This document shows, piece by piece, positions 1 through 64,000 of a DNA stretch of 64,000 nt. The DNA comes from an uncultured Candidatus Saccharibacteria bacterium. GTDB lineage: Bacteria > Patescibacteriota > Minisyncoccia > Phycocordibacterales > UBA6899. The stretch's first letter is position 1; the number at the start of each line of letters is the position of its first letter. The DNA is taken from contig CAYXYK010000003.1 of assembly GCA_964469335.1 (NCBI GenBank), positions 3,315 through 67,314 on the forward strand. The letters are read 5' to 3'. Under the pieces are notes generated by a model that was not told the origin of the DNA, did not search any database, and saw nothing but the letters and a program-made list of their open reading frames with translations. Both the position numbers and the translations under genes were made by a program.

Positions 1-785
1 TGAAGCGAAAGTCGAACGGTGAAACGTGGCGCGACAAGAAGGGGCTATCATTCATCGACCCAGGCTCGACAGAATACTGGCAATATATGATAGATCTTGG
101 AAAGGCTTCGCATGGCGTCGGCTTTGACGAGATAAATTATGATTATATCCGTTACCCGTCCGACGGAGACATGAGCGATGCTGTATATCTCCGCTCAGCA
201 TCTTCAACGAAGCCGGAAATGATGAAGAAGTTCTATGTGTACCTCGGGAAAGGGATGCGCGAGGTGGGAATCCCGATCTCTGCGGACCTGTTCGGAATGA
301 CCACGACGAACACCGATGATCTCGGTATCGGTCAGGTGCTCGAGAACGCGCTACCTAATTTCGACTATGTCGCGCCGATGGTGTATCCGTCGCACTATCC
401 TCCGAATTTCAACGGATGGAAAGATCCCAACATGGTTCCATATGCACTCATCAAATTCGTAATGACACGAGCAGTCGAGCGCGCAAATGAGCTTGAGGCG
501 AAAGAAGCGGGATTCGTGAAGTCGACCAGTACTCCGACGTTCGAGCCGACAGGGAAATATGCTGATCGGCTACGTCCCTGGTTACAGGATTTCGACTACG
601 GCAAGGTGTATACAGAGGCAGACGTGCGTGCGCAGATCAAGGCCACCAATGATGCAGGGCTTGATTCGTGGATGATGTGGGACCCTTCCAATAAATATAC
701 CCCGAGTGCCTATGATACCGAGGCACCCGCTCCTTCTCTTGCGACGACAACACTCCCGATTTCACCAGCAAGTATAGCCCCATAA
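1..785 (+). CDS. 5'-truncated putative glycoside hydrolase (DUF4015/TM1410-like TIM-barrel family)
   Basis: The reading frame is open from window position 3 and runs into the listed ORF (87..785). Motif GFDEINYDYIRYP is typical of the putative glycosyl hydrolase PF13200-like family. The 5' end lies outside the window. Confidence 0.5.
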   Translation, partial: KRKSNGETWRDKKGLSFIDPGSTEYWQYMIDLGKASHGVGFDEINYDYIRYPSDGDMSDAVYLRSASSTKPEMMKKFYVYLGKGMREVGIPISADLFGMTTTNTDDLGIGQVLENALPNFDYVAPMVYPSHYPPNFNGWKDPNMVPYALIKFVMTRAVERANELEAKEAGFVKSTSTPTFEPTGKYADRLRPWLQDFDYGKVYTEADVRAQIKATNDAGLDSWMMWDPSNKYTPSAYDTEAPAPSLATTTLPISPASIAP

Positions 786-800
786 CCAGAACATCGAACA

Positions 801-1757
801 ATGGCAGAGCAAATGACTAATAAGCGTGCGGTAGTGCTCTTCATGCTGATTATCCCGTTTTTGACCGAGCTTCTGAGCGGGAACATTCCGATGCCTACGT
901 TCGCGAATCCTGTCGTATTCGGGTTCCTTCTTGTTGCGTATAGCATCCCTGCACTGCTTATTCGTGAACTATATATCCGTCGGCAAATGGGTCTCTATGG
1001 ACTTTTCGTACTTGGTCTCGCTTATGGGGTGTTCAATGAGGGAGTGGCAGCAAGGACCATACTGCAGACTGGAGAGATGCTCTCATTTCATGACTATTCG
1101 ACGTTGGGTTTCAATGTCCCTTGGGCTATTCTGATCGTACCGTGGCACGCGTTCTTCGCCATCGTCTATCCGATCATACTCGTCCATACTCTTTTCCCGG
1201 AACAATCGAAACAACGATGGCTTTCGCATAGATCAATGGTCGTTCTCGGTGTCGCCCCAGTTATACTCGGAAGTCTCTCGTATTTCAGCACTGATAGGTT
1301 CCCCCAGACACCCGTCGTTTATTTACTTGCCTGCTGGTTGCTGGTCATCTTCTTCGCGCTTCTTTCGCTCAAAGTGCCGCAAGGGCCAGTCCTCGATGTT
1401 GCAACAAGGACGGTTCCATCTCAGGCGAGATTCTTTGTAATCGGTATTCTGTTCGCAGTGGTCCAATTGCTTTCTTTCATCTGGGGTGAGGCCCGACTTC
1501 CGATCGTCGCACATCTCGTACTTGTGAGTATTCCGTTCATTGTGTTGGTCCGCTTACTGAATAAAATGACTTCTGTCGATGGGCGAACGCTGGGTTTAAT
1601 AGGGGTAGGGCATTATTCAGTCTGGGCACTCCTCATGTCTTTTATCGTTGGCGCGTCGGGCGGGGTCATCGTTCTTTTTGGTGCAGTGCTGGTGTGGCTA
1701 CTTCTCGCACTCTTGTGGTGGGTGCTTTCTCGTCAAAGAGTGAAGGAGTCTGCATGA
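801..1757 (+). CDS. polytopic integral membrane protein, function unknown
   Basis: 318 aa ORF with many hydrophobic helices (LFMLIIPFL, VVFGFLLVAY, VLVWLLLALLWWVL). No recognisable catalytic motif. Confidence 0.6.
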   Translation: MAEQMTNKRAVVLFMLIIPFLTELLSGNIPMPTFANPVVFGFLLVAYSIPALLIRELYIRRQMGLYGLFVLGLAYGVFNEGVAARTILQTGEMLSFHDYSTLGFNVPWAILIVPWHAFFAIVYPIILVHTLFPEQSKQRWLSHRSMVVLGVAPVILGSLSYFSTDRFPQTPVVYLLACWLLVIFFALLSLKVPQGPVLDVATRTVPSQARFFVIGILFAVVQLLSFIWGEARLPIVAHLVLVSIPFIVLVRLLNKMTSVDGRTLGLIGVGHYSVWALLMSFIVGASGGVIVLFGAVLVWLLLALLWWVLSRQRVKESA

Positions 1758-1808
1758 AAGGGAGTAGAGTTTGCCCCAAAATGGCCCTATAAAGCCCCAT
1801 ATTTTGGC

Positions 1809-1837
1809 TTGCCCCGATTGACGGGGCGGGGTATAGT
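1809..1837 (+). promoter_or_regulatory. putative sigma70-like promoter (TTGCCC-17-TATAGT) for the high-GC cassette gene
   Basis: TTGCCC at 1809-1814, 17-nt spacer, TATAGT at 1832-1837. GAGGAG Shine-Dalgarno sits about 8 nt before the ATG at 1890. Confidence 0.3.
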
Positions 1838-1889
1838 GTGGTCCGACCTTTTTGCTCTTTTTCCAACCCAACGAGGAGTCATACTCAAC

Positions 1890-3110
1890 ATGGAACCTTC
1901 TTATTTCACTCCCTCCGAGCTACGCTCGGCGAGCTTTCGTGCCTGGGTGGCGGAGCTCTATCAGCGCACACCCAAGTTTCTTGGCACCATGGCAGCCATC
2001 CCACACGAGGGGAGCTGGTACGTGCCTGCCTCAACCAACGATGACCATGTGTTCGTCCGTCGCAATGACGAAGCGATCACGTACGTCAATTCCTGCGGTC
2101 ATCTGCGGCTCAAGATCCGTCCGACCGGAAAGATCTTCGGCGGTGAGGCGTATCCGCGCCAAGGACGAATGGATGATCGGGAGCTCAAGGCGAAGGTGAT
2201 CGTTTGTCCGTGGCACCAACGTGCTCATCGTGTCGACAGCGGCGAATTCATCGCCAAGTCGGGCGAAGTGAAGGAGTGTCGTTCTCTGCGCAAAGTGGAG
2301 ACCGTCCGTCGCGGCGATCTCATCTTTGAAGCGGCTGACGGCAGTCTGCCGACGTTCGAAGGGCTCACCGCGAGCTCGACGTTCGCTGCACTCGGGATCA
2401 AGCCACTCGAACTTCCGAAGCATTTCGTGCTCCACAGGACCTGTGTCTACGACGAGAAGATGGACGCCGTCACTGGCGCCGCCAACTTCGACGAAGATGC
2501 GCATGTCAGGTGGACGCACAAGAACACGTTCGCTCATGTGTACGACATGCGTACGCTCACGATCGAAGTCTACGATCTCGCCTCCGCGGCGCAGTTCGTC
2601 GGCTGGTCGAAGGAAGGTGCCGCAAATCCTTCGGAGAAGTACAAGCGTTTGCGAGAACTCATCTTGAAACGTACGTGTGGCAAGGACCCCGCGTTCGGCG
2701 TGATCTGGTACCGCATGGGCCCTTTCACCACCGGTGAGCGTTTCTCGGTCGGTACTTCTCCGGACGACCACATCGCAGTGATCAGTTCCTTCGTTCCGAA
2801 GCCTGACGGCATCGGGTCGATGAACATCGTCGAGTACTACGTGCCGCCGCAGCTTGCGGAGGATGTGGAATTCATGGAGGCGTTCTTCGCCGCCTACGAC
2901 GAGACTGCATTCGAGGATCGCGAACTCTGCCTTGCTGCGGAAGAGGGCTACGACGCGATGATCCGCGCCGGACACGGCTCGGATCCGGTGATCGCATCGG
3001 GTGCGGATGAGGAGCGGTGTCTCCAGAACTACTACCAGTACTTGCGAATGCTCCAGCTGCGCTATCCGGTCAACTCCGTACGTCCGGTGCCAGAACTCGC
3101 AGTCGCCTGA
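1890..3110 (+). CDS. hypothetical protein (406 aa) in higher-GC cassette
   Basis: Long ORF. I prefer the internal ATG at 1890, which is preceded by aacGAGGAGtc, over the track start at 1809. No motif recognised. GC is about 58-60%, against about 49% in flanking glycosyltransferase genes. Confidence 0.55.
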   Translation: MEPSYFTPSELRSASFRAWVAELYQRTPKFLGTMAAIPHEGSWYVPASTNDDHVFVRRNDEAITYVNSCGHLRLKIRPTGKIFGGEAYPRQGRMDDRELKAKVIVCPWHQRAHRVDSGEFIAKSGEVKECRSLRKVETVRRGDLIFEAADGSLPTFEGLTASSTFAALGIKPLELPKHFVLHRTCVYDEKMDAVTGAANFDEDAHVRWTHKNTFAHVYDMRTLTIEVYDLASAAQFVGWSKEGAANPSEKYKRLRELILKRTCGKDPAFGVIWYRMGPFTTGERFSVGTSPDDHIAVISSFVPKPDGIGSMNIVEYYVPPQLAEDVEFMEAFFAAYDETAFEDRELCLAAEEGYDAMIRAGHGSDPVIASGADEERCLQNYYQYLRMLQLRYPVNSVRPVPELAVA

Positions 3111-3131
3111 CCTGGCTTGGGTCCATCATCA

Positions 3132-3163
3132 CACTCGAACGAGCGATCGTTCGAGTGTTTTTT
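3132..3163 (+). terminator. rho-independent terminator
   Basis: Perfect 11-bp stem CACTCGAACGA / TCGTTCGAGTG with loop GCGA, followed by TTTTTT. It lies 22 nt after the stop at 3110. Confidence 0.7.
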
Positions 3164-3221
3164 ATTCCCGCGTTCTTTGGTTGTTCTTTTAAACAACGGA
3201 TTGGTTTATAATGGTTGCAGT

Positions 3222-5273
3222 ATGTCCGATTTACCGAACAGTGGAGACAAGATAACGTATTTCGCCGAGACCGATTATCGCTCGCGGCGGATCAAGTTTG
3301 GTATCCGAGACGAGGACCGAGCGCGCCACATGTATGTCATCGGTAAGACAGGCATGGGAAAATCGACACTCCTCGAGAATCTCGCTATCCAAGACATTCA
3401 GAACGGGGAAGGAATCTGCTTCATCGATCCGCACGGTGGTACCGCAGAGACACTCCTCTCGTATGTCCCCGAGCATCGTATCAAGGATGTGATCTATTTC
3501 GCACCGTTCGATCAGGAGTTCCCGGTCGGTCTCAATGTGATGGAGGACCTCGGTCGTGACAAACGCCCCCTGGTCGTCTCCGGACTCATGGGTGCGTTCA
3601 AGAAAGTGTGGGTGGACGCGTGGAGTGCACGCATGGAATATATCTTGAACAATGCAATGCTTGCACTCATGGAGACTCCCGGCTCGACGCTGCTCGGAGT
3701 GAATCGTATGTTCGCCGACAAGGATTATCGTGCGATGATCGTCGCCAATGTCACTGATCCGTCGGTGCGCGCATTCTGGGTGGATGAGTATGCAAAGTAC
3801 TCCGATAAATTCGCGACCGAAGCAACTGCCGCCATTCAGAACAAGGTCGGTCAATTCGCTGCAAACCCGCTGATCCGAAACATGGTCGGGCAACCGAAGT
3901 CGACATTCGATATCCGCAAGGTCATGGATGAGAAGAAGATCTTTATCGTCAATCTCTCTAAGGGACGCATGGGAGAAGGGAACGCAAATCTCGTCGGCTC
4001 GATGCTCATCACCAAGATCTACCTTGCTGCCATGAGTCGCGCGGACGTCGGACCCGAAGCAGTGAAGTCGCTCCCACCATTCTACCTCTATGTCGATGAG
4101 TTCCAGTCATTCGCAAATGAATCGTTCGCGGATATCCTCTCCGAGGCACGTAAATACAAACTTTCACTTACGATCGCGCATCAGTATATCGAGCAGATGT
4201 CGGACGAAGTCCGGGCCGCGGTGTTCGGCAACGTTGGTACGATGATCGCATTCCGTGTCGGTTCATATGATGCCGAAGTCCTGGAGAAAGAATTCGCTCC
4301 GGTGTTCATCTCGGAAGATATCGTCAATCTCGGATTCGCCCAGGTATATCTCAAGCTGATGATCAAGGGGATCGGCTCTCCGCCTTTTTCCGCAACAACC
4401 ATCAATAGGCCGAAGATGCCCGCAGTGACCTACGCGAATGAAGTGATCGCTGCATCACGGGCACAGTTTGCGCTTCCTCGTGAGCAAGTTGAAAATGATA
4501 TCAAGAAATGGCACGAGCCCGTTCCTCCACAGCCGCGTGACCCGAATGCTCCGCAGGTGCCTGAGACGCGCAAGTATGCTCCTGGTACAAGGCCGCCCCC
4601 GAGACCCGCTTCGGCACAGTACGTTGAAATGGGGAGAGAGCCCGCACGAGAGAACAGAGTGGATGCCGAACGGCCGTCGCTCCCGCGTCCGCCGAGCGAT
4701 CGAATATTGCCGCCCGCCAGCGCAGCTTATGCACCAAGACCCCAACCAAGACAGCCAGAAGTACATCAGCCGTTCAAGATGGAGTTCGCAGAGCTGGTGA
4801 AAAAAGACGTTCCTTCGCAAGAGGTGTCGGCTGCCCCGCCTTCAGTACTTCCAGTACAAGCTGAGCGACGTCATGCATCTCCTGAAGCGCCAGTGCGCGT
4901 ACATGGAGAGCGCTCCCCCGCAAAAGAGGGAAGCGCCCCGCTTTCGATGCTCAAAACCAATCCTAAAAAAGACAAGGGACCTTCAGAACAAAACCTTTCA
5001 TCACTCCGTGACGCACTTTCGGCGGTACTAGTACAAAAAGAGGAAAAGAAAGCCCCTGAGGTTACTGTGCCTACCCAAGCGACTCCGGCAGCCACACAAG
5101 CACAACGAGTCGTGCAGGCACCACCCTCGGAGGTAAAAACAGCGACGCCCACACAGTCACCATCAATGGCGCAGCCTCCACCGTCCCGTGCACCCTTGCT
5201 TGATTCGCCGTTCACTCCTCCGCCACCCACTGAGATCCCGGAAGATGTGCTCAAGAAGGTATTGGCGGATTGA
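3222..5273 (+). CDS. VirD4/TraD/TrwB-like (DUF87/HerA-like) P-loop ATPase with long C-terminal Pro/Ala/Gln-rich disordered tail
   Basis: Walker A VIGKTGMGKST. Walker B-like FYLYVDEFQSF. TIAHQYIEQM resembles the coupling-protein Q-motif. The last roughly 260 aa are low-complexity (PVPPQPRDPNAPQVPETRKYAPGTRPPPRPAS...). I chose the start at the ATG 3222 (MSDLPNSG) rather than 3117; TATAAT at 3207-3212 lies just upstream. Confidence 0.55.
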   Translation: MSDLPNSGDKITYFAETDYRSRRIKFGIRDEDRARHMYVIGKTGMGKSTLLENLAIQDIQNGEGICFIDPHGGTAETLLSYVPEHRIKDVIYFAPFDQEFPVGLNVMEDLGRDKRPLVVSGLMGAFKKVWVDAWSARMEYILNNAMLALMETPGSTLLGVNRMFADKDYRAMIVANVTDPSVRAFWVDEYAKYSDKFATEATAAIQNKVGQFAANPLIRNMVGQPKSTFDIRKVMDEKKIFIVNLSKGRMGEGNANLVGSMLITKIYLAAMSRADVGPEAVKSLPPFYLYVDEFQSFANESFADILSEARKYKLSLTIAHQYIEQMSDEVRAAVFGNVGTMIAFRVGSYDAEVLEKEFAPVFISEDIVNLGFAQVYLKLMIKGIGSPPFSATTINRPKMPAVTYANEVIAASRAQFALPREQVENDIKKWHEPVPPQPRDPNAPQVPETRKYAPGTRPPPRPASAQYVEMGREPARENRVDAERPSLPRPPSDRILPPASAAYAPRPQPRQPEVHQPFKMEFAELVKKDVPSQEVSAAPPSVLPVQAERRHASPEAPVRVHGERSPAKEGSAPLSMLKTNPKKDKGPSEQNLSSLRDALSAVLVQKEEKKAPEVTVPTQATPAATQAQRVVQAPPSEVKTATPTQSPSMAQPPPSRAPLLDSPFTPPPPTEIPEDVLKKVLAD

Positions 5274-5310
5274 ACCAGCATTGTTTTTTTGTAGACAGAA
5301 TTATCCCGGG

Positions 5311-5338
5311 TTGACTGTCTTACGAAGAACGATAATAT
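5311..5338 (+). promoter_or_regulatory. putative sigma70-like promoter TTGACT-16-TAATAT
   Basis: TTGACT at 5311-5316 and TAATAT at 5333-5338. The start codon cluster at 5345/5357/5360 lies immediately downstream, with AAGGAA at 5348-5353. Confidence 0.35.
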
Positions 5339-5344
5339 GCCAGT

Positions 5345-6241
5345 ATGAAGGAACTCATGATGGCGTTTTCTATTACCGCGCTATTTTTTGCGCATTCTGC
5401 TTTTGCGGCAGTCGTCGTGAATGAGATCGCATGGATGGGAAGTGCCTCTTCAAGCGCGGATGAGTGGATCGAACTCCACAACGACAGTACGAACATGCAA
5501 GACCTGACCGGGTGGAAGATCACCGGCAAAGGTGGTGCAAATATCGCACTACTCTCCGGGAGTATTCCTCCGAACGGATATTTCCTGGTCGAGCGAAGTG
5601 ACGATGGCACCGTGCCGGAAGTCAAAGCAGATCTCGTTGTCTCATTCGGAAAGGGGATATCCAACGACGGCGAGACGCTGAAACTCGTCGACGGGGGAGG
5701 AAATACCGTCGACACTGTCATCGGGGGAAAGAACTGGAGCAAGATCGGCGGAGATAAAACATCGAAACAGACACCCCAACGTACCCCCTCCGGTTGGATC
5801 ACTGCCCCCGCCACACCGCGAGCTTCGAATAAGACACCTTCCGTCGCTAGTGAAATCGCCGCTCCGGTTACAAAAACAAGAGTCGCTCAACCTGTGAAAG
5901 TTGCAAACGCCGAGACGCTCAAAGAAGAGAATGTGTGGCCCGCAAAACCTGCTATCCCGCCGATAAGAGCAGTTGCGGAAGAGAAGAAGAGTGGAGGGAA
6001 TAACCAGATCATATCGACCAGTTCAGTCAGCGCGAATGTCCTCTGGCAGCGCGGGAAGAATGCAGATGCAGAGAAACGAGCATGGGCATGGATGATCGTC
6101 GCCGTACTCTTGGTCATCGCGGCATCGCTCATCATCATGCGGGCGAATGTCTATGAGCCGACTGAGGCTGACAAATACGCGATCATTGAGGACATCATCG
6201 AGGGGAAGGATGATGCCAATGACCGTCTCAGCGACTACTAG
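5345..6241 (+). CDS. secreted/membrane-anchored lamin-tail-domain (LTD) protein
   Basis: N-terminal signal peptide (AFSITALFFAHSAFA). The VVNEIAWMGS...DEWIELHN...GWKI motif block is typical of PF00932 LTD. There is a Thr/Pro/Ala-rich linker and a C-terminal TM helix (AWAWMIVAVLLVIAASLIIM). The true start may be ATG 5357/5360, which follows an AAGGAA Shine-Dalgarno. Confidence 0.65.
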   Translation: MKELMMAFSITALFFAHSAFAAVVVNEIAWMGSASSSADEWIELHNDSTNMQDLTGWKITGKGGANIALLSGSIPPNGYFLVERSDDGTVPEVKADLVVSFGKGISNDGETLKLVDGGGNTVDTVIGGKNWSKIGGDKTSKQTPQRTPSGWITAPATPRASNKTPSVASEIAAPVTKTRVAQPVKVANAETLKEENVWPAKPAIPPIRAVAEEKKSGGNNQIISTSSVSANVLWQRGKNADAEKRAWAWMIVAVLLVIAASLIIMRANVYEPTEADKYAIIEDIIEGKDDANDRLSDY

Positions 6242-6291
6242 TTTCGCTGAGCCACCTTTTTCTTTGTAGGCGGTTATACTATAGTGACGCT

Positions 6292-7743
6292 ATGCTAAAA
6301 GGGAAATTGATACTCGTGACCGGCGGCGCTGGCTTCGTTGGCACACGTTTGTGTGCGCGCCTACATGCAGACGGGAACCGTGTCATTTCCCTTGATAACT
6401 ATTTCGCGGGGAGCAGAGACAACCACGTCCCCGGTGTCGAGTATCGAGAGGGCCACACGAAGGATATCGCAAAGCATGTCACTGAGGTTCCAGACATCAT
6501 TTTTCATCTCGGGGAATATTCGCGAGTAGAACAAAGTCTCCTTGAGCCCGATATCGTTCATGACCTGAATACGCTTGGCACAAAAGGAGTGCTCGAGTTC
6601 TGGCAAACACACAAGATGAAACTCGTGTATGCCGGTTCGTCGACCAAATTCGGCGATGATGGGAAGAATCGAGAGGCATCTCCATATGCTCATACGAAGG
6701 CGGAGAACTCCGAGCTGGTGAAAAGGATCGGTGACGAGCAGGGACTTCCGTATGCGATAACCTATTTCTATAACGTGTACGGACCGGGAGAGCGCGCAGG
6801 TGTCTACGGCACGCTGATAGAGAATTTCAAACAGCAATACGTACGAGGTGCCCCACTGACCGTCACGCTTCCCGGTACTCAAGTGAGGAATTTCACTCAT
6901 GTCGACGACATCGTTGACGGGCTTGTGCTCGTGGGGGAGAAGGGAAGCGGGGATGAGTTCGGACTCGGTAATGATACGAATTATTCTATCCTTGATGTCG
7001 CGAAGATGTTCGGGACAGATGTACTGATGCTTCCGGAGCGTCGCGGCAACCGCATGCAGTCCGGCCTTGATACTTCGAAAAGTCGAGCGCTTGGGTGGAG
7101 TGCGAAGCGCTCGCTCAAAGAGTACCTCGAAGAATTCGTGAATTCTCACCCTCGTGGCAAAGAACTTGAGAAACGCATATTACTCTTCTCCACTACGTTC
7201 TATCCTGTTTCCGGCCCAGCAGAAGAAGCGCTCCTTGCGCTTGCTCGCGCGCTCCCGGGAGTGCACTTCGATGTCGTTACTACCGCTTTTTCCTCGGGTG
7301 CAAAGAGTGCGGCACACCCATTACCAAATATCGTTGTGCACCGACTTGGGATAGGGCATAAGACTGACAAATTCTTGCTTCCATTTTTGGGCTACAAAAA
7401 AGCGCGTGAATTACACGATACCCATTCATATTTGTTCGCGTGGGGGTTGATGGCGAGCTATGGGTCACTCGCCGCGATACTCCTTCGGCGTATGGTCGGG
7501 CTGCCGCTCCTCATCACGCTCGCAGATCAGAATTTTGAAGATGTTCCTGCGTTACGACGTAACTTGCTCGCGTTAATTCTCACCGGCGCTGATCAAGTAT
7601 ACGGAGGGGACAGTACTCAGGAAGAACATGCATCGACCCTCAGTCGCGGAAAACTGAAACGCCACTCGATCGGAGACGGTGATGCATTCGCGAATCAACT
7701 CCGTTTCGTCTACTCCGACTTCGCCAATAAGCAGCGCAATTAG
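6292..7743 (+). CDS. fusion protein: NAD-dependent sugar epimerase/dehydratase (SDR) plus C-terminal GT4-type glycosyltransferase N-domain only
   Basis: N-terminal LVTGGAGFVGTRL Rossmann motif, with YAHTK resembling the SDR YxxxK motif. The C-terminal roughly 170 aa (RILLFSTTFYPVSGPAEEALLAL...IVVHRLGIG...GLPLLITLADQNFEDVP) is paralogous to the N-terminal half of the GT4 at 8616. The GT C-terminal catalytic half is absent. Confidence 0.7.
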   Translation: MLKGKLILVTGGAGFVGTRLCARLHADGNRVISLDNYFAGSRDNHVPGVEYREGHTKDIAKHVTEVPDIIFHLGEYSRVEQSLLEPDIVHDLNTLGTKGVLEFWQTHKMKLVYAGSSTKFGDDGKNREASPYAHTKAENSELVKRIGDEQGLPYAITYFYNVYGPGERAGVYGTLIENFKQQYVRGAPLTVTLPGTQVRNFTHVDDIVDGLVLVGEKGSGDEFGLGNDTNYSILDVAKMFGTDVLMLPERRGNRMQSGLDTSKSRALGWSAKRSLKEYLEEFVNSHPRGKELEKRILLFSTTFYPVSGPAEEALLALARALPGVHFDVVTTAFSSGAKSAAHPLPNIVVHRLGIGHKTDKFLLPFLGYKKARELHDTHSYLFAWGLMASYGSLAAILLRRMVGLPLLITLADQNFEDVPALRRNLLALILTGADQVYGGDSTQEEHASTLSRGKLKRHSIGDGDAFANQLRFVYSDFANKQRN

Positions 7744-7756
7744 CCAGAATTTGGTA

Positions 7757-7786
7757 TTGGACAGAATCTAGTATTTGTGCTACAAT
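7757..7786 (+). promoter_or_regulatory. putative sigma70-like promoter TTGGAC-18-TACAAT
   Basis: TTGGAC at 7757-7762 and TACAAT at 7781-7786. AAGGG Shine-Dalgarno lies 6 nt before the ATG at 7831. Confidence 0.4.
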
Positions 7787-7830
7787 TTGGATTGGTAGTT
7801 TTTTCAACCTACGCCATGGAAGGGCGAAAA

Positions 7831-8529
7831 ATGAGTGCAACTGTTCCACTTTCCAGTACCACCCACAAGCCTGGGTGGATTCTCACAGTCAACGGCACCG
7901 AATTGCCTCCCGAAACCGAGTGGCAAGTGAACTCCAAGTTCGGTTCAGTGGAGACCGCTGTCGTTCTCGATAGCAATGGCAAACCGGTGTTCGACCGGCC
8001 TGCCTACCGCGAAGCCCCGAACGTCAACCTGGTCGTCTGGGGGCGCAACCGCGCCGGAGAGGTGAAGATCGCAGTGCTGCGCCAGCCGCGTCCGCATGCT
8101 GATGACCCGACGCAAGCCATGGCGCTCCGCAATCGGGCGATCATCTTCGGCCAAACCCCGATGGGGTTCGCCGAGAAGATCCTCGGTGAGAGTATCGAAG
8201 AGACGGCACGGCGCGAGACGGGCGAAGAGACCGGCGCGACGGTGGTGGTGGGGATCGAACGCCCGAGCTATCCGTGGCACAATCCCAACCCAACCTTCGT
8301 CGCCACCTGGAGCGATCTCGTGTTCGTGCAAGTAGACCTCGAACGTGTCGAAGCACTCAGGTCGACGCGCGACGAGCCGATCTTCTCGGCAGAGTTCATT
8401 TCTCCGGCGGAACTGATCCGGCGCGTGAAGCTCGGCGAAGACGACCACGGCGCCAAGTACCGCATGTGCACCTCGAACTCGGTCTGGTTCATCTTCTTCT
8501 GTGTCCACCCGGAACTGTTCGTTGCCTGA
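7831..8529 (+). CDS. NUDIX hydrolase (higher-GC cassette)
   Basis: Nudix box GESIEETARRETGEETG (Gx5Ex7REUxEExGU-like). I chose the start at ATG 7831 (MSATVPL), which has an AAGGG Shine-Dalgarno, rather than 7777. GC is clearly higher than neighbours. Confidence 0.65.
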   Translation: MSATVPLSSTTHKPGWILTVNGTELPPETEWQVNSKFGSVETAVVLDSNGKPVFDRPAYREAPNVNLVVWGRNRAGEVKIAVLRQPRPHADDPTQAMALRNRAIIFGQTPMGFAEKILGESIEETARRETGEETGATVVVGIERPSYPWHNPNPTFVATWSDLVFVQVDLERVEALRSTRDEPIFSAEFISPAELIRRVKLGEDDHGAKYRMCTSNSVWFIFFCVHPELFVA

Positions 8530-8539
8530 CGGCACGTAC

Positions 8540-8579
8540 GACCCGGAGCGTTACCTCAACGCTCCGGGTCATCTTTTTT
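8540..8579 (+). terminator. rho-independent terminator
   Basis: GACCCGGAGCGTT-acctc-AACGCTCCGGGTC is a perfect 13-bp stem, followed by ATCTTTTTTCTT. Confidence 0.7.
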
Positions 8580-8615
8580 CTTGCCCGAGCAAGGGGGGCT
8601 TGGTAGCATGAATCA

Positions 8616-9821
8616 ATGAAAAAAGTACTGATATTCTCCCTCGCATATTTTCCGAAACACGTCGGCGGGGCAGAAGTTGCGATCAAGGAGATCGTCGAGC
8701 GCATCCCAAAAGAGGAGATCGAATTCCATATGGTCACTTTACGATTCGATTCAACACTTCCTGCTATTGAAAACGTGGGGGGGATCCTTGTTCATCGCAT
8801 CGGGTTCACAAAGCCGAACCCTGGCATGGGAGATCTGCGCAAATTCCCGCTCCATTTGAATAAATTCCTCTATCAATTCTATGCACCGCTCGTCGCATGG
8901 AAGCTCGATCGGAAATATCACTATAATGGTGCATGGGCGATGATGGCACATTCATGTGGAGTGCCAACCACCATTTTCAACATCCTTTCAGGAGTGCCGT
9001 ACCTTCTTACACTCCAAGAAGGTGACCCGATCCCATACATCATGAAGAAGGCACGACCTGTGTATCCGCTGTTTATTCGCGCATTCAGAAAAGCGAAAGT
9101 GATCCAAGCAATCTCGACCTATCTTGCCACATGGGCGAAAGACATGGGTTTCAAGGGCCCGATCGAAGTCGTACCGAATGCAGTCAACACCGAACATTTC
9201 TCTCAAGAATTCCCCCAAAACGAGCTCGATGCCTTGAAAAAGGAACTCGGGAAGAAGGAGGGAGAGAAATATATCATCACCACGTCCCGTCTTGTCACCA
9301 AGAATGCGGTCGACATCGTCATCCGTGCGATGAAACTGCTTCCCCCGAACGTCACATTCCTTATCCTTGGCATCGGTCCGGACGAGGAGATGCTCAAGCA
9401 GCTTGCGAAGGATCAGGGTGTGGAGTCGCGCGTACGCTTTCTCGGGCAGAAAGGTCATGCTGAACTTCCTAAGTATCTGAAGATCTCAGATGTGTTCACA
9501 AGACCGTCACGCTCGGAAGGGATGGGGAATTCATTCGTCGAGGCGATGGCAGCGAAGATTCCTGTGGTCGCCACTGCGGAAGGTGGAATCACGGATTTCC
9601 TGTTCGATCCCGAGATCAATCCTGAAAAAAAACCGACCGGCCTCTTTGCGAAGACTGCTGATTTCGAGGATACCGCAATGAGACTCAAGCGTTTTCTCGA
9701 TGACACGGCACTCCGTGATCGCTGTATCGAGAATGCTTACGCCCTGGTCATGGCTCAGTACGACTGGGATCTGATAGCCAAGAATATGCGTGAAAAGGTG
9801 TTCGCAAAACTCTTCGCATAA
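8616..9821 (+). CDS. GT4 family glycosyltransferase
   Basis: GT-B fold with C-terminal EGMGNSFVEAMAAKIPVVATAEGG (the E-x7-E motif of retaining GT4). Confidence 0.8.
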   Translation: MKKVLIFSLAYFPKHVGGAEVAIKEIVERIPKEEIEFHMVTLRFDSTLPAIENVGGILVHRIGFTKPNPGMGDLRKFPLHLNKFLYQFYAPLVAWKLDRKYHYNGAWAMMAHSCGVPTTIFNILSGVPYLLTLQEGDPIPYIMKKARPVYPLFIRAFRKAKVIQAISTYLATWAKDMGFKGPIEVVPNAVNTEHFSQEFPQNELDALKKELGKKEGEKYIITTSRLVTKNAVDIVIRAMKLLPPNVTFLILGIGPDEEMLKQLAKDQGVESRVRFLGQKGHAELPKYLKISDVFTRPSRSEGMGNSFVEAMAAKIPVVATAEGGITDFLFDPEINPEKKPTGLFAKTADFEDTAMRLKRFLDDTALRDRCIENAYALVMAQYDWDLIAKNMREKVFAKLFA

Positions 9822-9854
9822 CACCTTCTTCTGGTGTAGGATGTTGATATTCCT

Positions 9855-10961
9855 ATGAGATTACTCATTGCCACACCACTCTATCCGCCCGACGACGGTG
9901 GGCCGGCGACATATGCGAAACTTCTCGAAACAGCACTCCCTGCAAAAGGGATAACCGCGAGCGTTGTCTCGTTCAGTAACTATCGGCATTTACAAAAAGG
10001 GATTAGTCACCTCTCTTACACTTGGGCTCTTTTTTGCGCAGCAAAAAAAGCGGATATCATCCTGGCTCTCGACCCAGTCTCGGTCGGATTGCCGGCGCTT
10101 ATTGTTTCATATCTCAGGAGAAAGCCGCTCATCCTCAAAATGGTAGGAGACTACGCATGGGAGCAGGGGACACAGCGCTTCGGAGTGAAGGAGAATCTAG
10201 ATGAATTCGTGAAGCGAAATGACTATCCGAGCGCTGTTCGCACTCTCCGAGCGGTCGAAAAACAAGTTGCTGAACGTGCTGAGCAAGTTATCGTTCCGAG
10301 CGAATATCTGAAAGGTATCGTGATGGCATGGGGGATACCGGGCGAGAAGATCTCGGTAGTCTACAATGCATTCAACTCAGACCTACCTACCGCTTCAAAG
10401 GAAGTGCTACGCAAGAAATTCAATTACGGTCATCCAGTCATCATCTCGGTCGGGCGGATGGTGCCGTGGAAAGGCTTCAAGGGTTTGATGGATGCGGCGG
10501 CACCGCTTGTAGAGGAATTCCCTAGACTTACGCTTGAGATTGTCGGGAGCGGTGACCGTGGCGAGTATGAATCATATGCCAAAGAAAAAGGATATGAGTT
10601 CGTACATTTCTCTCCCAATCAATCACATGATGAGATCCTTTCGCGCATCAAGGCGGCAGACTGCTTCGCGCTCAATACCGGATATGAAGGGCTCTCGCAT
10701 CTCCTCCTCGAGGCGATGGCGGTCGAGACACCGATCGTGACGACTCATGTCGGAGGCAACACCGAGCTTTTGACCGGAGAGCGCGGAGTGCTGCTTCCAT
10801 ACAATGATATCGCTGCGATCACAAAAGCATTGCGCGATACACTTACTGACAAAAAGAAGGCACAAGAGATGGCATCGCGAGCGGGGGAGTATGTACAAGG
10901 ATTCACCGAGCCGCATATGCTAGAATCCCTAGTGTCACTACTCAATACCGTAAAGATATGA
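9855..10961 (+). CDS. GT4 family glycosyltransferase
   Basis: MRLLIATPLYPPDDGGPATYA N-terminus and EGLSHLLLEAMAVETPIVTTHVGGNTE E-x7-E motif. Confidence 0.8.
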   Translation: MRLLIATPLYPPDDGGPATYAKLLETALPAKGITASVVSFSNYRHLQKGISHLSYTWALFCAAKKADIILALDPVSVGLPALIVSYLRRKPLILKMVGDYAWEQGTQRFGVKENLDEFVKRNDYPSAVRTLRAVEKQVAERAEQVIVPSEYLKGIVMAWGIPGEKISVVYNAFNSDLPTASKEVLRKKFNYGHPVIISVGRMVPWKGFKGLMDAAAPLVEEFPRLTLEIVGSGDRGEYESYAKEKGYEFVHFSPNQSHDEILSRIKAADCFALNTGYEGLSHLLLEAMAVETPIVTTHVGGNTELLTGERGVLLPYNDIAAITKALRDTLTDKKKAQEMASRAGEYVQGFTEPHMLESLVSLLNTVKI

Positions 10962-12160
10962 AACTCCTGATGTACTCAACCGACCGGGCACTCTTTGATG
11001 AGGAGTCACCTGTGCGCGCCAGACTTCTTGAACAGGCGAATCTCGCCACCACACTCGATGTGGTCGTATTCACTCCGCGAGGTGAAAAATTCAAACAGTT
11101 CAAGCTTGGTCGCAAACTCACCATACATCCGACCACATCGTCGTCGAAGTTCTCGTATTTGTCTGATGCATATAAGCTTGGCAAAAGCATTCTTGAGAAC
11201 GCAGAGGATAAGAGTAAGTGGCTCATCACCACTCAGGATCCATTCCTGACCGGAGCTATTGGCTTTTTTCTCTCACGAAAATTCTCCATACCACTTCATC
11301 TCCAGCTTCATACCGACCCATGGAGCCGTGAGTGGCGAGCGGAACGTCTGCGCAATAAATTCGAGCTACTCATCGCCTCATTCCTGCTCACCCGTGCAGA
11401 CGGTGTACGAGTGGTATCACAGCGAGTGAGGGCTTCTGTGCTTTCCCTCGGAGTGACACCTGACAAGATCACTCGTGTGCCGATCTGGGTGGATACGAAG
11501 ATGTTCAGGGAGGGTATCCCGAATTTCGATCTACATCGTACCTATCCTGAATTCTCGAACATCATTCTCTCCATCGGAAGATTGCAACCAGAGAAGAATT
11601 ATACGAAACTCATCAAGGTGTTCGCGCACATCTCACGTGTTCATAGTGATGCGATGCTCATCATCGTCGGTTCGGGTCCCGAACGTGAGCGATTGGTGAA
11701 TCTTTCCCGAACACTCGGTATCGACAAGGCGGTCGTGATCCTACCTTGGGCACGTGACGTCGTTTCGTATTATAAGACTTCCGACATCTATGTGCAGCCG
11801 TCACTCTATGAAGGTTGGTGCCTCACAGCTATCGAAGCGATGTCGGCTGGGACTCCCGTTGTCATGACCGACGTTGGCTGTGCAGGCGAAGTGGTCAGGA
11901 ACGAAGAAACAGGGCTGGTGGTCCCCACTCAAAGTGAGGAGGCACTCACACTTGCGCTGAACAGACTAATCGAGGATAGTACCCTGCGGGCAACATTGTC
12001 CCTCGCTGGGAAGGAAGAGAGTAAACGGCTTGCCACTAAAGAAGAGACGCTGGCGTTATATAAACAAAGCTGGGAAAAAGCATTCGGCAAGAAGGAAACG
12101 AAACATCCAACGAAAAAGAAAACAACTGAACGTGGAACAAAAACAAAAAAGAAATCCTAG
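10958..12160 (+). CDS. GT4 family glycosyltransferase with Lys-rich C-terminal tail
   Basis: EGWCLTAIEAMSAGTPVVMTDVGCAGEVV motif. Its 4-nt start overlaps the previous stop (ATGA). The C-terminus is KKETKHPTKKKTTERGTKTKKKS. Confidence 0.8.
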   Translation: MKLLMYSTDRALFDEESPVRARLLEQANLATTLDVVVFTPRGEKFKQFKLGRKLTIHPTTSSSKFSYLSDAYKLGKSILENAEDKSKWLITTQDPFLTGAIGFFLSRKFSIPLHLQLHTDPWSREWRAERLRNKFELLIASFLLTRADGVRVVSQRVRASVLSLGVTPDKITRVPIWVDTKMFREGIPNFDLHRTYPEFSNIILSIGRLQPEKNYTKLIKVFAHISRVHSDAMLIIVGSGPERERLVNLSRTLGIDKAVVILPWARDVVSYYKTSDIYVQPSLYEGWCLTAIEAMSAGTPVVMTDVGCAGEVVRNEETGLVVPTQSEEALTLALNRLIEDSTLRATLSLAGKEESKRLATKEETLALYKQSWEKAFGKKETKHPTKKKTTERGTKTKKKS

Positions 12161-12167
12161 AATTGTC

Positions 12168-13127
12168 GTGATCGGAGGGGGTACCGGAACTTTTACCGTG
12201 CTTTCCGGACTCAAACATTACCCGGTAGACCTTACCGCTGTGGTAACGATGGCGGACGACGGGGGCTCGACCGGAGTACTACGTGATGAGTTCGGTGTAC
12301 TTCCGCCAGGGGATGTGCGACAGTGTTTGGTGGCACTTGCAGATGAGGATCTCCTCATGCGTAAACTCTTCAATCATCGCTATGACAGAGGTTCACTCAA
12401 GGGGCATAGCTTCGGCAATATCTTCATCTCGACACTCGAACAGGTTGCGGGGAGTATCGATAAAGCGATCGATGTCGCCGCGAATATCCTGAATGTCCGC
12501 GGGCGTGTCGTTCCCGTCACGCTCGACCAGATCGCGCTGCACGCAGAACTCAATAACGGCAAGATACTCAATGGTGAGAGTGCGCTCATGGAGTATCAGC
12601 TGGTTTCCAAGTATGGGATCAAGAAGATATATCTCGACCCAGCAGGAAAGGCGAATCCGAAAGCACTCAAGGCAGTCGCAGAAGCGGATCTCATTGTTGT
12701 CGGGCCAGGAAAGCTCTATACATCGATACTGCCGAACTTCCTTGTTAAAGGCGTTCCGCGCGCTTTTGCACGTTCGAAAGCCAAGAAAGTGTTCATTGCG
12801 AACCTGATGAGTCAGCAGGGACATACCGATAATTTCTCCGTTTGTGATTATGTCGAAGTGCTTGAAGCATATATAGGAAAGCATGTATTCGACACCATTC
12901 TTTTCAATACCAAGAAACCCCCTCAAGCATTGGTACGCCGCTATGCTGATGAGGGTGAGCCGGTCGTCTGCACTGAGGAATGTAAGAAGAGTGGTTATGA
13001 ACTTGTCGGGAAAGACCTGCTTGCAGAGGGGATAGCGAACACGCCAAAGAAAGACCTGCTCCGCCGCACGCTCATTCGGCACGATTCCGACAAGCTTGCG
13101 AAGGCGATAATCAAGCTTCTGGGATAG
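12168..13127 (+). CDS. yvcK: YvcK/CofD-like (UPF0052, gluconeogenesis-factor / UDP-GlcNAc-binding) family protein
   Basis: IVVIGGGTGTFTVLSGLKHYPVDLTAVVTMADDGGSTGVLRDEFGVLPPGDVRQCLVAL matches the YvcK family signature. The start is uncertain. The track ATG at 12030 gives a Lys/Arg-rich extension that overlaps 130 nt of the upstream gene in an A-rich stretch. I prefer the GTG at 12168, just after the upstream stop. Confidence 0.7.
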   Translation: MIGGGTGTFTVLSGLKHYPVDLTAVVTMADDGGSTGVLRDEFGVLPPGDVRQCLVALADEDLLMRKLFNHRYDRGSLKGHSFGNIFISTLEQVAGSIDKAIDVAANILNVRGRVVPVTLDQIALHAELNNGKILNGESALMEYQLVSKYGIKKIYLDPAGKANPKALKAVAEADLIVVGPGKLYTSILPNFLVKGVPRAFARSKAKKVFIANLMSQQGHTDNFSVCDYVEVLEAYIGKHVFDTILFNTKKPPQALVRRYADEGEPVVCTEECKKSGYELVGKDLLAEGIANTPKKDLLRRTLIRHDSDKLAKAIIKLLG

Positions 13128-13156
13128 TTGACAATATCTTAATTATCTGCTACTAT
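13128..13156 (+). promoter_or_regulatory. putative sigma70-like promoter TTGACA-17-TACTAT heading high-GC cassette 3
   Basis: A consensus -35 TTGACA at 13128-13133 and TACTAT at 13151-13156. It is followed by a leader of about 150 nt before the small ORF at 13317. Confidence 0.4.
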
Positions 13157-13316
13157 ATTTTCATATCGTTCTTTGATTCATACCCCTTTCCGACTTTACT
13201 TTGTCGGTCAGGCTCAACTCTGTGATGAGAAGAACTCTCAAATACGCTCGCAAGAGACGTAATCCGTCCACGAAGTGGGCATGTGCTAGTGTGCTTTCAC
13301 CAAAGGAGAAATATCC

Positions 13317-13496
13317 ATGGAATGGGTTCTCGTGATCTTTCTGCTGGTCCAAGGCCAATCGGCTGCGATCGGCAAGATCGAAGGTTTCCCAACCGAACAG
13401 GCATGTAACGATGCTTGGAACAAGATTCTCAAGGATCGGGCACAGGCAGGCCAGGCTGGGTCTTGGCTAAACCTGAGCTGTGTGCGAAAGAAATAG
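13317..13496 (+). CDS. small (59 aa) putative secreted/membrane peptide with two Cys, not in the ORF track
   Basis: ATG at 13317 is preceded by AAAGGAGAA (GGAG at 13305-8, spacing 8). Translation is MEWVLVIFLLVQGQSAAIGKIEGFPTEQACNDAWNKILKDRAQAGQAGSWLNLSCVRKK*, with stop TAG at 13494-6. It has a hydrophobic N-terminus resembling a signal peptide. Its 59 codons are just below the 60-aa track cutoff. Confidence 0.5.
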   Translation: MEWVLVIFLLVQGQSAAIGKIEGFPTEQACNDAWNKILKDRAQAGQAGSWLNLSCVRKK

Positions 13497-13594
13497 CATA
13501 CCAACAAAAGACGTTTTCAAGGATTTGTGCAGTATGCACGAATAGTCGTATCCATACCATTGGATGCATCACCCCACTATCAAGGAGAAGAGGA

Positions 13595-14500
13595 ATGCAA
13601 CTCAAGAAACACGAAGACCGTCTCGCGGTCGTCATTCGCACGTTCCAAGCGGGCGCACGCGTCGCTGGCAGCAACAAGGAGTGGAATCCCGTGACGTTCG
13701 AAAAGAGCGTGCGCGACCCTCTCTCAGCGTTGATCGACTCGGCACCACCTTCGCTTGCTCGCGTCATCATCGTTTCCTGTGGTGACAACAACTCGCCGTT
13801 GCGGGAGATGGTCGACGCCGAAGGGAAGACCCCGACGATGCGCGCAGTGCAGCAGGCGTTCCCGGAGGAGATCGCGCGTGGTTTCATCAAGGCCGTGCTC
13901 GATCCGAACTGGGGCAAGAATGCCGGAAGTGCATCGGCGCTCAATGTCGGCTGGCGTGCCGCTTCTGACGACGGCGACATCAACCTCGTCTTGTCGTGGA
14001 ACCCGGACTTCCACTTGCCCGGGCACACGCTCGCCGCCGGACTCGAGCACATGCGCCGTTACTTCCTGCCGATCTGCGGCTTCTACCGAGAAGGCTGGTA
14101 CCAACGATTCCAGTGGAACATGTTCCAGAACACCGCCACCATCTACAAGATGGAGTTCCTCAAGGAGCATGGCGGCTTCTCTCCGCGTTGCGATGGTAAT
14201 GCTGACGAGACGGTCGACGTAGGCGGTACCCCGGTGCGCCTCGCCGGCATGGATGACTTCTACGCTTATCTCACGGCAATGAAGCACATCGGCGCTGCGG
14301 TCCCTTGGGGGATGTACGGCGTGATGAAGGCATCCGATTGGGAGATCGAATTCGCCGATGACCCGCTGAAGCAGAAGATGTTCGACGAGAAGGTTCGTCG
14401 TCAACTCGTCGTGATGCAAGCCTGGGCGAAGGAGATCTTCCCGGATGTCCCGTTCTGGACCTTGATCGCCGAGATCTTCCAGATGCTGCGGCAAGCCTGA
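13595..14500 (+). CDS. hypothetical protein, possibly GT-A-fold (GT2-like) glycosyltransferase
   Basis: I chose the start at ATG 13595 (MQLKKHEDRLAVVIRTF), which follows AAGGAGAAGAGG, rather than 13415. The weak GT-A-like pattern is LAVVIRTF...ALNVGWRAASDDGDINLVLSWNPD. It lies in the high-GC cassette. Confidence 0.5.
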   Translation: MQLKKHEDRLAVVIRTFQAGARVAGSNKEWNPVTFEKSVRDPLSALIDSAPPSLARVIIVSCGDNNSPLREMVDAEGKTPTMRAVQQAFPEEIARGFIKAVLDPNWGKNAGSASALNVGWRAASDDGDINLVLSWNPDFHLPGHTLAAGLEHMRRYFLPICGFYREGWYQRFQWNMFQNTATIYKMEFLKEHGGFSPRCDGNADETVDVGGTPVRLAGMDDFYAYLTAMKHIGAAVPWGMYGVMKASDWEIEFADDPLKQKMFDEKVRRQLVVMQAWAKEIFPDVPFWTLIAEIFQMLRQA

Positions 14501-14562
14501 GTTCCAACCATACCCGAGTGGAGCGATTCCGCTTGGGACTTCAACTGAAGGAGAGCAGATAT

Positions 14563-15045
14563 ATGATCTCACACGACAAGCAGGAAGAACTCTACCGCTT
14601 CGTGGCAAGCCGCTTCGGCATGAACGACAAGCCCAGGCTGCATCTCACCGGACTCTTCACCACCGGTGGGTGCAATGGGCAAGCGGTGATCGAAGCCGGC
14701 TACAACATCGGGTATGTTGCAAGGCAGCTCACCGATGGGGAAATGCCGGACGGCGACGCACTCGAGGCGGTGTACGAGAAGCTCAGTGCACCGTTCGCGA
14801 ACTACCAGCCGGTCGGGCACGACTCGTACTGGGAGGAAGATGCCTACCATGCGAATGCCCTCCACATCCTCCGGGTGCACAAGGAGCTCATCTTCCGCAT
14901 CGCACGCGAGCTCTGGGACCTTTTCCCGGAGATCCACCAGCGGTTCGGCGAGCATGCTCCCGGAATGGAACCGGCAACCTTCTTCCGTGAGCACATGGGT
15001 GGCTTCGCTTTCCAGTGGGTCGAGCTCGATCGGGGTAAGAAATAG
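14563..15045 (+). CDS. hypothetical protein (160 aa)
   Basis: ATG 14563 follows AAGGAGAG. No motif recognised. It is the last gene of the high-GC cassette. Confidence 0.55.
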   Translation: MISHDKQEELYRFVASRFGMNDKPRLHLTGLFTTGGCNGQAVIEAGYNIGYVARQLTDGEMPDGDALEAVYEKLSAPFANYQPVGHDSYWEEDAYHANALHILRVHKELIFRIARELWDLFPEIHQRFGEHAPGMEPATFFREHMGGFAFQWVELDRGKK

Positions 15046-15081
15046 CACGCACCCAAGCTCGATGCGCGCTTCGTTCTTTTG

Positions 15082-15114
15082 AAACCTCATGAGGAAACTC
15101 ATGGGGTTTTTGTT
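15082..15114 (+). terminator. rho-independent terminator
   Basis: AAACCTCATGAG-gaaa-CTCATGGGGTTT forms an 11-bp stem with one G-U pair, followed by TTTTTGTT. Confidence 0.55.
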
Positions 15115-15125
15115 ATACTGTTTCT

Positions 15126-16070
15126 ATGGACGATACAGAGCGCGATGCACTGAAACTACTCGAACGTAACCGCGTTGGGGCGCTTTTACGCGTATACGCA
15201 TATACGCCCGAAGCAGTTGATTTCCAGATAAATTCTGCGATGCAGGCACTGCGCAGACTGTTGGTACTTCGCACAGGAGGAAGGCAGACATTCAATCGTA
15301 TCGACTTTCTTGTATCGAGCGACCCTGACTTTGAAGACACCGACTGCGGACTCATGACAGAACGGCTGCGTGATGCAGTTCGGTCGGAATTCCCGGATGC
15401 ACCGGTGAATGTGTCCGAAATAAAGAAAGGAGACATCTACTGCATGCTGCTCAATTATGGTGTTGCCAACCAACTCGAGGATCGTATCGCATACTCTATG
15501 ATCATTTCCCATGCCGCATCGAGCTACGCGACAGCGGAGACGGTCAACGGTCTCCTCGCAGCGATGTACAACAAGGCACGGGTCGCTGGAGTTGCTATCA
15601 ATGAGCTTGCGCCGCTTGTCTCACGCGGGCTATTGATGAACACATTCATCATGTGGCACAACAAAAGCCTGATGACGATCGGCGGATTCGATCTCATTGC
15701 CGCTAAGCCTGCACTTGTCCATGCCCACACCAGAGAGAAAGTGAAGGGATGGAGTGACAAGAAAGCCGAGCGGCACGGAGACGGCAATGTCGAATACCAC
15801 GTCGCTGGCTGCGAAGAGATCATTCCGCTCACTCGATTTGTGCGATTTTTCGGTAAGTGTCTCCAAGTTGTTGAGCCAGTCGGGACAGAGATGGAATGGG
15901 TCGAACCCGATATGGAAAAGGATAGCAGAGCATACCATCGACATCTTGCAAAACTTGCGACCAAAGTGGAGCGCCAAAAACGTATGGCTGCTACCCAAGG
16001 GGTCGATCTCGAGTTCATACAGAGGGGGCTGATGGATGCCAATATAGACAAGGAATCCGGAAGTATATAA
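15126..16070 (+). CDS. hypothetical protein (314 aa)
   Basis: Long ORF with no motif recognised. The ATG lies 6 nt after TGTTATACT, an extended -10-like element, so the mRNA may be leaderless. Confidence 0.55.
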   Translation: MDDTERDALKLLERNRVGALLRVYAYTPEAVDFQINSAMQALRRLLVLRTGGRQTFNRIDFLVSSDPDFEDTDCGLMTERLRDAVRSEFPDAPVNVSEIKKGDIYCMLLNYGVANQLEDRIAYSMIISHAASSYATAETVNGLLAAMYNKARVAGVAINELAPLVSRGLLMNTFIMWHNKSLMTIGGFDLIAAKPALVHAHTREKVKGWSDKKAERHGDGNVEYHVAGCEEIIPLTRFVRFFGKCLQVVEPVGTEMEWVEPDMEKDSRAYHRHLAKLATKVERQKRMAATQGVDLEFIQRGLMDANIDKESGSI

Positions 16071-16089
16071 TATTGCCCTCACAAGACAT

Positions 16090-17052
16090 ATGAAAATTCT
16101 CATCACAGGCATCGGAGGAGCGATCGGTTCACATGTCGCAGAAGCGCTCTTGGCGCGTAACGACGAAGTCATTGGCATCGACAATCTTGATCCGTACTAC
16201 GATCCGCGCATCAAACAGCTCAACATCAAAGATGTCGAGCAAGCAGGGGGCAAGGTGGTGATCGCGGACATCAACACACACGACCTCAGTACTTTCGGTG
16301 ACGTTGATGCGATACTCCACTTCGCAGCGCAGCCCGGAATTTCCGCAGGTACGAGTTTTGACCACTATGTGAAAAATAATATCAGCTCGACCCATAAACT
16401 ACTCAGTTATGCACTTGCAAAGCCTGATCTTAAAGCATTCGTGCATATTTCGACATCGTCGGTGTATGGAACGACAGCAATGGGAAGTGAGGAAGAACTC
16501 CCTCGTCCGACTTCACCCTATGGTGTCACCAAACTCGCTGCAGAACAGCTCGCACTCTCAAAATTCCGCAGTGACAAGCTCCCGGTCACGGCACTCCGCC
16601 TTTTTTCGGTATTCGGTCCACGCGAGCGCCCCGAGAAGCTCTACCACAAACTCATCCATGCCATCGAGACAGGGAACACTTTCCCACTCCACGAAGGCAG
16701 CGAGAAGCATCTGCGTAGCTTCACCTACATCGATGACATCGTTGACGGTGTCACTCGCGCACTGGATCGTATCGATAAGGCACAGGGTGAGATCATCAAT
16801 ATCGGCACCGAAGAGTTACGCACTACCGGTGATGGGATCGCTATTATCGAACGCATCACCGGGGTGAAGGCCCCGCTCACAAAGAGCCCTCCTCGCTACG
16901 GTGATCAACGGGAGACCCACGCAAAGATCGCAAAAGCGAAGGATCTACTCGGCTTCACCCCAAAGGTGACCCTCGAAGAGGGACTCAAGCGTCAGTATCA
17001 GTGGCATAAGGAGAAGCTTCTTCCCCACCTCGAACGCGACGAACAAAAATAG
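16090..17052 (+). CDS. NAD-dependent nucleotide-sugar epimerase (SDR, UDP-glucuronate/UDP-glucose 4-epimerase-like)
   Basis: ILITGIGGAIGSHVAEAL Rossmann motif. HISTSSVYG and YGVTKLAAEQL give the SxnYxxxK catalytic pattern of extended SDR epimerases. Confidence 0.8.
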   Translation: MKILITGIGGAIGSHVAEALLARNDEVIGIDNLDPYYDPRIKQLNIKDVEQAGGKVVIADINTHDLSTFGDVDAILHFAAQPGISAGTSFDHYVKNNISSTHKLLSYALAKPDLKAFVHISTSSVYGTTAMGSEEELPRPTSPYGVTKLAAEQLALSKFRSDKLPVTALRLFSVFGPRERPEKLYHKLIHAIETGNTFPLHEGSEKHLRSFTYIDDIVDGVTRALDRIDKAQGEIINIGTEELRTTGDGIAIIERITGVKAPLTKSPPRYGDQRETHAKIAKAKDLLGFTPKVTLEEGLKRQYQWHKEKLLPHLERDEQK

Positions 17053-17256
17053 CGGACTCCTTCGTTGCGGGTCCCAAGTGCTCGCTCAACGTACTCCGAG
17101 TACGTCTCACTGCGCACTTTACCCGCGTCTCGGATTCCATCTATTTTTGTTCGTCTTTTAATTGCTGCGTTTAAAGTTGCGAGCGGGGGACTACTCTGTT
17201 ATCGTACGGGGATTATCGTCGCGTGACTTTTTTGAAATTCCGCAGTTATTACATAT

Positions 17257-18192
17257 ATGGAAAAAACAATAGGATTCATCGGGCAGGGTTGGATCGGGAA
17301 GAACCTCGCGGACAATTTCGAGCGACGTGGGTATAAGACCGTACGCTATGCCAAAGAGAAGCCGTATGACGCGAACCTCGAGAAACTCAAGAATGCAGAT
17401 ATCATCTTCATCGCGGTGCCGACCCCTACGACGCCGGAAGGATTCGACGACAGTATCCTACGTAGTGCGATCAAACTTGCGAAACCCGGACAAACAGTCG
17501 TCATCAAGTCAACGGTACTTCCTGGAACAACGGACAGCATCGCAGACGAGAATCCCGGGGTCTTCATCATGCATTCGCCTGAATTCTTGCGCGAGATGTC
17601 GGTGAAAAAAGATATCGAAAAGCCCGAGCGCAACATCATCGGGATCCCCACTCGATACAAAGATGATCCTGAGTGGAGAAAGCGTGCGGAAGAGGTACTC
17701 GCGGTGATACCGAACGCCCCATACGAAGTGATCTGCAGCGCACCTGAGGCTGAACTCACTAAATACGGCGGGAATAATTTCTTCTACGTGAAGGTGGTGT
17801 ATATGAACATGCTCTACGAACTCGCCCAGCACCACGGGGCATCCTGGGATGTGGTTGCGAAAAATATGGTCGCAGATTCGCGCATCGGCGCATCGCACAT
17901 GCAACCGGTCCATCAGATCGCGCATCTCGACAACGGTGTGCCCGGACGCGGGGCAGGTGGACACTGCTTCCTCAAGGATTTTGCCGCGTTACGATTCCAT
18001 TATGAAGAGAAGTTTCCCGATCACTCCCATATGCATTCACTTCTGCGCTCCTTCGAGGCGACGAATAATTATCTCCTCAAGTCGACCAACAAAGACAAAG
18101 AGCTCCTTCTTGGTGTGTATGGAGAGGATGTCCTTTGTGTCTGCAAGATCACCGATAAATCGAGTGTGTGCGTCTGTGGTGTGAATAAATAA
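17257..18192 (+). CDS. short UDP-glucose/GDP-mannose 6-dehydrogenase-family protein (paralog 1)
   Basis: IGFIGQGWIGKN NAD-binding N-terminus. GAGGHCFLKD matches the catalytic-Cys motif GGxCFxKD of the nucleotide-sugar dehydrogenase family. At only 311 aa it is shorter than canonical three-domain enzymes. Confidence 0.7.
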   Translation: MEKTIGFIGQGWIGKNLADNFERRGYKTVRYAKEKPYDANLEKLKNADIIFIAVPTPTTPEGFDDSILRSAIKLAKPGQTVVIKSTVLPGTTDSIADENPGVFIMHSPEFLREMSVKKDIEKPERNIIGIPTRYKDDPEWRKRAEEVLAVIPNAPYEVICSAPEAELTKYGGNNFFYVKVVYMNMLYELAQHHGASWDVVAKNMVADSRIGASHMQPVHQIAHLDNGVPGRGAGGHCFLKDFAALRFHYEEKFPDHSHMHSLLRSFEATNNYLLKSTNKDKELLLGVYGEDVLCVCKITDKSSVCVCGVNK

Positions 18193-18197
18193 TAGCT

Positions 18198-19049
18198 ATG
18201 GATACCAAAAGCATCACGATAGGCGTCATCGGGCAAGGATACGTCGGCAAGAATTATGCCGATAATTTCGAGGATAGGGGTTTTGTGGTGGTGCGGTACA
18301 GTCTCGACCTGGTGCATGCAGCGAATAAGTCGAAGATACCGCAAGCGGATCTCGTCATCATCGCCGTCCCGACTCCGACGAAGAACGGCGCGTTCGATGA
18401 TTCGCTCGTGCGTGACGCACTCAGCGGCCTTCGTAAGGGACAGATTGTGGTCATCAAGTCGACGATACAGAAGGGGACAACCGACAAGCTGCAACAAGAC
18501 CACATGCATCTTGTTCTCATGCATGTTCCGGAATTTTTACGCGAAGCGTACGCGCGTGAGGATGTCGATTTTCCTTCCCGTAACATCATCGGGCTCGGTG
18601 CCGACACTCCCGCGCATCATGAAGCGGCGAAACTTGTCGAAGAAATCTTCCCAAAGGCGAAGCACACCATGAAGGTCCCTGCGGTTGACGCGGAATTCAT
18701 CAAATACACTCATAACACGATGGGGGTGATGATGATCGTGTATACCAATCTTCTCTATGATCTTGCGCGCGAGCATGGGGTCGAATGGGAGTCGGTCAAA
18801 GACGCCATCCTGCATAACCCTTGGTTTCCCGAGAAATATCTTGACCCCATCCACAAGGATGGGCGCGGAGCGGGCGGCAGCTGTTTCATCAAAGACTTTG
18901 CCGCGCTTGTTGAATCGTATCAAGCACGACTACCGAATGACAAAGAGGGGATCGAACTCCTGCAGGCGATCGCAAAGAAGAATAATCGACTCTTGCGAGA
19001 CACAGGGAAAAGCATACCCATCCTCAACGAAGTCTACGGAGATGAGTAA
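18198..19049 (+). CDS. short UDP-sugar 6-dehydrogenase-family protein (paralog 2, tandem)
   Basis: IGVIGQGYVGKN and GAGGSCFIKD motifs. It is collinear with and clearly homologous to the upstream gene (both carry VVIKST...PEFLRE...NIIG). Confidence 0.7.
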   Translation: MDTKSITIGVIGQGYVGKNYADNFEDRGFVVVRYSLDLVHAANKSKIPQADLVIIAVPTPTKNGAFDDSLVRDALSGLRKGQIVVIKSTIQKGTTDKLQQDHMHLVLMHVPEFLREAYAREDVDFPSRNIIGLGADTPAHHEAAKLVEEIFPKAKHTMKVPAVDAEFIKYTHNTMGVMMIVYTNLLYDLAREHGVEWESVKDAILHNPWFPEKYLDPIHKDGRGAGGSCFIKDFAALVESYQARLPNDKEGIELLQAIAKKNNRLLRDTGKSIPILNEVYGDE

Positions 19050-19068
19050 AGATGCCCAAAAGGCATTT

Positions 19069-19767
19069 TTATTTTTTGCGGGCGATCACGAGGATGTTCT
19101 GTTCACCTGAGCCGCTCGAGCGTGATGCAATCTCACTCCCGACGACTTCGAATCCGTTCTTCTCAAGTAGTCGACGCAATCCTCGCTCAGTGAACGCATG
19201 CAGGTAGCGGGCATGACGCTCTTTGCCGAAGGTGTGCATTATGTCGCCGAGGTCGAGCGGTGAAAGGAAAAGCATACTGCGCAGGGAAGAGAGCAAAAGT
19301 TTCCCCAAGTAACGCGGGCGCCAGAGATACCACGAAGTGATAATGAGAGTGTTTCCGGGATGCAGTACTCGTGCCGCTTCGCGAATGAACTCACCGCGAA
19401 GTCTGCGACTGGGAACATGATGAATGACGGCAAATGAATAAGCGATATCGAACGAATTGTTAGGGAAGGGGAGCTTGGTTGCGTCTCCTTCCGTGAAGTT
19501 AACCCCAGGGTGTTTCTTTTTTGCTTCATCAAGAAGTCCTCTCGAGTTGTCGAGGCCGGTGTAAATTGTCTGTCTTTCTTTGATGACATCATAAAATCTG
19601 CCGTTGCCGCAGCCAATGTCGAGGACTTTCATTCCGGGGGTAGCGTGTTCGCCGAGAAAAGTGAGTTCTTCCCAGAATCTTGCCCGTGAAGATGAGAATT
19701 CTTCGGACATCCTGTTGTACGAATGTTTGTTCTCATCAAGTAGCTTCGCTGCAGCACCTGTTCTCAT
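19069..19767 (-). CDS. class I SAM-dependent methyltransferase
   Basis: Motif I VLDIGCGNGRF and DIAYSFAVIHHV. The start is either Met at 19767 or the upstream Met at 19827. Confidence 0.7.
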   Translation of the reverse strand: MRTGAAAKLLDENKHSYNRMSEEFSSSRARFWEELTFLGEHATPGMKVLDIGCGNGRFYDVIKERQTIYTGLDNSRGLLDEAKKKHPGVNFTEGDATKLPFPNNSFDIAYSFAVIHHVPSRRLRGEFIREAARVLHPGNTLIITSWYLWRPRYLGKLLLSSLRSMLFLSPLDLGDIMHTFGKERHARYLHAFTERGLRRLLEKNGFEVVGSEIASRSSGSGEQNILVIARKK

Positions 19768-19870
19768 TGGTTCAAAGTGTAACACCATCGCGAACAGGCA
19801 AGAAATAGCAGACCTTGTGATTGCCACTGTGTCAATTACCCACCTGCTCGGAGTTTGCTACGCTCTACTG

Positions 19871-21535
19871 ATGCTGTTTGCGAACATCAAGAACGACCAA
19901 GATGTCGAAAAGCTCAAGAAGTACATCATCAAGGACAAGATACTGTCTGAGCGGCTTTTGGCTGTCAGGAAGAGGATGAAATACCCTCGTGACGGGGTCC
20001 GCCATGAGCATGACGGCAAAACGCTCCCGATGCCTACGAAGGCCGAACTTCTCGAGCTCTACAAAGAGTTACGTGAAGAGGGAAGTGAACTCGTGAACGA
20101 AGAAACACTGCTCGCACTTCGGAAAATAAAGACCAAGTCGAACTCGGGGGTGGCAGTCGTCTCGCTCCTCACTAAACCGTTCGCATGTCCCGGTCGATGT
20201 ACCTACTGTCCGACCGAGGTGAATATGCCGAAGAGTTACCTCTCGAAAGAGCCTGCCGCCGCGCGTGCGCTTCTCAATGATTTCGATCCATATCTGCAGA
20301 TCACCAATCGTTTGCGAGCACTCGAGATGAACGGACATCCGATCGACAAGATCGAGATGATCGTCATCGGGGGAACTTGGAGTTTCTACCATCCGAATTA
20401 TCAGGAAGAATTCTTGATCGGATGTTATCGCGCATGCAACGATTACAACTCCGGAAATGACTCACGTAATGAGCAGTATGAAGATAGACTCGAGTATCTG
20501 CTCGAACTACAGGATAGGAACGAACATGCGGTGTCTCGTATCATCGGGCTCTCGATCGAGACACGCCCCGACTACATCACGGATTTCGAGATCAAACGCC
20601 TCCGCGCACTCGGGGTGACCAAAGTAGAGATAGGGGTACAACATCTCGACGACGAAGTGCTCAAGCTCACCAAGCGTGACATGAAAATAGAGCGAGTGAA
20701 GCGCGCGACAGAACTCCTCCGCAATGCGGGATTCAAGATGGTGTACCACATGATGCCGAACCTTCCCGGCTCTACTCCGGAACGTGATATCAGTATGTTT
20801 GATGAGCTGTTCTCGGGTGAAGACTTCCAGCCTGACATGCTCAAGATCTATCCGTGCATGGTGCTCGAACACAGTGAGCTGTATGACATCTGGAAGGAAG
20901 GTGGATTCACTGCATATACCGACGAGCAACTGATCGAGGTGATGCGCGAGGAGAAAAAGCGCGTACCTTTGTATGTGCGCATCTTGCGCGTCTATCGTGA
21001 TATCCCCGCGTCATACATCAAATCCGGAAGCACCATATCAAACCTGCGTCAGGTGATGGATGACGATATGCGCGAGAACCACTGGCAGTGTCAATGCATC
21101 CGCTGTCGCGAGATCCGCGAAGGCTCATATGACCCGGAGGAATTCGAGCTCCGCAATAAGACCTTCCGCACGAAGTCGGGAACAGAGATGTTCCTCTCAT
21201 TCGAGCACAAGAGCGAGCGTAAACTTGCGTCATTCACCCGTCTTCGACTCCCTGATGAGCTTGGTGCACATGCGCCACTCCCTGTGCTCGAGGGGGCCGC
21301 GCTCATCCGAGAACTGCATACCTACGGAAGACACACGAAAGTCGGAGGGGAAGGGAAACAGAGCCAGCATGTCGGGTTCGGGAGGAAGCTTCTCGCCGAG
21401 GCAGAGCGCATCGCAAAAGAGCAAGGATACAAGAAACTTGCTGTCATCTCCGGTATCGGGGTACGCGAGTATTATCGCAAGCTCGGGTATACGCTCGAGG
21501 GGACGTATATGATCAAGCAGCTCGTTCAGGGATAA
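19871..21535 (+). CDS. elp3: Elp3-family radical-SAM/GNAT protein (tRNA wobble-uridine modification, ELP3/KAT9 homolog)
   Basis: Radical-SAM cysteine cluster CPGRCTYCP, plus ETRPDY, HMMPNLP and IRELHTYG blocks. The C-terminal GNAT region QHVGFGRKLLAEAERIAKEQGYKKLAVISGIGVREYYRKLGY is collinear with eukaryotic/archaeal Elp3. I chose the ATG at 19871, because the track start at 19604 would overlap the convergent minus-strand methyltransferase. Confidence 0.85.
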   Translation: MLFANIKNDQDVEKLKKYIIKDKILSERLLAVRKRMKYPRDGVRHEHDGKTLPMPTKAELLELYKELREEGSELVNEETLLALRKIKTKSNSGVAVVSLLTKPFACPGRCTYCPTEVNMPKSYLSKEPAAARALLNDFDPYLQITNRLRALEMNGHPIDKIEMIVIGGTWSFYHPNYQEEFLIGCYRACNDYNSGNDSRNEQYEDRLEYLLELQDRNEHAVSRIIGLSIETRPDYITDFEIKRLRALGVTKVEIGVQHLDDEVLKLTKRDMKIERVKRATELLRNAGFKMVYHMMPNLPGSTPERDISMFDELFSGEDFQPDMLKIYPCMVLEHSELYDIWKEGGFTAYTDEQLIEVMREEKKRVPLYVRILRVYRDIPASYIKSGSTISNLRQVMDDDMRENHWQCQCIRCREIREGSYDPEEFELRNKTFRTKSGTEMFLSFEHKSERKLASFTRLRLPDELGAHAPLPVLEGAALIRELHTYGRHTKVGGEGKQSQHVGFGRKLLAEAERIAKEQGYKKLAVISGIGVREYYRKLGYTLEGTYMIKQLVQG

Positions 21536-21557
21536 ATATTTCTGGTATACTTTGCGC

Positions 21558-22205
21558 ATGGAAAAAGACCCTCGTATCGAAAAGAGATTCGCTAGTGTCG
21601 CGGCATCGACCACCTTCCGGAACATCATCGCCGCACATGACCTCGACAAAAAGTCGGTACTCGATATCGGCTGCTCATACGGCGAATTTCTCGCCTGTTT
21701 CGGTGAGGGTAGTATGGGTGTGTCTATCTCGCCGGACGAGGCGGCATATGGTCGCGCTCGCGGACTGGAAATACATGAAGGGAACATCGAAGACCCCGCT
21801 TTCTCATTAGCAAAGCGATTCGACGTGATATTCGCCAATAATATCTTCGAGCACTTGCTCGCACCGCACACATTCTTGATCACCATCAAGAAATTCTTGA
21901 AACCGGATGGAATACTCATTCTTGGAGTCCCGTGTATTCCGAAGATCGTGTCGCTGATGCGAATAGGGAAGTTCAGGGGTGCACTTGCGACGGGGCATAT
22001 CAATTTCTTCACCAGGGAGACCTTGATCGAGTCGGTCAAGCATGGAGGATGGGATATCAGTGCGGTACGAGGATATCATTTCGCATCTCGTTTCCTCGAC
22101 ATGCTGCTCGATCCGATCTATCCGCATTTCTATATCACCGCGACTGAAGATCATGGATTCGCATATCCCGAAAAACGCCGGAAAGAGCTTGAGGGATATA
22201 AATAG
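21558..22205 (+). CDS. class I SAM-dependent methyltransferase
   Basis: VLDIGCSYGEF motif I and the FDVIFANNIFEHL block. The ATG lies 7 nt after TGGTATACT, an extended -10-like element. Confidence 0.7.
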   Translation: MEKDPRIEKRFASVAASTTFRNIIAAHDLDKKSVLDIGCSYGEFLACFGEGSMGVSISPDEAAYGRARGLEIHEGNIEDPAFSLAKRFDVIFANNIFEHLLAPHTFLITIKKFLKPDGILILGVPCIPKIVSLMRIGKFRGALATGHINFFTRETLIESVKHGGWDISAVRGYHFASRFLDMLLDPIYPHFYITATEDHGFAYPEKRRKELEGYK

Positions 22206-22318
22206 ACACAATGACCTCGTCATACGATGAAAAACTGTGACGAAAGCCTTAAAAATAAGGTTATCATTCGCATATGCGTCAATCCTCCGCAACAGGGATC
22301 CATGGTAAAATCATAACC

Positions 22319-22750
22319 ATGTTCTCATCGCTTCATGCGCTTATACTTCGGCACGGGCAGTTTCTCCGGTTCCTGATTTCCGGCGGGACCGCATTCCTCG
22401 CCAATCTGGTACTCATCTACCTCTTTACCGACATGCTCCATGTCTGGTACCTGCTGTCGTCAGTTTTTGCGTTCGTCGGAGCATTCGTGGTGAGTTTCTC
22501 GCTTCAGAAGTTCTGGACGTTCAAGAATAGAGAAGTCGATCGGATGTCGGCACAATTGGGACTTTCGCTCATGACCGCGCTCTTCAACCTCGGAGTGAAT
22601 ACCGCTTTGATGTACCTCCTCGTAGAGTATGCGCATCTGCATTACCTCACTGCGGTGGTGTGTACGACAGGGATCATCGCCATTGAGACATTCTTCGTAT
22701 ATAAATACATCATCTTCTCACCCTCCAGTTCTAATGTCTCACATGTATGA
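22319..22750 (+). CDS. GtrA-family small membrane protein (polyprenol-sugar translocation accessory)
   Basis: A protein of about 140 aa with 4 TM helices and FLRFLISGGTAFLANLVLIYLF, typical of PF04138. Start chosen at ATG 22319. Confidence 0.65.
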   Translation: MFSSLHALILRHGQFLRFLISGGTAFLANLVLIYLFTDMLHVWYLLSSVFAFVGAFVVSFSLQKFWTFKNREVDRMSAQLGLSLMTALFNLGVNTALMYLLVEYAHLHYLTAVVCTTGIIAIETFFVYKYIIFSPSSSNVSHV

Positions 22751-23802
22751 GATTGCTCATTCTCACACAGTCGCTCGATCGGAACGACAAGGTGCTCGGG
22801 TTCTTCCATTCATGGGTGGAAGCATTCGCGAAGGAGTGTGAACAGGTGACCGTCATCGCGCTTCGGGTGGGCGCATGCGAACTTCCGAATAATGTCCGGG
22901 TGTTGTCACTCGGCAAAGAAGAAGGAGTATCTCGCATGAAATATCTCTCGCGTTTCTTCCGATACATCGTCCGAGAACGAAATGCCTACGATACGGTGTT
23001 CGTGCATATGAACCCTATCTATATCGTGCTCGGAGGCATCTTCTGGAAGTTGGCGGGAAAGAAGGTCGCCCTCTGGTACACTCACCGCGAGGTCGACTGG
23101 AAGCTCAGACTTGGAGTAATTGGAGCCGATAAGATATTCTCTTCAGCAAAGGAGAGTTTTCGGGTGGAGACGCCTAAAGTGCAGTTCATGGGTCATGGTA
23201 TCGACGTACGATTCTGGGGGTCGATCACTCCTGAGGAGAACAAGAAGGTGTTCACGATACTCCAGGTCGGTCGCATCACTCCGATCAAACATTGTGAAGT
23301 ACTTATCGAAGCTGCCGCTTACCTCAAACAGCACGGCAAGCGGGAATTCAAAGTGATATTTCTCGGTGATCCGGCGGTCGCGAGCGACGATGAGTATTTC
23401 GCAGGGCTTCGCAGTGATGTCGAGGAAAAAGGCTTGATAAGCGAGGTGATATTCGCCGGGGGCGGAACTCCGATCGAGGTACGCAACCAATACCGCGCAG
23501 CGCATGTTACGATAAATATGCTTCCGACCGGGGGGCTGGATAAGGTCGTACTTGAGTCGCTCGCAGCCGGAGTGCCAGCACTCACCAGCAATCAGGCATG
23601 GAGACCACTCTTTGGCGAGCATGCAGGCACATTCGTGCTGCCAGAGCTCAACCCGGAGAGCGGCTCGCAGCTTGGGTCGCAGTTGGTACTTCTTTCCGAG
23701 CACGACATTCCACTCGAGACACGGCGAGCACTCAAGGCGAAGGTGGAGCGGGACGCAAGTCACGAGGCCCTGGTGCGAAAGATGGTCGCAATACTTTCAT
23801 GA
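22747..23802 (+). CDS. GT4-like glycosyltransferase
   Basis: GT-B architecture with the C-terminal block ESLAAGVPALTSNQAWRPLFGEHAGTFV. It overlaps the previous stop by 4 nt. Confidence 0.7.
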   Translation: MRLLILTQSLDRNDKVLGFFHSWVEAFAKECEQVTVIALRVGACELPNNVRVLSLGKEEGVSRMKYLSRFFRYIVRERNAYDTVFVHMNPIYIVLGGIFWKLAGKKVALWYTHREVDWKLRLGVIGADKIFSSAKESFRVETPKVQFMGHGIDVRFWGSITPEENKKVFTILQVGRITPIKHCEVLIEAAAYLKQHGKREFKVIFLGDPAVASDDEYFAGLRSDVEEKGLISEVIFAGGGTPIEVRNQYRAAHVTINMLPTGGLDKVVLESLAAGVPALTSNQAWRPLFGEHAGTFVLPELNPESGSQLGSQLVLLSEHDIPLETRRALKAKVERDASHEALVRKMVAILS

Positions 23803-24419
23803 GTAAACAAGTAGACAAGATCGCATATCGTTTCGAACATTACTGCGGACTCGACCGTTGGTCGAGTTACTATTACCAACTGCGTGAACTGCTCGCGCTC
23901 TCGCCGAAGAGCGTTCTCGAGGTAGGGAAGGGCGACGGGGTGATCGGACACTATCTCAGCGCGAATACGGATGTCTCGTATCGCTCGCTCGACATCGCTG
24001 AAGATCTCATGCCGGACATCGTCGGGGAGATCGAACATATCCCGCTTCCTGATGCCTCGGTCGATATCGCGGCAGCGTTCGAGGTGCTCGAACATCTGCC
24101 GTTCGAGCGATTCACATCCGGTCTCCGTGAGCTCGGTCGTGTCGCAAAGCATAAGGTCATCATCAGTCTCCCACACTATGGTCCATCGCTTCGGTTCTCG
24201 TTCAAGTTGCCGTTCCTCGTTGAGAAGAAGTTCGCATGGAAGATTCCGCATCATCCGACTCACACCTTTAATGGTGAGCACTATTGGGAGATCGGCAAGA
24301 AAGGATACGAGCTCGGTGTAGTGCGAAATGCGATCGAGAATGAATTCGTCATAGAAAAGGAATTCGTTCCGTTCGAGAATCAGTACCACCACTTTTTCAT
24401 ACTCCGCAAAAAAACATGA
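23799..24419 (+). CDS. class I SAM-dependent methyltransferase
   Basis: VLEVGKGDGVIGHYL motif I, plus SVDIAAAFEVLEHLPFERF. The start at 23799 overlaps the upstream stop (ATGA). Confidence 0.7.
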   Translation: MSKQVDKIAYRFEHYCGLDRWSSYYYQLRELLALSPKSVLEVGKGDGVIGHYLSANTDVSYRSLDIAEDLMPDIVGEIEHIPLPDASVDIAAAFEVLEHLPFERFTSGLRELGRVAKHKVIISLPHYGPSLRFSFKLPFLVEKKFAWKIPHHPTHTFNGEHYWEIGKKGYELGVVRNAIENEFVIEKEFVPFENQYHHFFILRKKT

Positions 24420-25180
24420 GATCTATCCTGAAGAACATATTTTTTCGCATAGCCTCGATATTCCCACAACAGATGACTGACCGTGCGGCTATCCTGATGT
24501 ACCACTCGGTCACACCCGAGAGAGAATATTACTTTTCCGTCACGCCCGAAGAATTCGAAGCACAGATGGACTATCTTGTGAAAGAAGGGAAGAAGGTGAT
24601 ACCACTTCGGACTTTGGTGGAAAAAATGAAACGGAACGAGCAGCTCAGGGGAGAGATCGTGCTCACGTTCGATGACGGCTACAAGGACAACTACACAAGT
24701 GCGTTTCCGATACTGAAACGACTCGGACTCCCCGCGACGATCTTCATCACCACCGATCTGATCGGAGGGGTCGACGGGCGCAGAATACCGATGCTTTCCG
24801 AACAGGAAATAAAGGAGATGCACGAATCTGGACTGATCGACATCGAGCCACATTCGATGACTCATCCGAAACTCGCCAAGCAAACTGTTGAAGATACGAA
24901 AAAAGAGCTCGAAGGTTCAAAGCAAGTGCTAGAGCAGTTGCTCGGAAAGACATGTGACCTTTTTGCATACCCGTATGGGTCATTCAGCGATACGACAGTC
25001 GAGGTCACTCGTTCACTCGGATTCGATGCGGCTGTCACAGTGGTCGAGGGGACGGTCAGAACGGGGGATGACCTACTCATACTCAAGCGCAATTCGATCG
25101 ATCAGCTCACTACTTGGGCACAGTTCCTCGGTAAGGTGTCGCGGACCATCGATCGTTATCATTCACTGAAAGGATCATGA
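24416..25180 (+). CDS. polysaccharide deacetylase (CE4/NodB-homology domain)
   Basis: LTFDDGYKDNYTSAFPILKRLGLPATIFITTDLIGG and HSMTHPKL give the NodB motifs TFDDG and H-x4-H. Confidence 0.8.
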   Translation: MRSILKNIFFRIASIFPQQMTDRAAILMYHSVTPEREYYFSVTPEEFEAQMDYLVKEGKKVIPLRTLVEKMKRNEQLRGEIVLTFDDGYKDNYTSAFPILKRLGLPATIFITTDLIGGVDGRRIPMLSEQEIKEMHESGLIDIEPHSMTHPKLAKQTVEDTKKELEGSKQVLEQLLGKTCDLFAYPYGSFSDTTVEVTRSLGFDAAVTVVEGTVRTGDDLLILKRNSIDQLTTWAQFLGKVSRTIDRYHSLKGS

Positions 25181-25821
25181 AGAAATCATTCGTCAAACAA
25201 GCGATAGCAGGAAAATCGATCGGACGCATACTGTTTAATGAAAAGGTCGCAGAATACTGCGGTGACCTTCACGGACGGGTGATCGACCTCGGGGGAGGTG
25301 TCTCTCCGGGATATCGGACACTGCTCTCAACGGAGACCGAACTCGTCACGACCGAGTTATCGAGCGAGAAAGGTGCGGATATCGTCGTCGACCTCAATAA
25401 GGTGCTTCCGTTCGAGAGCGGAAGTATCACGACCTTCTTCTGTTTCAATGTACTCTATATCCTCGAGGATCGCATCGCATCGCTCTCCGAGATGCATCGC
25501 TCGCTCACAAAGGGAGGGACACTCTTCCTCTCTTCACCGTTCATCACGAACGAGATGCCAGAGCCACATGACTATGTCAGACTGACGAAAGAAGGGCTCC
25601 TTCGAGAACTGGAGATCGCGGGTTTCACCGACGCCATTCTTTCTCCGTATGGGGAACGAGGAAGTGCCGCTATTTATCTTCTCGACCCGATACTGCGTTT
25701 TCCCTTCATCAGGCTGCCATTCTATCTGCTCGGACTCCTCATCGACCGCATACTACCGAAGAGGATCATCGAACAGCACCCCGCCCCGATCGGGTATTTC
25801 GTGATAGCAAAGAAAACATGA
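25177..25821 (+). CDS. class I SAM-dependent methyltransferase
   Basis: VIDLGGGVSPGY motif I and the SLTKGGTLFLSSPF block. Confidence 0.6.
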   Translation: MKKSFVKQAIAGKSIGRILFNEKVAEYCGDLHGRVIDLGGGVSPGYRTLLSTETELVTTELSSEKGADIVVDLNKVLPFESGSITTFFCFNVLYILEDRIASLSEMHRSLTKGGTLFLSSPFITNEMPEPHDYVRLTKEGLLRELEIAGFTDAILSPYGERGSAAIYLLDPILRFPFIRLPFYLLGLLIDRILPKRIIEQHPAPIGYFVIAKKT

Positions 25822-26936
25822 AACTTCTCTATATTGCGAACATAAGACTTCCGACAGAAAAAGCTCACGGTGTACAGATCATGGAGATGGCGAGCGCGTT
25901 CTCTCAACATGGTGCCGATGTGGAACTCGTCGTGCCGAAACGCAAGAACCGGATCGAGGGTGATCCGTTCGATTTCTACCGGATCAAAAAGACATTTCCT
26001 GTGACGCGACTTTTCACATGGGACCTCATCTCGCTCGGACGGGCCGGCTTCATGGTCGAGTCATTGACCTTCTCTGTCGCAGCCCTCGTCTATGCTCTTC
26101 GGAGTGATGCTGACGTGATCTATTCACGCGACGAATTCTTTCTCTTCCTTCTCTCGTTCTTCGGGAAGGAATATGTCTACGAACCGCACATCGGCAAATG
26201 GCACTATATCGTGAAGAGGGCGATGGTCGGTGCAATGCTTGTGACACCTATCACTCAAGGATTGAAAGATTTTTTCATGAGGAAGGGAGTTCCCGAAGGA
26301 AGGATGCTTGTCGCACCGGACGGAGTCAATTTGAAACGATTCACTCATGCAGAAGGGAAGGCAGCCTCACGTCATCGCCTTGGCCTTCCAGAAGACAAGA
26401 AGATCGTACTCTATTCAGGACACCTCTATGCCCGAAAAGGAGCGCAGACACTTGCAGAGGCGGCAGCGCAATTCGATGAAGATACAGTGGTTGTATTCGT
26501 CGGAGGGACCGATACGGATATCGCCGACTTCAAGAAGAAATATGGTGCAACGAAGAACATCATGGTGCTCGGGCACAAACCACACGAAGACATCCCGTAT
26601 TATCTTTCGGCCGTTGACGTACTCGTCCTCCCTAACAGCGCAAAAAGTGAAGATTCCCGACTCTATACTTCACCAATGAAGCTCTTCGAATATATGGCCT
26701 CAGGTGTCCCGATCGTCGCCTCGGACATCCCCAGTTTGAAGGAGATACTTGATGAGACGAATGCGGTCTTAGTTGCGCCTGATGCGCCCCATCTGCTAGC
26801 AAGTGGAATTCAATCGATACTCATGGATAACAAATCTGGTGAAACACTAGCAAAAAATGCACGACATTCGGTAGAAAACTATTCTTGGGAGAAAAGGGCA
26901 GCAATGATACTTAAAGAAATACACGAAAGGGGGTAG
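25818..26936 (+). CDS. GT4 family glycosyltransferase
   Basis: FEYMASGVPIVASDIPSLKEIL E-x7-E block, and KIVLYSGHLYARKG. Confidence 0.8.
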   Translation: MKLLYIANIRLPTEKAHGVQIMEMASAFSQHGADVELVVPKRKNRIEGDPFDFYRIKKTFPVTRLFTWDLISLGRAGFMVESLTFSVAALVYALRSDADVIYSRDEFFLFLLSFFGKEYVYEPHIGKWHYIVKRAMVGAMLVTPITQGLKDFFMRKGVPEGRMLVAPDGVNLKRFTHAEGKAASRHRLGLPEDKKIVLYSGHLYARKGAQTLAEAAAQFDEDTVVVFVGGTDTDIADFKKKYGATKNIMVLGHKPHEDIPYYLSAVDVLVLPNSAKSEDSRLYTSPMKLFEYMASGVPIVASDIPSLKEILDETNAVLVAPDAPHLLASGIQSILMDNKSGETLAKNARHSVENYSWEKRAAMILKEIHERG

Positions 26937-27015
26937 TTGTGGTATTGCGCTATAGCCAACGACTTCGTTTATTCGGCGCGTTGCTCAATGGGATACTCGT
27001 TGCTATGATTGGCGG

Positions 27016-27984
27016 ATGAAACAGGGGAGCATCTCATTGGTCGTTCCGGCATACAATGAAGCCTTGAATTTACCCATTTTCTATGAGCGGGTCACTTCCG
27101 TACTCAAGAAAATCGGAAGAGACTATGAGATCGTTGTCGTCGACGATGGTTCCAAGGACAACAGTTTTGCTGTGCTTTCCGATCTTGCCACAAAAGATAA
27201 TAGACTCAAAGTCATCTGTTTTCGTCACAATTTCGGACAAACAGCAGCACTGTCAGCCGGCATTGAAGCTGCGAACGGGGATGTCATCATCCTGATCGAT
27301 AGCGATCTTGAGAATGATCCGGAAGATATCAATACAATCATCAATAAGATGGATGAGGGGTACGATGTTGTTTCTGGTTGGAGAAAAAATCGCTGGAAGG
27401 GTCAGTTCCTTACTCGTAAGATACCGTCACTTGCAGCGAATAGCCTCATCTCGAAAGTCACCGGAGTGAAACTCAATGATTTCGGCTGCACGCTCAAGGG
27501 TTATCGCAGGGACGTGATCAAGAACATCATGCTTTACGGTGAGATGCACCGCTTCATACCAGCATATGCAAAAAAGCAGGGCGCGCGGATCGGAGAAGTA
27601 GAAGTTCGCTTTGCGCCTCGAATACACGGAAAAAGTAATTATGGGTTTTCGCGTTTATTGCGTGTCCTTCCTGATCTCCTGCTGCTTAAGTTCTTGGAGA
27701 AGTACATGAATCGCCCGATGCACTTTTTTGCCTACGCGGGATTTTGGTCATTTCTCTTTGCATTCGTTACTGTTGCAACCGCAATAGTATTGCGATTTAC
27801 AATGGGGATTAGCTTGATCCAAACACCGCTCCCAACACTTGCAGGAGTGCTCCTCATCATAGGTACGCAGTTCTTCCTCATGGGTATCATTGCAGAGATG
27901 ATGATGCGAACGTACTACGAGTCGCAGAGCAAGCGTCCATACACGATAAAGGAGAGCATCAATATTCAAAGTGAACTTTCGTAG
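27016..27984 (+). CDS. GT2 polyprenol-phosphate glycosyltransferase (GtrB/ArnC/DPM1-like) with C-terminal TM helices
   Basis: ISLVVPAYNEALNL...YEIVVVDDGSKDNS...ILIDSDLENDP gives the DxD motif. It has two C-terminal TM helices. Confidence 0.8.
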   Translation: MKQGSISLVVPAYNEALNLPIFYERVTSVLKKIGRDYEIVVVDDGSKDNSFAVLSDLATKDNRLKVICFRHNFGQTAALSAGIEAANGDVIILIDSDLENDPEDINTIINKMDEGYDVVSGWRKNRWKGQFLTRKIPSLAANSLISKVTGVKLNDFGCTLKGYRRDVIKNIMLYGEMHRFIPAYAKKQGARIGEVEVRFAPRIHGKSNYGFSRLLRVLPDLLLLKFLEKYMNRPMHFFAYAGFWSFLFAFVTVATAIVLRFTMGISLIQTPLPTLAGVLLIIGTQFFLMGIIAEMMMRTYYESQSKRPYTIKESINIQSELS

Positions 27985-27987
27985 CCT

Positions 27988-29859
27988 ATGTGCGGCATAG
28001 CAGGATACATAGGGCAAGGAGATAGTAAGTCACTTGAGCAAATGATCTTCGCAATTCGTCATCGAGGCCCCGACAACAGCGGAGTTTGGGCAGGTGATGG
28101 GGTCGGGTTCGCACACGCACGACTCGCAATCATTGACCTCTCTCCTGCAGGGCAACAGCCGATGTGGGATGAAGATCATAAGACAGTCATCATATTCAAT
28201 GGGGAGATATACAATTTTCGTGAGCTTCGTGATGAATGTGTGAAGGACGGGTATGCTTTTCGCGGACACTCAGACACCGAGGTGATATTGGCATTATATA
28301 AAAAACATGGCGACGCCTGTATTGAACGCTTGAACGGGATGTTTGCGATCGCGCTCTATGACACGAAGACGAAGTCACTACTTCTTGCTCGTGATCGTAC
28401 AGGGAAGAAGCCTCTTTATTATGGAGTGTGGAACGACACTCTTGTCTTCGGCTCTGAGCCAAAAGCATTATTCGCGCATGCTGCAGTGAGAAAGGAGATA
28501 AATGCCGATGCGGTCGAAGCATATCTTGCTCTTGATTATGTGCCAACACCACTCTCGATATATAAGGATATGTATAAATTGGCGCCTGCTACGATTCTCA
28601 CATACAAAGACGGAGTGATATCAACCAGAGTATTCTGGCATTCATCAGGAGAAAGCTCGATGCAAAACATAGAGGATGCGATTCTCGAACTGGATCGGCG
28701 CTTCGCAAAAGCTGTCGAATCAAGGCTGGTGTCCGATGTTCCGCTCGGAGTGTTTCTCTCCGGCGGCATCGATAGTTCTGCTGTGGCATACTATGCTGCG
28801 AAAGCGAAGAAAGAGCCGATCCACACATTCTCTATCGGTTTCGACGAGGCATCATTCGATGAGTCGGTGTATGCGAAGCAGATCGCACTTCATGTTAAGA
28901 GCGAACACCACCACAAGGTACTCACCGGAGAGGACTCACTTCGAGTCATTCCAAAGGTATTCGCTCAGCTTGATGAACCGATGGCTGACGCATCAATAAT
29001 CCCGACCTATCTGCTTTCTGAGTTTACGCGGGAGCATGTAACTGTTGCGCTCGGAGGAGATGGGGGAGACGAGTTGTTTGGTGGGTATCAGACATTTCAG
29101 GCCGAGAAGATCCATCAATACCTCACTATGTTTCCTTCCGGGCTAGCGGAGAAAGTGCTCAAAGGAGTTGCGGGCATCATTCCCAGAAGTAATAGCTACA
29201 TGAGCAATGAATTCAAGTTACGCAAGTTCATTGAAGGGATGAATGAAGAGAATATGGCAAGGCGTCACCTTGTGTGGACGGGTACATTCAATGACGCTGA
29301 GCGCAAGCGTCTTCTGCTTCCAGATATACGTGCCGTACAAAAACGTGCCGATCCACTCGAGACAGGAGTGGCACAGTTCAATTCTTCACCTGCGAGTGAT
29401 CCGCATAATAAATTACTTTGGATGTATCAGCGAACTTTCATGATGGACCAAGTGATGGTCAAGGTCGATCGCGCGAGTATGTATAATGCGCTTGAAACTC
29501 GCGCACCATTTCTTGATACGGATGTCGTTGAATTCGCGAACTCGCTTCCGTACCACTTCAAACTCAAGAATTTTTCTGGAAAACATGTTCTCAAGTTCAT
29601 GCTCCGAGGGAAGATACCGGACCAAATCATCGATCGGACGAAAAAAGGATTCGGAGTTCCTGTCGGTGCATGGCTACGCGGACCACTCAGAGAATGGGGA
29701 GAGATGTTGCTTTCTGAGGAGAATATCAACGCGAGTGGAGTATTTGCCCCTGAATATATTCGCGAATTATGGACGGAGCACCAATCTGGAAAGCGTGATC
29801 ACCGCAAACGATTGTGGAATATACTGGTCTTTCTCGAGTGGAAAAAGCGATTTTCTTAG
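27988..29859 (+). CDS. asnB: asparagine synthetase (glutamine-hydrolysing) family amidotransferase
   Basis: N-terminal MCGIAGY (Ntn Cys2) and PP-loop SGGIDSS. Confidence 0.85.
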   Translation: MCGIAGYIGQGDSKSLEQMIFAIRHRGPDNSGVWAGDGVGFAHARLAIIDLSPAGQQPMWDEDHKTVIIFNGEIYNFRELRDECVKDGYAFRGHSDTEVILALYKKHGDACIERLNGMFAIALYDTKTKSLLLARDRTGKKPLYYGVWNDTLVFGSEPKALFAHAAVRKEINADAVEAYLALDYVPTPLSIYKDMYKLAPATILTYKDGVISTRVFWHSSGESSMQNIEDAILELDRRFAKAVESRLVSDVPLGVFLSGGIDSSAVAYYAAKAKKEPIHTFSIGFDEASFDESVYAKQIALHVKSEHHHKVLTGEDSLRVIPKVFAQLDEPMADASIIPTYLLSEFTREHVTVALGGDGGDELFGGYQTFQAEKIHQYLTMFPSGLAEKVLKGVAGIIPRSNSYMSNEFKLRKFIEGMNEENMARRHLVWTGTFNDAERKRLLLPDIRAVQKRADPLETGVAQFNSSPASDPHNKLLWMYQRTFMMDQVMVKVDRASMYNALETRAPFLDTDVVEFANSLPYHFKLKNFSGKHVLKFMLRGKIPDQIIDRTKKGFGVPVGAWLRGPLREWGEMLLSEENINASGVFAPEYIRELWTEHQSGKRDHRKRLWNILVFLEWKKRFS

Positions 29860-29975
29860 TGCACTTTGCCGTGATATCTCTCGGTTGGAGCGTCTAAGAA
29901 GTCATAAAATGCTTCCTCCTCGTTCGTCGCAGTAAGGTTGTGAGCGTCGGACATAATTGCTACACTAGGACAACT

Positions 29976-30557
29976 ATGTCGGGAAACACCCCCAAAAAGC
30001 TTAATCTTGGCTGCGGAGAAGACCAAAAAGAAGGCTATATCAATGTCGATTGGTCTCCACTTGCAAAGCCAGACGTCGTCCATGACCTCAATAAGCTTCC
30101 GTATCCCTTCGAGGATAATTCGATCGACCTGATCGAGGCATTCCATGTGCTCGAGCATCTTGATACGCCTTTTGCGATCATGAAGGAATTCCACCGCATT
30201 CTAAAAGTAGGGGGGAAGCTTCACGTAAAAGTTCCCCACTTCAGTCGCGGATTCACTCACGCAGAACATGCACACGGATTTGACGTGACTTTCCCGCTCT
30301 ACTTCAATAAGAATTTCACAAAGTCCGGGTATTATGGAGTACCTCTCGATCTTACCTCCATGCGACTCTCATGGCTGGCGTTCTTCCACCTCCTGCCGTT
30401 CATGGGCTATGGTCCCCTCATGATCAGTATCTTGCGAGGGGTGAATGCAGTCATCTCATTCATCGCGAACATCTCGCCGGCATTCACCAGCAGGATCTGG
30501 TGCTTCTGGGTCGGCGGTTTCGATGAGATCGAATTCGTGTTTACTAAATCAGAGTAA
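29976..30557 (+). CDS. class I SAM-dependent methyltransferase (type 11)
   Basis: LNLGCGEDQKEGYINVD and IEAFHVLEHL. Start chosen at ATG 29976, which follows AGGA. Confidence 0.7.
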   Translation: MSGNTPKKLNLGCGEDQKEGYINVDWSPLAKPDVVHDLNKLPYPFEDNSIDLIEAFHVLEHLDTPFAIMKEFHRILKVGGKLHVKVPHFSRGFTHAEHAHGFDVTFPLYFNKNFTKSGYYGVPLDLTSMRLSWLAFFHLLPFMGYGPLMISILRGVNAVISFIANISPAFTSRIWCFWVGGFDEIEFVFTKSE

Positions 30558-30565
30558 TAGTCGTT

Positions 30566-31333
30566 ATGTCATCACAGCACCGATTCGGCTATGAGTGGGA
30601 TAAGTACTCTTGGGTAAGTGAAAATTACGAAGGACAGTTTCGTAATTGGACCACTCCGTATATCCCAGAAGATTGGAAAGGGAAGAAAGTGCTCGATGTC
30701 GGATGTGGGATGGGTCGCAACAGTTATTGGCCGATGAAGTGGGGCGCATCATCTGTCACTGCATTCGATTATGACGAGCGTTCAGTCGCTCGCGCAAAAG
30801 AGACGCTCAAGGAATTCAAGGACGCGAATGTGCTGTATAAGAGTGTGTACGAGATCGACTGGAAGGATGAATTCGATATCACGTTCTCGATCGGAGTCAT
30901 CCATCACCTCAAAGACCCGAAGCTTGCCGTTGCGAATATGGTAAAAGCGCTTCGTCCAGGTGGGAAACTCCTTATTTGGGTATATGGTTATGAAGGAAAC
31001 GAATGGATTGTTCGTTATGTTGACCCTATACGACTCAATATCACTTCGAAACTACCGCTTCCCCTTGTTCATTTTTTGTCATATTTCTGCTCTGTGCCGC
31101 TTTATTTATACGTGAAATATGGGAACCCAAAGAGCGGGTATCTCAAGCAACTTGCAACATTCGATCTCTGGCATATTCATAGTATCGTCTTCGATCAGCT
31201 TATCCCGGACGTTGCGAATTACTGGAAAAAAGACGAAGTTCGCGGGCTTGTGGACGGTCTTGCAGTTGCGGAAGTAGATGTGTCCGCGCCGCCGAATAAT
31301 TCGGGGTGGATACTTCGTGCGACGAAGAAATGA
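30566..31333 (+). CDS. class I SAM-dependent methyltransferase
   Basis: VLDVGCGMGRNS motif I and LRPGGKLLIWVYG. Confidence 0.7.
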   Translation: MSSQHRFGYEWDKYSWVSENYEGQFRNWTTPYIPEDWKGKKVLDVGCGMGRNSYWPMKWGASSVTAFDYDERSVARAKETLKEFKDANVLYKSVYEIDWKDEFDITFSIGVIHHLKDPKLAVANMVKALRPGGKLLIWVYGYEGNEWIVRYVDPIRLNITSKLPLPLVHFLSYFCSVPLYLYVKYGNPKSGYLKQLATFDLWHIHSIVFDQLIPDVANYWKKDEVRGLVDGLAVAEVDVSAPPNNSGWILRATKK

Positions 31334-31334
31334 T

Positions 31335-32036
31335 ATGGAAAAGCAAACGATCGATAATTTCGACCTGCGTAACTTCTTCAAGCGTTGGCCGAGCGCTTAC
31401 TATTTCATCGGGACAGTCTTCGGTCCGATGATGTTTTCTGGGCTTTCTTCCAAAGGATTCCTTTCAAAGTATCAAATTGAAGGTAAAACCCTCAATCTTG
31501 GTTCTGGTCCGAGAGTGCTCGGAAGCGAAGTCGAGAACGTAGATATCCATCCTTATCCCGGAGTAGTCATCGTAGCTGACATTGCAAAAGTGCCTCTTCA
31601 AAACGGCTCGGTCTCCCGGATCATTTGCGACAACGTCCTTGAGCATGTCAGTGATGTCAACGGTGCAGTGAAAGAAATAGAGCGACTCCTCGCATCTGGG
31701 GGATTAGTGTATGTCGCACTCCCGTTCATCTATCCATTTCACTCGTCTCCGTATGATCGTAGGCGCTATACCAAGCAAGGACTAGAAGAACTATTCTCAG
31801 GATTTGATATCGTTGAAAGCGGGGTTCGTGCAGGTCCATTTTCCGCCTTGACCGTTTACCTGAACCATCTTTTTGCGTTCATCTTTTCATTCGGATCTGC
31901 TCGCCTCGCCTCACTTTTAGTGAATGTGGTCATGTTCGTAACATTCCCGATCAAGCTGCTCGACATCATCTTCAGTTACTGGCCGCGTGCGGACGAACTT
32001 GCCGCTGTCATTTATTTTGTAGGAAGAAAGAAATGA
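31335..32036 (+). CDS. class I SAM-dependent methyltransferase
   Basis: LNLGSGPRVLGSEVENVD and CDNVLEHVSD...LASGGLVYVALPF. Start ATG 31335 lies right after the upstream stop. Confidence 0.65.
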   Translation: MEKQTIDNFDLRNFFKRWPSAYYFIGTVFGPMMFSGLSSKGFLSKYQIEGKTLNLGSGPRVLGSEVENVDIHPYPGVVIVADIAKVPLQNGSVSRIICDNVLEHVSDVNGAVKEIERLLASGGLVYVALPFIYPFHSSPYDRRRYTKQGLEELFSGFDIVESGVRAGPFSALTVYLNHLFAFIFSFGSARLASLLVNVVMFVTFPIKLLDIIFSYWPRADELAAVIYFVGRKK

Positions 32037-33790
32037 ACGCGGTCATGCTTGCGCAACGGTTGCGCGCCAAATCCTTCGTGCTCTTCTTCGCACTGCTTGT
32101 CGGGGTGCTTTCCGTGCTTCCGCAATTCCTTGCACCGATGGCGCTCGGAAAAGACTACAAAGGTATCCAATTCTTCTATCTTGACGATGAGGACATTTAC
32201 CGTGCTCGTATCCACGAGATACTCGACGGCTATGGCAGAGTAGCATCACCGTATGTCTACGAATACAAAGAGGTCAAAACGGTCGTGCCACCGATCAACG
32301 AGTATCTCTACGCGGGGATAGCACTCATATTCGGACTTTCCGGAGCGATCGTCCTCAGTAAGTTCCTTCTTCCGATGCTACTGTTCCTTCTGGTCTATCT
32401 ACTTGTCACTCGACTCATTGACCGAGAGGATGAAGATGATGCAATGTGGAGCGGTATCGCCTCGGGACTTCTCGTGACCCTTGGCTATGATCTTGTCGAT
32501 TATCGCACCGTCTTCGATATCATCAGGAATGGGACCGACATCGAGCACCTTCTGGTTTGGACAAGATTGGTCAACCCAATCACTGGCGCACTCGTGTTCT
32601 TCTCGTTCTTGCTTGCACTATGGGCGGTCTTCGCTCGTGGGGGGCGAGCGAACATCGCAGTCGCGGCAACATTGCTCGCCGTCTCAGTGGGCTATTTCTT
32701 CTCGTTCGGCATCGCCGCCTCAACGCTTGGTGTGCTGATGCTCATCGGCCTTCTTCGCAAAGACATGCTGTCACTCAAGCGTCTCGGAGCGGTATTGGGA
32801 CTCTCGCTCCTCTTGCAACTGCCGTACTGGGTCTCAACGCTCTCCTCGATGGGAGGAACAGCGGGGAAGGTGACGGCACTGCGGAACGGGATGTTCTTCA
32901 CCCATGAATTCATCCTCAATAAGGTGCTCCTTTTCGTAACGGTGATCGTCTTCGGCGCCTTCCTCTATGCGCTGCGAACAAAGATCATATCGGCGGGCAA
33001 CAAATCAGCGCAATTCCTCCTCGCACTCATCCTCGCATGCTGGGTCGTGTTCAATCAGCAAGTGCTCACTGGGAGGGAAATATGGCCGTCGCACTTCGTG
33101 CAATACACTATCCCGATAGCGTTCATCGCGCTTCTCTATGTCGCATTCATCGTCATTCGGCCGAAGCTGCCGCGGCTATGGTTCTCATTCATCATGCTCG
33201 CCGTGCTCGTGTCCGTGTCGTGGGGAGTGTTCAGCGCCCTCAGCTATCGTTATGTGCTCGCTGATTTTCGTGACGCTCAAGGACAAGCTGCGCTCATCGA
33301 TTGGCTTAATCGGAACGGTGAAAAAGATTCCGTCGTGCTGATCAAAGAGTATGACGAGCCGCTCGAGCGGAATATCCCTGCGTATACGCACAGCAATGTT
33401 TACAGTACGACATATGGGTTCTTCGGTATCACCCCCGAACGCATCAAACACAACTTCTACATCCGCTTGCGCCTTCTCGGGATCGATGCAAACACACTCG
33501 CCGCATATCTCGATACCCACGAGGATGAAGTACGCGGGTACTTCTTCGAAGACTGGAGTCAGATGTTCGGGCACGGCAAGGACGCTTGGCTCACCGAAAA
33601 AGAAGCACAGATATCGGATGAATACATGGAGTTCCTTCGCGGCGACCTCAAACAGCAGCTTACGAAGTATCGGCTAGACTACCTCGTTTCGAAACAGAGG
33701 ATCATCGATCCGTTCCTCGCTGAACTGCCGGGGCTCAAGCTCATCGCTACACCGGGTGCATACTTCGTATATTCCTTCGCACATCAATAG
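32033..33790 (+). CDS. large polytopic membrane protein, possible GT-C-fold glycosyltransferase/polymerase
   Basis: About 12 predicted TM helices, then a soluble domain of about 160 aa. There is an acidic DDED motif in the first extracytoplasmic loop (FFYLDDEDIYRARIHE). It is adjacent to GtrA/GtrB-like genes. The assignment is tentative. Confidence 0.45.
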   Translation: MNAVMLAQRLRAKSFVLFFALLVGVLSVLPQFLAPMALGKDYKGIQFFYLDDEDIYRARIHEILDGYGRVASPYVYEYKEVKTVVPPINEYLYAGIALIFGLSGAIVLSKFLLPMLLFLLVYLLVTRLIDREDEDDAMWSGIASGLLVTLGYDLVDYRTVFDIIRNGTDIEHLLVWTRLVNPITGALVFFSFLLALWAVFARGGRANIAVAATLLAVSVGYFFSFGIAASTLGVLMLIGLLRKDMLSLKRLGAVLGLSLLLQLPYWVSTLSSMGGTAGKVTALRNGMFFTHEFILNKVLLFVTVIVFGAFLYALRTKIISAGNKSAQFLLALILACWVVFNQQVLTGREIWPSHFVQYTIPIAFIALLYVAFIVIRPKLPRLWFSFIMLAVLVSVSWGVFSALSYRYVLADFRDAQGQAALIDWLNRNGEKDSVVLIKEYDEPLERNIPAYTHSNVYSTTYGFFGITPERIKHNFYIRLRLLGIDANTLAAYLDTHEDEVRGYFFEDWSQMFGHGKDAWLTEKEAQISDEYMEFLRGDLKQQLTKYRLDYLVSKQRIIDPFLAELPGLKLIATPGAYFVYSFAHQ

Positions 33791-33878
33791 AATGCACGAG
33801 TGATACATATTCGACCCATGGTCAAGCTACCTTTTTGTCCCGAAATCGGTTGTATGTTACATTGAGCGTTATCGTTTT

Positions 33879-35564
33879 ATGACTACAACAGAGCAGCAAA
33901 CACAGACTTCTTCAGACGAGAAAGTCGTCATCGTCGGATTCGGATGGGTGGGGCAGGCGAATGCGCTTGCGCTGGTCCAAATGGGCTACAAGGTCTATTC
34001 CTACGACGTATTACCCCCTAAGCAGCATTACAGCGGCGCAGAAAAGCATCTCTACGAGAAGATCATTCAACTCAAGGGTCCGCTCGAAGTGGACGGCGAG
34101 AAGACCTCGTACATGGTCTGTGTCGGCGACCGTGTCGACGAAGAGGGAAGACAGGACATCGTGTTCATCAAGCAGGCGCTCGAGTCGCTACGCAATGCGA
34201 AAGGTGTGGTGATCCTTCGTTCGACCATCGTCCCGAAGTCGCTCGATGATCTTCATTTCGATCTCTATATTCCGGAATTCCTGCATGAGAAGTTCGCCAT
34301 CCAAGAATGTATCCGTCCGTACTATTTCGTGCTCGGCTCGGGGACGAAGGGAAGGGAGGTCGCACTGCCGTCGTATGTGCTCTTGTGGCAGGAACGCGCA
34401 GACAAGGTCTTCTCAGGGACCTATACCGAAGCTTCGTTCATCAAGTATTACTCCAACATGTGGAATGCCGTCCGTATCGCATTCGTCAACGAACTCGGTG
34501 ATGTCATAGCAAAGAATTCAACGAGTGAACATCCGTCGGAAGATGCCGAGAGAGTGATCAATTTCCTGTTCGAAGGGAAGAGCTACCTTCGCTACGGAAA
34601 AGGTTTTGGTGGACACTGTCTTCCGAAGGACATGCGTGCGTTCCTTGCTGCATACAAGGATGAACACCATACGGAGATCCTCTCCGGAACGTATCTTTCC
34701 AATGAAGCTCATGCCAAGTTCGAGCGTGAGCACAATACGTCGCTTCCCGAGTGGTACTCAGCGTGGAACTATGACAGCATCGTCGACCACCAGAAGAAAG
34801 CCGTCACGCTATTCATAAGGAAGATCTATCACTCTCCACCCGTCACGTTCATTCGGCACTTCTTCAAGCCCGCGGTGGTGTTCGGTGAGCGTTTCGTTCC
34901 GCCGCGCACGAAAGAAGAGCAGCGACGGGTGTGGGAGGAGAAGGCAAAAGAGAATGCCCGCTACTACGTGAACCAAAAGACGAGAAGCGCTGAGTTCGTC
35001 GACGAGTCCGAGATACAAGAGACAGGTAAGGAGGATTTCGAGCGACTCATCCTTGGCGACAAGAAACTGATCGACCGACTTCCGGGGGAGAGGAAGAAGC
35101 TGGTGGTACTCGATATCGGCTCCGGGATAGGGCGCATGACCGAGATGTTCGCAGGAGAATTCGGACAAGTGCACGGTATCGACATCTCGCCGACGATGGT
35201 CGAGATCGCTCGCCGAAGACTCGGTACGCTTCCGAACGTGTCGTTCAAGGAATCCGAAGGTGACAGTGTGCCGTACGGAGACAATACTTTTGATCTGATC
35301 TTCTCGTATCTCGTATTCCAGCATATCGATGACATCGCGACACTCGAGCGGTACATGAACGAGATCCGTCGTACGCTCAAGCCGAAGGGTGTCGCAAAAA
35401 TACAGCTGCGGAGCGGACTCGGAGTCAGGCGTTGGGTATGGTCCTACGGAGTGCCGTTCTCGCAGGAAAGCGCGGCGCGCCTCGCTGAGGAGGCAGGATT
35501 ACAAGTGCTCAACAATGAAGTTGAAGATACGAAATTCCTCTGGCTGATCGTCAGAAGACCATAA
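33879..35564 (+). CDS. fusion: short UDP-sugar 6-dehydrogenase-family domain (paralog 3) plus C-terminal class I SAM methyltransferase
   Basis: N-terminal VVIVGFGWVGQAN and GFGGHCLPKD (GGxCxxKD motif). The C-terminus has VLDIGSGIGRMTEMF motif I and LIFSYLVFQHI. Confidence 0.7.
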   Translation: MTTTEQQTQTSSDEKVVIVGFGWVGQANALALVQMGYKVYSYDVLPPKQHYSGAEKHLYEKIIQLKGPLEVDGEKTSYMVCVGDRVDEEGRQDIVFIKQALESLRNAKGVVILRSTIVPKSLDDLHFDLYIPEFLHEKFAIQECIRPYYFVLGSGTKGREVALPSYVLLWQERADKVFSGTYTEASFIKYYSNMWNAVRIAFVNELGDVIAKNSTSEHPSEDAERVINFLFEGKSYLRYGKGFGGHCLPKDMRAFLAAYKDEHHTEILSGTYLSNEAHAKFEREHNTSLPEWYSAWNYDSIVDHQKKAVTLFIRKIYHSPPVTFIRHFFKPAVVFGERFVPPRTKEEQRRVWEEKAKENARYYVNQKTRSAEFVDESEIQETGKEDFERLILGDKKLIDRLPGERKKLVVLDIGSGIGRMTEMFAGEFGQVHGIDISPTMVEIARRRLGTLPNVSFKESEGDSVPYGDNTFDLIFSYLVFQHIDDIATLERYMNEIRRTLKPKGVAKIQLRSGLGVRRWVWSYGVPFSQESAARLAEEAGLQVLNNEVEDTKFLWLIVRRP

Positions 35565-35566
35565 TC

Positions 35567-36676
35567 ATGAACAACAAAAAAGTACTCATCACCGGCGGAG
35601 CAGGGTTTGTCGGTTACCATCTTTCAAAACGACTCGCAAAAAAGGGTTATGAGATCGTCATTGCAGACAATTTCTTCCGCAGCGATGACGACGCAGACCT
35701 TAAGGAGTTGCTTGCACTTCCGAATGTCACATTGCGCAAACTCGATCTCACCGATAAAGCAGCCTGGGATGAAGTAGGTGAGGGATATGACTACGTGTAT
35801 CATCTTGCCAGCATCAACGGTACGAAGCTTTTCTATGAGATCCCGCATGAGGTACTGCGCATCGGTGTCGCGACGACGATGAACGTCCTCGAGTGGTTCC
35901 ATTCGAAGAACAATAAACCGAACGCGAAGATCCTCTATACTTCATCGAATGAAGCATATGCGGGTGCACTCGAGCATTTCAATCAGCTTCCTATTCCGAC
36001 CCCCGAAGACGTCGCACTCGTGATCATCGATCCGTATAACCCGCGTTGGTCCTATGCCGGACAGAAACTCATCGGAGAACAGTTCTTCATCCACTACGCG
36101 AAGGCATATGACTTCAGGATGTCGATCGTACGTCCGCACAATTTCTATGGTCCACGGGAGGGATATCATCATGTCATTCCGGAAGTCGCCGAACGTATCA
36201 AACAGCGGGTTGACCCATTCCCAATCTATGGATCGGACGATACCCGTTCATTCTGCTATATCGATGATGCGGTAGAAGCTATGGACATGGTGATGGAATC
36301 GGAAAAGACCGACGGGGGAACTTATCATATCGGCTCCGATGAAGAGACCGTGATCAGTGACCTGATCGACACCATGTTCGACATCATGGGATGGCATCCG
36401 ACGAAACTCGATCTCAAGCCGTCTCCCAAGGGGAGCGTGAAGAGGCGTCTTCCAAGCGTAGAAAAGTTGAAGCGCGACACCGGATGGAGTGCGAAAGTCG
36501 GAATCAAGGAGGGACTCAAGAACACCATCGAATGGTATGAGAAGAATCCGAGCAGACTCCGCATCTGCAGTTCATGTGGCGGAAAGATGGAGGTGGTCAC
36601 TGTCGAAGGAGAGACTGCACATACCAAAGCCGCGATCTATCGCTGTGTGAAATGCGGCAGAAATGAGAAAGAATAG
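35567..36676 (+). CDS. NAD-dependent sugar epimerase/dehydratase (SDR) with C-terminal CxxC..CxxC zinc ribbon
   Basis: VLITGGAGFVGYHL Rossmann motif. TSSNEAYA...YAGQK gives the S/YxxxK pattern. The C-terminus CSSCGGKMEVV...CVKCG carries four Cys. Confidence 0.75.
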   Translation: MNNKKVLITGGAGFVGYHLSKRLAKKGYEIVIADNFFRSDDDADLKELLALPNVTLRKLDLTDKAAWDEVGEGYDYVYHLASINGTKLFYEIPHEVLRIGVATTMNVLEWFHSKNNKPNAKILYTSSNEAYAGALEHFNQLPIPTPEDVALVIIDPYNPRWSYAGQKLIGEQFFIHYAKAYDFRMSIVRPHNFYGPREGYHHVIPEVAERIKQRVDPFPIYGSDDTRSFCYIDDAVEAMDMVMESEKTDGGTYHIGSDEETVISDLIDTMFDIMGWHPTKLDLKPSPKGSVKRRLPSVEKLKRDTGWSAKVGIKEGLKNTIEWYEKNPSRLRICSSCGGKMEVVTVEGETAHTKAAIYRCVKCGRNEKE

Positions 36677-36688
36677 TCTCCCCTAAGA

Positions 36689-37786
36689 CTACTTGAGTCC
36701 GGCGTAGAATGCTTTAATTTCCTTGCATACTCGCAAGATGTCCTTGTCGGAGAGTGTGAACGCCGAAGGGAGCCATAGCGACGCGGGGGACATGTGGGTC
36801 GAATTGGGGAAATTCTTGTCTGATTTTTTGTATGCCAATTGGCGGTGGATCGGATACCAGTATTTACGACTGTCGATATTGTGGGCGCGGAGAAGCTTCT
36901 CAAGAGCGTCGCGATGGATGGTCGCGATATCGGTCCACTGCGGCACTCCGCCTGCTTGGGAGGGGAATATGTAGATATCACCGACTCCTTGGAGCTCCTT
37001 GGCGTAAATGGCGTAATTTCGCTTCATACGCTCGACTCTCTTGCCGAGGTGGGTGAGTTGTCCTAATCCGACTCCCGCCTGCAGGTCGGTCATTTTGAGG
37101 TTGTAACCGATGGTGTTATGGAGGTCGTCGCCGCCGGTGCCGCGGATAGGGCGACCTTGGTCCTTGAGAGGCCGCAGTGCTTCATAGATCTTCTTGTCAT
37201 TGGTGACCACTACGCCGCCTTGTCCCGTGGAGATGGTCTTGTTCGGAGAGAACGAGAAGCATCCTGCATTTCCCCAAAGTCCGAGATATTTTCCTTTGTA
37301 TTTTGAAAGCAACGCCTCAGCAGCATCCTCGACGACGATGAGTTTATGCTTCTTCGCGATCTTGAGGATATTCGTCATGTCCGCAGCGCGACCGGTGACG
37401 TGAACCGGAACGATGGCGCGAGTCTTCTTGGTAATCGCCTTCTCGATCGCATCAGTACTTATGGTGAGGGTGTTCGGATCGACGTCGACAAGGACAGGTG
37501 TCGCTCCAAGGAGGTCAACGGCGTTCGCGGTCGCAATGAAGGTGATGTCGGGAACGAGTACTTCGTCGCCGCGAGAGACTCCAGCTGCCTTGAGTGCGAG
37601 GAAGATGGCGATGGTGCAGTTATTCGTCGCGATCGCGTACTTCACTCCGAGGAGCTTCTTGATCTCTTCCTCGAATCGAGTGACCAAAGGGCCCTCGTTG
37701 ACGTAGTTATTGTCGAGTGCACTTTTCACGAAGCGATGGTCTTCTTTCTCGATGTGCGGCTGCCACCAGGGGATTCTTTTTTCCAT
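36689..37786 (-). CDS. DegT/DnrJ/EryC1/StrS-family PLP-dependent sugar aminotransferase
   Basis: WWQPHIEKEDHRFVKSALDNNYVNEGPLVTRFE N-terminus. The segment GCFSFSPNKTISTGQGG contains the conserved PLP-lysine. Confidence 0.85.
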   Translation of the reverse strand: MEKRIPWWQPHIEKEDHRFVKSALDNNYVNEGPLVTRFEEEIKKLLGVKYAIATNNCTIAIFLALKAAGVSRGDEVLVPDITFIATANAVDLLGATPVLVDVDPNTLTISTDAIEKAITKKTRAIVPVHVTGRAADMTNILKIAKKHKLIVVEDAAEALLSKYKGKYLGLWGNAGCFSFSPNKTISTGQGGVVVTNDKKIYEALRPLKDQGRPIRGTGGDDLHNTIGYNLKMTDLQAGVGLGQLTHLGKRVERMKRNYAIYAKELQGVGDIYIFPSQAGGVPQWTDIATIHRDALEKLLRAHNIDSRKYWYPIHRQLAYKKSDKNFPNSTHMSPASLWLPSAFTLSDKDILRVCKEIKAFYAGLK

Positions 37787-37794
37787 GAATGAGA

Positions 37795-39042
37795 TTAGTT
37801 ATCAATGATACGAGGAGTAGGGAGTGGCATGATGAACTTGCCCTTGTAGCCGAGCTTGCGGTAGATCCGCATCAATTCTTCGCCGATGTGCCATGACAGG
37901 ATGAGCGCATATGACGGCTGCTCCTTGAATATCTGTTCTTCGTCGACGACGGGGATGTGCGTTCCGGGAGTGTAGAGCCCGATCTTCGGTGAACCTTTCT
38001 TCTCACCGGCATACGAAACGAGGTGTGTGTTGATCTTGGTGAACCCGAGAAGTGTGTTGGAGCGTGCCGCGCTCGAAACTCCGGCGATGGTCGCGCCGGT
38101 CTTCTTGACCGAGAGGAGGAGTGCGAGGAGGTCGTTCTTCGCGGAGATGACGCGCTCGCCGAATGCACGAAGGGTCTTCGTGTCATAGAGACCAAGAGCC
38201 TCTTCTTCCTTGAGGATCTCCGCCACCCGTGCAGCCGGCTTGTGTGTTCCGGTCTTCATGTAGACGCGAATAGAGCCGCCTGCCGCATCAATGTGTTCGG
38301 CGTCGACAATGGACATGCCCGCATCCTTGGCGAGTCGCATAAGCGGCTTGAGCGCGTAGAAACGCAAATGTTCGTGGTAGACGGTATCGAATTCGAGTTT
38401 CTCGACGATGTCAGCAAGATACTGTGACTCAGAAACGAACACGCTGTCCTTTCCCATCATCGCTTTGACGGCACGGATGAGTTTCGGTGTGTCGTCGATG
38501 TGTGCGAACACATTGGTCGCGGTGATGACCTTGGCCTTGCCGTGCTTTGCTACTACTTTCTTCGCACTCGCAAGGGTGAAGAATTCTTCGTAGGTTTTGA
38601 TGCCGTTCTTGTTCGCGACACGTGCCGCGCGGGTGGGCTCGACTCCGACAACCTTCATCCCGCGTCGTTTGAACGAAGAAAGAAGTGTTCCGTCGTTCGA
38701 TCCGATGTCGACGATAAGATCACCGTCTACATAGCTCCCGTTTGCCTTGAGTGTCTCGGCGAGCGACTCGAAATTGCGGATGAGCATGTTGGTAAGTCCG
38801 GTACGATACGGGTAGTGGGGAGGGAAGACGAGTTTCGGGTCAACGACATAGTCGAGCTGGACGAGTCCGCATTTCTCGCAGCGCACGAGGTTCAAGGGGT
38901 AGGTCGTCTCTTCTTCGTGGAGCTCCTTTTGGGTGCGATAGTTCTGCACGATAGGCTGATGGCCGAGATCGAGAATACCCTTGAGGTTATCATTGCCGCA
39001 AATCTGGCATTTGCTGACGTGACCGTATGCGTTCTTCTTCAT
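37795..39042 (-). CDS. sugar C-methyltransferase-like SAM methyltransferase (N-terminal Zn-ribbon + Methyltransf_13/14 architecture)
   Basis: N-terminal CQICGN...CEKCGLVQL zinc-binding motif. There is a central VDIGSNDGTLL SAM motif and a long C-terminal domain. This architecture is typical of TylC3/NovU-type C-methyltransferases. Confidence 0.7.
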   Translation of the reverse strand: MKKNAYGHVSKCQICGNDNLKGILDLGHQPIVQNYRTQKELHEEETTYPLNLVRCEKCGLVQLDYVVDPKLVFPPHYPYRTGLTNMLIRNFESLAETLKANGSYVDGDLIVDIGSNDGTLLSSFKRRGMKVVGVEPTRAARVANKNGIKTYEEFFTLASAKKVVAKHGKAKVITATNVFAHIDDTPKLIRAVKAMMGKDSVFVSESQYLADIVEKLEFDTVYHEHLRFYALKPLMRLAKDAGMSIVDAEHIDAAGGSIRVYMKTGTHKPAARVAEILKEEEALGLYDTKTLRAFGERVISAKNDLLALLLSVKKTGATIAGVSSAARSNTLLGFTKINTHLVSYAGEKKGSPKIGLYTPGTHIPVVDEEQIFKEQPSYALILSWHIGEELMRIYRKLGYKGKFIMPLPTPRIIDN

Positions 39043-39086
39043 CGTAGTGTGCGTGTAAAAAATCTATTAAGTTCATTATTTATAAC

Positions 39087-39899
39087 CTACTTTCCCTCAT
39101 TCGGGTTGCGCGAATCGTCGTTTTCCTGCTTAAAACCTGAAAAGTATTTTTCGTCAACAATGAGCATGTGCTTATCTCCGATAGTGAAGTCCGCAGGAGG
39201 GAACGGTTCGAACGTCATGGCACGGATGAAACGCTCAATGGTCTTGCCATCCCAATTCCAGTCTATCTTGCCGTCTCCCGGAAGCCCTTTCGGATAGTAG
39301 GTCGCTTCGCTCTCGTTCTGTGGGGTTGAAACGATCTTCTTGCCTGCGACAAGATCCGCCACAAGGGCGGTGAACAGTGTCGTTCCGGCCTGCGTGAATT
39401 TGTCGTACAGCGTTCTCCCGGTGTCAGTTTCCGTGATAGGGAAACGTTCTTGTGCGACGATCGGCCCGCTATCGAGTCCTTCATCCATGAAGTGGAGGGT
39501 CGCTCCGGTCTCTTTTTCGTTGTTGAAGAGTGCGTGTACAGTAGAGAATCTTCCGCGATATTTCGGGAGCAGTGCGGGGTGGATGTTGAAGGTGCCAAGC
39601 GTGGGGATATCGAGCACTTCTTTCGGGATGATCTGCATCCCGCCGATACAGAAGATATGGTCCGGTTTCGCGTCCCTGATCATGGAAACCACCTCTTCGT
39701 CCCGGACTTTTTTCCCGGTAATGACCGTGATGTCATGTTCCCTGGCAACACGGACCAAGGACTCGTGCCAGGAGTCGACCCCTTCGTCATCGAGGTTTGC
39801 GACCACGAACTCCGGGGGAATGTTCTCAGCGACAAGAATGCGGAGTGCATTGACCCCGATCTGCTTCCCGCCGATGAATACGCTTCGTATGTGCTCCAT
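39087..39899 (-). CDS. formyltransferase (Fmt/ArnA-N-like; probable sugar N-formyltransferase)
   Basis: FNIHPALLPKYRG is the formyl-transferase signature (HxxLLPxxRG). The N-terminal segment VFIGGKQIGVNALRIL is a nucleotide-binding fold. Confidence 0.8.
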   Translation of the reverse strand: MEHIRSVFIGGKQIGVNALRILVAENIPPEFVVANLDDEGVDSWHESLVRVAREHDITVITGKKVRDEEVVSMIRDAKPDHIFCIGGMQIIPKEVLDIPTLGTFNIHPALLPKYRGRFSTVHALFNNEKETGATLHFMDEGLDSGPIVAQERFPITETDTGRTLYDKFTQAGTTLFTALVADLVAGKKIVSTPQNESEATYYPKGLPGDGKIDWNWDGKTIERFIRAMTFEPFPPADFTIGDKHMLIVDEKYFSGFKQENDDSRNPNEGK

Positions 39900-39981
39900 G
39901 TTATTATTCGATTATCACATTGTAATCCAATCCACCTTCGACGGTGGGGCGGAGATTCAGTTACAGTATATCCACTATGTC

Positions 39982-41187
39982 ATGAAAATCTACTTCATCA
40001 CCTCAAAACTCAATTTCTTCAAATCCGGAGGCTCCATCGAAGAGTTCGACCTGATGATGCGCACATTGGTCGCCGACGGGCATCAAGTCGTGTGCGTCAC
40101 GACCTTTGCCGAGGACAATGATATCCAGACCGAACTGCCGTACACCGTCGTCGTCGAGGACATTCCATGGAGAAGCGTCTACAATCTCCAGCGCGGGGTG
40201 TATCGGATCATGAAAAAATATGAGCATGATGCAGACTTCTTCCACGTAGACGGACATCTTTTCCTGTACGGAGCAGGATGTTATCGCAGAATGGGCGGGA
40301 AAGTCCCGGTGTCCGCGTTCTTTAACCGTGAGCTCGGATTCTTCCCGGCAGACCGTTCGACACTGCTTGCAGCAAAGCAGGTTTCGCTTCCAAGGAAGAT
40401 CAAAAAGATACTCCGTGACACACTCGAGAGGACGCTCGGTATGTATCTTGCACGCGCGATCGACCTTCGCTCGTTCATCAGTCCGATGTATCAAAAGATG
40501 TACGAACGAAGTGGGCTTCATGACAACGGACGCCATTTCGTGATGGGTGATCCGATCGACTTTCCGCTCCTGATGAGTAAGAATCAGATCACGGAACAGA
40601 GTTATGTCTCGCGGACTGACCATGAAGGGCCGGTCCAACTCTTCTTCTCAAGTCGAATGGCTCCAGGGAAGGGGTTCGACCTCATTCTTGCGGGCTTCGC
40701 ACGGGTGAAGGATAAAGAACGTTACCGATTGATCCTAGGCGGGACGGGGCCTGAAGAGGCGGCGATACACAAGATGGCGGAAGAGCTCGACATCATGAGA
40801 TACATCACCTTTCCGGGGTGGATGACCCGGGATGATCTCTACGCGGCATACAAGAAGGCGGATGTCTTCATTCAAATAGGATGGAGACCGGAGGGGACTT
40901 CGATCTCGCTGCTCTATGCGATGGCATTCGGCCTACCTTCGATAGTCCCGAAAGAGAGCGGACTCGCCTGGCAAGCCGGCGGTTCGGCGCTTCATATCAC
41001 CAACGGCGATCACGACTCGGTCGCACGAGCGATCGAACAGCTCGGGACGGATGCTGCGCTTCGTAAAAAACTCTCCGGCGAATGTTTCGTCCGTCTTGCC
41101 GATGAACAGATGGATCACAAAAAGGTGATTGCGAAGTGGGAGCGAGAGATGCGCTCCATCAGCGAAGGAACGAAAAGCGCATCTTGA
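39982..41187 (+). CDS. GT4-like glycosyltransferase
   Basis: EGTSISLLYAMAFGLPSIVPKESG E-x7-E-like block. I chose the ATG at 39982 (MKIYFITSKLNFF). The upstream part of the track ORF overlaps the minus-strand formyltransferase. Confidence 0.7.
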   Translation: MKIYFITSKLNFFKSGGSIEEFDLMMRTLVADGHQVVCVTTFAEDNDIQTELPYTVVVEDIPWRSVYNLQRGVYRIMKKYEHDADFFHVDGHLFLYGAGCYRRMGGKVPVSAFFNRELGFFPADRSTLLAAKQVSLPRKIKKILRDTLERTLGMYLARAIDLRSFISPMYQKMYERSGLHDNGRHFVMGDPIDFPLLMSKNQITEQSYVSRTDHEGPVQLFFSSRMAPGKGFDLILAGFARVKDKERYRLILGGTGPEEAAIHKMAEELDIMRYITFPGWMTRDDLYAAYKKADVFIQIGWRPEGTSISLLYAMAFGLPSIVPKESGLAWQAGGSALHITNGDHDSVARAIEQLGTDAALRKKLSGECFVRLADEQMDHKKVIAKWEREMRSISEGTKSAS

Positions 41188-42694
41188 ATCGGTCGACGAA
41201 CGACATGCCGATGATCCGCAGGGTCGGGTATGGGCCTTTCTTCGCGAATCGGTATGTCAGATACATCGTATAGAGATATCCGAGTGAGATGACCCCTCCG
41301 AGAAAAAGGAATCCGAGTGTCGTGTTGAAGACCGGGTAGCGAAGGAAGAAGAGCGAGACAAGAAGCGGGGCCGCCGTCGCAATAACGACCGAGAGCACTG
41401 TCTCCGCGATCTTCGGGAGTGAGAGCTGCACGAGTCTGTGTAGGTGAAATACCGAATATGCGCCTGCGACGAGTGAGCTCGCCGCCATCGCGTACGCTGC
41501 TCCGGTGATGCCGTACAAGGGGGTGAGAAACAGTAATGCGGTGATCAGTACGATGACATAGAGTACCCCCGCAGTGAATTGGATACGCGGCTTCCCGAGC
41601 GCGTTCAAGACCGGTGCTGTGAGCGTCACTGTGAGGATGTCGATGGTCGCCGCGATGGTGAGGATCTTCAGGTTCTCCGCGATCGCGATCCATTTGTCTC
41701 CGAGCAGGATGAGCACAAGTCTGTCACCAGCAACCAAGATAGCGACCAAGAAGGGGAATGCGACCACGAAGATGACCTCGAAGCTCTTGCTCCAACCTTC
41801 GCGCACATGTGCAAGAGACTCCTGTACGCGGGAGTATGCGGCGAAACTGATCTTGTTGATCAGGCTCACGACTGGTGAAGTTGGAGCGTTCGCGAGGCCT
41901 TTTGCCTTGGTGAAGAGACCGACTGAGGTCGGGTCGGTGAAGCGAGCGACGATCGAGTCTTCCAGCGTGCGAGCGAGTTGTCCGAACAACTGCTGTCCGA
42001 AGATCCACTGGCTGTAGGGGAGGAGCTCCCTGAGTTTCCTGAACTTGAAATCGAAATGTGGACGGTAGTCATTCAGGAGGTAGGTCGAACCGATGTTCAT
42101 CGTCACCGAAAGTACGCTCGCAAGAAAGAGTGCCCAGTACGTGTGGAAAAGCATCGCACCACCCACAGAAACGAAAAATGATGTCGCTGAACCGGAAAGG
42201 TCACGCAGAAAGACCTTCTTGAAATCGAGATTCTTGAAAAAATATATCTGTCCGATGTTGCTCCATCCCGGAATGAAGAGCAGGAATCCGCTCATCTGAA
42301 ACAGTAGCGTTGCTTCTTCCGCATGAAAGAACGAGGCGAACAACGGTCCAAGCAATATCACGACGGCGAAGAGCAATATCGAGCGAATGACATTGAATGT
42401 CCATATCGCATTGAGGTACTTTTTCTCTTCCCCGTCCTTCTTTTGGATGAGTGCGTTCTCGAACGATAGGCTTGTGCATGCGTCGATGAGATTCGGGATG
42501 ATGGCTGCAATCGCGATGAGACCGAAATCCGCAGGGGTCAATAGTCGTGCAGTGATGAAGAAGGTGCCGTAGCCGAAGAACTTCTGCGAAATCGTGTTGA
42601 CCACAGACCAATGTCCTGCCAAAAGAGAAAGCCCGAGCGTGTTCTTGCTCTTATTCAAAAAGGCTTCTTTTTCAGATGAGTCCTCGTTGTTCAT
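41159..42694 (-). CDS. Wzx-like oligosaccharide flippase (MOP/polysaccharide biosynthesis protein family)
   Basis: 511 aa with about 12-14 TM helices and a typical PF01943/PF13440 layout (LLTPADFGLIAIA...). It converges on, and overlaps by 29 nt, the GT4 at 39982..41187. Confidence 0.75.
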   Translation of the reverse strand: MNNEDSSEKEAFLNKSKNTLGLSLLAGHWSVVNTISQKFFGYGTFFITARLLTPADFGLIAIAAIIPNLIDACTSLSFENALIQKKDGEEKKYLNAIWTFNVIRSILLFAVVILLGPLFASFFHAEEATLLFQMSGFLLFIPGWSNIGQIYFFKNLDFKKVFLRDLSGSATSFFVSVGGAMLFHTYWALFLASVLSVTMNIGSTYLLNDYRPHFDFKFRKLRELLPYSQWIFGQQLFGQLARTLEDSIVARFTDPTSVGLFTKAKGLANAPTSPVVSLINKISFAAYSRVQESLAHVREGWSKSFEVIFVVAFPFLVAILVAGDRLVLILLGDKWIAIAENLKILTIAATIDILTVTLTAPVLNALGKPRIQFTAGVLYVIVLITALLFLTPLYGITGAAYAMAASSLVAGAYSVFHLHRLVQLSLPKIAETVLSVVIATAAPLLVSLFFLRYPVFNTTLGFLFLGGVISLGYLYTMYLTYRFAKKGPYPTLRIIGMSFVDRFKMRFSFLR

Positions 42695-44199
42695 TTATTT
42701 TTTTGCAAATCGAGTTTTTTTGTCAGCGCTTCAGAAAGTTTTTTGATACCTTCATCGTTCCTGATCTCTTCGTAAGAATCGGAGTTGACCCATAGGTGGA
42801 TGTAGTCACCCGGTATGGATTCTTCAAGAAGTGCTGACACGAAATCCACGAGCGATTTTTCGTTGTGTTTCCAGTCTTGCAGTTGTTCTTTTATGAGATA
42901 AGGCAGTTCTTCATAACCGCGACAGCGTTTCACTCCAGGAACATCATTATAAAATACATCGCCAAAAGTTATAACCGGTTTTTTCAAGAGTATTGATTCC
43001 CAACCGCCCGACCCCGTTATTGTTAAGGTAATTTTTGTATTTTTCAGCAGCTCACTCCCGTTCAGATCCGGTCTTATGAGTTTAATATTCGGCACCTTGA
43101 GGATCTCTTTGTAAAAATCTCTTGTTCGGTATCCGACCATTCCGGGGTGTTCTTTGACGTAAAGAAACATGTCGATCGGAAGTGCTCTCGCTACAGCTTT
43201 CACGACCTGGGCTTGGTCAGTGTAATATGGAGCGTATAGTAGGGTCGACATTTCAGGGTCATAATGAAGAGGGAAGTAAGCGTAATTCTCGTTCGCTTGA
43301 ATATCACTGTAGAGATCGGAATATCCAATAAGACCTCGAGTTTTCCTTTTTAACTTGTCCCACATCAGCCACCAGATCAGCACGTCCGTATAGTCACGAT
43401 CATCTTTGCGAAGATCGCTTAGCAGTGTCTTTGAGTGCCACACAATGCTCTTTATAAGTTTTTCCGGTTTGAGAAATTCGATGTTTGCCTTGCGAAGTGC
43501 TTGATTATTGAAGGTGGGAGCCGCTTCTTTTCGATACGGCATCGGTCGGTCCCGGAATTGTACGACGTATTCTTTCGCGGCCTCCGCTTCCGGAGAGACT
43601 CTGCCTGTCGAGATCTCTTCAAAATACTTTTTCACCCAAGTAAAATTCTTGTAGTCCTCAGAAAAAACCATCTTGTTCCCAATTCGGGCAAGTTCGAGTG
43701 TGATGCACTGTATCCCGCGTTTCTTTGCGATGAAGTAGAGTAGTGAACTTCCGACCGATCCGATGACCGAGATGACGAGTGCATCAGGCTTCTCCTTGTC
43801 GAGGAATGCGATAATCGCTTTTGCGGTGACCTGTACGCGGAGGAGTATATCTTCGTAAGAAAGTGACGGATGGTTAAAGGGGTATTCGCGCACTAATTGT
43901 CCGTTCATTATCACGCGGTCTACGTAGAGATGCGGCCAGAGGTTCGGTATCCCGTACTCCTTCTCGATCCGGGCGAGATACTCATAGTCGATGACTTCAT
44001 CTTTGATGCGCTTGTGGATATCTTCTTCAAGAAGGAGAGCGGTGTAGTCGATGTCTTTCTGTGATTTGAGGAAATCAAGGCTCGGACGCATGCCGACGAA
44101 GGCGCAGAATTCTGTTTCCGGATGGAGTTCCTTAATGTGGGTCGCCATGGCGTGACCGATCATGGCCCAGCGGCGTTGTAGGAAGAAGCATACTTTCAT
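42691..44199 (-). CDS. capsule-polysaccharide-biosynthesis (KpsC/KpsS, PF05159-like) family protein
   Basis: 502 aa. The C-terminal block FLYVKEHPGMVGY...ITLTITGSGGWESILLKKPVITFGDVFY matches the HP...tinSt.G.EA...gkPv pattern of that family. Tentative. Confidence 0.45.
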   Translation of the reverse strand: MKVCFFLQRRWAMIGHAMATHIKELHPETEFCAFVGMRPSLDFLKSQKDIDYTALLLEEDIHKRIKDEVIDYEYLARIEKEYGIPNLWPHLYVDRVIMNGQLVREYPFNHPSLSYEDILLRVQVTAKAIIAFLDKEKPDALVISVIGSVGSSLLYFIAKKRGIQCITLELARIGNKMVFSEDYKNFTWVKKYFEEISTGRVSPEAEAAKEYVVQFRDRPMPYRKEAAPTFNNQALRKANIEFLKPEKLIKSIVWHSKTLLSDLRKDDRDYTDVLIWWLMWDKLKRKTRGLIGYSDLYSDIQANENYAYFPLHYDPEMSTLLYAPYYTDQAQVVKAVARALPIDMFLYVKEHPGMVGYRTRDFYKEILKVPNIKLIRPDLNGSELLKNTKITLTITGSGGWESILLKKPVITFGDVFYNDVPGVKRCRGYEELPYLIKEQLQDWKHNEKSLVDFVSALLEESIPGDYIHLWVNSDSYEEIRNDEGIKKLSEALTKKLDLQKNK

Positions 44200-44294
44200 G
44201 CGGGTGGGATAGTTGGAGTTTAGCGGGAAATATCCTATAACCTTAGCATGCGAAAGGGTGCCGCTCCAGTACCCGCGTATGCTATCATAGGCCT

Positions 44295-45053
44295 ATGTAT
44301 AACGGGAAAAACCTCAAAATAGTCGCAACAATAGAGGCACGAATGACCTCTTCACGCCTTCCTGGGAAGGTGCTCCTTCCTATCGGGGGAGTTCCGGCAC
44401 TTGAGATGCTTGTCACAAGACTGAGACGGAGTAAGTACCTCGACGGCATCTGTGTCGCCACCACCGTGAACGAAGATGATGAGCCGATCGTGCAATTGAC
44501 GGAGAGACTTGGTGTCTCGAATTTCCGCGGGAGTGAGAGTGATGTACTCTCTCGGGTGCTCGGCGCTGCGCGGTCGATGTCTGCAGATATCATCGTCGAG
44601 ATCACCGGCGACTGCCCGTTCGTAGACCCTCTCCTGGTCGATCGCGCTGTCGAAGAGTTCTTTACGCACGAGGTCGATTATGCGTCGAATACCATCACTG
44701 CGACCTATGCCAACGGATTCGATGTGCAAGTGTTCCCGACAGCGATACTTGCTGAGGTGGACTCGCTGACACAGGACCCAGTTGATCGTACACATGTCTC
44801 ATACTATATCTATATGCATCCGGAGAAATATCGACTGCATAATTGGGTCGCGGATGCGGAAAGTCACGGCCCGGAACTCCGTATGACCCTCGATGAGGAT
44901 TCCGACTATCAAGCACTCCAGAGTGTCGCGGCAGCACTACTCCCCATTGATCCGAATTTCTCGGCGAAAGATGTGACGCAATATCTACGCGTACATCCAG
45001 AAGTGGTTGCACTGAATGCGAATGTGAGACAAAAAGAAGCAAATGAGCTATAA
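44295..45053 (+). CDS. SpsF-type (CTP_transf_3) cytidylyltransferase, paralog A
   Basis: KIVATIEARMTSSRLPGKVL matches the N-terminal signature of SpsF/acylneuraminate-cytidylyltransferase-family enzymes. Confidence 0.75.
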   Translation: MYNGKNLKIVATIEARMTSSRLPGKVLLPIGGVPALEMLVTRLRRSKYLDGICVATTVNEDDEPIVQLTERLGVSNFRGSESDVLSRVLGAARSMSADIIVEITGDCPFVDPLLVDRAVEEFFTHEVDYASNTITATYANGFDVQVFPTAILAEVDSLTQDPVDRTHVSYYIYMHPEKYRLHNWVADAESHGPELRMTLDEDSDYQALQSVAAALLPIDPNFSAKDVTQYLRVHPEVVALNANVRQKEANEL

Positions 45054-45165
45054 ACATCATCCATCAGCACCTCGTCTGCAGCGTTCCGGGGCCCCCGCGC
45101 CTCGTCACCGTACTCAAAGTACGGCTCCGTCGTCGCGCACCCCGCGCCTTGCATCCAAGATACTG

Positions 45166-46155
45166 ATGAATAATGTTTTGAAAAAGAAAGTTTATCGGAC
45201 TGTGATCATCGGGGCAGGACGCATCGCATCAACGTTCGATACACCTTCTTCGCGCCATGTCCTCACGCATGCGCATGCGATCACTGCGAATCCCAACTTC
45301 ACACTCCTCGCGATGAGTGATGTCGACGAGGTCCGCGGAAAGAAAGAGTCGAAGAAATGGGACTGTGTGTTCTTCACTGACACCGAACTGATGCTCGAGA
45401 GCGTGAAGCCCGACGTCGTCGTCATCGCATCTCCAGATTCGCTACATACCGAGCATCTTCTTCTCGCACTCCGGCATGGCCCTAAGCTCATCATTTGCGA
45501 AAAGCCCGTGGTCGCGAAGAAGGCTGAGATGGCAATGCTTGAACAGGCATTCAGAGGGTCAAAGGCCGCAGTGATCGTGAACTTCTCTCGACGTTTCGAT
45601 GCATCGGTGGGCGAGCTGCGTGATCTTCTCAGAAAAGGGAAATACGGGAAGATCATTTCAGCGAACGGGGTTTACACCAATGGAGTATTGCATAACGGCT
45701 CACATCTTTTCGACCTTGCCCGTTTCCTGTTCGGAGAAGTAAAAAGTGTACGCGGATATTCAGGTGTCCCTGATCACAATAAGGGAGATCCGAGTGTCTC
45801 CGGGTTCGCAACATTTCAGGATTGTCCCGAGTTTACCCTTATGACAGGAGACGAACGCCAATATGCGATATTCGAGCTAGAGATCATTACCGAAAAGAAG
45901 CGCATCCGATTCGAGAATTTCGGGCAGGAAATGGTAACACAGGATGTCGTACGCGATCCGATTTTCAAAGGATTCAAGGCCCTGTCAAAGCGAAAGGTGA
46001 CGATGACCAAGTTGGTGGACGCGATGCCGGAACTGTATCGTCACGCAGCAGAAGTCTTAAACAAGAAGAAGTCATCACGATCGTCACTTGCTGACGCGAT
46101 GAAGACCCAGGCGGCATGTTTCCGATTACTCGAAAGTATCACATCAAAAAAATAA
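45166..46155 (+). CDS. Gfo/Idh/MocA-family NAD(P)-dependent oxidoreductase
   Basis: YRTVIIGAGRIAS Rossmann motif and the IICEKPV block. I chose the ATG at 45166. The track start at 45043 adds a low-complexity Pro/Ser/Arg extension. Confidence 0.7.
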   Translation: MNNVLKKKVYRTVIIGAGRIASTFDTPSSRHVLTHAHAITANPNFTLLAMSDVDEVRGKKESKKWDCVFFTDTELMLESVKPDVVVIASPDSLHTEHLLLALRHGPKLIICEKPVVAKKAEMAMLEQAFRGSKAAVIVNFSRRFDASVGELRDLLRKGKYGKIISANGVYTNGVLHNGSHLFDLARFLFGEVKSVRGYSGVPDHNKGDPSVSGFATFQDCPEFTLMTGDERQYAIFELEIITEKKRIRFENFGQEMVTQDVVRDPIFKGFKALSKRKVTMTKLVDAMPELYRHAAEVLNKKKSSRSSLADAMKTQAACFRLLESITSKK

Positions 46156-46156
46156 T

Positions 46157-47467
46157 ATGGCGAAGCTTGCGATCAATGGGGGTGAACCAGTGCGTGCAAA
46201 GGACAGGCTCTTTCCCGCATACAACGGTATCGGTGAAGAAGAGAAAAATGCGGCGATGCGTGTGCTCAACTCCGGAGTGCTGTCGAAATATCTCGGGTGC
46301 TGGGATCCGGACTTCTATGGCGGTGCAGAGGTGCAGGCATTCGAGAAAGAGTGGGCAGTCAGATTCGGAGTGAAGCATGCGGTCGCGATGAACTCGGCGA
46401 CCTCGGGACTCATCGCGGCGGTCGGTGCACTCAATATCGAACCAGGTGACGAGATCATCGTCTCACCGTATTCGATGTGTGCCTCCGCGACCGTGCCACT
46501 CTGGTATGGTGCAGTACCGGTATTCGCGGATATCGAGCCGGAATATTTCTGCCTCGACCCGAAGTCAGTCGAAGCGGCCATCACTCCTCGCACCAAAGCG
46601 ATCATCGTCGTCGATATCTTCGGACAGCCATACGATGCGGATGCGATCAATGCGATCGCGAAGAAACATGGTATTGCGGTCATCGAGGATGCGGCACAGG
46701 TGCCAGGTGCATTCTATAAAGGACGCGCGGCAGGAACACTTGCCGACATCGGCGTGTATTCGCTCAACTACCACAAGCACATTCATACCGGAGAGGGGAC
46801 ACTCGTCGTCACCAATGATGACAAGCTCGCCGAGCGGCTGCAGCTCATCCGCAATCATGCCGAAGCGGTGGTCGAAGATAAGGGAGTATCTGACCTCACC
46901 AACATGGTCGGGCAGAACTATCGGCTCACTGAGATACAGGCGGCGATAGGGCGTGAGCAGCTCAAGAAGCTCGACAAACTGGTGAAGGAGCGTCAGGAGA
47001 ATTGCGCATACATCGCCGAGCACTGTCAGGACATGCCCGGTTTCCGTCCTGCGAAACTTCGCCCTGATTCGACCCATGTGTTCTATCAGCACCCATTCCT
47101 TTTCGATGAAACAGTTGTCGGTGTGTCGCGAGCGAAGTTCGTTGATGCGATCCGTGCTGAACTACCCGCTACACTGCTGCGCGAATCAGACGGTCCGCTG
47201 ATTTCCGGCGGTTACGTGAAGCCCATTTACCTGATGCCGATATTCGCGAAACAGATCGCATTCGGCACGAAGGGATACCCGTTCAAGTCCGAGTTTTACA
47301 AAGGAAAGACAAGGTACGAGAAGGGCATGTGTCCTGTCGTGGAAAATTTGCACGAGAAAGGATACGTTTCCCATGAGATGATGCGCCCAGGTATGACGAA
47401 GAGCGATCTCGATGATGTGATCGCGGCATTTCACAAGGTGTATGAGAATCGTAGTGAGATAATTTAA
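46157..47467 (+). CDS. DegT/DnrJ/EryC1/StrS-family PLP-dependent aminotransferase (long form)
   Basis: The segment SLNYHKHIHTGEG contains the PLP-Lys. The overall layout is DegT-family. Confidence 0.85.
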   Translation: MAKLAINGGEPVRAKDRLFPAYNGIGEEEKNAAMRVLNSGVLSKYLGCWDPDFYGGAEVQAFEKEWAVRFGVKHAVAMNSATSGLIAAVGALNIEPGDEIIVSPYSMCASATVPLWYGAVPVFADIEPEYFCLDPKSVEAAITPRTKAIIVVDIFGQPYDADAINAIAKKHGIAVIEDAAQVPGAFYKGRAAGTLADIGVYSLNYHKHIHTGEGTLVVTNDDKLAERLQLIRNHAEAVVEDKGVSDLTNMVGQNYRLTEIQAAIGREQLKKLDKLVKERQENCAYIAEHCQDMPGFRPAKLRPDSTHVFYQHPFLFDETVVGVSRAKFVDAIRAELPATLLRESDGPLISGGYVKPIYLMPIFAKQIAFGTKGYPFKSEFYKGKTRYEKGMCPVVENLHEKGYVSHEMMRPGMTKSDLDDVIAAFHKVYENRSEII

Positions 47468-47476
47468 ACTAAATCC

Positions 47477-48544
47477 ATGCAGAGAAAAACATTCGCAAAA
47501 GTTGCCTATCAGAAACACCCCGATGCTACCGGTGAGCGTATTGCCGCATCCCTCATGAACGGGGAAACGAAAGCGAGCAAGCAGGATGTGGAGATCGCAG
47601 AAGAGATCCTGAGGGTCCACGAATACCTCAAGAAGGAATCAGTGGCTACCGGAGAGTGGAAATGGATCAATGACAATAAGCGTGCAGGATATATGAAAGC
47701 ACTGAACGGAGGAGATAAGTTCATGCTTGCTGAATATCTCGCGAACATGTTCCGACGCGATGCCGCATATGGGATCATCACCGGCGACTACGAGGGGATC
47801 CAAAAGAAAGAACAACAGTTCGAGCTTGAGAATCAAGTGCTACTCGATCTTGATGTCCTCGCTGAGTTCGACGGCTCAACCGAAATGAAAACGAAGTGGC
47901 TCAAAGATCATTCCAAGTGCGGAAATCCATTCGGTTACCTGACCCAAAAGAATGAGCTCATCATCGCGGATGCTCCGCGTCATGTGTATTTCGCCAACAG
48001 ACTGCTCGGGCTGCTTGCTGATGCCAAGATCACAGCACCGACCGTTCTCGAGATCGGTGGCGGTTATGGTGGGCTGTGTCTTGAGACCATCCGTCGTGCG
48101 AAGTTCAAGAAGTTCCAATATATCGATTGTGATCTTCCCGAAACACTCTATATGGCGTACTTCTTCCTGAAGAAGGCACTCCCCAAAGGCACACGCATCG
48201 AATGGGCACTTGAGAAAGTACCGAATGCAGACGTCGTGCTCTTGCCTGCGCAGAAAAAACATCTCATCAAAAAAGCCGATCTAATGTTCAATGCGAACAG
48301 TCTCTCTGAGATGGGAAAACAGACTGTTTGGGAATACATCGCACTGCTACACAGACTCAAGCCGACCTATTTCTATCACCAGAACAGCAATTATGTGCTT
48401 TTCCCTGATTCCGTTCGTCACATCGAAGTGATCGCCTCAGAATTCCCAATTAAAGAAGCACTCTACAAGAAAGTATCGATGTCGCTCGTTCCTTGGCAGG
48501 GTGCAGGGGGGCGATATCGCGAGTATCTCTATAAAAAGAAATAA
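47477..48544 (+). CDS. putative SAM-dependent methyltransferase (sugar O-methyltransferase-like)
   Basis: Glycine-rich VLEIGGGYGGLCL motif I-like segment. The rest is unrecognised. Confidence 0.45.
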   Translation: MQRKTFAKVAYQKHPDATGERIAASLMNGETKASKQDVEIAEEILRVHEYLKKESVATGEWKWINDNKRAGYMKALNGGDKFMLAEYLANMFRRDAAYGIITGDYEGIQKKEQQFELENQVLLDLDVLAEFDGSTEMKTKWLKDHSKCGNPFGYLTQKNELIIADAPRHVYFANRLLGLLADAKITAPTVLEIGGGYGGLCLETIRRAKFKKFQYIDCDLPETLYMAYFFLKKALPKGTRIEWALEKVPNADVVLLPAQKKHLIKKADLMFNANSLSEMGKQTVWEYIALLHRLKPTYFYHQNSNYVLFPDSVRHIEVIASEFPIKEALYKKVSMSLVPWQGAGGRYREYLYKKK

Positions 48545-48546
48545 CC

Positions 48547-49212
48547 ATGGCACAAGAAAAAATATTTTTACAGAAAGAGGGAGACGCGTATTTCTCTCGG
48601 AACAAGAGCGATCTGGTCGACGGGAAATTCCCTGACCCGGTACTCTACCTCGTCTCTCAATACGGCATCAAGGCGAAGAAAGTACTCGATATCGGCTGTT
48701 CGAACGGAAGCAAGCTAGCTGCCATACTCGAAGCCTGCGGAGGAAAGGGAACCGGAGTCGAACCCGGGGCAAAAGCCATAGCAGACGGAAAAAAACGTTT
48801 CCCGAAGATCGACTTCAGGCGCGGTGTCGTGTCGGAGCTTCCGGTGAAGGGTACATTCGACCTCGTTACACTCATGTATGTGATGCACTGGGTCTCTCGT
48901 GGGGACCTGCTTAAGGCTGTTTCAGAGATCGATCGGGTGGTCTCGGATGGAGGGTATCTCATCATCGGCGACTTCGACCCGAACACTCCTGCGATGAGGA
49001 GGTATCACCATCTACCCAGTGATGAGGTATACACGTATAAACAAGACTATGCAGCGATATTCGCAGCAACACAGATATACCAACGCATCGCCCAGATGTC
49101 GTTCACGCATGCCGCGAACACCTTTGCTCCGGATCTTCATGGGGGGAACCGCGGAGTCGTGACGCTTTTACGAAAAGACCTCACCGGCAGATATCTTCGT
49201 GAAGATAAATGA
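48547..49212 (+). CDS. class I SAM-dependent methyltransferase (small, resembles nonulosonic-acid-cluster-associated methylases)
   Basis: VLDIGCSNGSKL motif I and LMYVMHWV...DGGYLIIGDFDP. Confidence 0.65.
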   Translation: MAQEKIFLQKEGDAYFSRNKSDLVDGKFPDPVLYLVSQYGIKAKKVLDIGCSNGSKLAAILEACGGKGTGVEPGAKAIADGKKRFPKIDFRRGVVSELPVKGTFDLVTLMYVMHWVSRGDLLKAVSEIDRVVSDGGYLIIGDFDPNTPAMRRYHHLPSDEVYTYKQDYAAIFAATQIYQRIAQMSFTHAANTFAPDLHGGNRGVVTLLRKDLTGRYLREDK

Positions 49213-50114
49213 GTAAAAGCGAACAAAAAGAGACACTCGTTTTCGCGCATGACGCAGGAGGAGCGGAGATCATCGCCGCCTATGTAGCGGCACATCCCGA
49301 GAAACCGTTCGCGTGCTATGTTGCCGGACCAGCAGTAAAAATCTTCGAGCGCCAGCGTGTTCCGGCAAGGAAGATTGATATAGTAAAGCAGGTAATTGAA
49401 GCGACAGTAGAAAAGCAACATGACGCGGCGCTTGTGCTTCTGGGTACCGGCTGGATGACGAAGATGGAAGCGTGGGCGCTTCACGCTGCTAAACAGAGAG
49501 GAATGAAGACCGCGTGCTACCTCGAGTCTTGGGTCAACTATCGTGAACGTTTCGGCTATCCTGAAAAAACATGGAAGGAGCGACTTCCTATCGAGATATG
49601 GGTCGGGGATGCATACGCGCAGACTCTCGCAGAGAAACTCTTTCCAGGTTCGCAGCGAATACGCTATGTACCCAATCAATACTTCAAACAGATCAAATTG
49701 CGCGCAAAGGAGATCCGTAGCACGGTGCCGCGAGGAAAGGGGATACTCTTTCTTTCGGACGCTGTCCCAGGTGTCGAGCGTTCACTCGAGAAGCTACTCC
49801 AATATGTCGCAAAGGAGCTGCCTGAGGAAACAGTACGTGTGAGCTTCCATCCGGCTGACCCGTCTGACCGATATGATGCCGTTATCGAGAAGTATGCAGA
49901 CATGGTTTCAGTGAATAAGGCAAAGGAAAAGGACATTGTCCGCAACCTTCTCTCAGCTCGGCTCGTTGTAGGAGCTGAGACGGTCGCACTCGTGGTTTCG
50001 GCGCTGCTTGGAATGCCGACCGTGTGTATTCTGTCAAAGAAAAGTCAGCGCAAGCTTCCACATCCAGGAATCCTTTATGTCAGAAACATGAAAGAAGCCG
50101 CTAACTTGATTTAA
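49209..50114 (+). CDS. hypothetical GT-B-like protein, candidate PseG/SpsG-like nucleotide-sugar hydrolase
   Basis: The two-lobe pattern (LVFAHDAGGAEII...GILFLSDAV...LLSARLVVGAETVALVVSALLGMPTVCIL) is reminiscent of GT28-C/PseG. Tentative. Confidence 0.35.
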   Translation: MSKSEQKETLVFAHDAGGAEIIAAYVAAHPEKPFACYVAGPAVKIFERQRVPARKIDIVKQVIEATVEKQHDAALVLLGTGWMTKMEAWALHAAKQRGMKTACYLESWVNYRERFGYPEKTWKERLPIEIWVGDAYAQTLAEKLFPGSQRIRYVPNQYFKQIKLRAKEIRSTVPRGKGILFLSDAVPGVERSLEKLLQYVAKELPEETVRVSFHPADPSDRYDAVIEKYADMVSVNKAKEKDIVRNLLSARLVVGAETVALVVSALLGMPTVCILSKKSQRKLPHPGILYVRNMKEAANLI

Positions 50115-50155
50115 GCGAAGAAGGTGAGTACTATTGGAACACTAACATTTTGCCT

Positions 50156-51172
50156 ATGAAGGAAATCGATATTTTAGCAGGGAAAACCGTCCTCATTACC
50201 GGAGGAACTGGATCATTCGGAAAGAATTTCACCAAACATATTCTTGCCAATTCGAAACTAAAGAAACTCATCATCTTCTCCCGCGATGAGCTCAAGCAGT
50301 CAATGATGGAGAATGAGATCAAGGACGATCGTCTGCGCTTCTTTCTCGGTGACGTGCGTGACCTTCCTCGTCTAGAGCGCGCGTTCCATGGTGTTGATAT
50401 CGTCGTCCATGCTGCGGCACTCAAACAGGTTCCTGCGCTTGAGTATAATCCGTTCGAAGCCGTGAAGACCAACATCATGGGCAGCCAGAACATCATCGAC
50501 GCAGCCATAGATAACAATGTGCAGCAGGTCGTGCTCGTCTCGACAGACAAGGCAGCGATGCCGGTCAATCTCTATGGTTCGACCAAACTCTGTGCGGAGA
50601 AACTGATGACCGCGGCGAACTCATACGGAGGAGGGAACACCCGCTTCTCGGTGGTCCGCTACGGCAATGTAGTTGGTAGTCGCGGCAGTATCGTCGAGAC
50701 ACTAATCAAGAACCGTGATGCGAAGGTGGTGCATGTCACTGATGAGCGAATGACCCGTTTTTGGATCAATCTCGAGCAGGCTTTTGATATCGTCCTCTTC
50801 GCACTCACACATATGGACGGAGGAGAGATATTCATCCCGAAGGCGCCTTCAATGAAACTCACCGACCTATTCGATATCATCGTCCCAGAGGCAAAACGCA
50901 ATATCATCGGCATCCGCCCTGGAGAGAAGCTTCATGAGGTGTTGCTCACCCGAGAAGAAGCCCGCCATGCGGTCGATTTCGGCGACTACTATGTCGTCCT
51001 CCCGGAGAAGCACCCTCATCTCCACGACTCGACCCGTGGGCAAAAGTTCATGAAGCCCGGCAGTGCGCTCGGAGACGACTTCCATTTCTCCAGCGAAACG
51101 AATGAGAAACAGATGTCAAAAGAGCAGCTCCTTACTATTGTAAAGAATATCGAGAAACTAATTACCGGATAA
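50156..51172 (+). CDS. PseB/CapD/FlaA1-family UDP-GlcNAc 4,6-dehydratase
   Basis: LAGKTVLITGGTGSFGKNF, then IFSRDE...DVRD, VVHAAALK and YGSTK are hallmarks of the Polysacc_synt_2 (PseB/LegB) family. Confidence 0.85.
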   Translation: MKEIDILAGKTVLITGGTGSFGKNFTKHILANSKLKKLIIFSRDELKQSMMENEIKDDRLRFFLGDVRDLPRLERAFHGVDIVVHAAALKQVPALEYNPFEAVKTNIMGSQNIIDAAIDNNVQQVVLVSTDKAAMPVNLYGSTKLCAEKLMTAANSYGGGNTRFSVVRYGNVVGSRGSIVETLIKNRDAKVVHVTDERMTRFWINLEQAFDIVLFALTHMDGGEIFIPKAPSMKLTDLFDIIVPEAKRNIIGIRPGEKLHEVLLTREEARHAVDFGDYYVVLPEKHPHLHDSTRGQKFMKPGSALGDDFHFSSETNEKQMSKEQLLTIVKNIEKLITG

Positions 51173-51223
51173 GTTGGTGTAAAGTGTTTGTCGAAAAATG
51201 CTGTCACGATCTAAACAAATCCA

Positions 51224-52168
51224 ATGGAAAGCGAAACAAGAAAAAAAATTGAAAAGTATCCGACGCTTTGTAAGACATTCTTATACATCGAAAAGAATTC
51301 TGTTTTTTATAAGAATATCTTTGAGGCAAGCGTAACTATTCCGATTGACTACAGTACCGCAGAGCGTATTTGCTCCGACGCACTTCTCATGTGTTCCGGA
51401 GACTGGGAGGAATACACCAAGAGATTAAGAAATCTTTTTGAAATCAATTACGAGTTTCTTCAGTTACAGGATTTTCTCGAAAAGAATCGAAGATACCTTT
51501 ATACTTCATTCAAGGAGGTCGAAGAGAATGTGTTCAAAAAAGAGCGCACGAGTGGACTAGAAGGAGTCGAGTACCTCTGGGGAGTTTACTTCACAAACGT
51601 TTTTTGGGTGACACACCATCTGGCATTCATGTTCTTTATCGAGGAATTTGCGCGAAAATCACCCCTAAATGGAGTATGTCTTGAAGCGCCCACCGGGTCA
51701 GGAATCTTCCTTTCAAATTTTCTTGATGAACGTCCTCTGTGGAATGCTGAGAGCGTTGATATCAGCGAAACATCCAAGAGCTTTGCTACGAATCTTCACA
51801 ACATAAAACACACATCAGAACATGTCCGATTGTTGAATCAAGACATCTATAAATACACCAGCGATAAAAAATTCGACCGCATCATCAGTATGGAGTTCAT
51901 CGAGCACGTCGAAGATCCTGTTTCAATACTGAAAATATTGAAAAATTTACTTGCAGATGATGGTAAAATCTTCCTCACTACCGTTGCGTGGGCTGCGTTC
52001 ATAGATCATATCTATCTATACAAAAGTGCCGATGAGATCAGGGCTCATATTGCTGAAAGCGGGCTTCGTATCGAAAAGGAGTTGGTACAGAATATTTTCC
52101 CTAAGGATAAGGGGCGAACAGAAAACCGCGAAGTCGCGCTGAACTACTCTGCGATTCTTGTAAAATAA
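51224..52168 (+). CDS. class I SAM-dependent methyltransferase (C-terminal MT domain)
   Basis: VCLEAPTGSGIF motif I and FDRIISMEFIEHVEDP...DGKIFLTT. It is the first gene of the low-GC (about 40%) segment. Confidence 0.6.
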   Translation: MESETRKKIEKYPTLCKTFLYIEKNSVFYKNIFEASVTIPIDYSTAERICSDALLMCSGDWEEYTKRLRNLFEINYEFLQLQDFLEKNRRYLYTSFKEVEENVFKKERTSGLEGVEYLWGVYFTNVFWVTHHLAFMFFIEEFARKSPLNGVCLEAPTGSGIFLSNFLDERPLWNAESVDISETSKSFATNLHNIKHTSEHVRLLNQDIYKYTSDKKFDRIISMEFIEHVEDPVSILKILKNLLADDGKIFLTTVAWAAFIDHIYLYKSADEIRAHIAESGLRIEKELVQNIFPKDKGRTENREVALNYSAILVK

Positions 52169-52181
52169 TTCGATTGTAATT

Positions 52182-52958
52182 ATGACAAAAGAGTTGGTGG
52201 ACCTAAAAAGTGCCTATACAGCAGCGGGACTTGTAAAAGGAGATACTGTTTTTATTCATGCTAATCTCCTCTCATTCGGACTGGTGAGTCATGGCAAAAA
52301 AGGATTCGTTGAGTATTTCCTCTCACCACTTCTCGATATCATCGGCGATACGGGAACAATCGCCGTGCTTACATATACGTTTAGTTATGCACCTGGAAAA
52401 ATACCTTTCGTATATGAGACGAGTCCATCAGAGGCAGGGATGTTCACTGAACATATTCGCAATATGGCTGGTGCAATCAGGTCGTTTCACCCGCTCTGTT
52501 CAGTCGTTGCATTTGGTCCTCAAGCTGCAGCAATCGCTGACGTAAGCACTCGTTCGGCATTTGGATGGGGGTCTCCTTTCCATGTGCTACATCAACTAAA
52601 GGCAAAATGTCTGTATATCGGAATGACGGCGGGGCAGTCGTGCACATTCCTTCATTATGTCGAGCAAATGTATGGCGTTTCCCACTGCTACAACAAAGCA
52701 TTTTTCCATCCTGCGTACAGAGATGGTCAACTGGTCGAAGGTCCGTTTCTAGTCTATCTAAGAAACCGCAAGTCAGATGAGTATGACTTTTCTTCGTTCG
52801 AAAAAGAGATGAAAAAAAGGGGTCATATTTCAGAACAAAAGCATCGTGGAGGAATGATACAAACAATGAACTTCACGGACGTGTTCGCTGTAGGAATGGA
52901 AATGCTTCAGAACGATACGTGTGCATTTTTAAAGTCACCTTTTTATGTCACAGAATGA
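52182..52958 (+). CDS. AAC(3)-family (Antibiotic_NAT, PF02522) N-acyltransferase
   Basis: GDTVFIHANLLSFG...GDTGTIAVLTYT matches the conserved N-terminal blocks of aminoglycoside-3-N-acetyltransferase-like enzymes. Confidence 0.65.
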   Translation: MTKELVDLKSAYTAAGLVKGDTVFIHANLLSFGLVSHGKKGFVEYFLSPLLDIIGDTGTIAVLTYTFSYAPGKIPFVYETSPSEAGMFTEHIRNMAGAIRSFHPLCSVVAFGPQAAAIADVSTRSAFGWGSPFHVLHQLKAKCLYIGMTAGQSCTFLHYVEQMYGVSHCYNKAFFHPAYRDGQLVEGPFLVYLRNRKSDEYDFSSFEKEMKKRGHISEQKHRGGMIQTMNFTDVFAVGMEMLQNDTCAFLKSPFYVTE

Positions 52959-52977
52959 AGTAGATATGACACAAAAC

Positions 52978-53328
52978 ATGAACATAGATGGCGTGGGGAT
53001 CGATATCGTAGAAGTATCTCGATTCGAAGAGTTGATTGGGAAAGAAGAGCCACATCTTATCTCAAAACTGTTCACACCCCATGAACAAGAGTACTGTTTT
53101 TCCTTCAAAAATCCGGCGGTTCATTTCGCGGGGACATTCGCTGCAAAGGAGGCTGCGCACAAAGCCTGTGGGGATCGTTCTGTTGCACTCGAATCAATAG
53201 AAGTGCGTAGACTCGAAACAGGGAAGCCCGAAATCTGGATCAAGGGAAGCCGCTCGAATTCATTACTCGTCTCGATATCACATACAGATGATACTGCCTG
53301 TGCGATATCATACTTTCGTTCCATATGA
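52978..53328 (+). CDS. acpS: holo-ACP synthase (4'-phosphopantetheinyl transferase, AcpS-type)
   Basis: MNIDGVGIDIVEVSRF...FTPHEQEYC...KEAAHKA layout is typical of AcpS. The start is either 52966 or 52978. Confidence 0.7.
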   Translation: MNIDGVGIDIVEVSRFEELIGKEEPHLISKLFTPHEQEYCFSFKNPAVHFAGTFAAKEAAHKACGDRSVALESIEVRRLETGKPEIWIKGSRSNSLLVSISHTDDTACAISYFRSI

Positions 53329-54362
53329 AAAAATGTATTGTTCTTGATCTTGATAATACCCTCTGGGGAGGTGTCGTCGGAGAAGACGGCGTAAACGGTG
53401 TTGCGCTCTCACTTTCTGGCCCGGGCGCTGACTTTGTCGCCTTTCAGCAAGCTCTCCTCGATCTGTACAATCGGGGCATCATTCTTGCAATTAACAGCGC
53501 AAATAATCCAAATGATGCGCTTTCTGTCATTCGGAATAACCCAAACATGATTCTGAAGGAACAACATTTTGCCGCAATGCGTATCAACTGGGATGATAAA
53601 GTCTCAAACATAAAAGACATAGCAAAAGAGCTGAACATCGGTCTTGACTCCATGGTATTCCTCGATGATAGCGCAATTAACCGTGAGGCGATGAGAAGTT
53701 TTCTCCCCAAAGTTGAGACTCCTGAATTGCCAATCGACCCAAAAGAATATACGACTTTTCTCCTCGGACTTCCGTATTTTGTGACGAACGCCGTTACTGA
53801 CGAGGATAAAATGAGAGGGAGCATGTATGTGACCGAAAGGCTTCGTCTGGAGACAGAGAAGTCATTTGCGAATAGAGCGGACTTTTTGAAGAGCCTAGAT
53901 ATAAAAGTGAAGATATTCAATGATCCGGGCATCGCTTTGAGTCGGCTTGCTCAAATGACCGAAAAAACCAATCAATTCAATACCAATAAGATGCCCATGA
54001 ATGAAGACGAAGTTCGCGAATTCGCCGAAGACGCCCAGAAGGAAGTATTCTATGCTTCTGCCTCCGATCGATTCGGCGACCATGGTATCATTGCATTAGC
54101 GTTCATCAGTAAAGATATGAGCAATTGGCAAATCGATCCGATGCTGATGAGCTGTAGGGTGATCGGGCGCGGGATCGAAGATGCGTTTCTGTGGGGAATC
54201 GCCAAGGAGGCGAAGAAACAAGGAGCAGAAACAATCTCGGCAAATTTTGTCCAAAGTGAGAAGAATTTGCCGGCGAGAACATTCATTGAGCGCTGTTTTG
54301 GTGAAAAACGAAAAACGGAAGTTATCAATATTACTAAGCCTGATTGGATCACAATCATATGA
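53325..54362 (+). CDS. FkbH-like HAD-superfamily (subfamily IIIC) protein
   Basis: CIVLDLDNTLWGGVVGEDG is the FkbH/HAD-IIIC signature. In polyketide pathways FkbH-like enzymes load a glycolytic 3-carbon unit onto an ACP. Confidence 0.75.
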   Translation: MKKCIVLDLDNTLWGGVVGEDGVNGVALSLSGPGADFVAFQQALLDLYNRGIILAINSANNPNDALSVIRNNPNMILKEQHFAAMRINWDDKVSNIKDIAKELNIGLDSMVFLDDSAINREAMRSFLPKVETPELPIDPKEYTTFLLGLPYFVTNAVTDEDKMRGSMYVTERLRLETEKSFANRADFLKSLDIKVKIFNDPGIALSRLAQMTEKTNQFNTNKMPMNEDEVREFAEDAQKEVFYASASDRFGDHGIIALAFISKDMSNWQIDPMLMSCRVIGRGIEDAFLWGIAKEAKKQGAETISANFVQSEKNLPARTFIERCFGEKRKTEVINITKPDWITII

Positions 54363-54583
54363 AAACATTCAACAAGATAGTCTCAGAGCATTTTACTCTT
54401 GCAGAGAACGAAGTGACCGATGCACTCACTATGCATGATATACCAGGATGGGATTCAATGAATTTCCTACTTCTTATCGCGGACATTGAGAAAGAATTCG
54501 GTATGACGTTCACAATGGATGAAGTGCTCTCGTTCAATTCACTTGGCGATATTAGGAAGGTTCTCGAAGCGAAGGGGAAGTAA
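54359..54583 (+). CDS. acyl carrier protein
   Basis: About 75 aa with the GWDSMNFLLL motif (DSx, the phosphopantetheine-attachment serine). The start overlaps the upstream stop (ATGA). Confidence 0.75.
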   Translation: MKTFNKIVSEHFTLAENEVTDALTMHDIPGWDSMNFLLLIADIEKEFGMTFTMDEVLSFNSLGDIRKVLEAKGK

Positions 54584-54584
54584 C

Positions 54585-55013
54585 ATGAGTGATGTCATCC
54601 CCAAAGATAAGTCTATCCATGAGCTTAATCTTGGTGATTCGGTTTCTTTCGAGAAGATAATTACCGACGAAGACGTTTCTGTTTTCTCGAAATTGAGTGG
54701 AGACTTCAACCCCCTCCATACAGATGCTTCATACGCAGAGTTAACTCCCTTCAGAGAAAGGGTGGTTTTTGGGATGTTGCTCGGGGCATATGTCTCGCGA
54801 CTGATCGGGATGGAACTTCCAGGCACTCGTGCACTCATTTTGAAAGAATCACTTGAATTCAAAAAACCTGTGCATATTGGAGATACGATCACTGTTACTG
54901 GGAAGATCGTTTCGAAGAGTGAGTCAGTCGGACTCATTGAAGTGGGAGTATCGATTACTGTCAAAGGTGAGATAACCACTCAGGGCTCAGTTCATGTTCG
55001 AGTAAGATCATAA
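54585..55013 (+). CDS. MaoC-like (hot-dog fold) dehydratase
   Basis: SGDFNPLHTD is the MaoC dehydratase signature. GGGGAAG Shine-Dalgarno lies before the ATG. Confidence 0.75.
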   Translation: MSDVIPKDKSIHELNLGDSVSFEKIITDEDVSVFSKLSGDFNPLHTDASYAELTPFRERVVFGMLLGAYVSRLIGMELPGTRALILKESLEFKKPVHIGDTITVTGKIVSKSESVGLIEVGVSITVKGEITTQGSVHVRVRS

Positions 55014-55016
55014 CCC

Positions 55017-55733
55017 ATGACAGAAAACAACAATAAACCTCTTTTAATCATCTCTGGCGGAACCGGTTATCTGGGTAGCATTATATCCTCACGATTTATT
55101 GAACATGGCTGGAAAGTTGCAACTCTCGGACGTACCCCAACCGCTGATTCCGCTTTGTCGTACTTATGTGATGTTACCGATGAAGAGAGCATAAAAAGTA
55201 CCATCCAGCAGATCGCAGAAACACATGGACGAATTGATGCATGCATTCATGCCGCGACGCTGCCCGTTGACGCAAAGACACCACTGCTTTCCTCCTCGGT
55301 CGAATCATTCGACGCGCAGGTCGCAGTTGCAGCACGTGGAGCATTCTTGTTGGCAAAGAGCGTGGTCCCTCTCATGGCTCATGACTCTGCGTTTATCGGA
55401 GTCACTTCTGCGCTCATCGAACCAAATGTAGTTTTGTCTCCAACGGGAGCTTATATATCTGCAAAGTATGCATTGCGCGGGTTTCTCCGGTCACTTGCAG
55501 CAGAGGTGGCAAGTAAGGGGGTGCGTGTTTACGCTGTCGCTCCGGGTTTTCTTCCCGGAGGGCTGAATAAGGGTCTTCCTGATGCAATAATCAAGTTTCT
55601 AGGCAAAAAAAGTGGTGCAGGGGACTCAACCCCTGAAGATGTTGCTGACGTCGTTTTAAAGATATGTACTGAACCAGCATTCTACGCATCGGGCTCTTCG
55701 ATTTCCATACCAGGCGGGATTTCTCCTCTCTAG
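55017..55733 (+). CDS. SDR-family oxidoreductase (3-oxoacyl-ACP reductase-like)
   Basis: LLIISGGTGYLGSII cofactor motif and YISAKYALRGF (YxxxK). Confidence 0.75.
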   Translation: MTENNNKPLLIISGGTGYLGSIISSRFIEHGWKVATLGRTPTADSALSYLCDVTDEESIKSTIQQIAETHGRIDACIHAATLPVDAKTPLLSSSVESFDAQVAVAARGAFLLAKSVVPLMAHDSAFIGVTSALIEPNVVLSPTGAYISAKYALRGFLRSLAAEVASKGVRVYAVAPGFLPGGLNKGLPDAIIKFLGKKSGAGDSTPEDVADVVLKICTEPAFYASGSSISIPGGISPL

Positions 55734-55928
55734 AATTTCCAAAAAACGAAGCGGGTTAAGTATATTAACCTTAGTGGGGGCACTTTTGGTTGGTAATTTC
55801 TTGAAACTATTCTTCATATAATTCTCATTAAAATCAGAGATAATTTTGTTATACACTTAATTTCTCACTCTTGTGGGTAATAGGTGAGGTCGATTAATGA
55901 GTTTCTCATTAGTAATTACCTTAATAAA

Positions 55929-57299
55929 ATGAAAAAAATAATAATTGGGTTTCTAAGTTTTTTGTTCATAATGTTACTTTCCCCAGTTCATGTTTTTGCA
56001 GCTATTACTTCTGACACCGGCGCAGCGTACACTGCATGTGTTAGTGGAACAACGTGTTCCTATTCGTATACAGTGGGAGCAATAACGGACCCTCTGCTTG
56101 TGTGCAGTAATAGCAACTTCAATGACGCTGATCCCGGTGCTGTGACCATGACCTATGGTGGCGTGAGCATGACACAAATTGGATCCAACCAATCCAAAAC
56201 AAGTGTCCCTGGGACATCCTATATGCAGACCTTCTACCTTGCGGGGGCAGCAACAGGAACACATACGCTTGCTATCACCACTACGAATTCTCAGAGCAAC
56301 GGTTTTTATGCACACTGTGTCTCTTACGGCGGAGTCAATCAAAGCACACCAATTGAAGCATACACTCAGCAGGTTGATGTGAATGTGGCAGTGAACACTG
56401 ATATTCCTGCTACTGTCACTACTCTTACAGATGGTGCATGGGTGGGGATGATGGCAACAGATGTCTATGCTCGCACTGTCGTAGCTGGAGCCAGTACGAC
56501 CAAAATCACAGGCTGCTCAGATGCGCAGGCCGACTGTTTTGACACAAATGGACCTGTTAGCCCGGCAGGGAATAGAACACTCAATGTGAAATACACAAAT
56601 GGCACCCTTGACTCCTTCATAATCACGGCGTACGCGATCAAGCCAGTGGAAGTTTATCGTGACACCGGCGCAGCGTACACTGCATGTGTTAGTGGAACAA
56701 CGTGTTCCTATTCGTATACAGTGGGAGCAATAACGGACCCTCTGCTTGTGTGCAGTAATAGCAACTTCAATGACGCTGATCCCGGTGCTGTGACCATGAC
56801 CTATGGTGGCGTGAGCATGACACAAATTGGATCCAACCAATCCAAAACAAGTGTCCCTGGGACATCCTATATGCAGACCTTCTACCTTGCGGGGGCAGCA
56901 ACAGGAACACATACGCTTGCTATCACCACTACGAATTCTCAGAGCAACGGTTTTTATGCACACTGTGTCTCTTACGGCGGAGTCAATCAAAGCACACCAA
57001 TTGAAGCATACACTCAGCAGGTTGATGTGAATGTGGCAGTGAACACTGATATTCCTGCTACTGTCACTACTCTTACAGATGGTGCATGGGTGGGGATGAT
57101 GGCAACAGATGTCTATGCTCGCACTGTCGTAGCTGGAGCCAGTACGACCAAAATCACAGGCTGCTCAGATGCGCAGGCCGACTGTTTTGACACAAATGGA
57201 CCTGTTAGCCCGGCAGGGAATAGAACACTCAATGTGAAATACACAAATGGCACCCTTGACTCCTTCATAATCACGGCGTACGCGATCAAGCCAGCCTAG
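55929..57299 (+). CDS. secreted protein composed of two identical 216-aa tandem modules
   Basis: Signal peptide MKKIIIGFLSFLFIMLLSPVHVFA. The module DTGAAYTACVSGTTCSY...ITAYAIKP occurs twice, rich in Thr/Ser/Gly/Cys. There is an AT-rich promoter region upstream. Confidence 0.7.
   Translation: MKKIIIGFLSFLFIMLLSPVHVFAAITSDTGAAYTACVSGTTCSYSYTVGAITDPLLVCSNSNFNDADPGAVTMTYGGVSMTQIGSNQSKTSVPGTSYMQTFYLAGAATGTHTLAITTTNSQSNGFYAHCVSYGGVNQSTPIEAYTQQVDVNVAVNTDIPATVTTLTDGAWVGMMATDVYARTVVAGASTTKITGCSDAQADCFDTNGPVSPAGNRTLNVKYTNGTLDSFIITAYAIKPVEVYRDTGAAYTACVSGTTCSYSYTVGAITDPLLVCSNSNFNDADPGAVTMTYGGVSMTQIGSNQSKTSVPGTSYMQTFYLAGAATGTHTLAITTTNSQSNGFYAHCVSYGGVNQSTPIEAYTQQVDVNVAVNTDIPATVTTLTDGAWVGMMATDVYARTVVAGASTTKITGCSDAQADCFDTNGPVSPAGNRTLNVKYTNGTLDSFIITAYAIKPA
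56013..57294. repeat. perfect tandem direct repeat, 2 x about 634 bp at 648-bp period, inside the CDS
   Basis: 56013-56646 is identical to 56661-57294. Both + and - strand spurious ORFs recur with identical translations at a 648-bp offset (56179 vs 56827; 55974 vs about 56622). Confidence 0.9.
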
Positions 57300-57321
57300 C
57301 CTTGGAGTTTTATTGGCAAAA

Positions 57322-57351
57322 AAGAATGCCCCATCGAGGGCATTCTTTTCG
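57322..57351 (+). terminator. rho-independent terminator (bidirectional-looking)
   Basis: AGAATGCCC-catcga-GGGCATTCT is a 9-bp stem, flanked by AAAAAA upstream and TTTTC downstream. Confidence 0.7.
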
Positions 57352-57443
57352 CTACGTTTCGCTAATTGCGGAAGTTATGAGTATGTGTAGAATAGAGTGG
57401 ATGTAGTTTTATTTAATCAAACTCACTTAGTGAAAGGACAGAT

Positions 57444-58511
57444 ATGACAACGCGCTTCTCCAAAACATTCAAAGTCGGCGACCGACTCGTCGGCGAGGGC
57501 CAGCCGGCACTCGTCATTGCTGACCTCGGCGGTAATTTCGACGGAAGTATCGAAAAGGCAAAGAAATTGGCAAAGCAGGTGAAGGATGCAGGCGGCGATG
57601 TGGTGAAGATCCAGAGTTTCCTCGCTGACAAGATCGTTTCCGGAAAAGGCTTCGCTTCGATGAAGCTCAAGGGCGTGCACGGCAGCTGGGGAAAGCCTGT
57701 CGAAGAAGTGTTCAAGTCAGCTGAGTTCCCACGCGAGTGGCACAAGGAGTTCTTCGATTACTGTAAGGAGATAGGCATTCTCGCCACTTCGAGTCCGTAT
57801 GATTATGAAGCAGTAGATATTTTGGACGAGGCAGGTGTGCCGTTCTACAAGATCGGTTCCGGTGACATCACCTGGCTCGAGATGATCGAGTACATCGCAA
57901 AGAAAGGGAAGCCCGTCGTCCTCGCGACCGGCGCAGCGACCCTTTCAGAAGTCGATGAGGCGCTCAAGGTGATCGAGTCGACCGGCAACAAGGAGATCGC
58001 ACTTCTTCAGTGCATCACCAACTATCCGTCCAAGGTCGAGAGCGCGAACATCAAAGTAATGGATACCTACAAGACTGCCTTCGACATCATGGTAGGGTAC
58101 TCTGATCACACCTACTCTGACACTGTCGTACTTGGTGCGGTCGCTCGCGGAGCAAAGGTGATCGAGAAACATTTCACCGACAGCAAGAAGAACGCAGGCC
58201 CTGATCATCCCCACTCGATGGAACCGCAGCAGTTCGCCGATATGATGGTACGTATCCGTGACATGGAGGCCGCTCTTGGATCGAGCAGGAAAGAGGTCGT
58301 CGCAGAAGAATCGGAGACTGTCGTCGTCCAGCGCCGCTCCCTCTATGCGTCGGCGGATATCAAGAAAGGCGAGAAGGTCGGTGTCGAGCGTATCATCGAG
58401 CTTCGTCCTGCGCTCGGGATATATCCGAAATATAAGAAGCAGGTAGGAGGACTCACCGCGGCGAAGGATATTAAGAAAGGGGAGGCTATCTACTGGGACT
58501 CCTTAGCATAA
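57444..58511 (+). CDS. NeuB-family nonulosonic-acid synthase (sialic/pseudaminic/legionaminic acid synthase-like)
   Basis: N-terminal TIM-barrel block LVIADLGGNFDGSIEKAKKLAKQVKDAGGDVVKIQSF. The C-terminal SAF domain is ...RRSLYASADIKKGEKV. AAAGGA Shine-Dalgarno precedes the ATG. Confidence 0.85.
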   Translation: MTTRFSKTFKVGDRLVGEGQPALVIADLGGNFDGSIEKAKKLAKQVKDAGGDVVKIQSFLADKIVSGKGFASMKLKGVHGSWGKPVEEVFKSAEFPREWHKEFFDYCKEIGILATSSPYDYEAVDILDEAGVPFYKIGSGDITWLEMIEYIAKKGKPVVLATGAATLSEVDEALKVIESTGNKEIALLQCITNYPSKVESANIKVMDTYKTAFDIMVGYSDHTYSDTVVLGAVARGAKVIEKHFTDSKKNAGPDHPHSMEPQQFADMMVRIRDMEAALGSSRKEVVAEESETVVVQRRSLYASADIKKGEKVGVERIIELRPALGIYPKYKKQVGGLTAAKDIKKGEAIYWDSLA

Positions 58512-58689
58512 AACGTTCACATTTGGCGGATTACTCAGCCTTCCATCAGCAGACTTGGAAGCAGTACGACTCGTACAGCTTCGCGAGCACAGCATCGGTC
58601 CTAGCCTTCGTACTCCGCTCAAATCTGAGCGTTTAACGGTCACAGCATTTCATATATATTTTGAAGTCTGTAATCCAATAGAAATAAAA

Positions 58690-59277
58690 ATGGATGAACG
58701 AGAAAAATTCGTTGAATTACTTTCGCAGCATCAGCCGAAAAAAGCTGATGTGATCGTACTTCTGGCCGGCGACCGATATCACCGTGTGAAAAAAGTCGCC
58801 GATCTCTATCATGGAGGATATGCTCCAAAGGTCGCGGTAACTTCGAGCGCAGACAACTGGGACTATGGGTCACTTCCGTCGAGTAAGCTCGTTCCTGAGC
58901 TTATTACACTTGAGATCCCGAACGAACACATCGTATGGGAAGAGACCGGACCACATACTCGTGCCGAAGCGGACTCAACGCTGCGAATGGCAAAAGAACA
59001 CGGCTGGAAGTCGCTCATTCTCGTCACAACCGAATATCACTCATATCGAGCCTTCCTCACATGGCTCAAAGCGATGCATGACAATGGTGCTGACATCGAA
59101 CTCAGCGTCGCCGCTGTTCAGGACTTCCCGGATTTCTACAATGAGACCCGAGAGGACGCGCTCATCCGTGAGTTCCAGAAGATTGCGCTCTATGGCGAAA
59201 AAGGAGACATTGCTTCGTACAAGGACGGCATCACCTATCTTTCGAGGGAGACCACTCATGTTAGTATAGATCCATGA
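58690..59277 (+). CDS. DUF218 (YdcF/ElyC/SanA-like) domain protein
   Basis: ADVIVLLAGDRYHRV...ILVTTEYHSYRAF pattern is typical of DUF218. Start chosen at ATG 58690. Confidence 0.55.
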   Translation: MDEREKFVELLSQHQPKKADVIVLLAGDRYHRVKKVADLYHGGYAPKVAVTSSADNWDYGSLPSSKLVPELITLEIPNEHIVWEETGPHTRAEADSTLRMAKEHGWKSLILVTTEYHSYRAFLTWLKAMHDNGADIELSVAAVQDFPDFYNETREDALIREFQKIALYGEKGDIASYKDGITYLSRETTHVSIDP

Positions 59278-59606
59278 GTGACGAACCGAACACATTGACC
59301 GAAGCGGAAGAGAAGGCGATGGTTGGTATCCTCTACAATCATCTCGCTTTTGCTACGACGATGGAGATGTTCGGTGAGCTAGGTGAGGGAGGCGTGACGC
59401 GCATCGAAAATCTGCGGGCGACACTCACGAAGCTACTGAGGAAATATGACCTCGCAACAGCGCTCCCTAAGGAGACCTTTCTACTCTTAGGCCTCACCGA
59501 ATTCCTCGCCAGTGAAGACCTGAAGACTTGGAGTATGCTCGAAACTAATAAGCATATGCAGAATCGTGCGAAATACTTTATTACGAAACTGGAGCAAAAG
59601 AAATGA
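59274..59606 (+). CDS. hypothetical protein (110 aa)
   Basis: ORF translationally coupled to flanking genes. No motif recognised. Confidence 0.45.
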   Translation: MSDEPNTLTEAEEKAMVGILYNHLAFATTMEMFGELGEGGVTRIENLRATLTKLLRKYDLATALPKETFLLLGLTEFLASEDLKTWSMLETNKHMQNRAKYFITKLEQKK

Positions 59607-59607
59607 T

Positions 59608-60246
59608 ATGAAATGGCAAGATGCAAAGATCATAATGGGAAAGCACTTCATCGGGCCCGATGAACTTTCCGCTGTTTCCGATGAACTCGGGATCAAAGAA
59701 GTCGTCGGAGCGCCAAACGTTCCGTATGACGAAAAGACGTTGAGCAAATTGGCGAAGGACTATCTATTGATACTCGGAGTTCCTAAAACGAAGCACGGGA
59801 CTCCACTCACACTTACTGCACTGCGCTCACGTTATGGTGTCGACCCGAACATCTCTGAACCGTGTCTCTACAATCAGGACTGGTACCTTAACGAGAAGTT
59901 CGCGAATACAACAACACTCAAGTCGCGCTGGTATCTTGTCCGCAAGAATGTCCTCAAGGAATCGCGTAGTGTTCGTCCTGACATCACCCTCAAGAAACTC
60001 AAGAAAGGAGAGGATTTCCCGACAGCGATACTCGCCACATTCACGTTCTTCGCTTACTACAATCTGACCGGTGGGCAGTTGCTCTGGAAACATGATTTCA
60101 TCTGGTGTAGCGACAAGGACAAGAACGGTGACAGGATATATGTCGGCAGATATCATGACCCGAAGAAAGTGAACAAGAACGGATTCAACATTCATCGTCA
60201 TCTTTCGCTCCGCTCTGTACATGCTGCGACCATCGTGCGGATATAA
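59608..60246 (+). CDS. hypothetical protein (212 aa)
   Basis: ATG 59608 lies immediately after the upstream stop. No motif recognised. Confidence 0.45.
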   Translation: MKWQDAKIIMGKHFIGPDELSAVSDELGIKEVVGAPNVPYDEKTLSKLAKDYLLILGVPKTKHGTPLTLTALRSRYGVDPNISEPCLYNQDWYLNEKFANTTTLKSRWYLVRKNVLKESRSVRPDITLKKLKKGEDFPTAILATFTFFAYYNLTGGQLLWKHDFIWCSDKDKNGDRIYVGRYHDPKKVNKNGFNIHRHLSLRSVHAATIVRI

Positions 60247-60263
60247 GCGTTATCATTCTCGAT

Positions 60264-61592
60264 ATGAAAAAAACACGACAACTCAAGACAGGAAAGTCGC
60301 AACGACTTTGGAAAGAAGCAAAGAAGGTCATCCCCGGCGGCTCACAGCTGCTTTCGAAGCGTGCTGAGATGGCACTTCCCGAACTCTGGCCGGCATATTT
60401 CTCCAAAGCAAAAGGAGTCGAGGTGACAGACCTCGATGGGAACACGTATATCGATATGACCCATATGTCGGTCGGCTCCTGTACGCTCGGCTATCGTGAC
60501 CCCGACGTGAATAGTGCGGTGAAAAAAGCAATCGATAAGGGCACGATGACAACACTCAATGCACCAGAGGAAGTAGAGCTTGCGAGCGTGCTCCTGAAAC
60601 TCCATCCATGGGCTGGCATGGTCCGCTACGCACGTGCAGGAGGCGAAGCGATGTCGATAGCGATCCGTATCGCACGCGCAGCCTCAGGGAGAGATAAGGT
60701 TGCCTTCTGTGGCTATCATGGCTGGCATGATTGGTATCTTTCGACCAATCTCTCGTCGGCCAAGAATCTCGACGGGCAGCACCTGTCAGGGCTATCGACT
60801 GTCGGAGTGCCGAAACACCTTGCTGATACTGCACTCCCGTTCCACTACAACCGTATCGACGAACTGGAAGAGATACTCCGGCAGAACGATGTCGGTGTCA
60901 TAGTGATGGAGACCATCCGTCACCAGGAACCGAAAGATGACTTTCTTCAAAAAGTCCGCGCGCTCGCGACCAAGCATAATTGCGTGCTCGTCTTTGACGA
61001 GATATCCGCGGGATTCCGACTTACACTCGGCGGAGCACACCTACTCTATGGCGTGGACCCTGATATCGCAGTGTTCAGTAAAGCGATATCGAACGGCTAC
61101 CCGATGTCAGCGATCATCGGTAGGAGCGAGGTGATGGATGTAGCGCAGGAGAGTTTCATCTCGAGTACTTACTGGACCGAGCGGGTCGGGCTCGTCGCCG
61201 CACTTGCGACCATCGACAAGATGAAAAAAAAGAATGTCTCCCGCCACCTCGAAAAGATCGGAACACTCATCGAGAAAGGCTGGATCGCCGCAGCAAAGAA
61301 ACATGGTCTCACTATCGAAACTGAAGGACCGATGTGTCTTGTGTCGCTGGCATTCAAATATCCGAACGCGCAGGAAGTGAAGACGCTGTTCACTCAGGAG
61401 ATGCTCCGCAGGGGATTTCTCGCAGGTCTTTCGGTGTATGTGAGTTACGCGCACAAGGAACTCCATGTGAAAAAATATATGAAAGCGATCGATGAGGTCT
61501 TTGCCATCCTTGCGCTAGCTATCGCAGAAGGGAACGTCAAGGAGCTGCTTGAGGGGCCTGTGGCACATTCTGGCTTCGCTCGCCTTACTTAA
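60264..61592 (+). CDS. class-III PLP-dependent aminotransferase (glutamate-1-semialdehyde aminomutase-like)
   Basis: VLVFDEISAGFR...GVDPDIAVFSKAISNGYPMSAIIG contains the class-III PLP-Lys block. Confidence 0.8.
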   Translation: MKKTRQLKTGKSQRLWKEAKKVIPGGSQLLSKRAEMALPELWPAYFSKAKGVEVTDLDGNTYIDMTHMSVGSCTLGYRDPDVNSAVKKAIDKGTMTTLNAPEEVELASVLLKLHPWAGMVRYARAGGEAMSIAIRIARAASGRDKVAFCGYHGWHDWYLSTNLSSAKNLDGQHLSGLSTVGVPKHLADTALPFHYNRIDELEEILRQNDVGVIVMETIRHQEPKDDFLQKVRALATKHNCVLVFDEISAGFRLTLGGAHLLYGVDPDIAVFSKAISNGYPMSAIIGRSEVMDVAQESFISSTYWTERVGLVAALATIDKMKKKNVSRHLEKIGTLIEKGWIAAAKKHGLTIETEGPMCLVSLAFKYPNAQEVKTLFTQEMLRRGFLAGLSVYVSYAHKELHVKKYMKAIDEVFAILALAIAEGNVKELLEGPVAHSGFARLT

Positions 61593-61716
61593 GATTTTAT
61601 TTTTGGCGCACTACTCGTCTTTCCTTTTTCAGGTTCGGAGACAGTATATGCGAATACAGCCTCACGAACACTGAAAAAGTCCAACACTTCGTATTGCATC
61701 CAAAAAATAAAATCTT
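61591..61716 (+). repeat. nested inverted-repeat element (16/17-bp AT-rich outer arms plus 9-bp inner arms) in intergenic region
   Basis: AAGATTTTATTTTTGG at 61591-61606 pairs with CCAAAAAATAAAATCTT at 61700-61716. Inner CCTTTTTCAG at 61623-61632 pairs with CTGAAAAAG at 61671-61679. Confidence 0.4.
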
Positions 61717-61731
61717 TGCTATTATTCGTCC

Positions 61732-62493
61732 ATGACAAAAGTTGTTGCGATCATTCAAGCTCGGCTCGGCTCCACACGACTCCCTGGAAAGGTGCTCATG
61801 GAAGTGGAAGGGAAGACAGTCCTCGAACGTGTGGTCGAGCGTACCCGCCATGCAAAGAAAATAGACAGTGTCGTGGTCACGATGCCGACATCAGAACGTG
61901 ACGATACGCTCGCGAAATTCTGTGAAGAGAAAGGGATACCGTTCTACCGCGGGAAAGAAGAAGATCTGCTCGGGCAGTATGTTGCTGCAGCAGAAAAGGA
62001 ACATGCGACCCATATCGTGCGCATCACCGCCGATTGCCCGCTGATCGACCCTGAGATCATCGATCAGGCGATCGAGAGATTCTTCTCCGGTGAACTCGAC
62101 TATCTTTCGACCGGGCGTTTGGTGACAACATACCCTGATGGACTAGACACCGAAGTGTTCACTAAAGCTGCGTTGCTTCGTGCCGCGGATGAGGCGAAAC
62201 TCCCGAGTGAGCATGAACATGTCACTCCGTACATATGGAATCACCCCGAACTCTTCCGCATCGCTACGCTCGAATATGAGCGTGACCTTTCGACATTACG
62301 ATGGACCGTCGATGAACCGCGCGACCTCGAGTTCGTGCGTGCGGTCTATCACGAACTCGCCGGTAGGGACGTGTTCCCAATGAACGACGTTCTGGGCGTA
62401 CTCACCAAGAAACCTGAGCTCGGGAATATCAATTCGGATATCACACGGAATTCCGGATACTACAAATCATTGCGCGAAGAGAGAGGTGCGTAG
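61732..62493 (+). CDS. SpsF-type (CTP_transf_3) cytidylyltransferase, paralog B
   Basis: KVVAIIQARLGSTRLPGKVL N-terminal signature. It is collinear with the gene at 44295. Confidence 0.75.
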   Translation: MTKVVAIIQARLGSTRLPGKVLMEVEGKTVLERVVERTRHAKKIDSVVVTMPTSERDDTLAKFCEEKGIPFYRGKEEDLLGQYVAAAEKEHATHIVRITADCPLIDPEIIDQAIERFFSGELDYLSTGRLVTTYPDGLDTEVFTKAALLRAADEAKLPSEHEHVTPYIWNHPELFRIATLEYERDLSTLRWTVDEPRDLEFVRAVYHELAGRDVFPMNDVLGVLTKKPELGNINSDITRNSGYYKSLREERGA

Positions 62494-62504
62494 TCGTCGT
62501 CTTG

Positions 62505-63941
62505 TCAGGTCCTCTTGTAGATATCGTCGTATCTGACGATGTCATCTTCGCCAAGATATCCTCCGACTTGAGTCTCGATCATGACAAGGATCTCGCTTCC
62601 TGGATTGGTGAGTCGGTGTTTGTTACCCGCTTCTACAAACGCACCTTCATTTGTGTTCAGCAGTATTTCCTGTTCACCGTTGACTATCTTCGCGGTGCCG
62701 CTGACGATGACCCAATGTTCGCTACGGTGCTCATGCGACTGGAGTGAAAGTGATGCACCTGGCTTCACGACGATGCGTTTCAATTTGAAGCCAGCTCCTT
62801 CCTCAAGGATCGTGTATGTGCCCCATGGGCGGTGGACCGTGCGGTGATAGAGGTAGCCCTCGTGTCCTTTCTTTTTGAGATGTTCCGAGACCTTCTTCAC
62901 TTCCTGACTCCTGTCCTTGTGTGCGATCAGAAGTGCATCCGGGGTGTCGACGATGATCAGGTCCTCGATACCGATGGTGGCGGTGAGTCTATGCGGGGAA
63001 TTGATGTAGGTACCTCTGGTGTCGATAGTAAACACTTCTCCCTCGGTCCGGTTCTTCTCGTCGTTCTCAGGAGTCAGTTCAGACATGGACTTCCATGAGC
63101 CGATGTCCTTCCAGTCGAAATCCGCGGGAACAACCGCGACCTTTTCTGATCGCTCCATCATCGCGAGGTCGATAGATATGTCAGGAAGTTTCGAGAATGA
63201 ATCTGCGTGAAAACGCAGCGGTGATACCTCTAGGTCGGTCGCGTCGAAGACCGCTTGTGCGGCGAGCATGATGTCGGGAGCAACGATCCTCGCTTCGTTA
63301 AGGTAGGTTTCCGCTTCAAAACAGAATATCCCGGCATTCCAAAGGAACCTGCCACTTTCAATAAAACGCAACGCTGTGGATCTGTCGGGTTTTTCTGTGA
63401 ATCGTGCGACAAGATGTCCCTTCGTCCCTTCGACGCCCCCGCCGAGCTCGATGTAGCCATATCCGGTTTCTGGGTAGAGGGGAGTGATACCGAAGGTGAC
63501 GATATGACCGAGTGTCGCAAGCACAACCGCATCCTCCACTGAACGTTCGAATCCTTTCTGGTCCCCGATGAGATGATCAGCCGAGAGGAAAAGTAAAATC
63601 ACATCTTCTCCAAACTTCTTTTTCGCATAGAGTGTGGCGAGCTTCACCGCCGCAGCCGTATTCTTTCCATAGGGTTCCAAAAGATAGGAAATATTCACTC
63701 CGTCGATATCACTGTCTATGAAATGGTCCTGTGTGCGAAAGAACAGATCGTCCCGGGTGACAACGATCATCTCCGTCACCCCTGGGAGCGCCGCCCGTTT
63801 GAATGCCTTCACCAGCAGACTTTCGCCGTCCGGGAGGGAAATGAAGGGTTTCGGGCTCGCCTCACGAGAAAGTGGCCATAGGCGCGTACCGGAACCACCG
63901 GAGAGGATAACAGGAATGATGGTAGGTTTCGCCGAGGTCAT
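62505..63941 (-). CDS. manC: mannose-1-phosphate guanylyltransferase / mannose-6-phosphate isomerase (bifunctional, cupin C-terminus)
   Basis: IIPVILSGGSGTRLWPLSR nucleotidyltransferase motif. The C-terminal cupin is HRPWGTY...HEHRSEHWVIVSGTA. I chose the start at ATG 63941 rather than the track's TTG at 63977. Confidence 0.85.
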   Translation of the reverse strand: MTSAKPTIIPVILSGGSGTRLWPLSREASPKPFISLPDGESLLVKAFKRAALPGVTEMIVVTRDDLFFRTQDHFIDSDIDGVNISYLLEPYGKNTAAAVKLATLYAKKKFGEDVILLFLSADHLIGDQKGFERSVEDAVVLATLGHIVTFGITPLYPETGYGYIELGGGVEGTKGHLVARFTEKPDRSTALRFIESGRFLWNAGIFCFEAETYLNEARIVAPDIMLAAQAVFDATDLEVSPLRFHADSFSKLPDISIDLAMMERSEKVAVVPADFDWKDIGSWKSMSELTPENDEKNRTEGEVFTIDTRGTYINSPHRLTATIGIEDLIIVDTPDALLIAHKDRSQEVKKVSEHLKKKGHEGYLYHRTVHRPWGTYTILEEGAGFKLKRIVVKPGASLSLQSHEHRSEHWVIVSGTAKIVNGEQEILLNTNEGAFVEAGNKHRLTNPGSEILVMIETQVGGYLGEDDIVRYDDIYKRT

Positions 63942-64000
63942 GGAAGGATTGTTGTGGTTCAATAAATACCATAACAATCATCGGTTGTCATTGGTTGCAG

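Follow-up and report, generated by a model that had tools for sequence, protein, structure and literature searches.

The Elp3 locus

The window, by which is meant the whole stretch of 64,000 nucleotides that was analyzed, carries at 19871-21535 on the plus strand an open reading frame that, judged by its sequence, is a full-length and intact Elp3. Directly upstream, on the opposite strand, lies a gene for a class I SAM-dependent methyltransferase that resembles Trm9. The two genes sit in a roughly 55-kb glycan and nonulosonic-acid locus, a setting pointed out in the first-pass annotation of this DNA and borne out here, as most of the window is filled with glycosyltransferases, epimerases, UDP-glucose-dehydrogenase-like genes, GtrA, a flippase, NeuB, and cytidylyltransferases. 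Two of the UDP-glucose-dehydrogenase-like genes directly adjoin the Trm9-like methyltransferase gene, and at least ten class I methyltransferases are encoded in the window as a whole. No tRNA or tmRNA genes are found in the window, nor does it contain any Rfam match. The orientation of Elp3 relative to a neighboring methyltransferase had been described as convergent, which needs correction: Elp3 and the upstream methyltransferase gene (19069-19767, minus strand) are transcribed away from each other, and the methyltransferase gene downstream (21552-22205, plus strand) is read in the same direction as Elp3. The features of the locus are as follows.

19069-19767, minus strand: Trm9-like class I SAM methyltransferase of 232 aa, divergent from Elp3; predicted carboxyl O-methyltransferase converting cm5U34 to mcm5U34
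19604-21535, plus strand: uninterrupted open reading frame (ORF scan)
19768-19870, no strand: divergent intergenic region, 103 bp between the two start codons; presumed to be a shared promoter region
19871-21535, plus strand: Elp3 coding sequence with radical-SAM and KAT/GNAT domains; ATG at 19871, 554 aa and stop codon
19871-20131, plus strand: N-terminal extension of Elp3, aa 1-87; structure alignments start only at aa 79-88
20186-20209, plus strand: radical-SAM [4Fe-4S] triad C106, C110, and C113 (CPGRCTYC, CX3CX2C), aligned to C23, C27, and C30 of the Dehalococcoides mccartyi enzyme (DmcElp3)
21089-21106, plus strand: Zn-binding Cys triad C407, C409, and C412 (CQCIRC) in the inter-domain linker, aligned to CRCIRC of DmcElp3 and of Methanocaldococcus infernus Elp3 (MinElp3)
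21311-21475, plus strand: acetyl-CoA pocket of the KAT domain, with E481, H483, QHVGFGR (Q499-R505), and Y534/Y535, from alignment to DmcElp3
20348 and 20735, plus strand: K160 and K289, respectively, which complete the pocket in the same alignment

Identity and predicted activity of Elp3

The identification of the gene as a bacterial Elp3 with a radical-SAM and a KAT domain, made in the first-pass annotation together with the proposal of an HMM search, is upheld by that search. The protein matches the ELP3 model TIGR01211 with 530.6 bits (E 3.7e-159; curated cut-off 350), and the match covers nearly its full length (aa 66-551, equivalent to positions 42-522 of the 522 in the model). The second-best family, MnmL/YtqA, reaches 61 bits (cut-off 180), and membership of the HemN/coproporphyrinogen-type radical-SAM family was rejected, as these models score at most 45 bits, far under their cut-offs. 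In Pfam, the protein is matched by Radical_SAM (aa 105-305, 65.7 bits) and Radical_SAM_C (aa 321-401), while Acetyltransf_1 with 19.1 bits stays just below its threshold of 20.7. The GNAT domain that had been predicted is present nonetheless, since the alignments to the Elp3 model and to the structures both extend to the last residues of the protein. The motifs quoted earlier, CPGRCTYCP (aa 106-114), ETRPDY, HMMPNLP, IRELHTYG, and the C-terminal AVISGIGVREYYRKLGY, all occur in the translation. Sub-threshold scores with Acetyltransf_1 are usual for the divergent KAT domain of Elp3 proteins.

To our knowledge, the Elp3 of D. mccartyi (5L7J, 5L7L, 6IA6) is the only bacterial Elp3 that has been studied. 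In searches of the PDB, the window protein matches M. infernus Elp3 at 1e-115 and D. mccartyi Elp3 at 4e-105 (6iaz, 5l7j), and the yeast and mouse proteins at about 1e-88. Over the core it is 46.5% identical to MinElp3 as well as to DmcElp3, the two prokaryotic Elp3 proteins with solved structures, so that by identity it is no nearer to archaeal than to bacterial Elp3. Like the archaeal enzymes of M. infernus and Methanocaldococcus jannaschii (6IA8, 6IAZ, 6IAD) it is collinear over the radical-SAM and KAT domains, and it conserves the Zn-binding Cys triad and the equivalents of the acetyl-CoA pocket residues K150, K266, H463, and Y517. It differs from them in the spacing of the Fe-S cysteines, which is CX3CX2C as in Dehalococcoides rather than the archaeal CX4CX2C, and in having Glu at the position of Min Q461, again as DmcElp3 does. 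With DmcElp3 it shares, besides the bacterial host and the Fe-S spacing, the Zn-binding cysteines, a motif described for prokaryotic Elp3 (PMC6367351), and the pocket residues: K160, K289, E481, H483, R505, and Y534 are identical to K77, K193, E386, H388, R411, and Y441 in the list given for the Dehalococcoides enzyme (PMC6367351). With the Fe-S, Zn, acetyl-CoA, and catalytic residues all kept, the protein is predicted to be catalytically competent.

The clearest difference from DmcElp3 is the 87-aa extension at the N-terminus. Archaeal Elp3 has a Lys/Arg-rich N-terminal region that gives high affinity for tRNA; this region is absent from the Dehalococcoides enzyme, whose affinity for tRNA is low (Kd about 1.4 uM; 50 nM for MinElp3) (PMC6367351). 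The extension of the window protein is, at about 80-90 residues, likewise rich in basic residues, with 21 Lys or Arg among the first 90. Its sequence does not resemble that of the archaeal N-terminus, and an equivalent function can therefore only be presumed.

The best reading of these data is that Elp3 acts as a cm5 synthase on U34 of tRNA, which agrees with the role first suggested for it. The historical view of the family, in which ELP3 is a histone acetyltransferase, would make the protein a lysine acetyltransferase instead of a tRNA enzyme. The GNAT-type acetyl-CoA pocket is compatible with such an activity, and PDB depositors still use the name "Histone acetyltransferase, ELP3 family." We consider this extremely improbable, as it leaves the intact radical-SAM cluster unexplained, and as in the characterized enzymes the radical-SAM domain obstructs the site at which the KAT domain would bind a peptide, and acetyl-CoA hydrolysis is triggered by tRNA only, not by histone or tubulin peptides (PMC6367351).

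Occurrence of Elp3 in Patescibacteria

In the literature on Elongator, bacterial Elp3 is described as confined to Dehalococcoides (PMC7663514), whereas in the present data it is found lineage-wide in Patescibacteria. The best 120 homologues of the window Elp3, taken from lists that are saturated with CPR sequences, are 61-100% identical to it, and the named ones among them all belong to Patescibacteria lineages (Lloydbacteria, Yonathbacteria, Nomurabacteria, and Patescibacteria MAGs); the loci of relatives likewise carry the names Candidatus Lloydbacteria, Paceibacterota, and Patescibacteria. The host is accordingly taken to be a Parcubacterium close to Candidatus Lloydbacteria. Some of the 120 are already named "tRNA uridine(34) ... 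Elp3" by NCBI. The presence of the gene had at first been called unusual, but since Elp3 is common in the Lloydbacteria-like group and already so named, it is, as far as sequences can tell, normal for this lineage. Searches of the literature yielded no paper that connects Elp3 or Trm9 with CPR, Patescibacteria, or Parcubacteria.

A Trm9-like methyltransferase

The start codon of the methyltransferase at 19069-19767 was fixed by alignment of 16 orthologues. The protein matches Pfam Methyltransf_11 with 80.6 bits, and its AF2 model (pLDDT 92.5) has a Rossmann-type methyltransferase fold. The top PDB matches, in sequence as well as in fold, include Yarrowia Trm9 (5cm2_Z) together with other methyltransferases: its 64.9 bits in the profile search are on a par with 3sm3 (65.9), 1ve3 (64.8), and RebM (64.3), and in Foldseek, ordered by E-value, 5cm2_Z ranks fourth behind 3sm3, SpnF, and RebM, with a sequence identity of 24% that is the highest among the matches listed. 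Fold and global score by themselves are thus unable to settle membership of the Trm9 family; the mapping of residues and discrimination within the window were more informative.

For the latter, yeast Trm9 was used as a query, its sequence having been confirmed at 17 positions numbered in PMC4678810. Among all 873 open reading frames of the window, the one at 19069-19767 came out on top with 69.0 bits (E 1.8e-20), and the runner-up reached 15.6 bits. The same query matches the member of the family from locus L033 with 89 bits and 33.5% identity. Several proteins of the family carry the JGI label TRM9 or ALKBH8. For the residue mapping, eight Ala mutants that inactivate yeast Trm9 were available, at R29, D72, H116, W145, W168, R241, Y243, and N271 (PMC4678810). 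Six of the eight are identical in the window protein (R28, D73, H117, W146, R187, and N224), and in the alignment of 368 family sequences the Trm9 residue is kept at these columns in 354-367 of them; the upper value belongs to the SAM-binding Asp (Sc D72, D73 in the window). R29, H115/H116, W145, R241, and N271, by which Trm9 keeps the uracil ring and carboxymethyl group in place, are nearly invariant over the 368 members. In terms of motifs, the protein has in common with Trm9 FSxxRxxxW, VIHH, W145, RYxH, and the C-terminal Asn. Unlike yeast Trm9, it lacks the insertion and departs from it at the two other essential positions. Sc Y243 is replaced by Leu (L189), a column that holds Tyr in 171 of the 368 sequences, and the position matched to W168 is F180, in a column with Trp in 208 and Phe in 144 members, inside the motif D-x-F-[IV]-P-W; this motif is the sole basis for pairing F180 with W168, since in the output of the aligners W168 falls at a different place. 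From these residue patterns the protein is classified as Trm9-like, with methylation of cm5U34 to mcm5U34 as the most likely reaction.

Trm9 of eukaryotes and archaea needs the partner protein Trm112. A search by regular expression, which is a weak detector, found no Trm112-like small open reading frame in the window or in the related loci L001-L031.

Conservation of the divergent pair

In every locus that has both genes, the methyltransferase lies upstream of Elp3 on the opposite strand. Starting from Elp3, it was found in 13 loci, at distances of 28-2799 bp. Starting from methyltransferase homologues that are 32-46% identical to that of the window, an Elp3 gene in head-to-head orientation was found in all of seven independent look-ups, one of them in a Peregrinibacteria genome, and these Elp3 genes are 43-61% identical to the window Elp3. 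In four of the seven loci (L032-L035) the pair has housekeeping neighbors; the genes met in these surroundings include RecG, GatB, CoaE, Fmt, Mur ligase, and MutH, and of glycan genes one for a WecG-type glycosyltransferase is left in three of the four. Elp3 lacks such a neighbor in L020, L022, and L025, three CPR loci in which 6 kb upstream of the gene were covered. Adjacency that persists across Lloydbacteria-like and Peregrinibacteria genomes is indirect support for a functional coupling of the methyltransferase to Elp3. Since a Trm9-like divergent neighbor travels with Elp3 across Patescibacteria, the suggestion in the first-pass annotation that Elp3 may be a stand-alone enzyme is not supported. 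The 103-bp intergenic region gave no site in a scan for sigma-70-like consensus sequences, and in a promoter and terminator scan of 18900-22400 the counts were at or under the shuffled expectation.

The downstream methyltransferase (21552-22205) was also considered as a conserved partner and was rejected. It is present in the relative with 85% identity (L002, L003, and L007), and its place is taken by a NUDIX gene in L001 and by GtrA in L004.

A different view of the pair is that Elp3 alone makes cm5U34 (or ncm5U34), while the methyltransferase acts on another substrate, such as a glycan hexuronic acid, another RNA, or a small molecule, and the adjacency is inherited synteny. A precedent for such chemistry exists in Haloferax volcanii, where AglP methyl-esterifies a hexuronic acid of the surface glycan. 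The direct contact with two UDP-glucose-dehydrogenase-like genes fits this view, as do the overlap or fusion of the methyltransferase with WecG/TagA-type glycosyltransferases in other lineages, the scores of generic class I methyltransferases that equal those of Trm9 in the PDB searches, and automatic annotations, which for this family are mostly UbiE or generic methyltransferase. Archaeal Elp3 by itself is, moreover, able to make cm5U in vitro (PMC7663514). Against it speak the separation of this methyltransferase by yeast Trm9 from the others of its class in the window, which exceeds 50 bits, the near invariance of the residues around the uracil ring and the carboxymethyl group, and the fact that the pair is still found where the methyltransferase is only 32% identical and where UDP-glucose dehydrogenase and other glycan genes are missing from the locus, as in L032. 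We therefore regard an unrelated substrate of the methyltransferase as rather unlikely, though worth bearing in mind.

The glycan surroundings

The pair lies in the midst of glycosyltransferase, epimerase, and UDP-glucose-dehydrogenase-like genes and a CofD/YvcK-like gene in every Lloydbacteria-like locus, and also in L028-L031. In L033-L035 the methyltransferase is followed by, and overlaps, the gene for a WecG-type glycosyltransferase, and in three proteins (P0320, P0357, and P0384) it is fused to a glycosyltransferase of the WecG/TagA type. Conversely, the pair in L032 has no surrounding glycan genes, Elp3 of other CPR lineages adjoins genes for GH18, DNA polymerase III delta, RNase T, or PfkB, and no glycan-synthesis genes occur among the scanned Elp3 neighbors in L020, L022, and L025. 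A functional tie between Elp3 and the glycan locus is for these reasons unlikely, and the context, which had been called unusual, is without detectable functional meaning, given that the pair is found amid housekeeping genes too. The overlap and the fusions with WecG leave room for a role related to glycans, which is why such readings are retained at low probability.

One of these readings holds that the pair acts on a substrate other than tRNA, namely a uridine-containing or glycan compound, for instance the uracil of a UDP-sugar or a glycan intermediate. It draws on the embedding in glycan genes and on the WecG gene and fusions just described, and it appears very improbable, since all characterized Elp3 proteins of bacteria, archaea, and eukaryotes are triggered specifically by tRNA (PMC6367351), no part of the Elp3 architecture is lost in the window protein, the basic N-terminal extension of the tRNA-binding type included, and the Elp3 genes of L020, L022, L025, and L032 have no such surroundings. 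Equally slight is the chance that the pair also, or instead, modifies an envelope precursor bearing uridine or uronic acid, or is mechanistically coupled to envelope glycan synthesis, a reading that would account for the repeated placement among glycan genes and for the WecG/TagA fusions.

A predicted route to mcm5U34 in a bacterium

Direct support from the data exists for the membership of Elp3 in its family, for its catalytic residues, for the Trm9-like residue pattern of its partner, and for the conserved pairing. Elp3 and the head-to-head Trm9-like enzyme would therefore probably build mcm5U of the archaeal and eukaryotic type, as a divergent module that makes first cm5U and then mcm5U at position 34 of tRNA, with the placement in a glycan locus being incidental; we hold this to be the likely explanation. 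What we infer beyond this are the substrate tRNAs, cm5U and mcm5U as products, the use of Trm112 or independence from it, and shared regulation of the two genes. In the proposed mechanism, the anticodon stem-loop of the tRNA would be bound in the cleft between the two domains of Elp3, possibly helped by the basic N-terminal extension. SAM would be cleaved at the [4Fe-4S] cluster to give the 5'-deoxyadenosyl radical, and Elp3 would join a unit to C5 of the wobble uridine, yielding cm5U34, the carboxyl group of which would then be methylated to mcm5U34 by the Trm9-like enzyme. A compact, divergently transcribed module might in this way provide a bacterium with a wobble-uridine pathway of the archaeal and eukaryotic type.

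Bacteria are the textbook users of MnmE/MnmG for the modification of the wobble uridine. That system, which makes cmnm5U/mnm5U34, has the same target, C5 of U34, and presumably the same role in decoding, but relies on unrelated enzymes and chemistry (GTPase, FAD, and folate as opposed to radical SAM and acetyl-CoA). The two chemistries predicted here, cm5U followed by mcm5U, are those of Elongator and Trm9-Trm112. In contrast to the eukaryotic system there is no Elp1, Elp2, or Elp4-6, no Trm112 was detected nearby, and the two genes are physically paired. As with archaeal Elp3, from which the window protein differs in its bacterial host and in the sequence of its extension, other Elongator subunits are not expected. 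The closest precedent for the gene pair is Sulfolobus solfataricus, in which the genes for Elp3 and the Trm9 orthologue cluster; in H. volcanii, Trm9-Trm112 makes mcm5U (PMC6144793). The present arrangement differs from the archaeal one in its bacterial host, and in vivo HvoTrm9 depends on Trm112. Divergent head-to-head order and the occasional fusion to WecG are features of the CPR loci examined.

The locus and its relatives suggest that CPR/Patescibacteria carry full-length Elp3 with an N-terminal extension of the archaeal style and that in many of these lineages it is paired with a Trm9-like methyltransferase, which would amount to the archaeal/eukaryotic route to mcm5U34. If confirmed, this would bring the first Trm9 from a bacterium and, for the first time, a prediction of mcm5U in bacteria, and it would add one more archaeal/eukaryote-like feature to the translation of CPR bacteria. 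Mechanistic studies of Elongator chemistry would also gain small enzymes of a single subunit, and it could be tested whether Trm9 is able to work without Trm112. For annotation, a specific name could be given to a family that now goes by "UbiE" or "class I SAM-dependent methyltransferase."

Elp3 as a regular component of the lineage

The open frame at 19604-21535 (plus strand), read from the ATG at 19871, encodes a protein of 554 residues, with a start site shared with its homologues (550-557 aa). The first-pass annotation had called this product a full-length Elp3 on the basis of five sequence blocks, all of which occur in the translation, and the HMM search agrees: the NCBIfam Elp3 model TIGR01211 (cut-off 350 bits) gives 530.6 bits (E 3.7e-159) in a match that reaches the last model position, and no unrelated radical-SAM family is the best match. 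HemN-type and other radical-SAM families were rejected as the identity of this frame (at most 61 bits, all under their own cut-offs). Pfam assigns Radical_SAM and Radical_SAM_C; the GNAT model stays slightly below threshold, but the predicted GNAT domain is present, since alignments with solved structures extend through the end of the KAT domain (Methanocaldococcus infernus, 1e-115; Dehalococcoides mccartyi, 4e-105; yeast and mouse, about 1e-88). Judged by its sequence, the product is a correctly identified, intact Elp3.

All functional residues are present in a HMMER alignment to D. mccartyi Elp3 (DmcElp3), mapped with the residue lists of PMC6367351.

Functional residues of the window Elp3 with their D. 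mccartyi (Dmc) and M. infernus (Min) counterparts
Fe-S cysteines: C106, C110, C113
K160: Dmc K77, Min K150
K289: Dmc K193, Min K266
Linker Zn cysteines: C407, C409, C412
E481 and H483: Dmc E386 and H388
Acetyl-CoA loop QHVGFGR with R505: Dmc R411
Y534: Dmc Y441, Min Y517

That the protein is instead a protein acetyltransferase is extremely improbable. Its core is 46.5% identical both to DmcElp3 and to archaeal M. infernus Elp3 (MinElp3), and unlike DmcElp3 it carries an N-terminal extension of 87 residues, with 21 Lys/Arg among the first 90 residues; in MinElp3 the N-terminal extension raises tRNA affinity about 28-fold (PMC6367351).

According to the Elongator literature, Dehalococcoides are the only bacteria with Elp3 (PMC7663514), and the presence of the gene here had been flagged as unusual. 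It is instead normal for the host lineage and already named in databases: homologues are abundant (the best 120 are 61-100% identical), some carry the NCBI name "tRNA uridine(34) ... Elp3", and the GC content of the gene (0.50-0.52) equals that of the window. Named homologues among these 120 belong to Lloydbacteria, Yonathbacteria, Nomurabacteria and the "Patescibacteria group", and the closest genomic loci (72-90% protein identity) come from MAGs labelled Candidatus Lloydbacteria, Paceibacterota or Patescibacteria. A literature search for Elp3 or Trm9 with bacteria of the Patescibacteria radiation (CPR) found no paper linking them.

Two variants of the gene were observed in relatives. In three CPR homologues (P0045, P0062, P0108) a GIY-YIG domain (PF01541) of about 100 aa is inserted in frame, precisely at the junction of the W(K/Q)(E/K/A)G and GF.(A/P)YTD blocks, both of them conserved. 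The insertion resembles a mobile nuclease domain lodged inside the enzyme; the equivalent site in the window, where the domain is absent, lies at Elp3 aa 340/341 (about nt 20890). In an uncultured Candidatus Peribacteria chromosome (OZ246420.1, locus L027), positions 5845-7749 match Elp3 residues 54-552 by tblastn (39% identity), and under genetic code 11 the region holds an open ORF of 167 aa only, indicating either a pseudogene or an alternative genetic code.

Conserved pairing with a divergent methyltransferase

Elp3 had been placed among methyltransferases and convergent with one of them. One indeed lies on each side; neither is convergent, the upstream gene being divergent and the downstream gene co-directional:
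19069-19767, minus strand: partner methyltransferase, 232 aa from ATG 19767 (orthologue alignment)
19871-21535, plus strand: Elp3
21552-22205, plus strand: second methyltransferase, starting 17 bp past the Elp3 stop

The divergent intergenic region spans 103 bp. A family HMM gives orthologues of the partner 338-375 bits, and every other methyltransferase in the loci at most 60. Seen from Elp3, 13 Lloydbacteria-like loci carry the orthologue on the other strand, 28-2799 bp upstream, two further loci having too little upstream DNA to judge. Seen from the methyltransferase, seven of seven homologues (32-46% identical to the window protein) stand head-to-head with an Elp3 gene (43-61% identical to that of the window). 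In three more distant CPR loci (L020, L022, L025; Elp3 44-64% identical) no Trm9-like gene was found within 6 kb upstream of Elp3, and these lineages may encode the partner elsewhere or lack it.

The context of the seven head-to-head loci is glycan-related in three and housekeeping in four: Mur ligase, MutH, HD and PurD adjoin the pair in L032, and RecG, PabAB, GatB, CoaE and Fmt are found across L033, L034 (a 1.37-Mb contig) and L035 (a Peregrinibacteria genome). The remaining Elp3 neighbours differ even between close relatives. The scanned neighbours in L020, L022 and L025 were GH18 glycosyl hydrolase, DNA polymerase III delta, RNase T, PfkB or genes without a Pfam match, with no glycan-synthesis genes among them. 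Since the pair also occurs beside housekeeping genes and its other neighbours vary, the conserved unit is the Elp3-methyltransferase pair and not the glycan locus; the glycan context of Elp3 appears incidental.

Identity of the partner

Pfam and NCBIfam place the partner only as generic Methyltransf_11/UbiE-like. Among solved structures Yarrowia Trm9 (5cm2_Z) ranks second by sequence, with a single-sequence or a profile query, and fourth by fold (AF2 model, pLDDT 92.5), with the top identity (24%) among the fold matches listed; structure comparisons do not clearly separate Trm9 from RebM, 3sm3 and PH0226. Discrimination within the window is sharper. Yeast Trm9 (in a sequence agreeing with PMC4678810 at 17 of 17 numbered residues) scores 69.0 bits (E 1.8e-20) against the Elp3-adjacent methyltransferase, in an alignment beginning at Trm9 residue 9, and 15.6 bits against the next of 873 ORFs.

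Eight alanine mutations inactivate Trm9 (R29, D72, H116, W145, W168, R241, Y243, N271; PMC4678810). Six of these residues are identical in the partner (R28, D73, H117, W146, R187, N224), in columns where 354-367 of 368 family members keep the Trm9 residue. The counterpart of W168 is F180, part of the conserved motif D-x-F-[IV]-P-[WF] (W in 208 members, F in 144), a match that rests on the motif, as aligners put W168 elsewhere; that of Y243 is L189 (Y in 171 of 368). Also conserved are Trm9 Y18 and H115, for which contacts with the carboxymethyl group and uracil O4 have been proposed. Divergent members of the family include the methyltransferase of L033, which shares 33.5% identity with yeast Trm9 (89 bits) and has FSQTRxxPW, IPW and RYYH exact. 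The family comprises 929 representatives (50% clustering, E <= 1e-30), with named members in Patescibacteria, Peregrinibacteria and Gracilibacteria. Several members of the family already carry the automatic JGI annotation TRM9 or ALKBH8. A crude motif search, a weak detector, found no Trm112 partner in the window or loci L001-L031. Within-window discrimination and the essential residues favour Trm9 as the probable identity.

A glycan substrate, for instance a uronic-acid methyl ester, is rather unlikely for this enzyme: it adjoins UDP-glucose-dehydrogenase-like genes in the window and elsewhere overlaps, or is fused to, a WecG glycosyltransferase, but its uracil- and carboxyl-binding residues and the pairing with Elp3 in loci without glycan genes speak against it. 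That the whole pair acts on a non-tRNA substrate is very unlikely.

The Trm9-like assignment leads to a route like the archaeal/eukaryotic pathway. Elp3 would bind the anticodon stem-loop, convert SAM to the 5'-deoxyadenosyl radical at its [4Fe-4S] cluster and produce cm5U34 at the wobble uridine, and the Trm9-like enzyme would methyl-esterify cm5U34 to mcm5U34. Family membership, residue conservation and the recurrent pairing of the genes are shown here; we infer these substrates and products, as well as co-regulation of the pair. In Sulfolobus solfataricus the Elp3 and Trm9 orthologue genes are clustered, and mcm5U is the product of Haloferax volcanii Trm9-Trm112 (PMC6144793). What is new beyond Elp3 itself is the conserved divergent partner. 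From it we predict a bacterial route to mcm5U34 across the Patescibacteria, one that has archaeal precedent, yet is apparently undescribed in bacteria.

The surrounding glycan locus

As the first reading had it, Elp3 lies within a glycan locus; together with nonulosonic-acid genes this fills most of the window, from roughly 6.3 kb to the end at 64 kb. It contains GT4 and GT2 glycosyltransferases, epimerases, UDP-glucose-dehydrogenase-like genes, GtrA, polysaccharide deacetylase, AsnB, DegT aminotransferases, a flippase, NeuB, cytidylyltransferases and ManC. Class I SAM methyltransferase genes are unusually dense, with at least 10 (at 19069, 21552, 23598, 25177, 29940, 30566, 31278, 33879 as a fusion, 48547 and 51224), in addition to a C-methyltransferase (37795-39042). 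Other features are:
3117-5273: 718-aa ATPase upstream of the locus, weakly similar to VirD4/TraG/HerA coupling proteins
5345-6241: lamin-tail-domain (LTD) protein gene, following the ATPase gene
12030-13127: CofD-like/YvcK-type gene (TIGR01826, 318 bits), a few kb from the pair
13415-14500, 14518-15045, 15126-16070: successive ORFs without Pfam or NCBIfam match
17257-18192, 18198-19049: tandem short UDP-glucose/GDP-mannose-dehydrogenase-like genes (311 and 283 aa; N-terminal and central domains only)
33879-35564: third such copy, fused to a C-terminal Methyltransf_11 domain (561 aa)

The CofD-like gene is the next most persistent neighbour of the pair (also in L001, L002, L004, L028 and L029), the tandem dehydrogenase-like genes recur in L002 and L029, and L002 has three unannotated genes (3461-6193) at the position of the three unmatched ORFs. 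In the Peregrinibacteria-type loci (L033:5001-6502, L034:5001-6475, L035:5001-6457) the first 16-25 bp of a WecG/TagA-type glycosyltransferase gene lie within the Trm9-like gene, and in P0320 (469 aa), P0357 (520 aa) and P0384 (500 aa), each from a different 50%-identity cluster, both are fused into a single protein. A nonulosonic-acid-type sub-cluster (50150-63977) holds a PseB-like dehydratase, NeuB (57444-58511), two CMP-sugar cytidylyltransferases and aminotransferases, interspersed with a phosphopantetheinyl transferase (52945-53328), a MaoC dehydratase (54519-55013), an SDR reductase and an aminoglycoside-N-acetyltransferase-like gene, a mix that suggests an acylated sugar.

Follow-up and report, generated by a model that had tools for sequence, protein, structure and literature searches.

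Which sugar is built by the five genes at positions 33879–39899 of the window (the whole 64,000-nucleotide stretch of DNA analyzed here, from an uncultured Candidatus Saccharibacteria bacterium)? The set encodes a fusion of a Ugd-like dehydrogenase and a methyltransferase, an SDR, a DegT aminotransferase, a TylC3/TcaB9-type C-methyltransferase, and a sugar-type formyltransferase. All of the genes named in the initial annotation were found, with their ORFs exactly as it had placed them; HMM assignment recovered the expected Pfam domains in the SDR, aminotransferase, C-methyltransferase, and formyltransferase, and the catalytic residues were intact in all of the module enzymes. The enzyme set predicts a nucleotide-linked, C-methylated, aminated, N-formylated sugar, in agreement with the general idea put forward initially. 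The product is most likely an undescribed methyl-branched, N-formylated 4-amino sugar, made with the logic of aminoarabinose (the sugar behind bacterial polymyxin resistance) plus one C-methylation.

The genes for the formyltransferase, C-methyltransferase, aminotransferase, and SDR occurred together in ~20 independent loci, in three different gene orders: class A (L002, L004–7, L010, L012–14, L020), class B (L016, L018, L022–26), and a SAR11 order (L029–31, L033). The hosts were Patescibacteria, other uncultured phyla (Omnitrophota), MAGs labelled Gammaproteobacteria, and SAR11 (Pelagibacteraceae), with the nearest related locus in a Paceibacterota MAG. Co-occurrence over so many independent loci, in three gene orders, marks the set as a genuine module rather than an accidental neighbourhood, and most of its carriers are uncultured ultra-small bacteria; the synteny, kept over several phyla, bears out the initial treatment of these genes as one pathway unit. 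The accompanying description of a rare combination holds for characterized biology but not for Patescibacteria metagenomes, in which the module is common. We found no published description of the pathway. Wherever a locus contained the SDR and was covered sufficiently, a nucleotide-sugar 6-dehydrogenase accompanied the module. No sugar-1-phosphate nucleotidyltransferase travelled with it in the related loci compared, consistent with a housekeeping UDP-sugar as the starting point. Neither the module nor the ~60 window ORFs scanned (≥150 aa) contained RmlA, RmlB, Gmd, or an FdtA/QdtA-type 3,4-ketoisomerase, and the ketoisomerase, RmlA, and RmlB were likewise absent from every related locus.

The dehydrogenase fusion (33879–35564, plus strand; 561 aa; Pfam UDPG_MGDP_dh_N, UDPG_MGDP_dh, and Methyltransf_11/25) consisted of the Ugd N-terminal and central domains joined to a class I SAM methyltransferase. 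In an alignment with E. coli Ugd, the motifs GFGWVGQ, PEFLHE, and GGHCLPKD were conserved and the catalytic Cys was kept; the canonical UDP-binding C-domain was missing and had been replaced, which makes the activity of the window dehydrogenase uncertain. At the position of the fusion, L004 and L005 had a canonical three-domain dehydrogenase, and a canonical enzyme was also present in all sufficiently covered SDR-carrying loci of class B and SAR11.

The sole candidate in the module for generating a keto sugar is the extended SDR (35567–36676, plus strand; 369 aa; Epimerase 163 bits, GDP_Man_Dehyd 145 bits). Its family shared the invariant motifs TSSNEAY (SSSEVY in class B), NPRWSY..K, RPHNFYGPR, and TRSF, and thereby the S-x-E, PR-x-x-Y-x3-K, RPHN, and TR motifs of UXS1, ArnA, and 8vr2; the TDE of the dTDP-glucose dehydratases (RmlB) was absent from the family motifs. 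Judged by sequence, S-x-E points to the decarboxylase class and not to the dTDP-glucose dehydratases. BLASTP scores were 109 bits for hUXS1, 79 for RfbB, 78 for ArnA-DH, and 44 for E. coli Gmd, and the SDR profile matched 8vr2 (STSE) at 189 bits and hUXS1 at 185 bits, with RmlB types at 166 or less. However, the top PDB match was 8rdg, a GDP-sugar 4-epimerase without the Glu (193 bits), and the NCBIfam models for dTDP-glucose dehydratase (132 bits), UXS-like enzymes (65), and ArnA (53) all scored far below their cut-offs, with gmd at 37. The classification as a decarboxylase, although suggested by the motifs, is not decisive. A second Ugd–SDR unit within the window carried the epimerase-type motif STSSVY, so the Glu is specific to the SDR of this module; in the SDR of L015 (SSSMVY) it was missing, so the related modules do not all fit neatly.

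The C-methyltransferase (37795–39042, minus strand; 415 aa) is a SAM-dependent sugar enzyme of the TylC3/TcaB9/KijD1/MtmC type with a Cys4 zinc ribbon, and the Methyltransf_14 C-domain implied by the architecture first assigned to it was present (139 bits), together with Methyltransf_13 (76 bits) and Methyltransf_23 (58 bits). It matched MtmC (4rv9; 254 bits) and TcaB9 (223 bits) over the full length, with C12, C15, C55, C58, Y77, H181, Y222, E224, and H225 at TcaB9-equivalent positions. All three domains of the enzymes of actinomycete C-3-methyl deoxysugar pathways (TylC3, EvaC, TcaB9, KijD1, MtmC) are thus present, along with their zinc site and Tyr/His/Tyr-x-Glu-His active-site residues; the chemistry of those enzymes, like that of the module, requires a 4-keto sugar. 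In antibiotic biosynthesis, their substrates are dTDP-2,6-dideoxy or trideoxy hexoses, whereas the module belongs to an island of cell-surface glycan genes that has no dTDP-sugar genes but does have a dehydrogenase predicted to form a uronate.

The PLP-dependent DegT-family aminotransferase (36689–37786, minus strand; 365 aa; DegT_DnrJ_EryC1 346 bits) has its PLP lysine in SFSPNK, aligned with ArnB K188. Its family profile scored highest against GDP-perosamine synthase (284 bits), followed by QdtB (247) and ArnB (234), which suggests that its nearest relatives are C-4 aminotransferases.

The short N10-formyl-THF-dependent sugar N-formyltransferase (39087–39899, minus strand; 270 aa) had Formyl_trans_N (109 bits) and a partial Formyl_trans_C (profile positions 6–48 of 100). 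The signature NIHPALLPKYRGR noted initially was found, and N105, H107, and D143, which align with ArnA N102, H104, and D140, were invariant. Its best NCBIfam matches were PRK06988 formyltransferase (186 bits), ArnA (165), and fmt (126), all below cut-off; the Fmt score, well short of the equivalog cut-off of 201.5 bits, and the lack of a full tRNA-binding C-terminal domain argue against a methionyl-tRNA formyltransferase. Among PDB entries the ranking was ArnA, WbkC, Fmt, then WlaRD, and the scores were 141 bits for ArnA, 138 for WbkC, 125 for WlaRD, 109 for FdtF, and 98 for QdtF. The comparison initially proposed, with WlaRD, FdtF, and ArnA, therefore came out in favor of ArnA; the nearest relatives were ArnA and WbkC, both C-4 amine enzymes.

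The linked 6-dehydrogenase and the decarboxylase-type SDR motif argue for an Arn-like pentose route that the initial annotation had not considered, and to which we give somewhat better than an even chance. We infer the substrates and the order of steps as follows. The Ugd-like domain would oxidize C-6 of an NDP-hexose (probably UDP-Glc or UDP-GlcNAc) to yield the hexuronate, from which the SDR, by NAD+-dependent C-4 oxidation and decarboxylation in the manner of ArnA-DH, UXS, or EvdS6, would form an NDP-4-keto-pentose. The C-methyltransferase would use SAM to place a methyl group on a carbon alpha to the ketone, C-3 by analogy or else C-5; the aminotransferase would transaminate C-4 of the methylated 4-keto sugar; and the formyltransferase would N-formylate the C-4 amine with N10-formyl-THF. 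The resulting NDP-4-formamido-4-deoxy-C-methyl-pentose would be, in effect, a methyl-branched analogue of Ara4FN. Speaking for this route are the nearest relatives of the formyltransferase (ArnA and WbkC), the C-4 relatives of the aminotransferase, and an SDR that scores better with hUXS1 than with RfbB or Gmd; the equal match of the formyltransferase to WbkC, the aminotransferase's preference for GDP-perosamine synthase over ArnB, the 4-epimerase and dTDP-glucose dehydratase top matches of the SDR, the missing UDP-binding domain, the L015 SDR, and the lack of ArnD and ArnE/F speak against it. Logic of this kind, in which an NDP-glucose dehydrogenase and an SDR glucuronate decarboxylase produce a 4-keto-pentose for tailoring, is known from natural-product sugars, namely everninomicin (EvdS1/EvdS6) and the AT2433 and calicheamicin aminopentose (PMC11350588). 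Those pathways belong to actinomycete secondary-metabolite clusters, and their pentoses are neither C-methylated nor N-formylated.

The Arn system itself (PmrHFIJKLM; UDP-L-Ara4FN and undecaprenyl-phosphate-L-Ara4N; Enterobacteria, Pseudomonas, Burkholderia) draws on the same enzyme families: Ugd, a candidate C-4 oxidase/decarboxylase of the SDR type, a DegT aminotransferase, a formyltransferase (that of the module being closest to ArnA's), a GT2, and a GT-C. The operon logic is nearly the same in the class B and SAR11 modules, in which a small GT2 between the aminotransferase and SDR genes and large polytopic membrane proteins at the flanks reproduce the Ugd/ArnB/ArnC/ArnA/ArnT logic; L015, which has no C-methyltransferase, has the order Ugd–formyltransferase–aminotransferase–GT2–SDR followed by a PMT_2 GT-C. 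The module differs from Arn in its added TylC3-type enzyme, in encoding separately the formyltransferase and SDR that are fused in ArnA, in an SDR closer to UXS than to ArnA-DH, in an aminotransferase closer to perosamine synthase than to ArnB, and, in the window, in having a GT4 and Wzx in place of an in-module GT2. BLAST searches, E. coli ArnD included, detected no ArnD-like deformylase or ArnE/F homologue with it. Most of the hosts are Patescibacteria, which are not known to make lipid A, and their acceptor must therefore be another one than in Arn.

The main rival, which we regard as unlikely, is a 6-deoxyhexose route to a sugar like N-formylkansosamine or N-formyl-3-C-methyl-perosamine, in which the SDR would be an atypical NDP-hexose 4,6-dehydratase, the C-methyltransferase would act at C-3 of a 4-keto-6-deoxyhexose, a perosamine-synthase-like aminotransferase at C-4 and a WbkC-like formyltransferase would follow, and the dehydrogenase would work on a different sugar within the same glycan. 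The relatives of the aminotransferase and formyltransferase suit this reading, as do the top NCBIfam scores of the SDR (dTDP-glucose 4,6-dehydratase and LegB models) and the ManC gene in the window (62505–63977); T-S-E is also used by GMD-type dehydratases, and to our knowledge all TylC3-family enzymes so far characterized use 6-deoxyhexoses. In GDP-N-formylperosamine (Gmd, Per, and WbkC; Brucella) and N-formylkansosamine (M. avium), C-4 amination precedes N-formylation as proposed for the module, which however has a conserved dehydrogenase instead of a Gmd-type dehydratase. The exact decoration pattern occurs in nature: as relayed in PMC6268951 (its ref 36), the M. avium serovar 14 GPL sugar is 4,6-dideoxy-4-formamido-3-C-methyl-2-O-methyl-L-mannose, so 3-C-methyl and 4-formamido groups can coexist on one sugar. 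No publication that assigns genes to N-formylkansosamine was found. Weighing against the 6-deoxyhexose route are the missing Asp of TDE, the higher SDR score against UXS1, the low gmd and Gmd scores, and the Arn-type layout with GT2 in class B and SAR11. Moreover, a dehydrogenase with no part in the pathway would hardly have stayed with the module in three gene orders and several phyla when no nucleotidyltransferase has.

For the Arn-like product, the neighbouring genes offer candidate export enzymes. Divergent from the formyltransferase gene lies a GT4 glycosyltransferase (39982–41187, plus strand; Glycos_transf_1), with orthologues of 47–67% identity at the same position in L002, L004–L013, L020, and L021; it is conserved beside the module in class A loci and is the candidate enzyme for transferring the completed nucleotide sugar. 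Beside it, a Wzx/MOP-family flippase (41159–42694, minus strand; Polysacc_synt_3 222 bits, MOP flippase model 158 bits) was kept in L002, L004, L006, L008, and L013. Directly upstream of the dehydrogenase fusion, a membrane protein (32033–33790, plus strand) with at least eight TM segments, the first of them followed by a DDED motif, had no Pfam or NCBIfam match; its AF2 model (pLDDT 89, pTM 0.90) had the GT-C fold, with the best 20 Foldseek matches in the PDB all GT-C enzymes (PglB, AftA, DPY19, AglB/STT3, ArnT). One homologue had a PMT_2 match, another was fused to GtrA, and that of L010 was fused to an ArnC-like GT2. Going by the model, it may be a polyprenyl-phosphate-sugar- or oligosaccharide-dependent final transferase, ArnT-like or oligosaccharyltransferase-like. 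Most likely, the GT4 would build the sugar into a lipid-linked glycan that Wzx would flip and the GT-C enzyme deliver, and the formyl group would presumably be retained in the final glycan. Alternatively, export would run through an ArnC-like GT2, GtrA, and the GT-C enzyme; an ArnC/GtrB-class GT2 (polyprenyl-phosphate glycosyltransferase; 27016–27984, plus strand; two C-terminal TM helices), 34% identical to E. coli ArnC over the full length, had ArnC as its best NCBIfam model (208 bits, below the cut-off of 529) and orthologues close to the module in L004, L006, and L013, and is a possible lipid-carrier loading enzyme.

That GT2, with the GtrA flippase and GT-C enzyme of the window and the Arn precedent (ArnA-FT, ArnC, ArnD), also allows the same pathway with a transient formyl group, which would drive it forward and be lost after transfer to the lipid carrier, leaving the mature amine free or otherwise acylated. 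A Polysacc_deac_1 protein two genes upstream of the GT2 (24416–25180) could serve in this, but it resembles PgaB/IcaB rather than ArnD, which it did not match by BLAST, and was not conserved alongside the module in L002, L004, and L006. The partners conserved in class A, GT4 and Wzx, suggest instead that the nucleotide sugar is used directly in its formylated form, and we consider transient formylation improbable.

The 3-amino-3,6-dideoxyhexose (Qui3NFo/Fuc3NFo-like) sugar proposed initially, with an extra C-methyl, is very improbable. In its favor, the C-3 aminotransferase QdtB is structurally fairly close to the aminotransferase of the module, C-3 of 3-amino-4-keto sugars is the methylation site of TcaB9, EvaC, and KijD1, and the 3-formamido pathways (WlaRD, FdtF, and QdtF with FdtA/QdtA and FdtB/QdtB) use an N10-formyl-THF-dependent formyltransferase with the same Asn-His-Asp triad. 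These pathways need RmlA, RmlB, and a 3,4-ketoisomerase, however, none of which turned up in the module, the window ORFs scanned, or the related loci; with a 3-amino-3-C-methyl-4-keto product, a 4-ketoreductase would be required as well, and the module has none. In addition, the closest relatives of the aminotransferase and formyltransferase are C-4 enzymes, the 3-formamido formyltransferases being detectable but more distant (98–125 bits versus 138–141 for WbkC and ArnA).

As a small correction, the GT4 gene starts at 39982, the TTG at 39340 of the mechanical ORF being a wrong start. The C-terminal CxxC...CxxC tail reported on the SDR is real (CSSCGG...CVKCG, aa ~333–365); because it is missing from the orthologues, which are ~326–335 aa long except for a 383-aa ORF call in L010, this zinc ribbon is a lineage-specific add-on.

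On the minus strand, the open reading frame at 39087–39899 encodes a 270-amino-acid formyltransferase with the NIHPALLPKYRGR signature, as proposed in the initial annotation, whose ORF positions were all exact and whose domain assignments also held. The protein did not group with methionyl-tRNA formyltransferase (Fmt), scoring 126 bits on TIGR00460 against a cut-off of 201.5, and it matched just positions 6–48 of the 100 in the Formyl_trans_C profile, retaining only a remnant of the C-terminal domain of Fmt and ArnA in a chain shorter than the about 315 amino acids of an Fmt with the full tRNA-binding domain. Model score, length and gene context together ruled out an identity as Fmt. The protein is one of a large family of uncharacterized proteins of ~250–270 amino acids that is conserved inside sugar clusters and whose members carry the automated labels 'ArnA' or 'methionyl-tRNA formyltransferase' (the latter, in NCBI and JGI records, for P0019, P0031, P0051 and others). 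Because of the low TIGR00460 score, the short protein and the sugar-cluster context, these public Fmt annotations are probably wrong, and CPR genomes are probably mis-annotated systematically in this respect. Throughout the family the Asn-His-Asp triad is invariant (N105, H107 and D143, aligned with ArnA N102, H104 and D140). The closest solved relative was ArnA (141 bits, 30% identity), followed by WbkC (138 bits), Fmt (at most 134), WlaRD (125), FdtF (109) and QdtF (98), although the scores on the ArnA model (165 of 777 bits) and on PRK06988 (186 of 316) fell below cut-off. Whereas the formyltransferase domain of ArnA is fused to a dehydrogenase domain, the window protein stands alone.

The adjacent gene (37795–39042, minus strand) has the full TylC3-type sugar C-methyltransferase architecture that had been assigned to it, with a Methyltransf_13 zinc ribbon (76 bits), a SAM-binding domain (58 bits) and a Methyltransf_14 C-domain (139 bits), each of which exceeds its gathering cut-off. 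It aligned end to end with MtmC (4rv9, 254 bits) and TcaB9 (223 bits), with zinc cysteines at C12, C15, C55 and C58, and in the alignments Y77, H181, Y222, E224 and H225 corresponded to the TcaB9 active-site residues Tyr76, His181, Tyr222, Glu224 and His225. The next gene (36689–37786, minus strand) was likewise upheld as a DegT/DnrJ/EryC1 aminotransferase (346 bits), with its PLP lysine in an SFSPNK motif aligned to ArnB K188. It shares this lysine and its superfamily with ArnB, yet lies nearer to GDP-perosamine synthase, its closest characterized relative (284 bits, compared with 247 for QdtB and 234 for ArnB); its identity to E. coli ArnB was 32%, and it scored 204 bits on the ArnB equivalog model, for which the cut-off is 631. 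The ranking supports a predicted amination at C-4, not ArnB specifically.

Inspection of the neighborhoods of formyltransferase relatives at 75%, 65% and 60% identity showed the layout of the window repeated, with a GT4 glycosyltransferase gene divergent from the formyltransferase–C-methyltransferase–aminotransferase genes, and these convergent with genes for a short-chain dehydrogenase/reductase (SDR) and a Ugd-like dehydrogenase. Genes for Capsule_synth, Wzx, CTP_transf_3, GFO/MocA and a second DegT protein lay nearby. A scan limited to one genome per species yielded 26 loci (numbered here with the prefix L), the closest in a Candidatus Paceibacterota MAG (77%) and the others in many Patescibacteria lineages, in MAGs labeled Gammaproteobacteria, Omnitrophota, Nitrospinota and Altiarchaeales, and in Pelagibacteraceae (SAR11), whose members were 37–41% identical. 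Tabulating the genes of all loci revealed two main architectures: class A, which is window-like (GT4, then formyltransferase–C-methyltransferase–aminotransferase, then SDR–Ugd), and class B (formyltransferase–aminotransferase–GT2, then SDR–C-methyltransferase, with a Ugd gene either at the start or between GT2 and SDR). In SAR11 the C-methyltransferase gene is set apart from a Ugd–formyltransferase–aminotransferase–GT2–SDR series. The C-methyltransferase was present in nearly all loci with enough sequence, the clear exception being L015. Because the synteny of the module is conserved, we rejected the possibility that these genes are neighbors by chance.

The SDR (35567–36676, plus strand; Epimerase 163 bits, GDP_Man_Dehyd 145 bits) is an extended SDR, as first described, and is the sole possible generator of the keto group needed by the C-methyltransferase and the aminotransferase. 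Its family has invariant S-x-E (SSNEAY in class A, SSSEVY in class B), PR-x-x-Y-x3-K, RPHN-x-YGP and TR motifs, which match those of UXS1, ArnA-DH and 8vr2, and it lacks the TDE triad of dTDP-glucose 4,6-dehydratases. Human UXS1 was the best-scoring of four reference enzymes (109 bits, compared with 79 for RfbB, 78 for ArnA-DH and 44 for E. coli Gmd), and the family profile ranked UXS1 (185) over RmlB-type enzymes (at most 166); the ArnA equivalog model, whose cut-off is 777 bits, gave the SDR 53. The top match of the profile was 8rdg, which, with 8RDH, we traced in the literature to a GDP-sugar 4-epimerase. This enzyme carries Thr at the position of the invariant Glu, and the second SDR of the window (16090–17052, plus strand) has an epimerase-type STSSVY motif, so the Glu is specific to the SDR of the module; its lack in both 8rdg and the second SDR ruled out a plain epimerase. 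An identity as Gmd was not supported (the gmd model requires 415 bits and the SDR reached 37), and the nucleotide loop reads GGAGFVG, as opposed to GVTGQDG in Gmd of the GDP-N-formylperosamine pathway. The entries 8shh and 8sk0 (EvdS6), named 'dTDP-glucose 4,6-dehydratase' in the PDB, are actually glucuronate decarboxylases (PMC11350588). Literature look-ups by PDB code for 8VR2, 8VR3, 8VR5, 7B0M, 7B0D and 7N7A, among the nearest solved relatives of the aminotransferase and SDR, returned no relevant paper. The unusual C-terminal CxxC...CxxC tail noted initially is real (CSSCGG...CVKCG, amino acids ~333–365), and orthologs end at ~330 amino acids without it; the tail has a weak match to the RNHCP domain.

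A dehydrogenase accompanies this SDR. In the window it is a Ugd-like protein fused to a class I methyltransferase (33879–35564, plus strand), which retains the GFGWVGQ, PEFLHE and GGHCLPKD motifs, including the catalytic Cys, and has an unrelated linker and the methyltransferase in place of the canonical UDP-binding C-domain. Every sufficiently covered SDR-containing locus encoded a nucleotide-sugar 6-dehydrogenase, in three different positions and orientations, and the canonical three-domain form was found in the class A loci L004 and L005 and in all sufficiently covered SDR-carrying class B and SAR11 loci. These canonical enzymes passed TIGR03026 (258–277 bits, cut-off 190), and their closest specific models were UDP-ManNAc and UDP-Glc dehydrogenases, both below cut-off. 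Within 16090–19049 of the window, 3′ of the second SDR, lie two further truncated Ugd-like genes in tandem (17257–18192 and 18198–19049, both plus strand), which share 41% identity with each other; in both, the catalytic Cys is retained and the UDP-binding C-domain is missing. Truncation seems to recur among the Ugd proteins of the lineage to which the window belongs.

The best explanation for this set of enzymes, which we consider on balance probable, is a route like that of the aminoarabinose (Arn) pathway, leading to a methyl-branched analog of UDP-Ara4FN. The Ugd-like domain would convert an NDP-hexose to an NDP-hexuronate, from which the SDR would generate an NDP-4-keto-pentose; the C-methyltransferase would then add a methyl group to a carbon beside the ketone, presumably C-3 by analogy with TylC3, TcaB9, KijD1 and MtmC, and the product would undergo transamination at C-4 followed by N-formylation. 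The GT4 and Wzx genes conserved beside the class A modules suggest that the formylated nucleotide sugar would be used directly for a lipid-linked glycan, which a GT-C enzyme may deliver. In this scheme the substrates throughout, the sequence of the reactions, the positions modified (for the methyl group, C-3 or C-5) and whether the formyl group is kept are our inferences.

A 6-deoxyhexose route to N-formylkansosamine or a 3-C-methyl-perosamine-like sugar would account for the Per-like aminotransferase and the WbkC-like formyltransferase, and a natural sugar with the same decoration pattern is known (PMC6268951), but the SDR is neither Gmd nor a TDE-type enzyme and a dehydrogenase is conserved with the module, which together make this route unlikely. 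None of the ~60 scanned window ORFs of at least 150 amino acids encoded RmlA, RmlB, Gmd or a 3,4-ketoisomerase (FdtA/QdtA). Neither RmlA, RmlB nor a cupin ketoisomerase was found in the related loci, where gene tabulation also yielded no sugar-1-phosphate nucleotidyltransferase as a module companion; the one signal from BLAST of E. coli RfbA, CpsB and GalF against all loci was a weak RmlA-like match in L006, L007 and L012. Formylation might alternatively be transient, as in the Arn system, which would be a variant of the Arn-like route; we think this quite improbable, as the window deacetylase (24416–25180) resembles PgaB/IcaB and not ArnD, and in the related loci L002, L004 and L006 it does not accompany the module. 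Highly improbable is the C-methylated 3-amino-3,6-dideoxyhexose (Qui3NFo- or Fuc3NFo-like) suggested in the initial annotation, which we abandoned because its precursor genes were not found among the scanned ORFs, a 6-dehydrogenase belongs to the module in every sufficiently covered SDR-containing locus and the SDR has S-x-E without TDE, and for which the aminotransferase and formyltransferase are also nearer to C-4 enzymes.

The Arn-like route also finds parallels among the glycosyltransferases. Class B and SAR11 modules have a small GT2 gene between those for the aminotransferase and the SDR, and large polytopic membrane proteins flank the modules. In L015 (8757–15410), from an archaeal (Altiarchaeales) MAG, a Ugd–formyltransferase–aminotransferase–GT2–SDR series without the C-methyltransferase is followed by a GT-C protein of the PMT_2 family, to which ArnT belongs; the SDR of this locus has the motif SSSMVY, without the catalytic Glu. 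Directly upstream of the window dehydrogenase lies a gene for a 585-amino-acid protein (32033–33790, plus strand) with no Pfam or NCBIfam match. Its AF2 model was confident (pLDDT 89, pTM 0.90), and its 20 best Foldseek matches were all GT-C enzymes (PglB, AftA, DPY19, AglB/STT3 and ArnT). GT-C glycosyltransferases are polytopic membrane proteins that carry an acidic motif within their first external loop and have a soluble domain at the C terminus; this protein is polytopic, with at least eight TM segments, and has a DDED acidic motif. Its family is spread over Patescibacteria (homologs named Kaiser-, Taylor-, Falkow- and Parcubacteria), which makes a patescibacterial origin of the window very probable. 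One homolog matches PMT_2, another is fused to GtrA, and one in L010 (16662–19208) is fused to an ArnC-like GT2. The window itself encodes an ArnC-class GT2 (27016–27984, plus strand) whose full length aligns with E. coli ArnC at 34% identity (208 of 529 bits on the ArnC model), a GtrA-family flippase (22274–22750, plus strand) and the GT4 that starts at 39982, divergent from the formyltransferase. BLAST with E. coli ArnD and ArnT gave no match in any of the loci, and ArnE/F were not found by sequence in the window or related loci.

To our knowledge, Patescibacteria are not known to synthesize lipid A, and a different surface acceptor for the sugar is therefore suggested. We tentatively propose, with the balance tipped slightly against so broad a claim, that the modules constitute a widespread, undescribed Arn variant in Patescibacteria and SAR11 that would place a methyl-branched 4-formamido (or 4-amino) pentose on a non-lipid-A surface acceptor, by way of GT4, Wzx and GT-C or of GT2, GtrA and GT-C, and that in many lineages would begin with a truncated Ugd working without the canonical UDP-binding domain. 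Our literature searches found no description of the enzyme combination, of N-formylkansosamine genes or of Arn-like modules from either CPR or SAR11, and in the searchable literature we found no report of a methyl-branched pentose with a 4-formamido (or 4-amino) group. Each component family is well known, whereas the combination and predicted product are not. If the proposal is correct, the modules specify a branched amino sugar that is new to glycobiology, along with a new biosynthetic route, the C-methylation of a uronate-derived 4-keto-pentose, and the frequent labeling of the formyltransferase family as methionyl-tRNA formyltransferase is corrected. Arn logic, known mainly for polymyxin resistance, where it acts on lipid A, would then reach the envelopes of ultra-small uncultured CPR/Patescibacteria and of abundant marine SAR11, organisms whose surface chemistry is, as far as we know, essentially undescribed and probably shapes their contacts with hosts, phages and grazers.

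Other genes of the window also bear on glycans. At 42691–47467, a Capsule_synth (KpsC/KpsS-like) gene and a trio encoding CTP_transf_3, a GFO/IDH/MocA oxidoreductase and a 436-amino-acid DegT aminotransferase, kept beside the module in the class A loci L002, L004, L006 and L013, seem to form a distinct pathway that would make a CMP-activated amino sugar acid, together with the transferase for it. A nonulosonic-acid-type set spans 50150–62493 and comprises a PseB-like dehydratase (50150–51172), an aminoglycoside-3-N-acetyltransferase-like protein (52182–52958), a MaoC dehydratase and SDR reductase (54519–55733), NeuB (57444–58511), a class III aminotransferase (60264–61592) and a second cytidylyltransferase (61732–62493), with ManC beyond it (62505–63977, minus strand). 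An asparagine-synthase-type amidotransferase gene followed by three small class I methyltransferase genes (27988–32036, plus strand), an arrangement that L002 and L004 also show ahead of their GT-C and dehydrogenase genes, may serve to form a uronamide in the same glycan or to methylate it at O or N. Among the glycosyltransferase genes, as is that for GtrA, is one for a 643-amino-acid radical SAM protein with Radical_SAM_C (19604–21535, plus strand), and B12-binding radical SAM genes also lie near the module in L006, L007 and L015. A CofD-family (2-phospho-L-lactate transferase-like) gene (12030–13127, plus strand; 315 bits) is unusual inside a glycan island. Upstream of the island, genes for a HerA/TraG-like ATPase (718 amino acids) and a lamin-tail-domain protein (3117–6241, plus strand) may be what is left of a system for secretion or conjugation.

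Follow-up and report, generated by a model that had tools for sequence, protein, structure and literature searches.

A carrier-protein-dependent N-acylation cassette predicted at the acetyltransferase position of a divergent pseudaminic-type locus

How is a nonulosonic acid N-acylated when its locus lacks the usual acetyltransferase? The question is raised by a 64-kb stretch of DNA (hereafter the window), in which the initial annotation listed enzymes of nonulosonic-acid synthesis and an AAC(3)-family acyltransferase, yet no PseH/LegH-type GNAT. All of the listed genes were recovered at the positions given for them, in a single plus-strand chain (44295-62493; Table 1). This interval belongs to a large surface-glycan locus, of which it forms the nonulosonic-acid section, as PseB, a NeuB-family synthase and cytidylyltransferases are accompanied by an adjoining PF05159-type transferase and a Wzx flippase. 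The source names of homologues assign the locus to an uncultured, ultrasmall bacterium of Patescibacteria type. However, five genes inside this interval (AcpS, FkbH, ACP, MaoC and SDR) had been missed, and they account for the group predicted to be transferred by the AAC(3)-like enzyme. On our best reading, with the chemistry drawn from gene context, an ACP-dependent N-acylation cassette replaces N-acetylation on a pseudaminic-like sugar; most likely its enzymes assemble an unusual acyl group on the carrier protein and transfer this group to the sugar. The complete picture, of a divergent pseudaminic-type backbone, a Gfo-DegTL-G6 unit and an imported acylation cassette, we consider reasonably probable.

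Table 1 Genes of the nonulosonic-acid locus and its surroundings, in window positions
Feature	Position	Strand	Model match or remark
DegT (365 aa), sugar C-methyltransferase, N-formyltransferase	36689..39899	-	same trio also flanks L101
Wzx/MOP-family flippase	41159..42694	-	PF13440 221.7 bits; NF007773 MOP flippase 157.6 bits
PF05159 (Capsule_synth, KpsS/KpsC-like) glycosyltransferase	42691..44199	-	PF05159 35.5 bits; weak NF046086 match
CTPa (g1), SpsF-type CTP_transf_3 cytidylyltransferase	44295..45053	+	PF02348 93.5 bits
Gfo/Idh/MocA oxidoreductase	45043..46155	+	PF01408 60.7 bits
DegTL (g3), long DegT-family aminotransferase, 436 aa	46157..47467	+	PF01041 289 bits
NanM-like putative sugar O-methyltransferase	47477..48544	+	TIGR04371 74 bits (cut-off 44)
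Class I SAM methyltransferase	48547..49212	+	Methyltransf_25 56 bits; Methyltransf_11 55 bits
G6 (g6), GT-B-fold protein of unannotated family, 301 aa	49209..50114	+	
PseB, inverting UDP-GlcNAc 4,6-dehydratase	50156..51172	+	TIGR03589 437.9 bits (cut-off 407.75); PF02719 312 bits
SAM methyltransferase g8 (MT8), first cassette gene	51224..52168	+	Methyltransf_23 53 bits; GC 0.406
AAC(3)-family (Antibiotic_NAT) N-acyltransferase	52182..52958	+	PF02522 106.8 bits
AcpS-type phosphopantetheinyl transferase	52966..53328	+	PF01648 57 bits; TIGR00556 71 bits (cut-off 45)
FkbH-like glyceryl-ACP loading enzyme	53325..54362	+	TIGR01686 296.5 bits (cut-off 146.65)
Acyl carrier protein (ACP), 74 aa	54359..54583	+	GWDSM serine motif
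MaoC-type (R)-hydratase/dehydratase	54585..55013	+	PF01575 65.5 bits
SDR, FabG-like ketoreductase	55017..55733	+	PF13561 121.6 bits; TIGR01830 86.6 bits, below cut-off
g14, secreted-looking protein, perfect internal tandem duplication	55929..57299	+	last gene of low-GC block
NeuB-family nonulosonate synthase (g15), NeuB+SAF	57444..58511	+	PF03102 271 bits + SAF domain
DUF218 protein	58690..59277	+	PF02698 41 bits; conserved beside synthase
110-aa protein g17	59274..59606	+	homologues in L021 (75% identity), L019, L027
g18, conserved Patescibacteria protein, distant FGE/C-type-lectin-like fold	59608..60246	+	
Class-III (glutamate-semialdehyde-aminomutase-like) PLP enzyme	60264..61592	+	PF00202 158 bits
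CTPb (g20), second SpsF-type cytidylyltransferase	61732..62493	+	PF02348 95.8 bits
ManC (GDP-mannose pyrophosphorylase / PMI)	62505-63941/63977	-	TIGR01479 523 bits (cut-off 373)

The reported absence of a PseH/LegH-type GNAT is borne out: no GNAT or hexapeptide acetyltransferase occurs in any ORF of at least 150 aa across the whole window, and searching all six-frame ORFs of at least 30 aa with a canonical PseH and an HMM trained on 29 GNATs of sister loci revealed no overlooked conventional enzyme (best E = 1.5). That the AAC(3)-like enzyme stands in its place also holds, because in the closest relative (L021, ordered DegTL-G6-PseB-GNAT-synthase-DUF218-g17-g18, with orthologues 62-83% identical to those of the window except G6, at 48%) the GNAT sits exactly at the site of the AAC(3)/ACP block. 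In the window the interval from PseB to the synthase is filled by MT8-AAC3-AcpS-FkbH-ACP-MaoC-SDR-g14, a 6.1-kb low-GC block (51224-57299) with GC of 0.41-0.49 and GC3 of 0.40-0.48, against GC3 of 0.62 and 0.67 in the flanking PseB and synthase. A twin locus of the same overall architecture (L101) has the GNAT and lacks the cassette. Its composition and its position, that of the GNAT in L021, are observed, and we regard the cassette as horizontally acquired. Its first gene, g8, has no counterpart in L021 or L101; its last, g14, contains two identical stretches (56012-56646 and 56660-57294) and has no family match in model searches. Against a replacement, three other loci (L009, L025, L011) carry both a GNAT and the AAC(3) cassette, which shows that the cassette can also be added to a locus that keeps its GNAT, and the two may then act on different amines.

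The AAC(3)-like enzyme scores 79.6 bits against the AAC_3 equivalog (cut-off 270), and is predicted to use acyl-ACP, since AcpS adjoins it across architectures and its distant homologues adjoin FkbH and MaoC-SDR. Indeed, AcpS lies directly 3' of the AAC(3)-like gene in four independent architectures (the window, L008, L009 and L013) and two genes further on in L014, while the acyl-loading genes beside the pair vary, being either FkbH-ACP-MaoC-SDR or an HMGL-like gene with an AMP-binding one. Homologues with 31-36% identity adjoin FkbH and a MaoC-SDR fusion in three further loci (L010, L016, L017), all with synthase or cytidylyltransferase homologues. The ACP gene was predicted in L001-L005, where it matches PF00550 weakly. 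In L008 and L013 the AAC(3)-like gene separates DegTL from G6, and in L014 it comes directly 3' of DegTL; this acyltransferase slot of the DegTL-G6 unit is occupied by a GNAT in 23 loci and by a formyltransferase in one.

DegTL and G6 had been put forward as the pathway aminotransferase and as a candidate PseG/SpsG hydrolase, respectively. DegTL is present, yet it fails the PseC model (213 bits against 423.5), and its PDB matches are led by Fic25 (222 bits), perosamine synthase (176) and KdnA (166), with PseC 2fn6 at 130. The GT-B fold of G6 is confidently predicted (pLDDT 92.7), but the protein matches neither the PseG model nor any Pfam or NCBIfam family. Moreover, in other metagenomic loci the DegTL and G6 families accompany a full, bona fide PseBCFGHI set: DegTL co-occurs with a PseC passing its equivalog cut-off in L008 and L018, and with canonical-PseC-type homologues adjoining PseB in L070, L081 and L097; curated cut-offs are also passed by PseI in L018, by PseF and PseG in L070, L081 and L097, by PseG in L063 and L072, and by PseH in L097, with PseB-, PseC- and PseI-type genes filling out such sets by homology. 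There, DegTL and G6 must therefore have extra functions, and we reject both as orthologues of PseC and PseG. Of the 28 long loci (12 kb or more) collected with G6 as the only seed, all 28 contain DegTL and 26 contain Gfo, and a synthase and a cytidylyltransferase occur in 23 each; furthermore, Gfo always adjoins the long DegT. Gfo-DegTL-(acyltransferase)-GT-B is thus a tight uncharacterised unit linked to nonulosonate genes. Most likely it would oxidise a (CMP-)sugar hydroxyl and transaminate it to an extra amine, which would then be N-acylated, by analogy with ElaB/ElaA on CMP-legionaminic acid and KdnB/KdnA on Kdo. ElaA oxidises the C8-OH of CMP-Leg5,7Ac2, and ElaB, ElaA and ElaC act at C8 (PMC13656337); the Gfo/Idh/MocA enzyme may be a functional analogue of ElaA. 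A rival view is a WbpB/E/D/I-like pathway, which better fits the modelled fold of G6, closest to UDP-sugar 2-epimerases. The model suggests that G6 resembles nucleotide-sugar 2-epimerases or hydrolases, a role that does not follow from the Ela-like scheme and counts against our best explanation.

Curated PseB, PseC, PseG, PseI, PseF and NeuB models were searched at their own cut-offs, and a one-to-one mapping onto the Pse pathway held for the 4,6-dehydratase, a bona fide PseB and the sole window gene to pass its curated Pse model, but failed for PseC, PseG, PseI and PseF. The synthase belongs, as proposed, to the NeuB family with a SAF domain; as a PseI it falls short (304.3 bits against 340.25; NeuB model, 312.9 against 399.65), and it forms a separate neighbour-joining clade, with 31-36% identity to PseI-clade enzymes. 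The DUF218 gene is syntenic in six loci (L009, L018, L019, L021, L022, L101), and g17 has no family match in Pfam/NCBIfam-type searches. The class-III PLP enzyme has GSA aminomutases and aminoglycoside C-6' aminotransferases as PDB matches, and L019 and L022 have a DegT-type aminotransferase at its position. Together, PseB, the divergent synthase, DUF218, g18, the class-III enzyme and the SpsF-type cytidylyltransferases would yield a 9-deoxy diamino nonulosonic acid, which the cytidylyltransferases would CMP-activate for use by the PF05159-type transferase and the flippase.

Within the cassette, AcpS would activate the ACP, onto which FkbH (HAD motif DLDNTLW, plus SCRVIGRG) would load a glyceryl unit taken from an intermediate of glycolysis. 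The MaoC dehydratase and SDR could then convert glyceryl-ACP to pyruvoyl-ACP and lactyl-ACP, or the unit could remain glyceroyl; g8 probably methylates the acyl group, as an O-methyltransferase, before the AAC(3)-like enzyme would move it to the amine acetylated by the GNAT in sister loci. The predicted product, again read from context, is a nonulosonic acid with an N-(O-methyl)lactyl or N-glyceroyl-type group replacing N-acetyl, possibly further O- or N-methylated by the two non-cassette methyltransferases. MaoC and SDR could instead make a 3-hydroxyacyl group. As precedent, Campylobacter jejuni 11168 has 2,3-di-O-methylglyceroyl pseudaminic acid, and its flagellar glycosylation locus contains an N-acetyltransferase gene (Cj1296/7) and an FkbH-domain gene, cj1302 (PMC3068675, PMC7099621). 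Tannerella forsythia, which has N-glyceroyl pseudaminic acid of unknown genetics (PMC5378307), provides precedent for the N-glyceroyl group, here predicted.

The two SpsF-type cytidylyltransferases are indeed paralogues (37% identity), but neither passes the PseF model (CTPb, 26 bits against 206; CTPa, no match). CTPa, whose best PDB match is an uncharacterised cytidylyltransferase (6oew, 148 bits), is a probable CMP-nonulosonate synthetase; its type lies 3' of the synthase in related loci, and it could well serve as the counterpart of PseF, as it alternates with canonical PseF and never shares a Pse set with it. CTPb is paired with an aminotransferase in five loci (L008, L018, L019, L028, L101). 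Two cytidylyltransferases for one synthase count against our best explanation. All three SAM methyltransferases of the initial annotation were found, although g8 belongs to the imported cassette and not to a flanking set; the NanM-like enzyme (51% identity) and the class I enzyme have orthologues in L101.

The PF05159 glycosyltransferase, which adjoins the cluster in 11 of the 28 long loci, is a candidate transferase for the CMP-activated sugar; NF046086 is the BFO_1060 family, whose Tannerella forsythia namesake is implicated as a nonulosonic-acid derivative transferase (PMC5420450). The flippase is syntenic with the cluster in six loci (L008, L013, L014, L019, L022, L101). ManC, just past the end of the interval at 62493, is part of the glycan locus and outside the nonulosonate pathway. 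The DegT365, C-methyltransferase and N-formyltransferase trio possibly belongs to the same system: it also flanks L101, and the C-methyltransferase and DegT365 lie within or beside the Gfo-DegTL-G6 unit in L059-L061, L082, L083 and L087.

The nonulosonate genes at 44295-62493 form a single chain, about 22 genes long and all in one direction. Each gene named in the initial annotation is confirmed by family searches, which also reveal five more within the interval that the annotation had missed, namely AcpS, an FkbH-domain protein, an ACP, a MaoC dehydratase and an SDR. We infer that the locus is a divergent pseudaminic-type nonulosonate cluster, in which an imported, ACP-dependent AAC(3)-fold acylation cassette stands in place of N-acetylation; beside this divergent backbone and its cassette, the locus also carries a widespread add-on unit. 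The underlying observation of the initial annotation, a nonulosonic acid gene set with no obvious canonical GNAT N-acetyltransferase, is therefore upheld, while its interpretation holds in part, in that the genes do not map one to one onto the pseudaminic acid (Pse) pathway.

Principal features of the nonulosonate chain and its immediate neighbours
Feature	Position	Strand	Remarks
Wzx flippase	41159-42694		immediately upstream, divergent
PF05159 Capsule_synth-type transferase	42691-44199		immediately upstream, divergent
CTP_transf_3 cytidylyltransferase g1	44295-45053	+	37% identity to g20
Gfo/Idh/MocA oxidoreductase g2	within 44295-62493	+	family searches
DegT aminotransferase g3, 436 aa (long DegT)	within 44295-62493	+	family searches
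SAM methyltransferases (n=3, including g8)	within 44295-62493 (g8 51224-52168)	+	family searches
GT-B-fold protein g6	49209-50114	+	
PseB g7	50156-51172	+	
AAC(3)-family protein g9	52182-52958	+	family searches
FkbH-domain protein g11	53325-54362	+	
Secreted-looking protein g14	55929-57299	+	
NeuB+SAF synthase g15	57444-58511	+	family searches
DUF218	58690-59277	+	
Conserved protein g18	59608-60246	+	
Class-III aminotransferase	within 44295-62493	+	family searches
CTP_transf_3 cytidylyltransferase g20	61732-62493	+	37% identity to g1
ManC	just past the end of 44295-62493	-	

The absence of the expected PseH/LegH-type GNAT, first noticed by reading the sequence, is borne out by a Pfam search, which places no GNAT or hexapeptide acetyltransferase on any sizeable ORF of the window. 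Moreover, neither an HMM built from 29 GNATs of sister loci nor canonical PseH finds anything among its six-frame ORFs of at least 30 aa. The closest relative, the metagenomic locus L021, possesses orthologues 62-83% identical to those of the window, except for G6 (48%), in the order long DegT, g6, PseB, GNAT, synthase, DUF218, g17 (a 110-aa protein) and g18. At the exact position of the L021 GNAT, the window holds instead the methyltransferase g8, the AAC(3)-like enzyme, AcpS, FkbH, ACP, MaoC, SDR and g14, a 6.1-kb block with a GC content of 0.41-0.49 and a GC3 of 0.40-0.48, compared to a GC3 of 0.62 for the flanking PseB and 0.67 for the synthase. The whole architecture recurs, along with an upstream trio of DegT, C-methyltransferase and formyltransferase genes, in L101, a more distant twin that has a GNAT and no cassette. 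Judged from gene order and composition, the block is a cassette replacement via horizontal transfer, and its occupation of the GNAT position is the best reason to think that the AAC(3)-like enzyme performs the role of the acetyltransferase. Consequently, the suggestion of the initial annotation that an AAC(3)-family enzyme is present in place of the GNAT agrees with the comparison to L021, although with the caveat that GNAT and cassette occur together in L009, L025 and L011. The final gene of the cassette, g14, encodes a secreted-looking protein of 456-471 aa without a family match. A repeat search and script detected a perfect tandem duplication in g14 (56012-56646 and 56660-57294 match exactly; period 648 nt), and other assemblies of this population carry the gene at an unchanged length.

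When the backbone is compared to curated pathway models, the proposed Pse/Leg assignment stands for PseB and fails for PseC, PseG, PseI and PseF. On the PseB model TIGR03589, g7 scores 437.9 bits against a cut-off of 407.75. On the PseC model (cut-off 423.5), g3 reaches 213 and DegT365, an upstream DegT of 365 aa, reaches 240, while the synthase g15 scores 304.3 on the PseI model (cut-off 340.25) and 312.9 on the NeuB model (cut-off 399.65). The PseF model (cut-off 205.7) gives 25.7 for g20 and no match for g1, and g6, which had been put forward as a GT-B-like PseG candidate, matches no model at all. The Leg models fare no better, with a score of 57.5 against 475 for LegB, and 170 for g3 and 281 for DegT365 against 420 for LegC. 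No Epimerase_2 or Hexapep protein was found in the window by Pfam search. The resemblance of g6 to 2-epimerases is one of fold alone, with PseG also among its structural matches, and a profile of the g6 family retrieves nothing from PDB sequences. In a neighbour-joining (NJ) tree g15 belongs to a clade apart from the enzymes that pass the PseI model, and is 31-36% identical to enzymes of the PseI clade. The g1-type cytidylyltransferase alternates with canonical PseF across related loci, and because the two never occur in one Pse set, the g1 type is probably the CMP-activating enzyme.

This divergent backbone characterises a group of loci that we term ‘type B’ (the window, L101, L021, L009/L025/L011, L019 and L022), which combine PseB, a synthase of the separate clade, DUF218 and g18 with a second cytidylyltransferase and, as its partner, an aminotransferase that is either class III or DegT-type, and which are without canonical PseC, PseF, PseG, PseH and PseI. 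The genes for g18 and DUF218 always flank the synthase. The g18 family has no Pfam model and comprises 728 homologues (50-72% identity in the best 120 of the 728), those that are named being all from Patescibacteria, with Cys86, Cys167 and His196 invariant. A structural model of g18 gives a weak and distant match to the FGE/C-type-lectin-like fold, and a profile of the family finds nothing among PDB sequences. A role for g18 as the missing hydrolase or acyltransferase was considered and is unsupported, given just this weak fold match. Relative to the canonical CMP-Pse pathway of Campylobacter and Helicobacter, the window is alike in possessing a true inverting UDP-GlcNAc 4,6-dehydratase (PseB), a NeuB-family PEP-condensing synthase, a CTP_transf_3 cytidylyltransferase and a surface-glycan setting. 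However, it misses the curated models for five of the six defining enzymes, has no GNAT, and adds Gfo, the long DegT, G6, DUF218, g18, a class-III PLP enzyme and a second cytidylyltransferase.

A metagenome scan seeded on the g6 family alone returned at least 259 confirmed stretches, of which 80 were kept and, together with other fetched loci, annotated with the window proteins using phmmer. It is apparent from these loci that g6 is part of a very tight unit consisting of Gfo, the long DegT, an optional acyltransferase and g6. Long DegT and g6 are both present in 68 loci, with the two genes abutting in approximately 24; a GNAT lies between them in 23 of the 68, a formyltransferase in one, and the order g6-Gfo-DegT is found in 11. 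In L008 (of which L012 is the same contig) and L013, an AAC(3)-like gene, AcpS and acyl-activating genes occupy the space between long DegT and g6. Among the g6-seeded loci of at least 12 kb, 23 of 28 contain a nonulosonate synthase, located within 10 kb, and 23 of 28 a cytidylyltransferase. In about half of the loci a CMP-type cytidylyltransferase is interleaved with the unit, as CTPa-Gfo-DegTL or CTPa-G6-Gfo-DegTL (CTPa being the g1 type and DegTL the long DegT), and WbuX-type N-acetyl-sugar amidotransferases often follow it (10/28). Many unit-bearing loci also carry the complete canonical pathway, a further difference from the pathway as known from Campylobacter and Helicobacter, and its members pass the curated cut-offs where scored (PseC 461-473 in L008 and L018; PseI 464 in L018; PseF 279-337; PseG 237-307; PseH 148, or fused to PseG). 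Since a complete canonical set is present there, the long DegT is not PseC and g6 is not PseG in those loci. On the evidence of gene neighbourhoods, the Gfo-long DegT-G6 unit is an add-on to CMP-pseudaminic acid synthesis, and constitutes a widespread and overlooked attachment to pseudaminic acid clusters. Natural gene fusions were also observed among the loci, of PseG to a formyltransferase domain (L070:4317-6104) and of PseG to PseH (L081:5091-6602 and L072:4169-5884).

These comparisons bear on the simplest alternative, that the window encodes a plain Pse pathway in which g7 acts as PseB, g3 as PseC, g6 as PseG, g15 as PseI and g1/g20 as PseF, with the AAC(3)-like enzyme as a PseH substitute and the remaining genes decorating the product. 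The passing PseB score, the identity of the best NCBIfam models (PseC for g3, PseI and NeuB for g15), the GT-B fold of g6 with PseG among its structural matches, and the alternation of canonical PseF with the g1 type are all consistent with such a pathway, as is the fact that nothing else in the window or in L021 stands out as able to carry out the PseC and PseG steps. Yet we consider it unlikely, given that g3, g6, g15, g1 and g20 miss the curated cut-offs widely, that the synthase falls outside the PseI clade, that no role is left for Gfo, the constant companion of g3, and that the g3 and g6 families occur beside true PseC and PseG in many loci, implying that their ancestral function is something else. 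Furthermore, among solved structures PseC matches g3 less closely than do perosamine synthase, 2-deoxy-scyllo-inosose aminotransferase and KdnA. The candidacy of g3 as PseC was dropped, due to its score below the cut-off and to the true PseC found beside its family in L008 and L018.

A potential guide to what the add-on unit does is provided by ElaABC of A. baumannii KL49, which is responsible for C8 epimerisation of CMP-Leg5,7Ac2. In a 2026 study of A. baumannii, ElaB is a CTP-transferase, ElaA (Gfo/Idh/MocA) is modelled to act on CMP-Leg5,7Ac2 by oxidation at the C8 hydroxyl, and the SDR ElaC reduces the ketone (PMC13656337). Compared by description, both systems place a CTP-transferase followed by a Gfo/Idh/MocA oxidoreductase within a nonulosonate cluster, and the cytidylyltransferase-Gfo gene pair is present in the window and conserved. 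However, the unit lacks an ElaC-type SDR and has a PLP aminotransferase in that place as the partner of Gfo, and the predicted outcome would therefore be amination, not epimerisation. By this analogy, the most coherent reading is that the unit aminates a hydroxyl of a (CMP-)nonulosonate, and the newly made amine would then be acylated by the variable gene in the slot. The long DegT scores 166 bits against the Kdo-8 aminotransferase KdnA, to which it is about as similar as to any sugar-nucleotide enzyme. The amination model gives no role to g6, whereas the epimerase-like fold of g6 and the WbuX amidotransferases after the unit fit a WbpB/E/D/I-like route better. We regard an Ela/Kdn-like function of the unit as about evenly balanced between true and false, and a Wbp-like function as considerably less probable, with other functions making up the remainder. 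More specifically, the unit may act on a (CMP-)5,7-diamino nonulosonic acid to yield a triamino sugar not described before, such as an 8-amino-8-deoxy form, with swappable acyl groups on the new amine, a proposal that we offer tentatively and think more probably wrong than right. The new amine would then receive acetyl from a GNAT, formyl, or ACP-borne groups via an AAC(3)-fold transferase, the ACP-borne group in the window being an O-methylated lactyl or glyceroyl. If this were true, ultrasmall episymbiotic bacteria would gain a cassette-swappable, hypervariable surface sugar.

Alternatively, Gfo, long DegT, acyltransferase and G6 could constitute a separate UDP-sugar pathway of the WbpB/WbpE/WbpD/WbpI type, leading through C3 oxidation, transamination, N-acylation and 2-epimerisation to a 2,3-diamino-2,3-dideoxy hexose as a second glycan component, with the AAC(3)-like enzyme acylating the 3-amino group. 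The Wbp pathway has the same four-gene logic, the amidotransferases that follow the unit in 10/28 loci are in keeping with it, and G6 would acquire a role that suits its fold. Nevertheless, we judge this to be improbable: G6 matches neither Pfam Epimerase_2 nor any other family model, DegTL scores lower against WbpE (136 bits) than against KdnA, with WbpE no nearer than other DegT enzymes among solved structures, a CMP-type cytidylyltransferase is interleaved with the unit in about half of the loci, and a synthase so regularly within 10 kb would be unexpected for an independent hexose pathway. On the UDP-GlcNAc 3-dehydrogenase model, g2 gives a weak N-terminal match (47.9 against 450). A 3-amino hexose that feeds the synthase is ruled out by chemistry, because C3 of the hexose ends up as C6 of the nonulosonate, and the C6 hydroxyl is the one used in pyranose ring closure. 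A literature search on pseudaminic acid, MocA and aminotransferase yielded just an Aeromonas survey and a database preprint among the matches listed.

Returning to the cassette, the AAC(3)-like enzyme scores 106.8 bits on PF02522 (cut-off 25) and 79.6 on the AAC_3 resistance equivalog NF033082 (cut-off 270), and by these scores is a member of the fold family and probably not a resistance enzyme. Its nearest solved structures are AAC(3) enzymes and FrbF, which acetylates a CMP-linked amine, and it belongs to a distinct subfamily that is found mainly in Patescibacteria metagenome bins. AcpS directly follows the AAC(3)-like gene in every architecture seen, except in L014, where it lies two genes further on. 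The acyl-loading genes vary, being FkbH-ACP-MaoC-SDR in the window and L009, and HMGL-like plus an AMP-binding ligase in L008, L013 and L014. In L010, L016 and L017, AAC(3) homologues of 31-36% identity, from Rhodospirillales, Bacteroidia and other bins, adjoin a MaoC-SDR fusion and an FkbH of greater length, and synthase or cytidylyltransferase homologues are found in all three loci too. We infer that a carrier protein supplies the acyl group to the AAC(3)-like enzyme; although this enzyme shares PF02522 with AAC(3) enzymes and FrbF, its predicted donor would differ from theirs in being acyl-ACP and not acetyl-CoA.

The components of an FkbH system are all recognisable. The FkbH protein scores 296.5 on TIGR01686 (cut-off 146.65) and contains the motifs DLDNTLW (HAD) and SCRVIGRG (Cys), AcpS scores 71 on TIGR00556 (cut-off 45), and the 74-aa ACP has the serine motif GWDSM and is a gene call with a weak PP-binding match in other assemblies of the same population. 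FkbH would load a glyceryl unit on ACP, loss of the 3-hydroxyl through a MaoC-type dehydration would leave pyruvoyl-ACP in its enol form, and the SDR would reduce pyruvoyl-ACP to lactyl-ACP; g8 could then O-methylate the acyl hydroxyl. A glyceroyl or 3-hydroxyacyl product of the cassette is a possible alternative. Dehydratase-ketoreductase-FkbH-ACP loading has been proposed for lactate starter units in some polyketide synthases, and the window resembles these FkbH glyceryl-ACP/lactate-starter systems in encoding a discrete ACP, phosphopantetheinyl transferase, dehydratase and ketoreductase together. In contrast to the polyketide systems, the window proteins are free-standing with no ketosynthase, and the acyl group is predicted to pass to a sugar amine via the AAC(3)-fold transferase, not into a polyketide. 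That the FkbH-ACP-MaoC-SDR-AcpS-AAC(3) block is instead unrelated to the sugar, as a secondary-metabolite or lipid cassette, or an aminoglycoside-resistance gene with passengers, inserted by chance, could be argued from its foreign composition, from the naming of the AAC(3) family for antibiotic resistance, and from the typical use of FkbH, ACP, dehydratase and ketoreductase in polyketide starter-unit chemistry, but is very hard to credit given the low resistance-equivalog score, the absence of a ketosynthase or condensation enzyme nearby, the precise placement at the sugar N-acetyltransferase position of L021, and the occurrence of AAC(3)-subfamily homologues, even those 31-36% identical, in loci with PseB, synthase or cytidylyltransferase across five architectures and several phyla. 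L015 is the single AAC(3)-homologue locus in which no PseB, synthase or cytidylyltransferase neighbour was seen.

Unusual acyl groups on nonulosonic acids have precedents. C. jejuni NCTC 11168 produces 7-acetamido-5-(2,3-di-O-methylglyceroyl)amino pseudaminic acid, with the aminopeptidase-like Cj1295 needed for the di-O-methylglyceroyl product and Cj1296/7 an N-acetyltransferase gene (PMC3068675), and cj1302 in this locus is an FkbH-domain gene (PMC7099621). Compared by description, the C. jejuni flagellin glycosylation genes Cj1295-Cj1304 and the window are alike in that FkbH-domain and N-acetyltransferase genes lie in a nonulosonate locus, and the C. jejuni product, like the group predicted for the window, has an O-methylated three-carbon hydroxy-acyl on nitrogen. 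We take Cj1296/7 to be AAC(3)-like, and presume that the C. jejuni locus also has ACP and methyltransferase genes. The window differs in lacking a Cj1295-type aminopeptidase-like gene (a DUF4910/DUF2172 gene of this kind is present in L010) and in adding the MaoC dehydratase and SDR, from which a lactyl-type (dehydrated and reduced) group is predicted, not glyceroyl. Tannerella forsythia makes Pse5Am7Gra, with the genetic basis of the glyceroyl group given as unknown and ‘a major challenge’, and the acquisition of unusual N-acyl groups (glyceroyl, di-O-methylglyceroyl) by nonulosonic acids is an acknowledged gap (PMC5378307). Our locus points to AAC(3)-fold enzymes as carrier-protein-fed sugar N-acyltransferases, and the swap of a GNAT for an FkbH/ACP/AAC(3)-fold cassette presents a clean natural experiment, in which ACP-dependent N-acylation is directly testable.

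At the cell surface, nonulosonic acids are key determinants of recognition, whether host, phage or immune. The entire 64-kb window is a surface-glycan locus in which glycosyltransferases are numerous and methyltransferases number at least nine; in L001, MurB and a Wzy_C/TPR protein lie downstream. Several JGI metagenomes, and also one SRA run, contain near-identical contigs (between L001 and the window, 9 of 16,557 positions differ), and consequently the sequence is no assembly oddity. Where named by the source, the closest homologues of g9, g6 and g18 belong to Patescibacteria bins (Kaiserbacteria, Saccharibacteria, Uhrbacteria, Niyogibacteria, Staskawiczbacteria and others). The locus suggests a heavy investment by Patescibacteria in variable, sialic-acid-like sugars at the surface, a point that bears on host attachment. 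No paper with both Patescibacteria and nonulosonate terms was found among the 15 best matches listed, and the exact protein of an upstream glycosyltransferase (10958-12160) is not on record.

Several minor features of the upstream region were observed. The 5' end of the glycan locus has a gene for a VirD4/TraG-like coupling ATPase at 3117-5273 and another for a lamin-tail-domain protein at 5345-6241. Two tandem short genes at 17257-19049 (311 and 283 aa) are UDP-glucose/GDP-mannose-dehydrogenase-like without a C-terminal-domain match, and a third such copy (33879-35564; 561 aa) is fused to a SAM methyltransferase domain. SAM methyltransferases are unusually dense at 19069-32036 (at least nine), a region that also contains a radical-SAM protein (19604-21535), a polysaccharide deacetylase, GtrA and an asparagine-synthase-like amidotransferase (27988-29859), and this gene set suggests a heavily methylated and amidated glycan. 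The interval 35567-39899 holds a dehydratase on the + strand, followed on the - strand by DegT365, a sugar C-methyltransferase and an N-formyltransferase. The last three form the trio that also flanks the twin locus L101, and homologues of the C-methyltransferase and DegT365 lie inside or adjoin the Gfo-DegT-G6 unit in L059-L061, L082, L083 and L087; these genes may be components of the nonulosonate system, and not of an independent pathway to an N-formyl C-methyl deoxyhexose. Finally, a 615-aa GT1 ORF with a TTG start (39340-41187) overlaps the formyltransferase gene on the opposite strand by approximately 560 nt, and its true start is probably further downstream.
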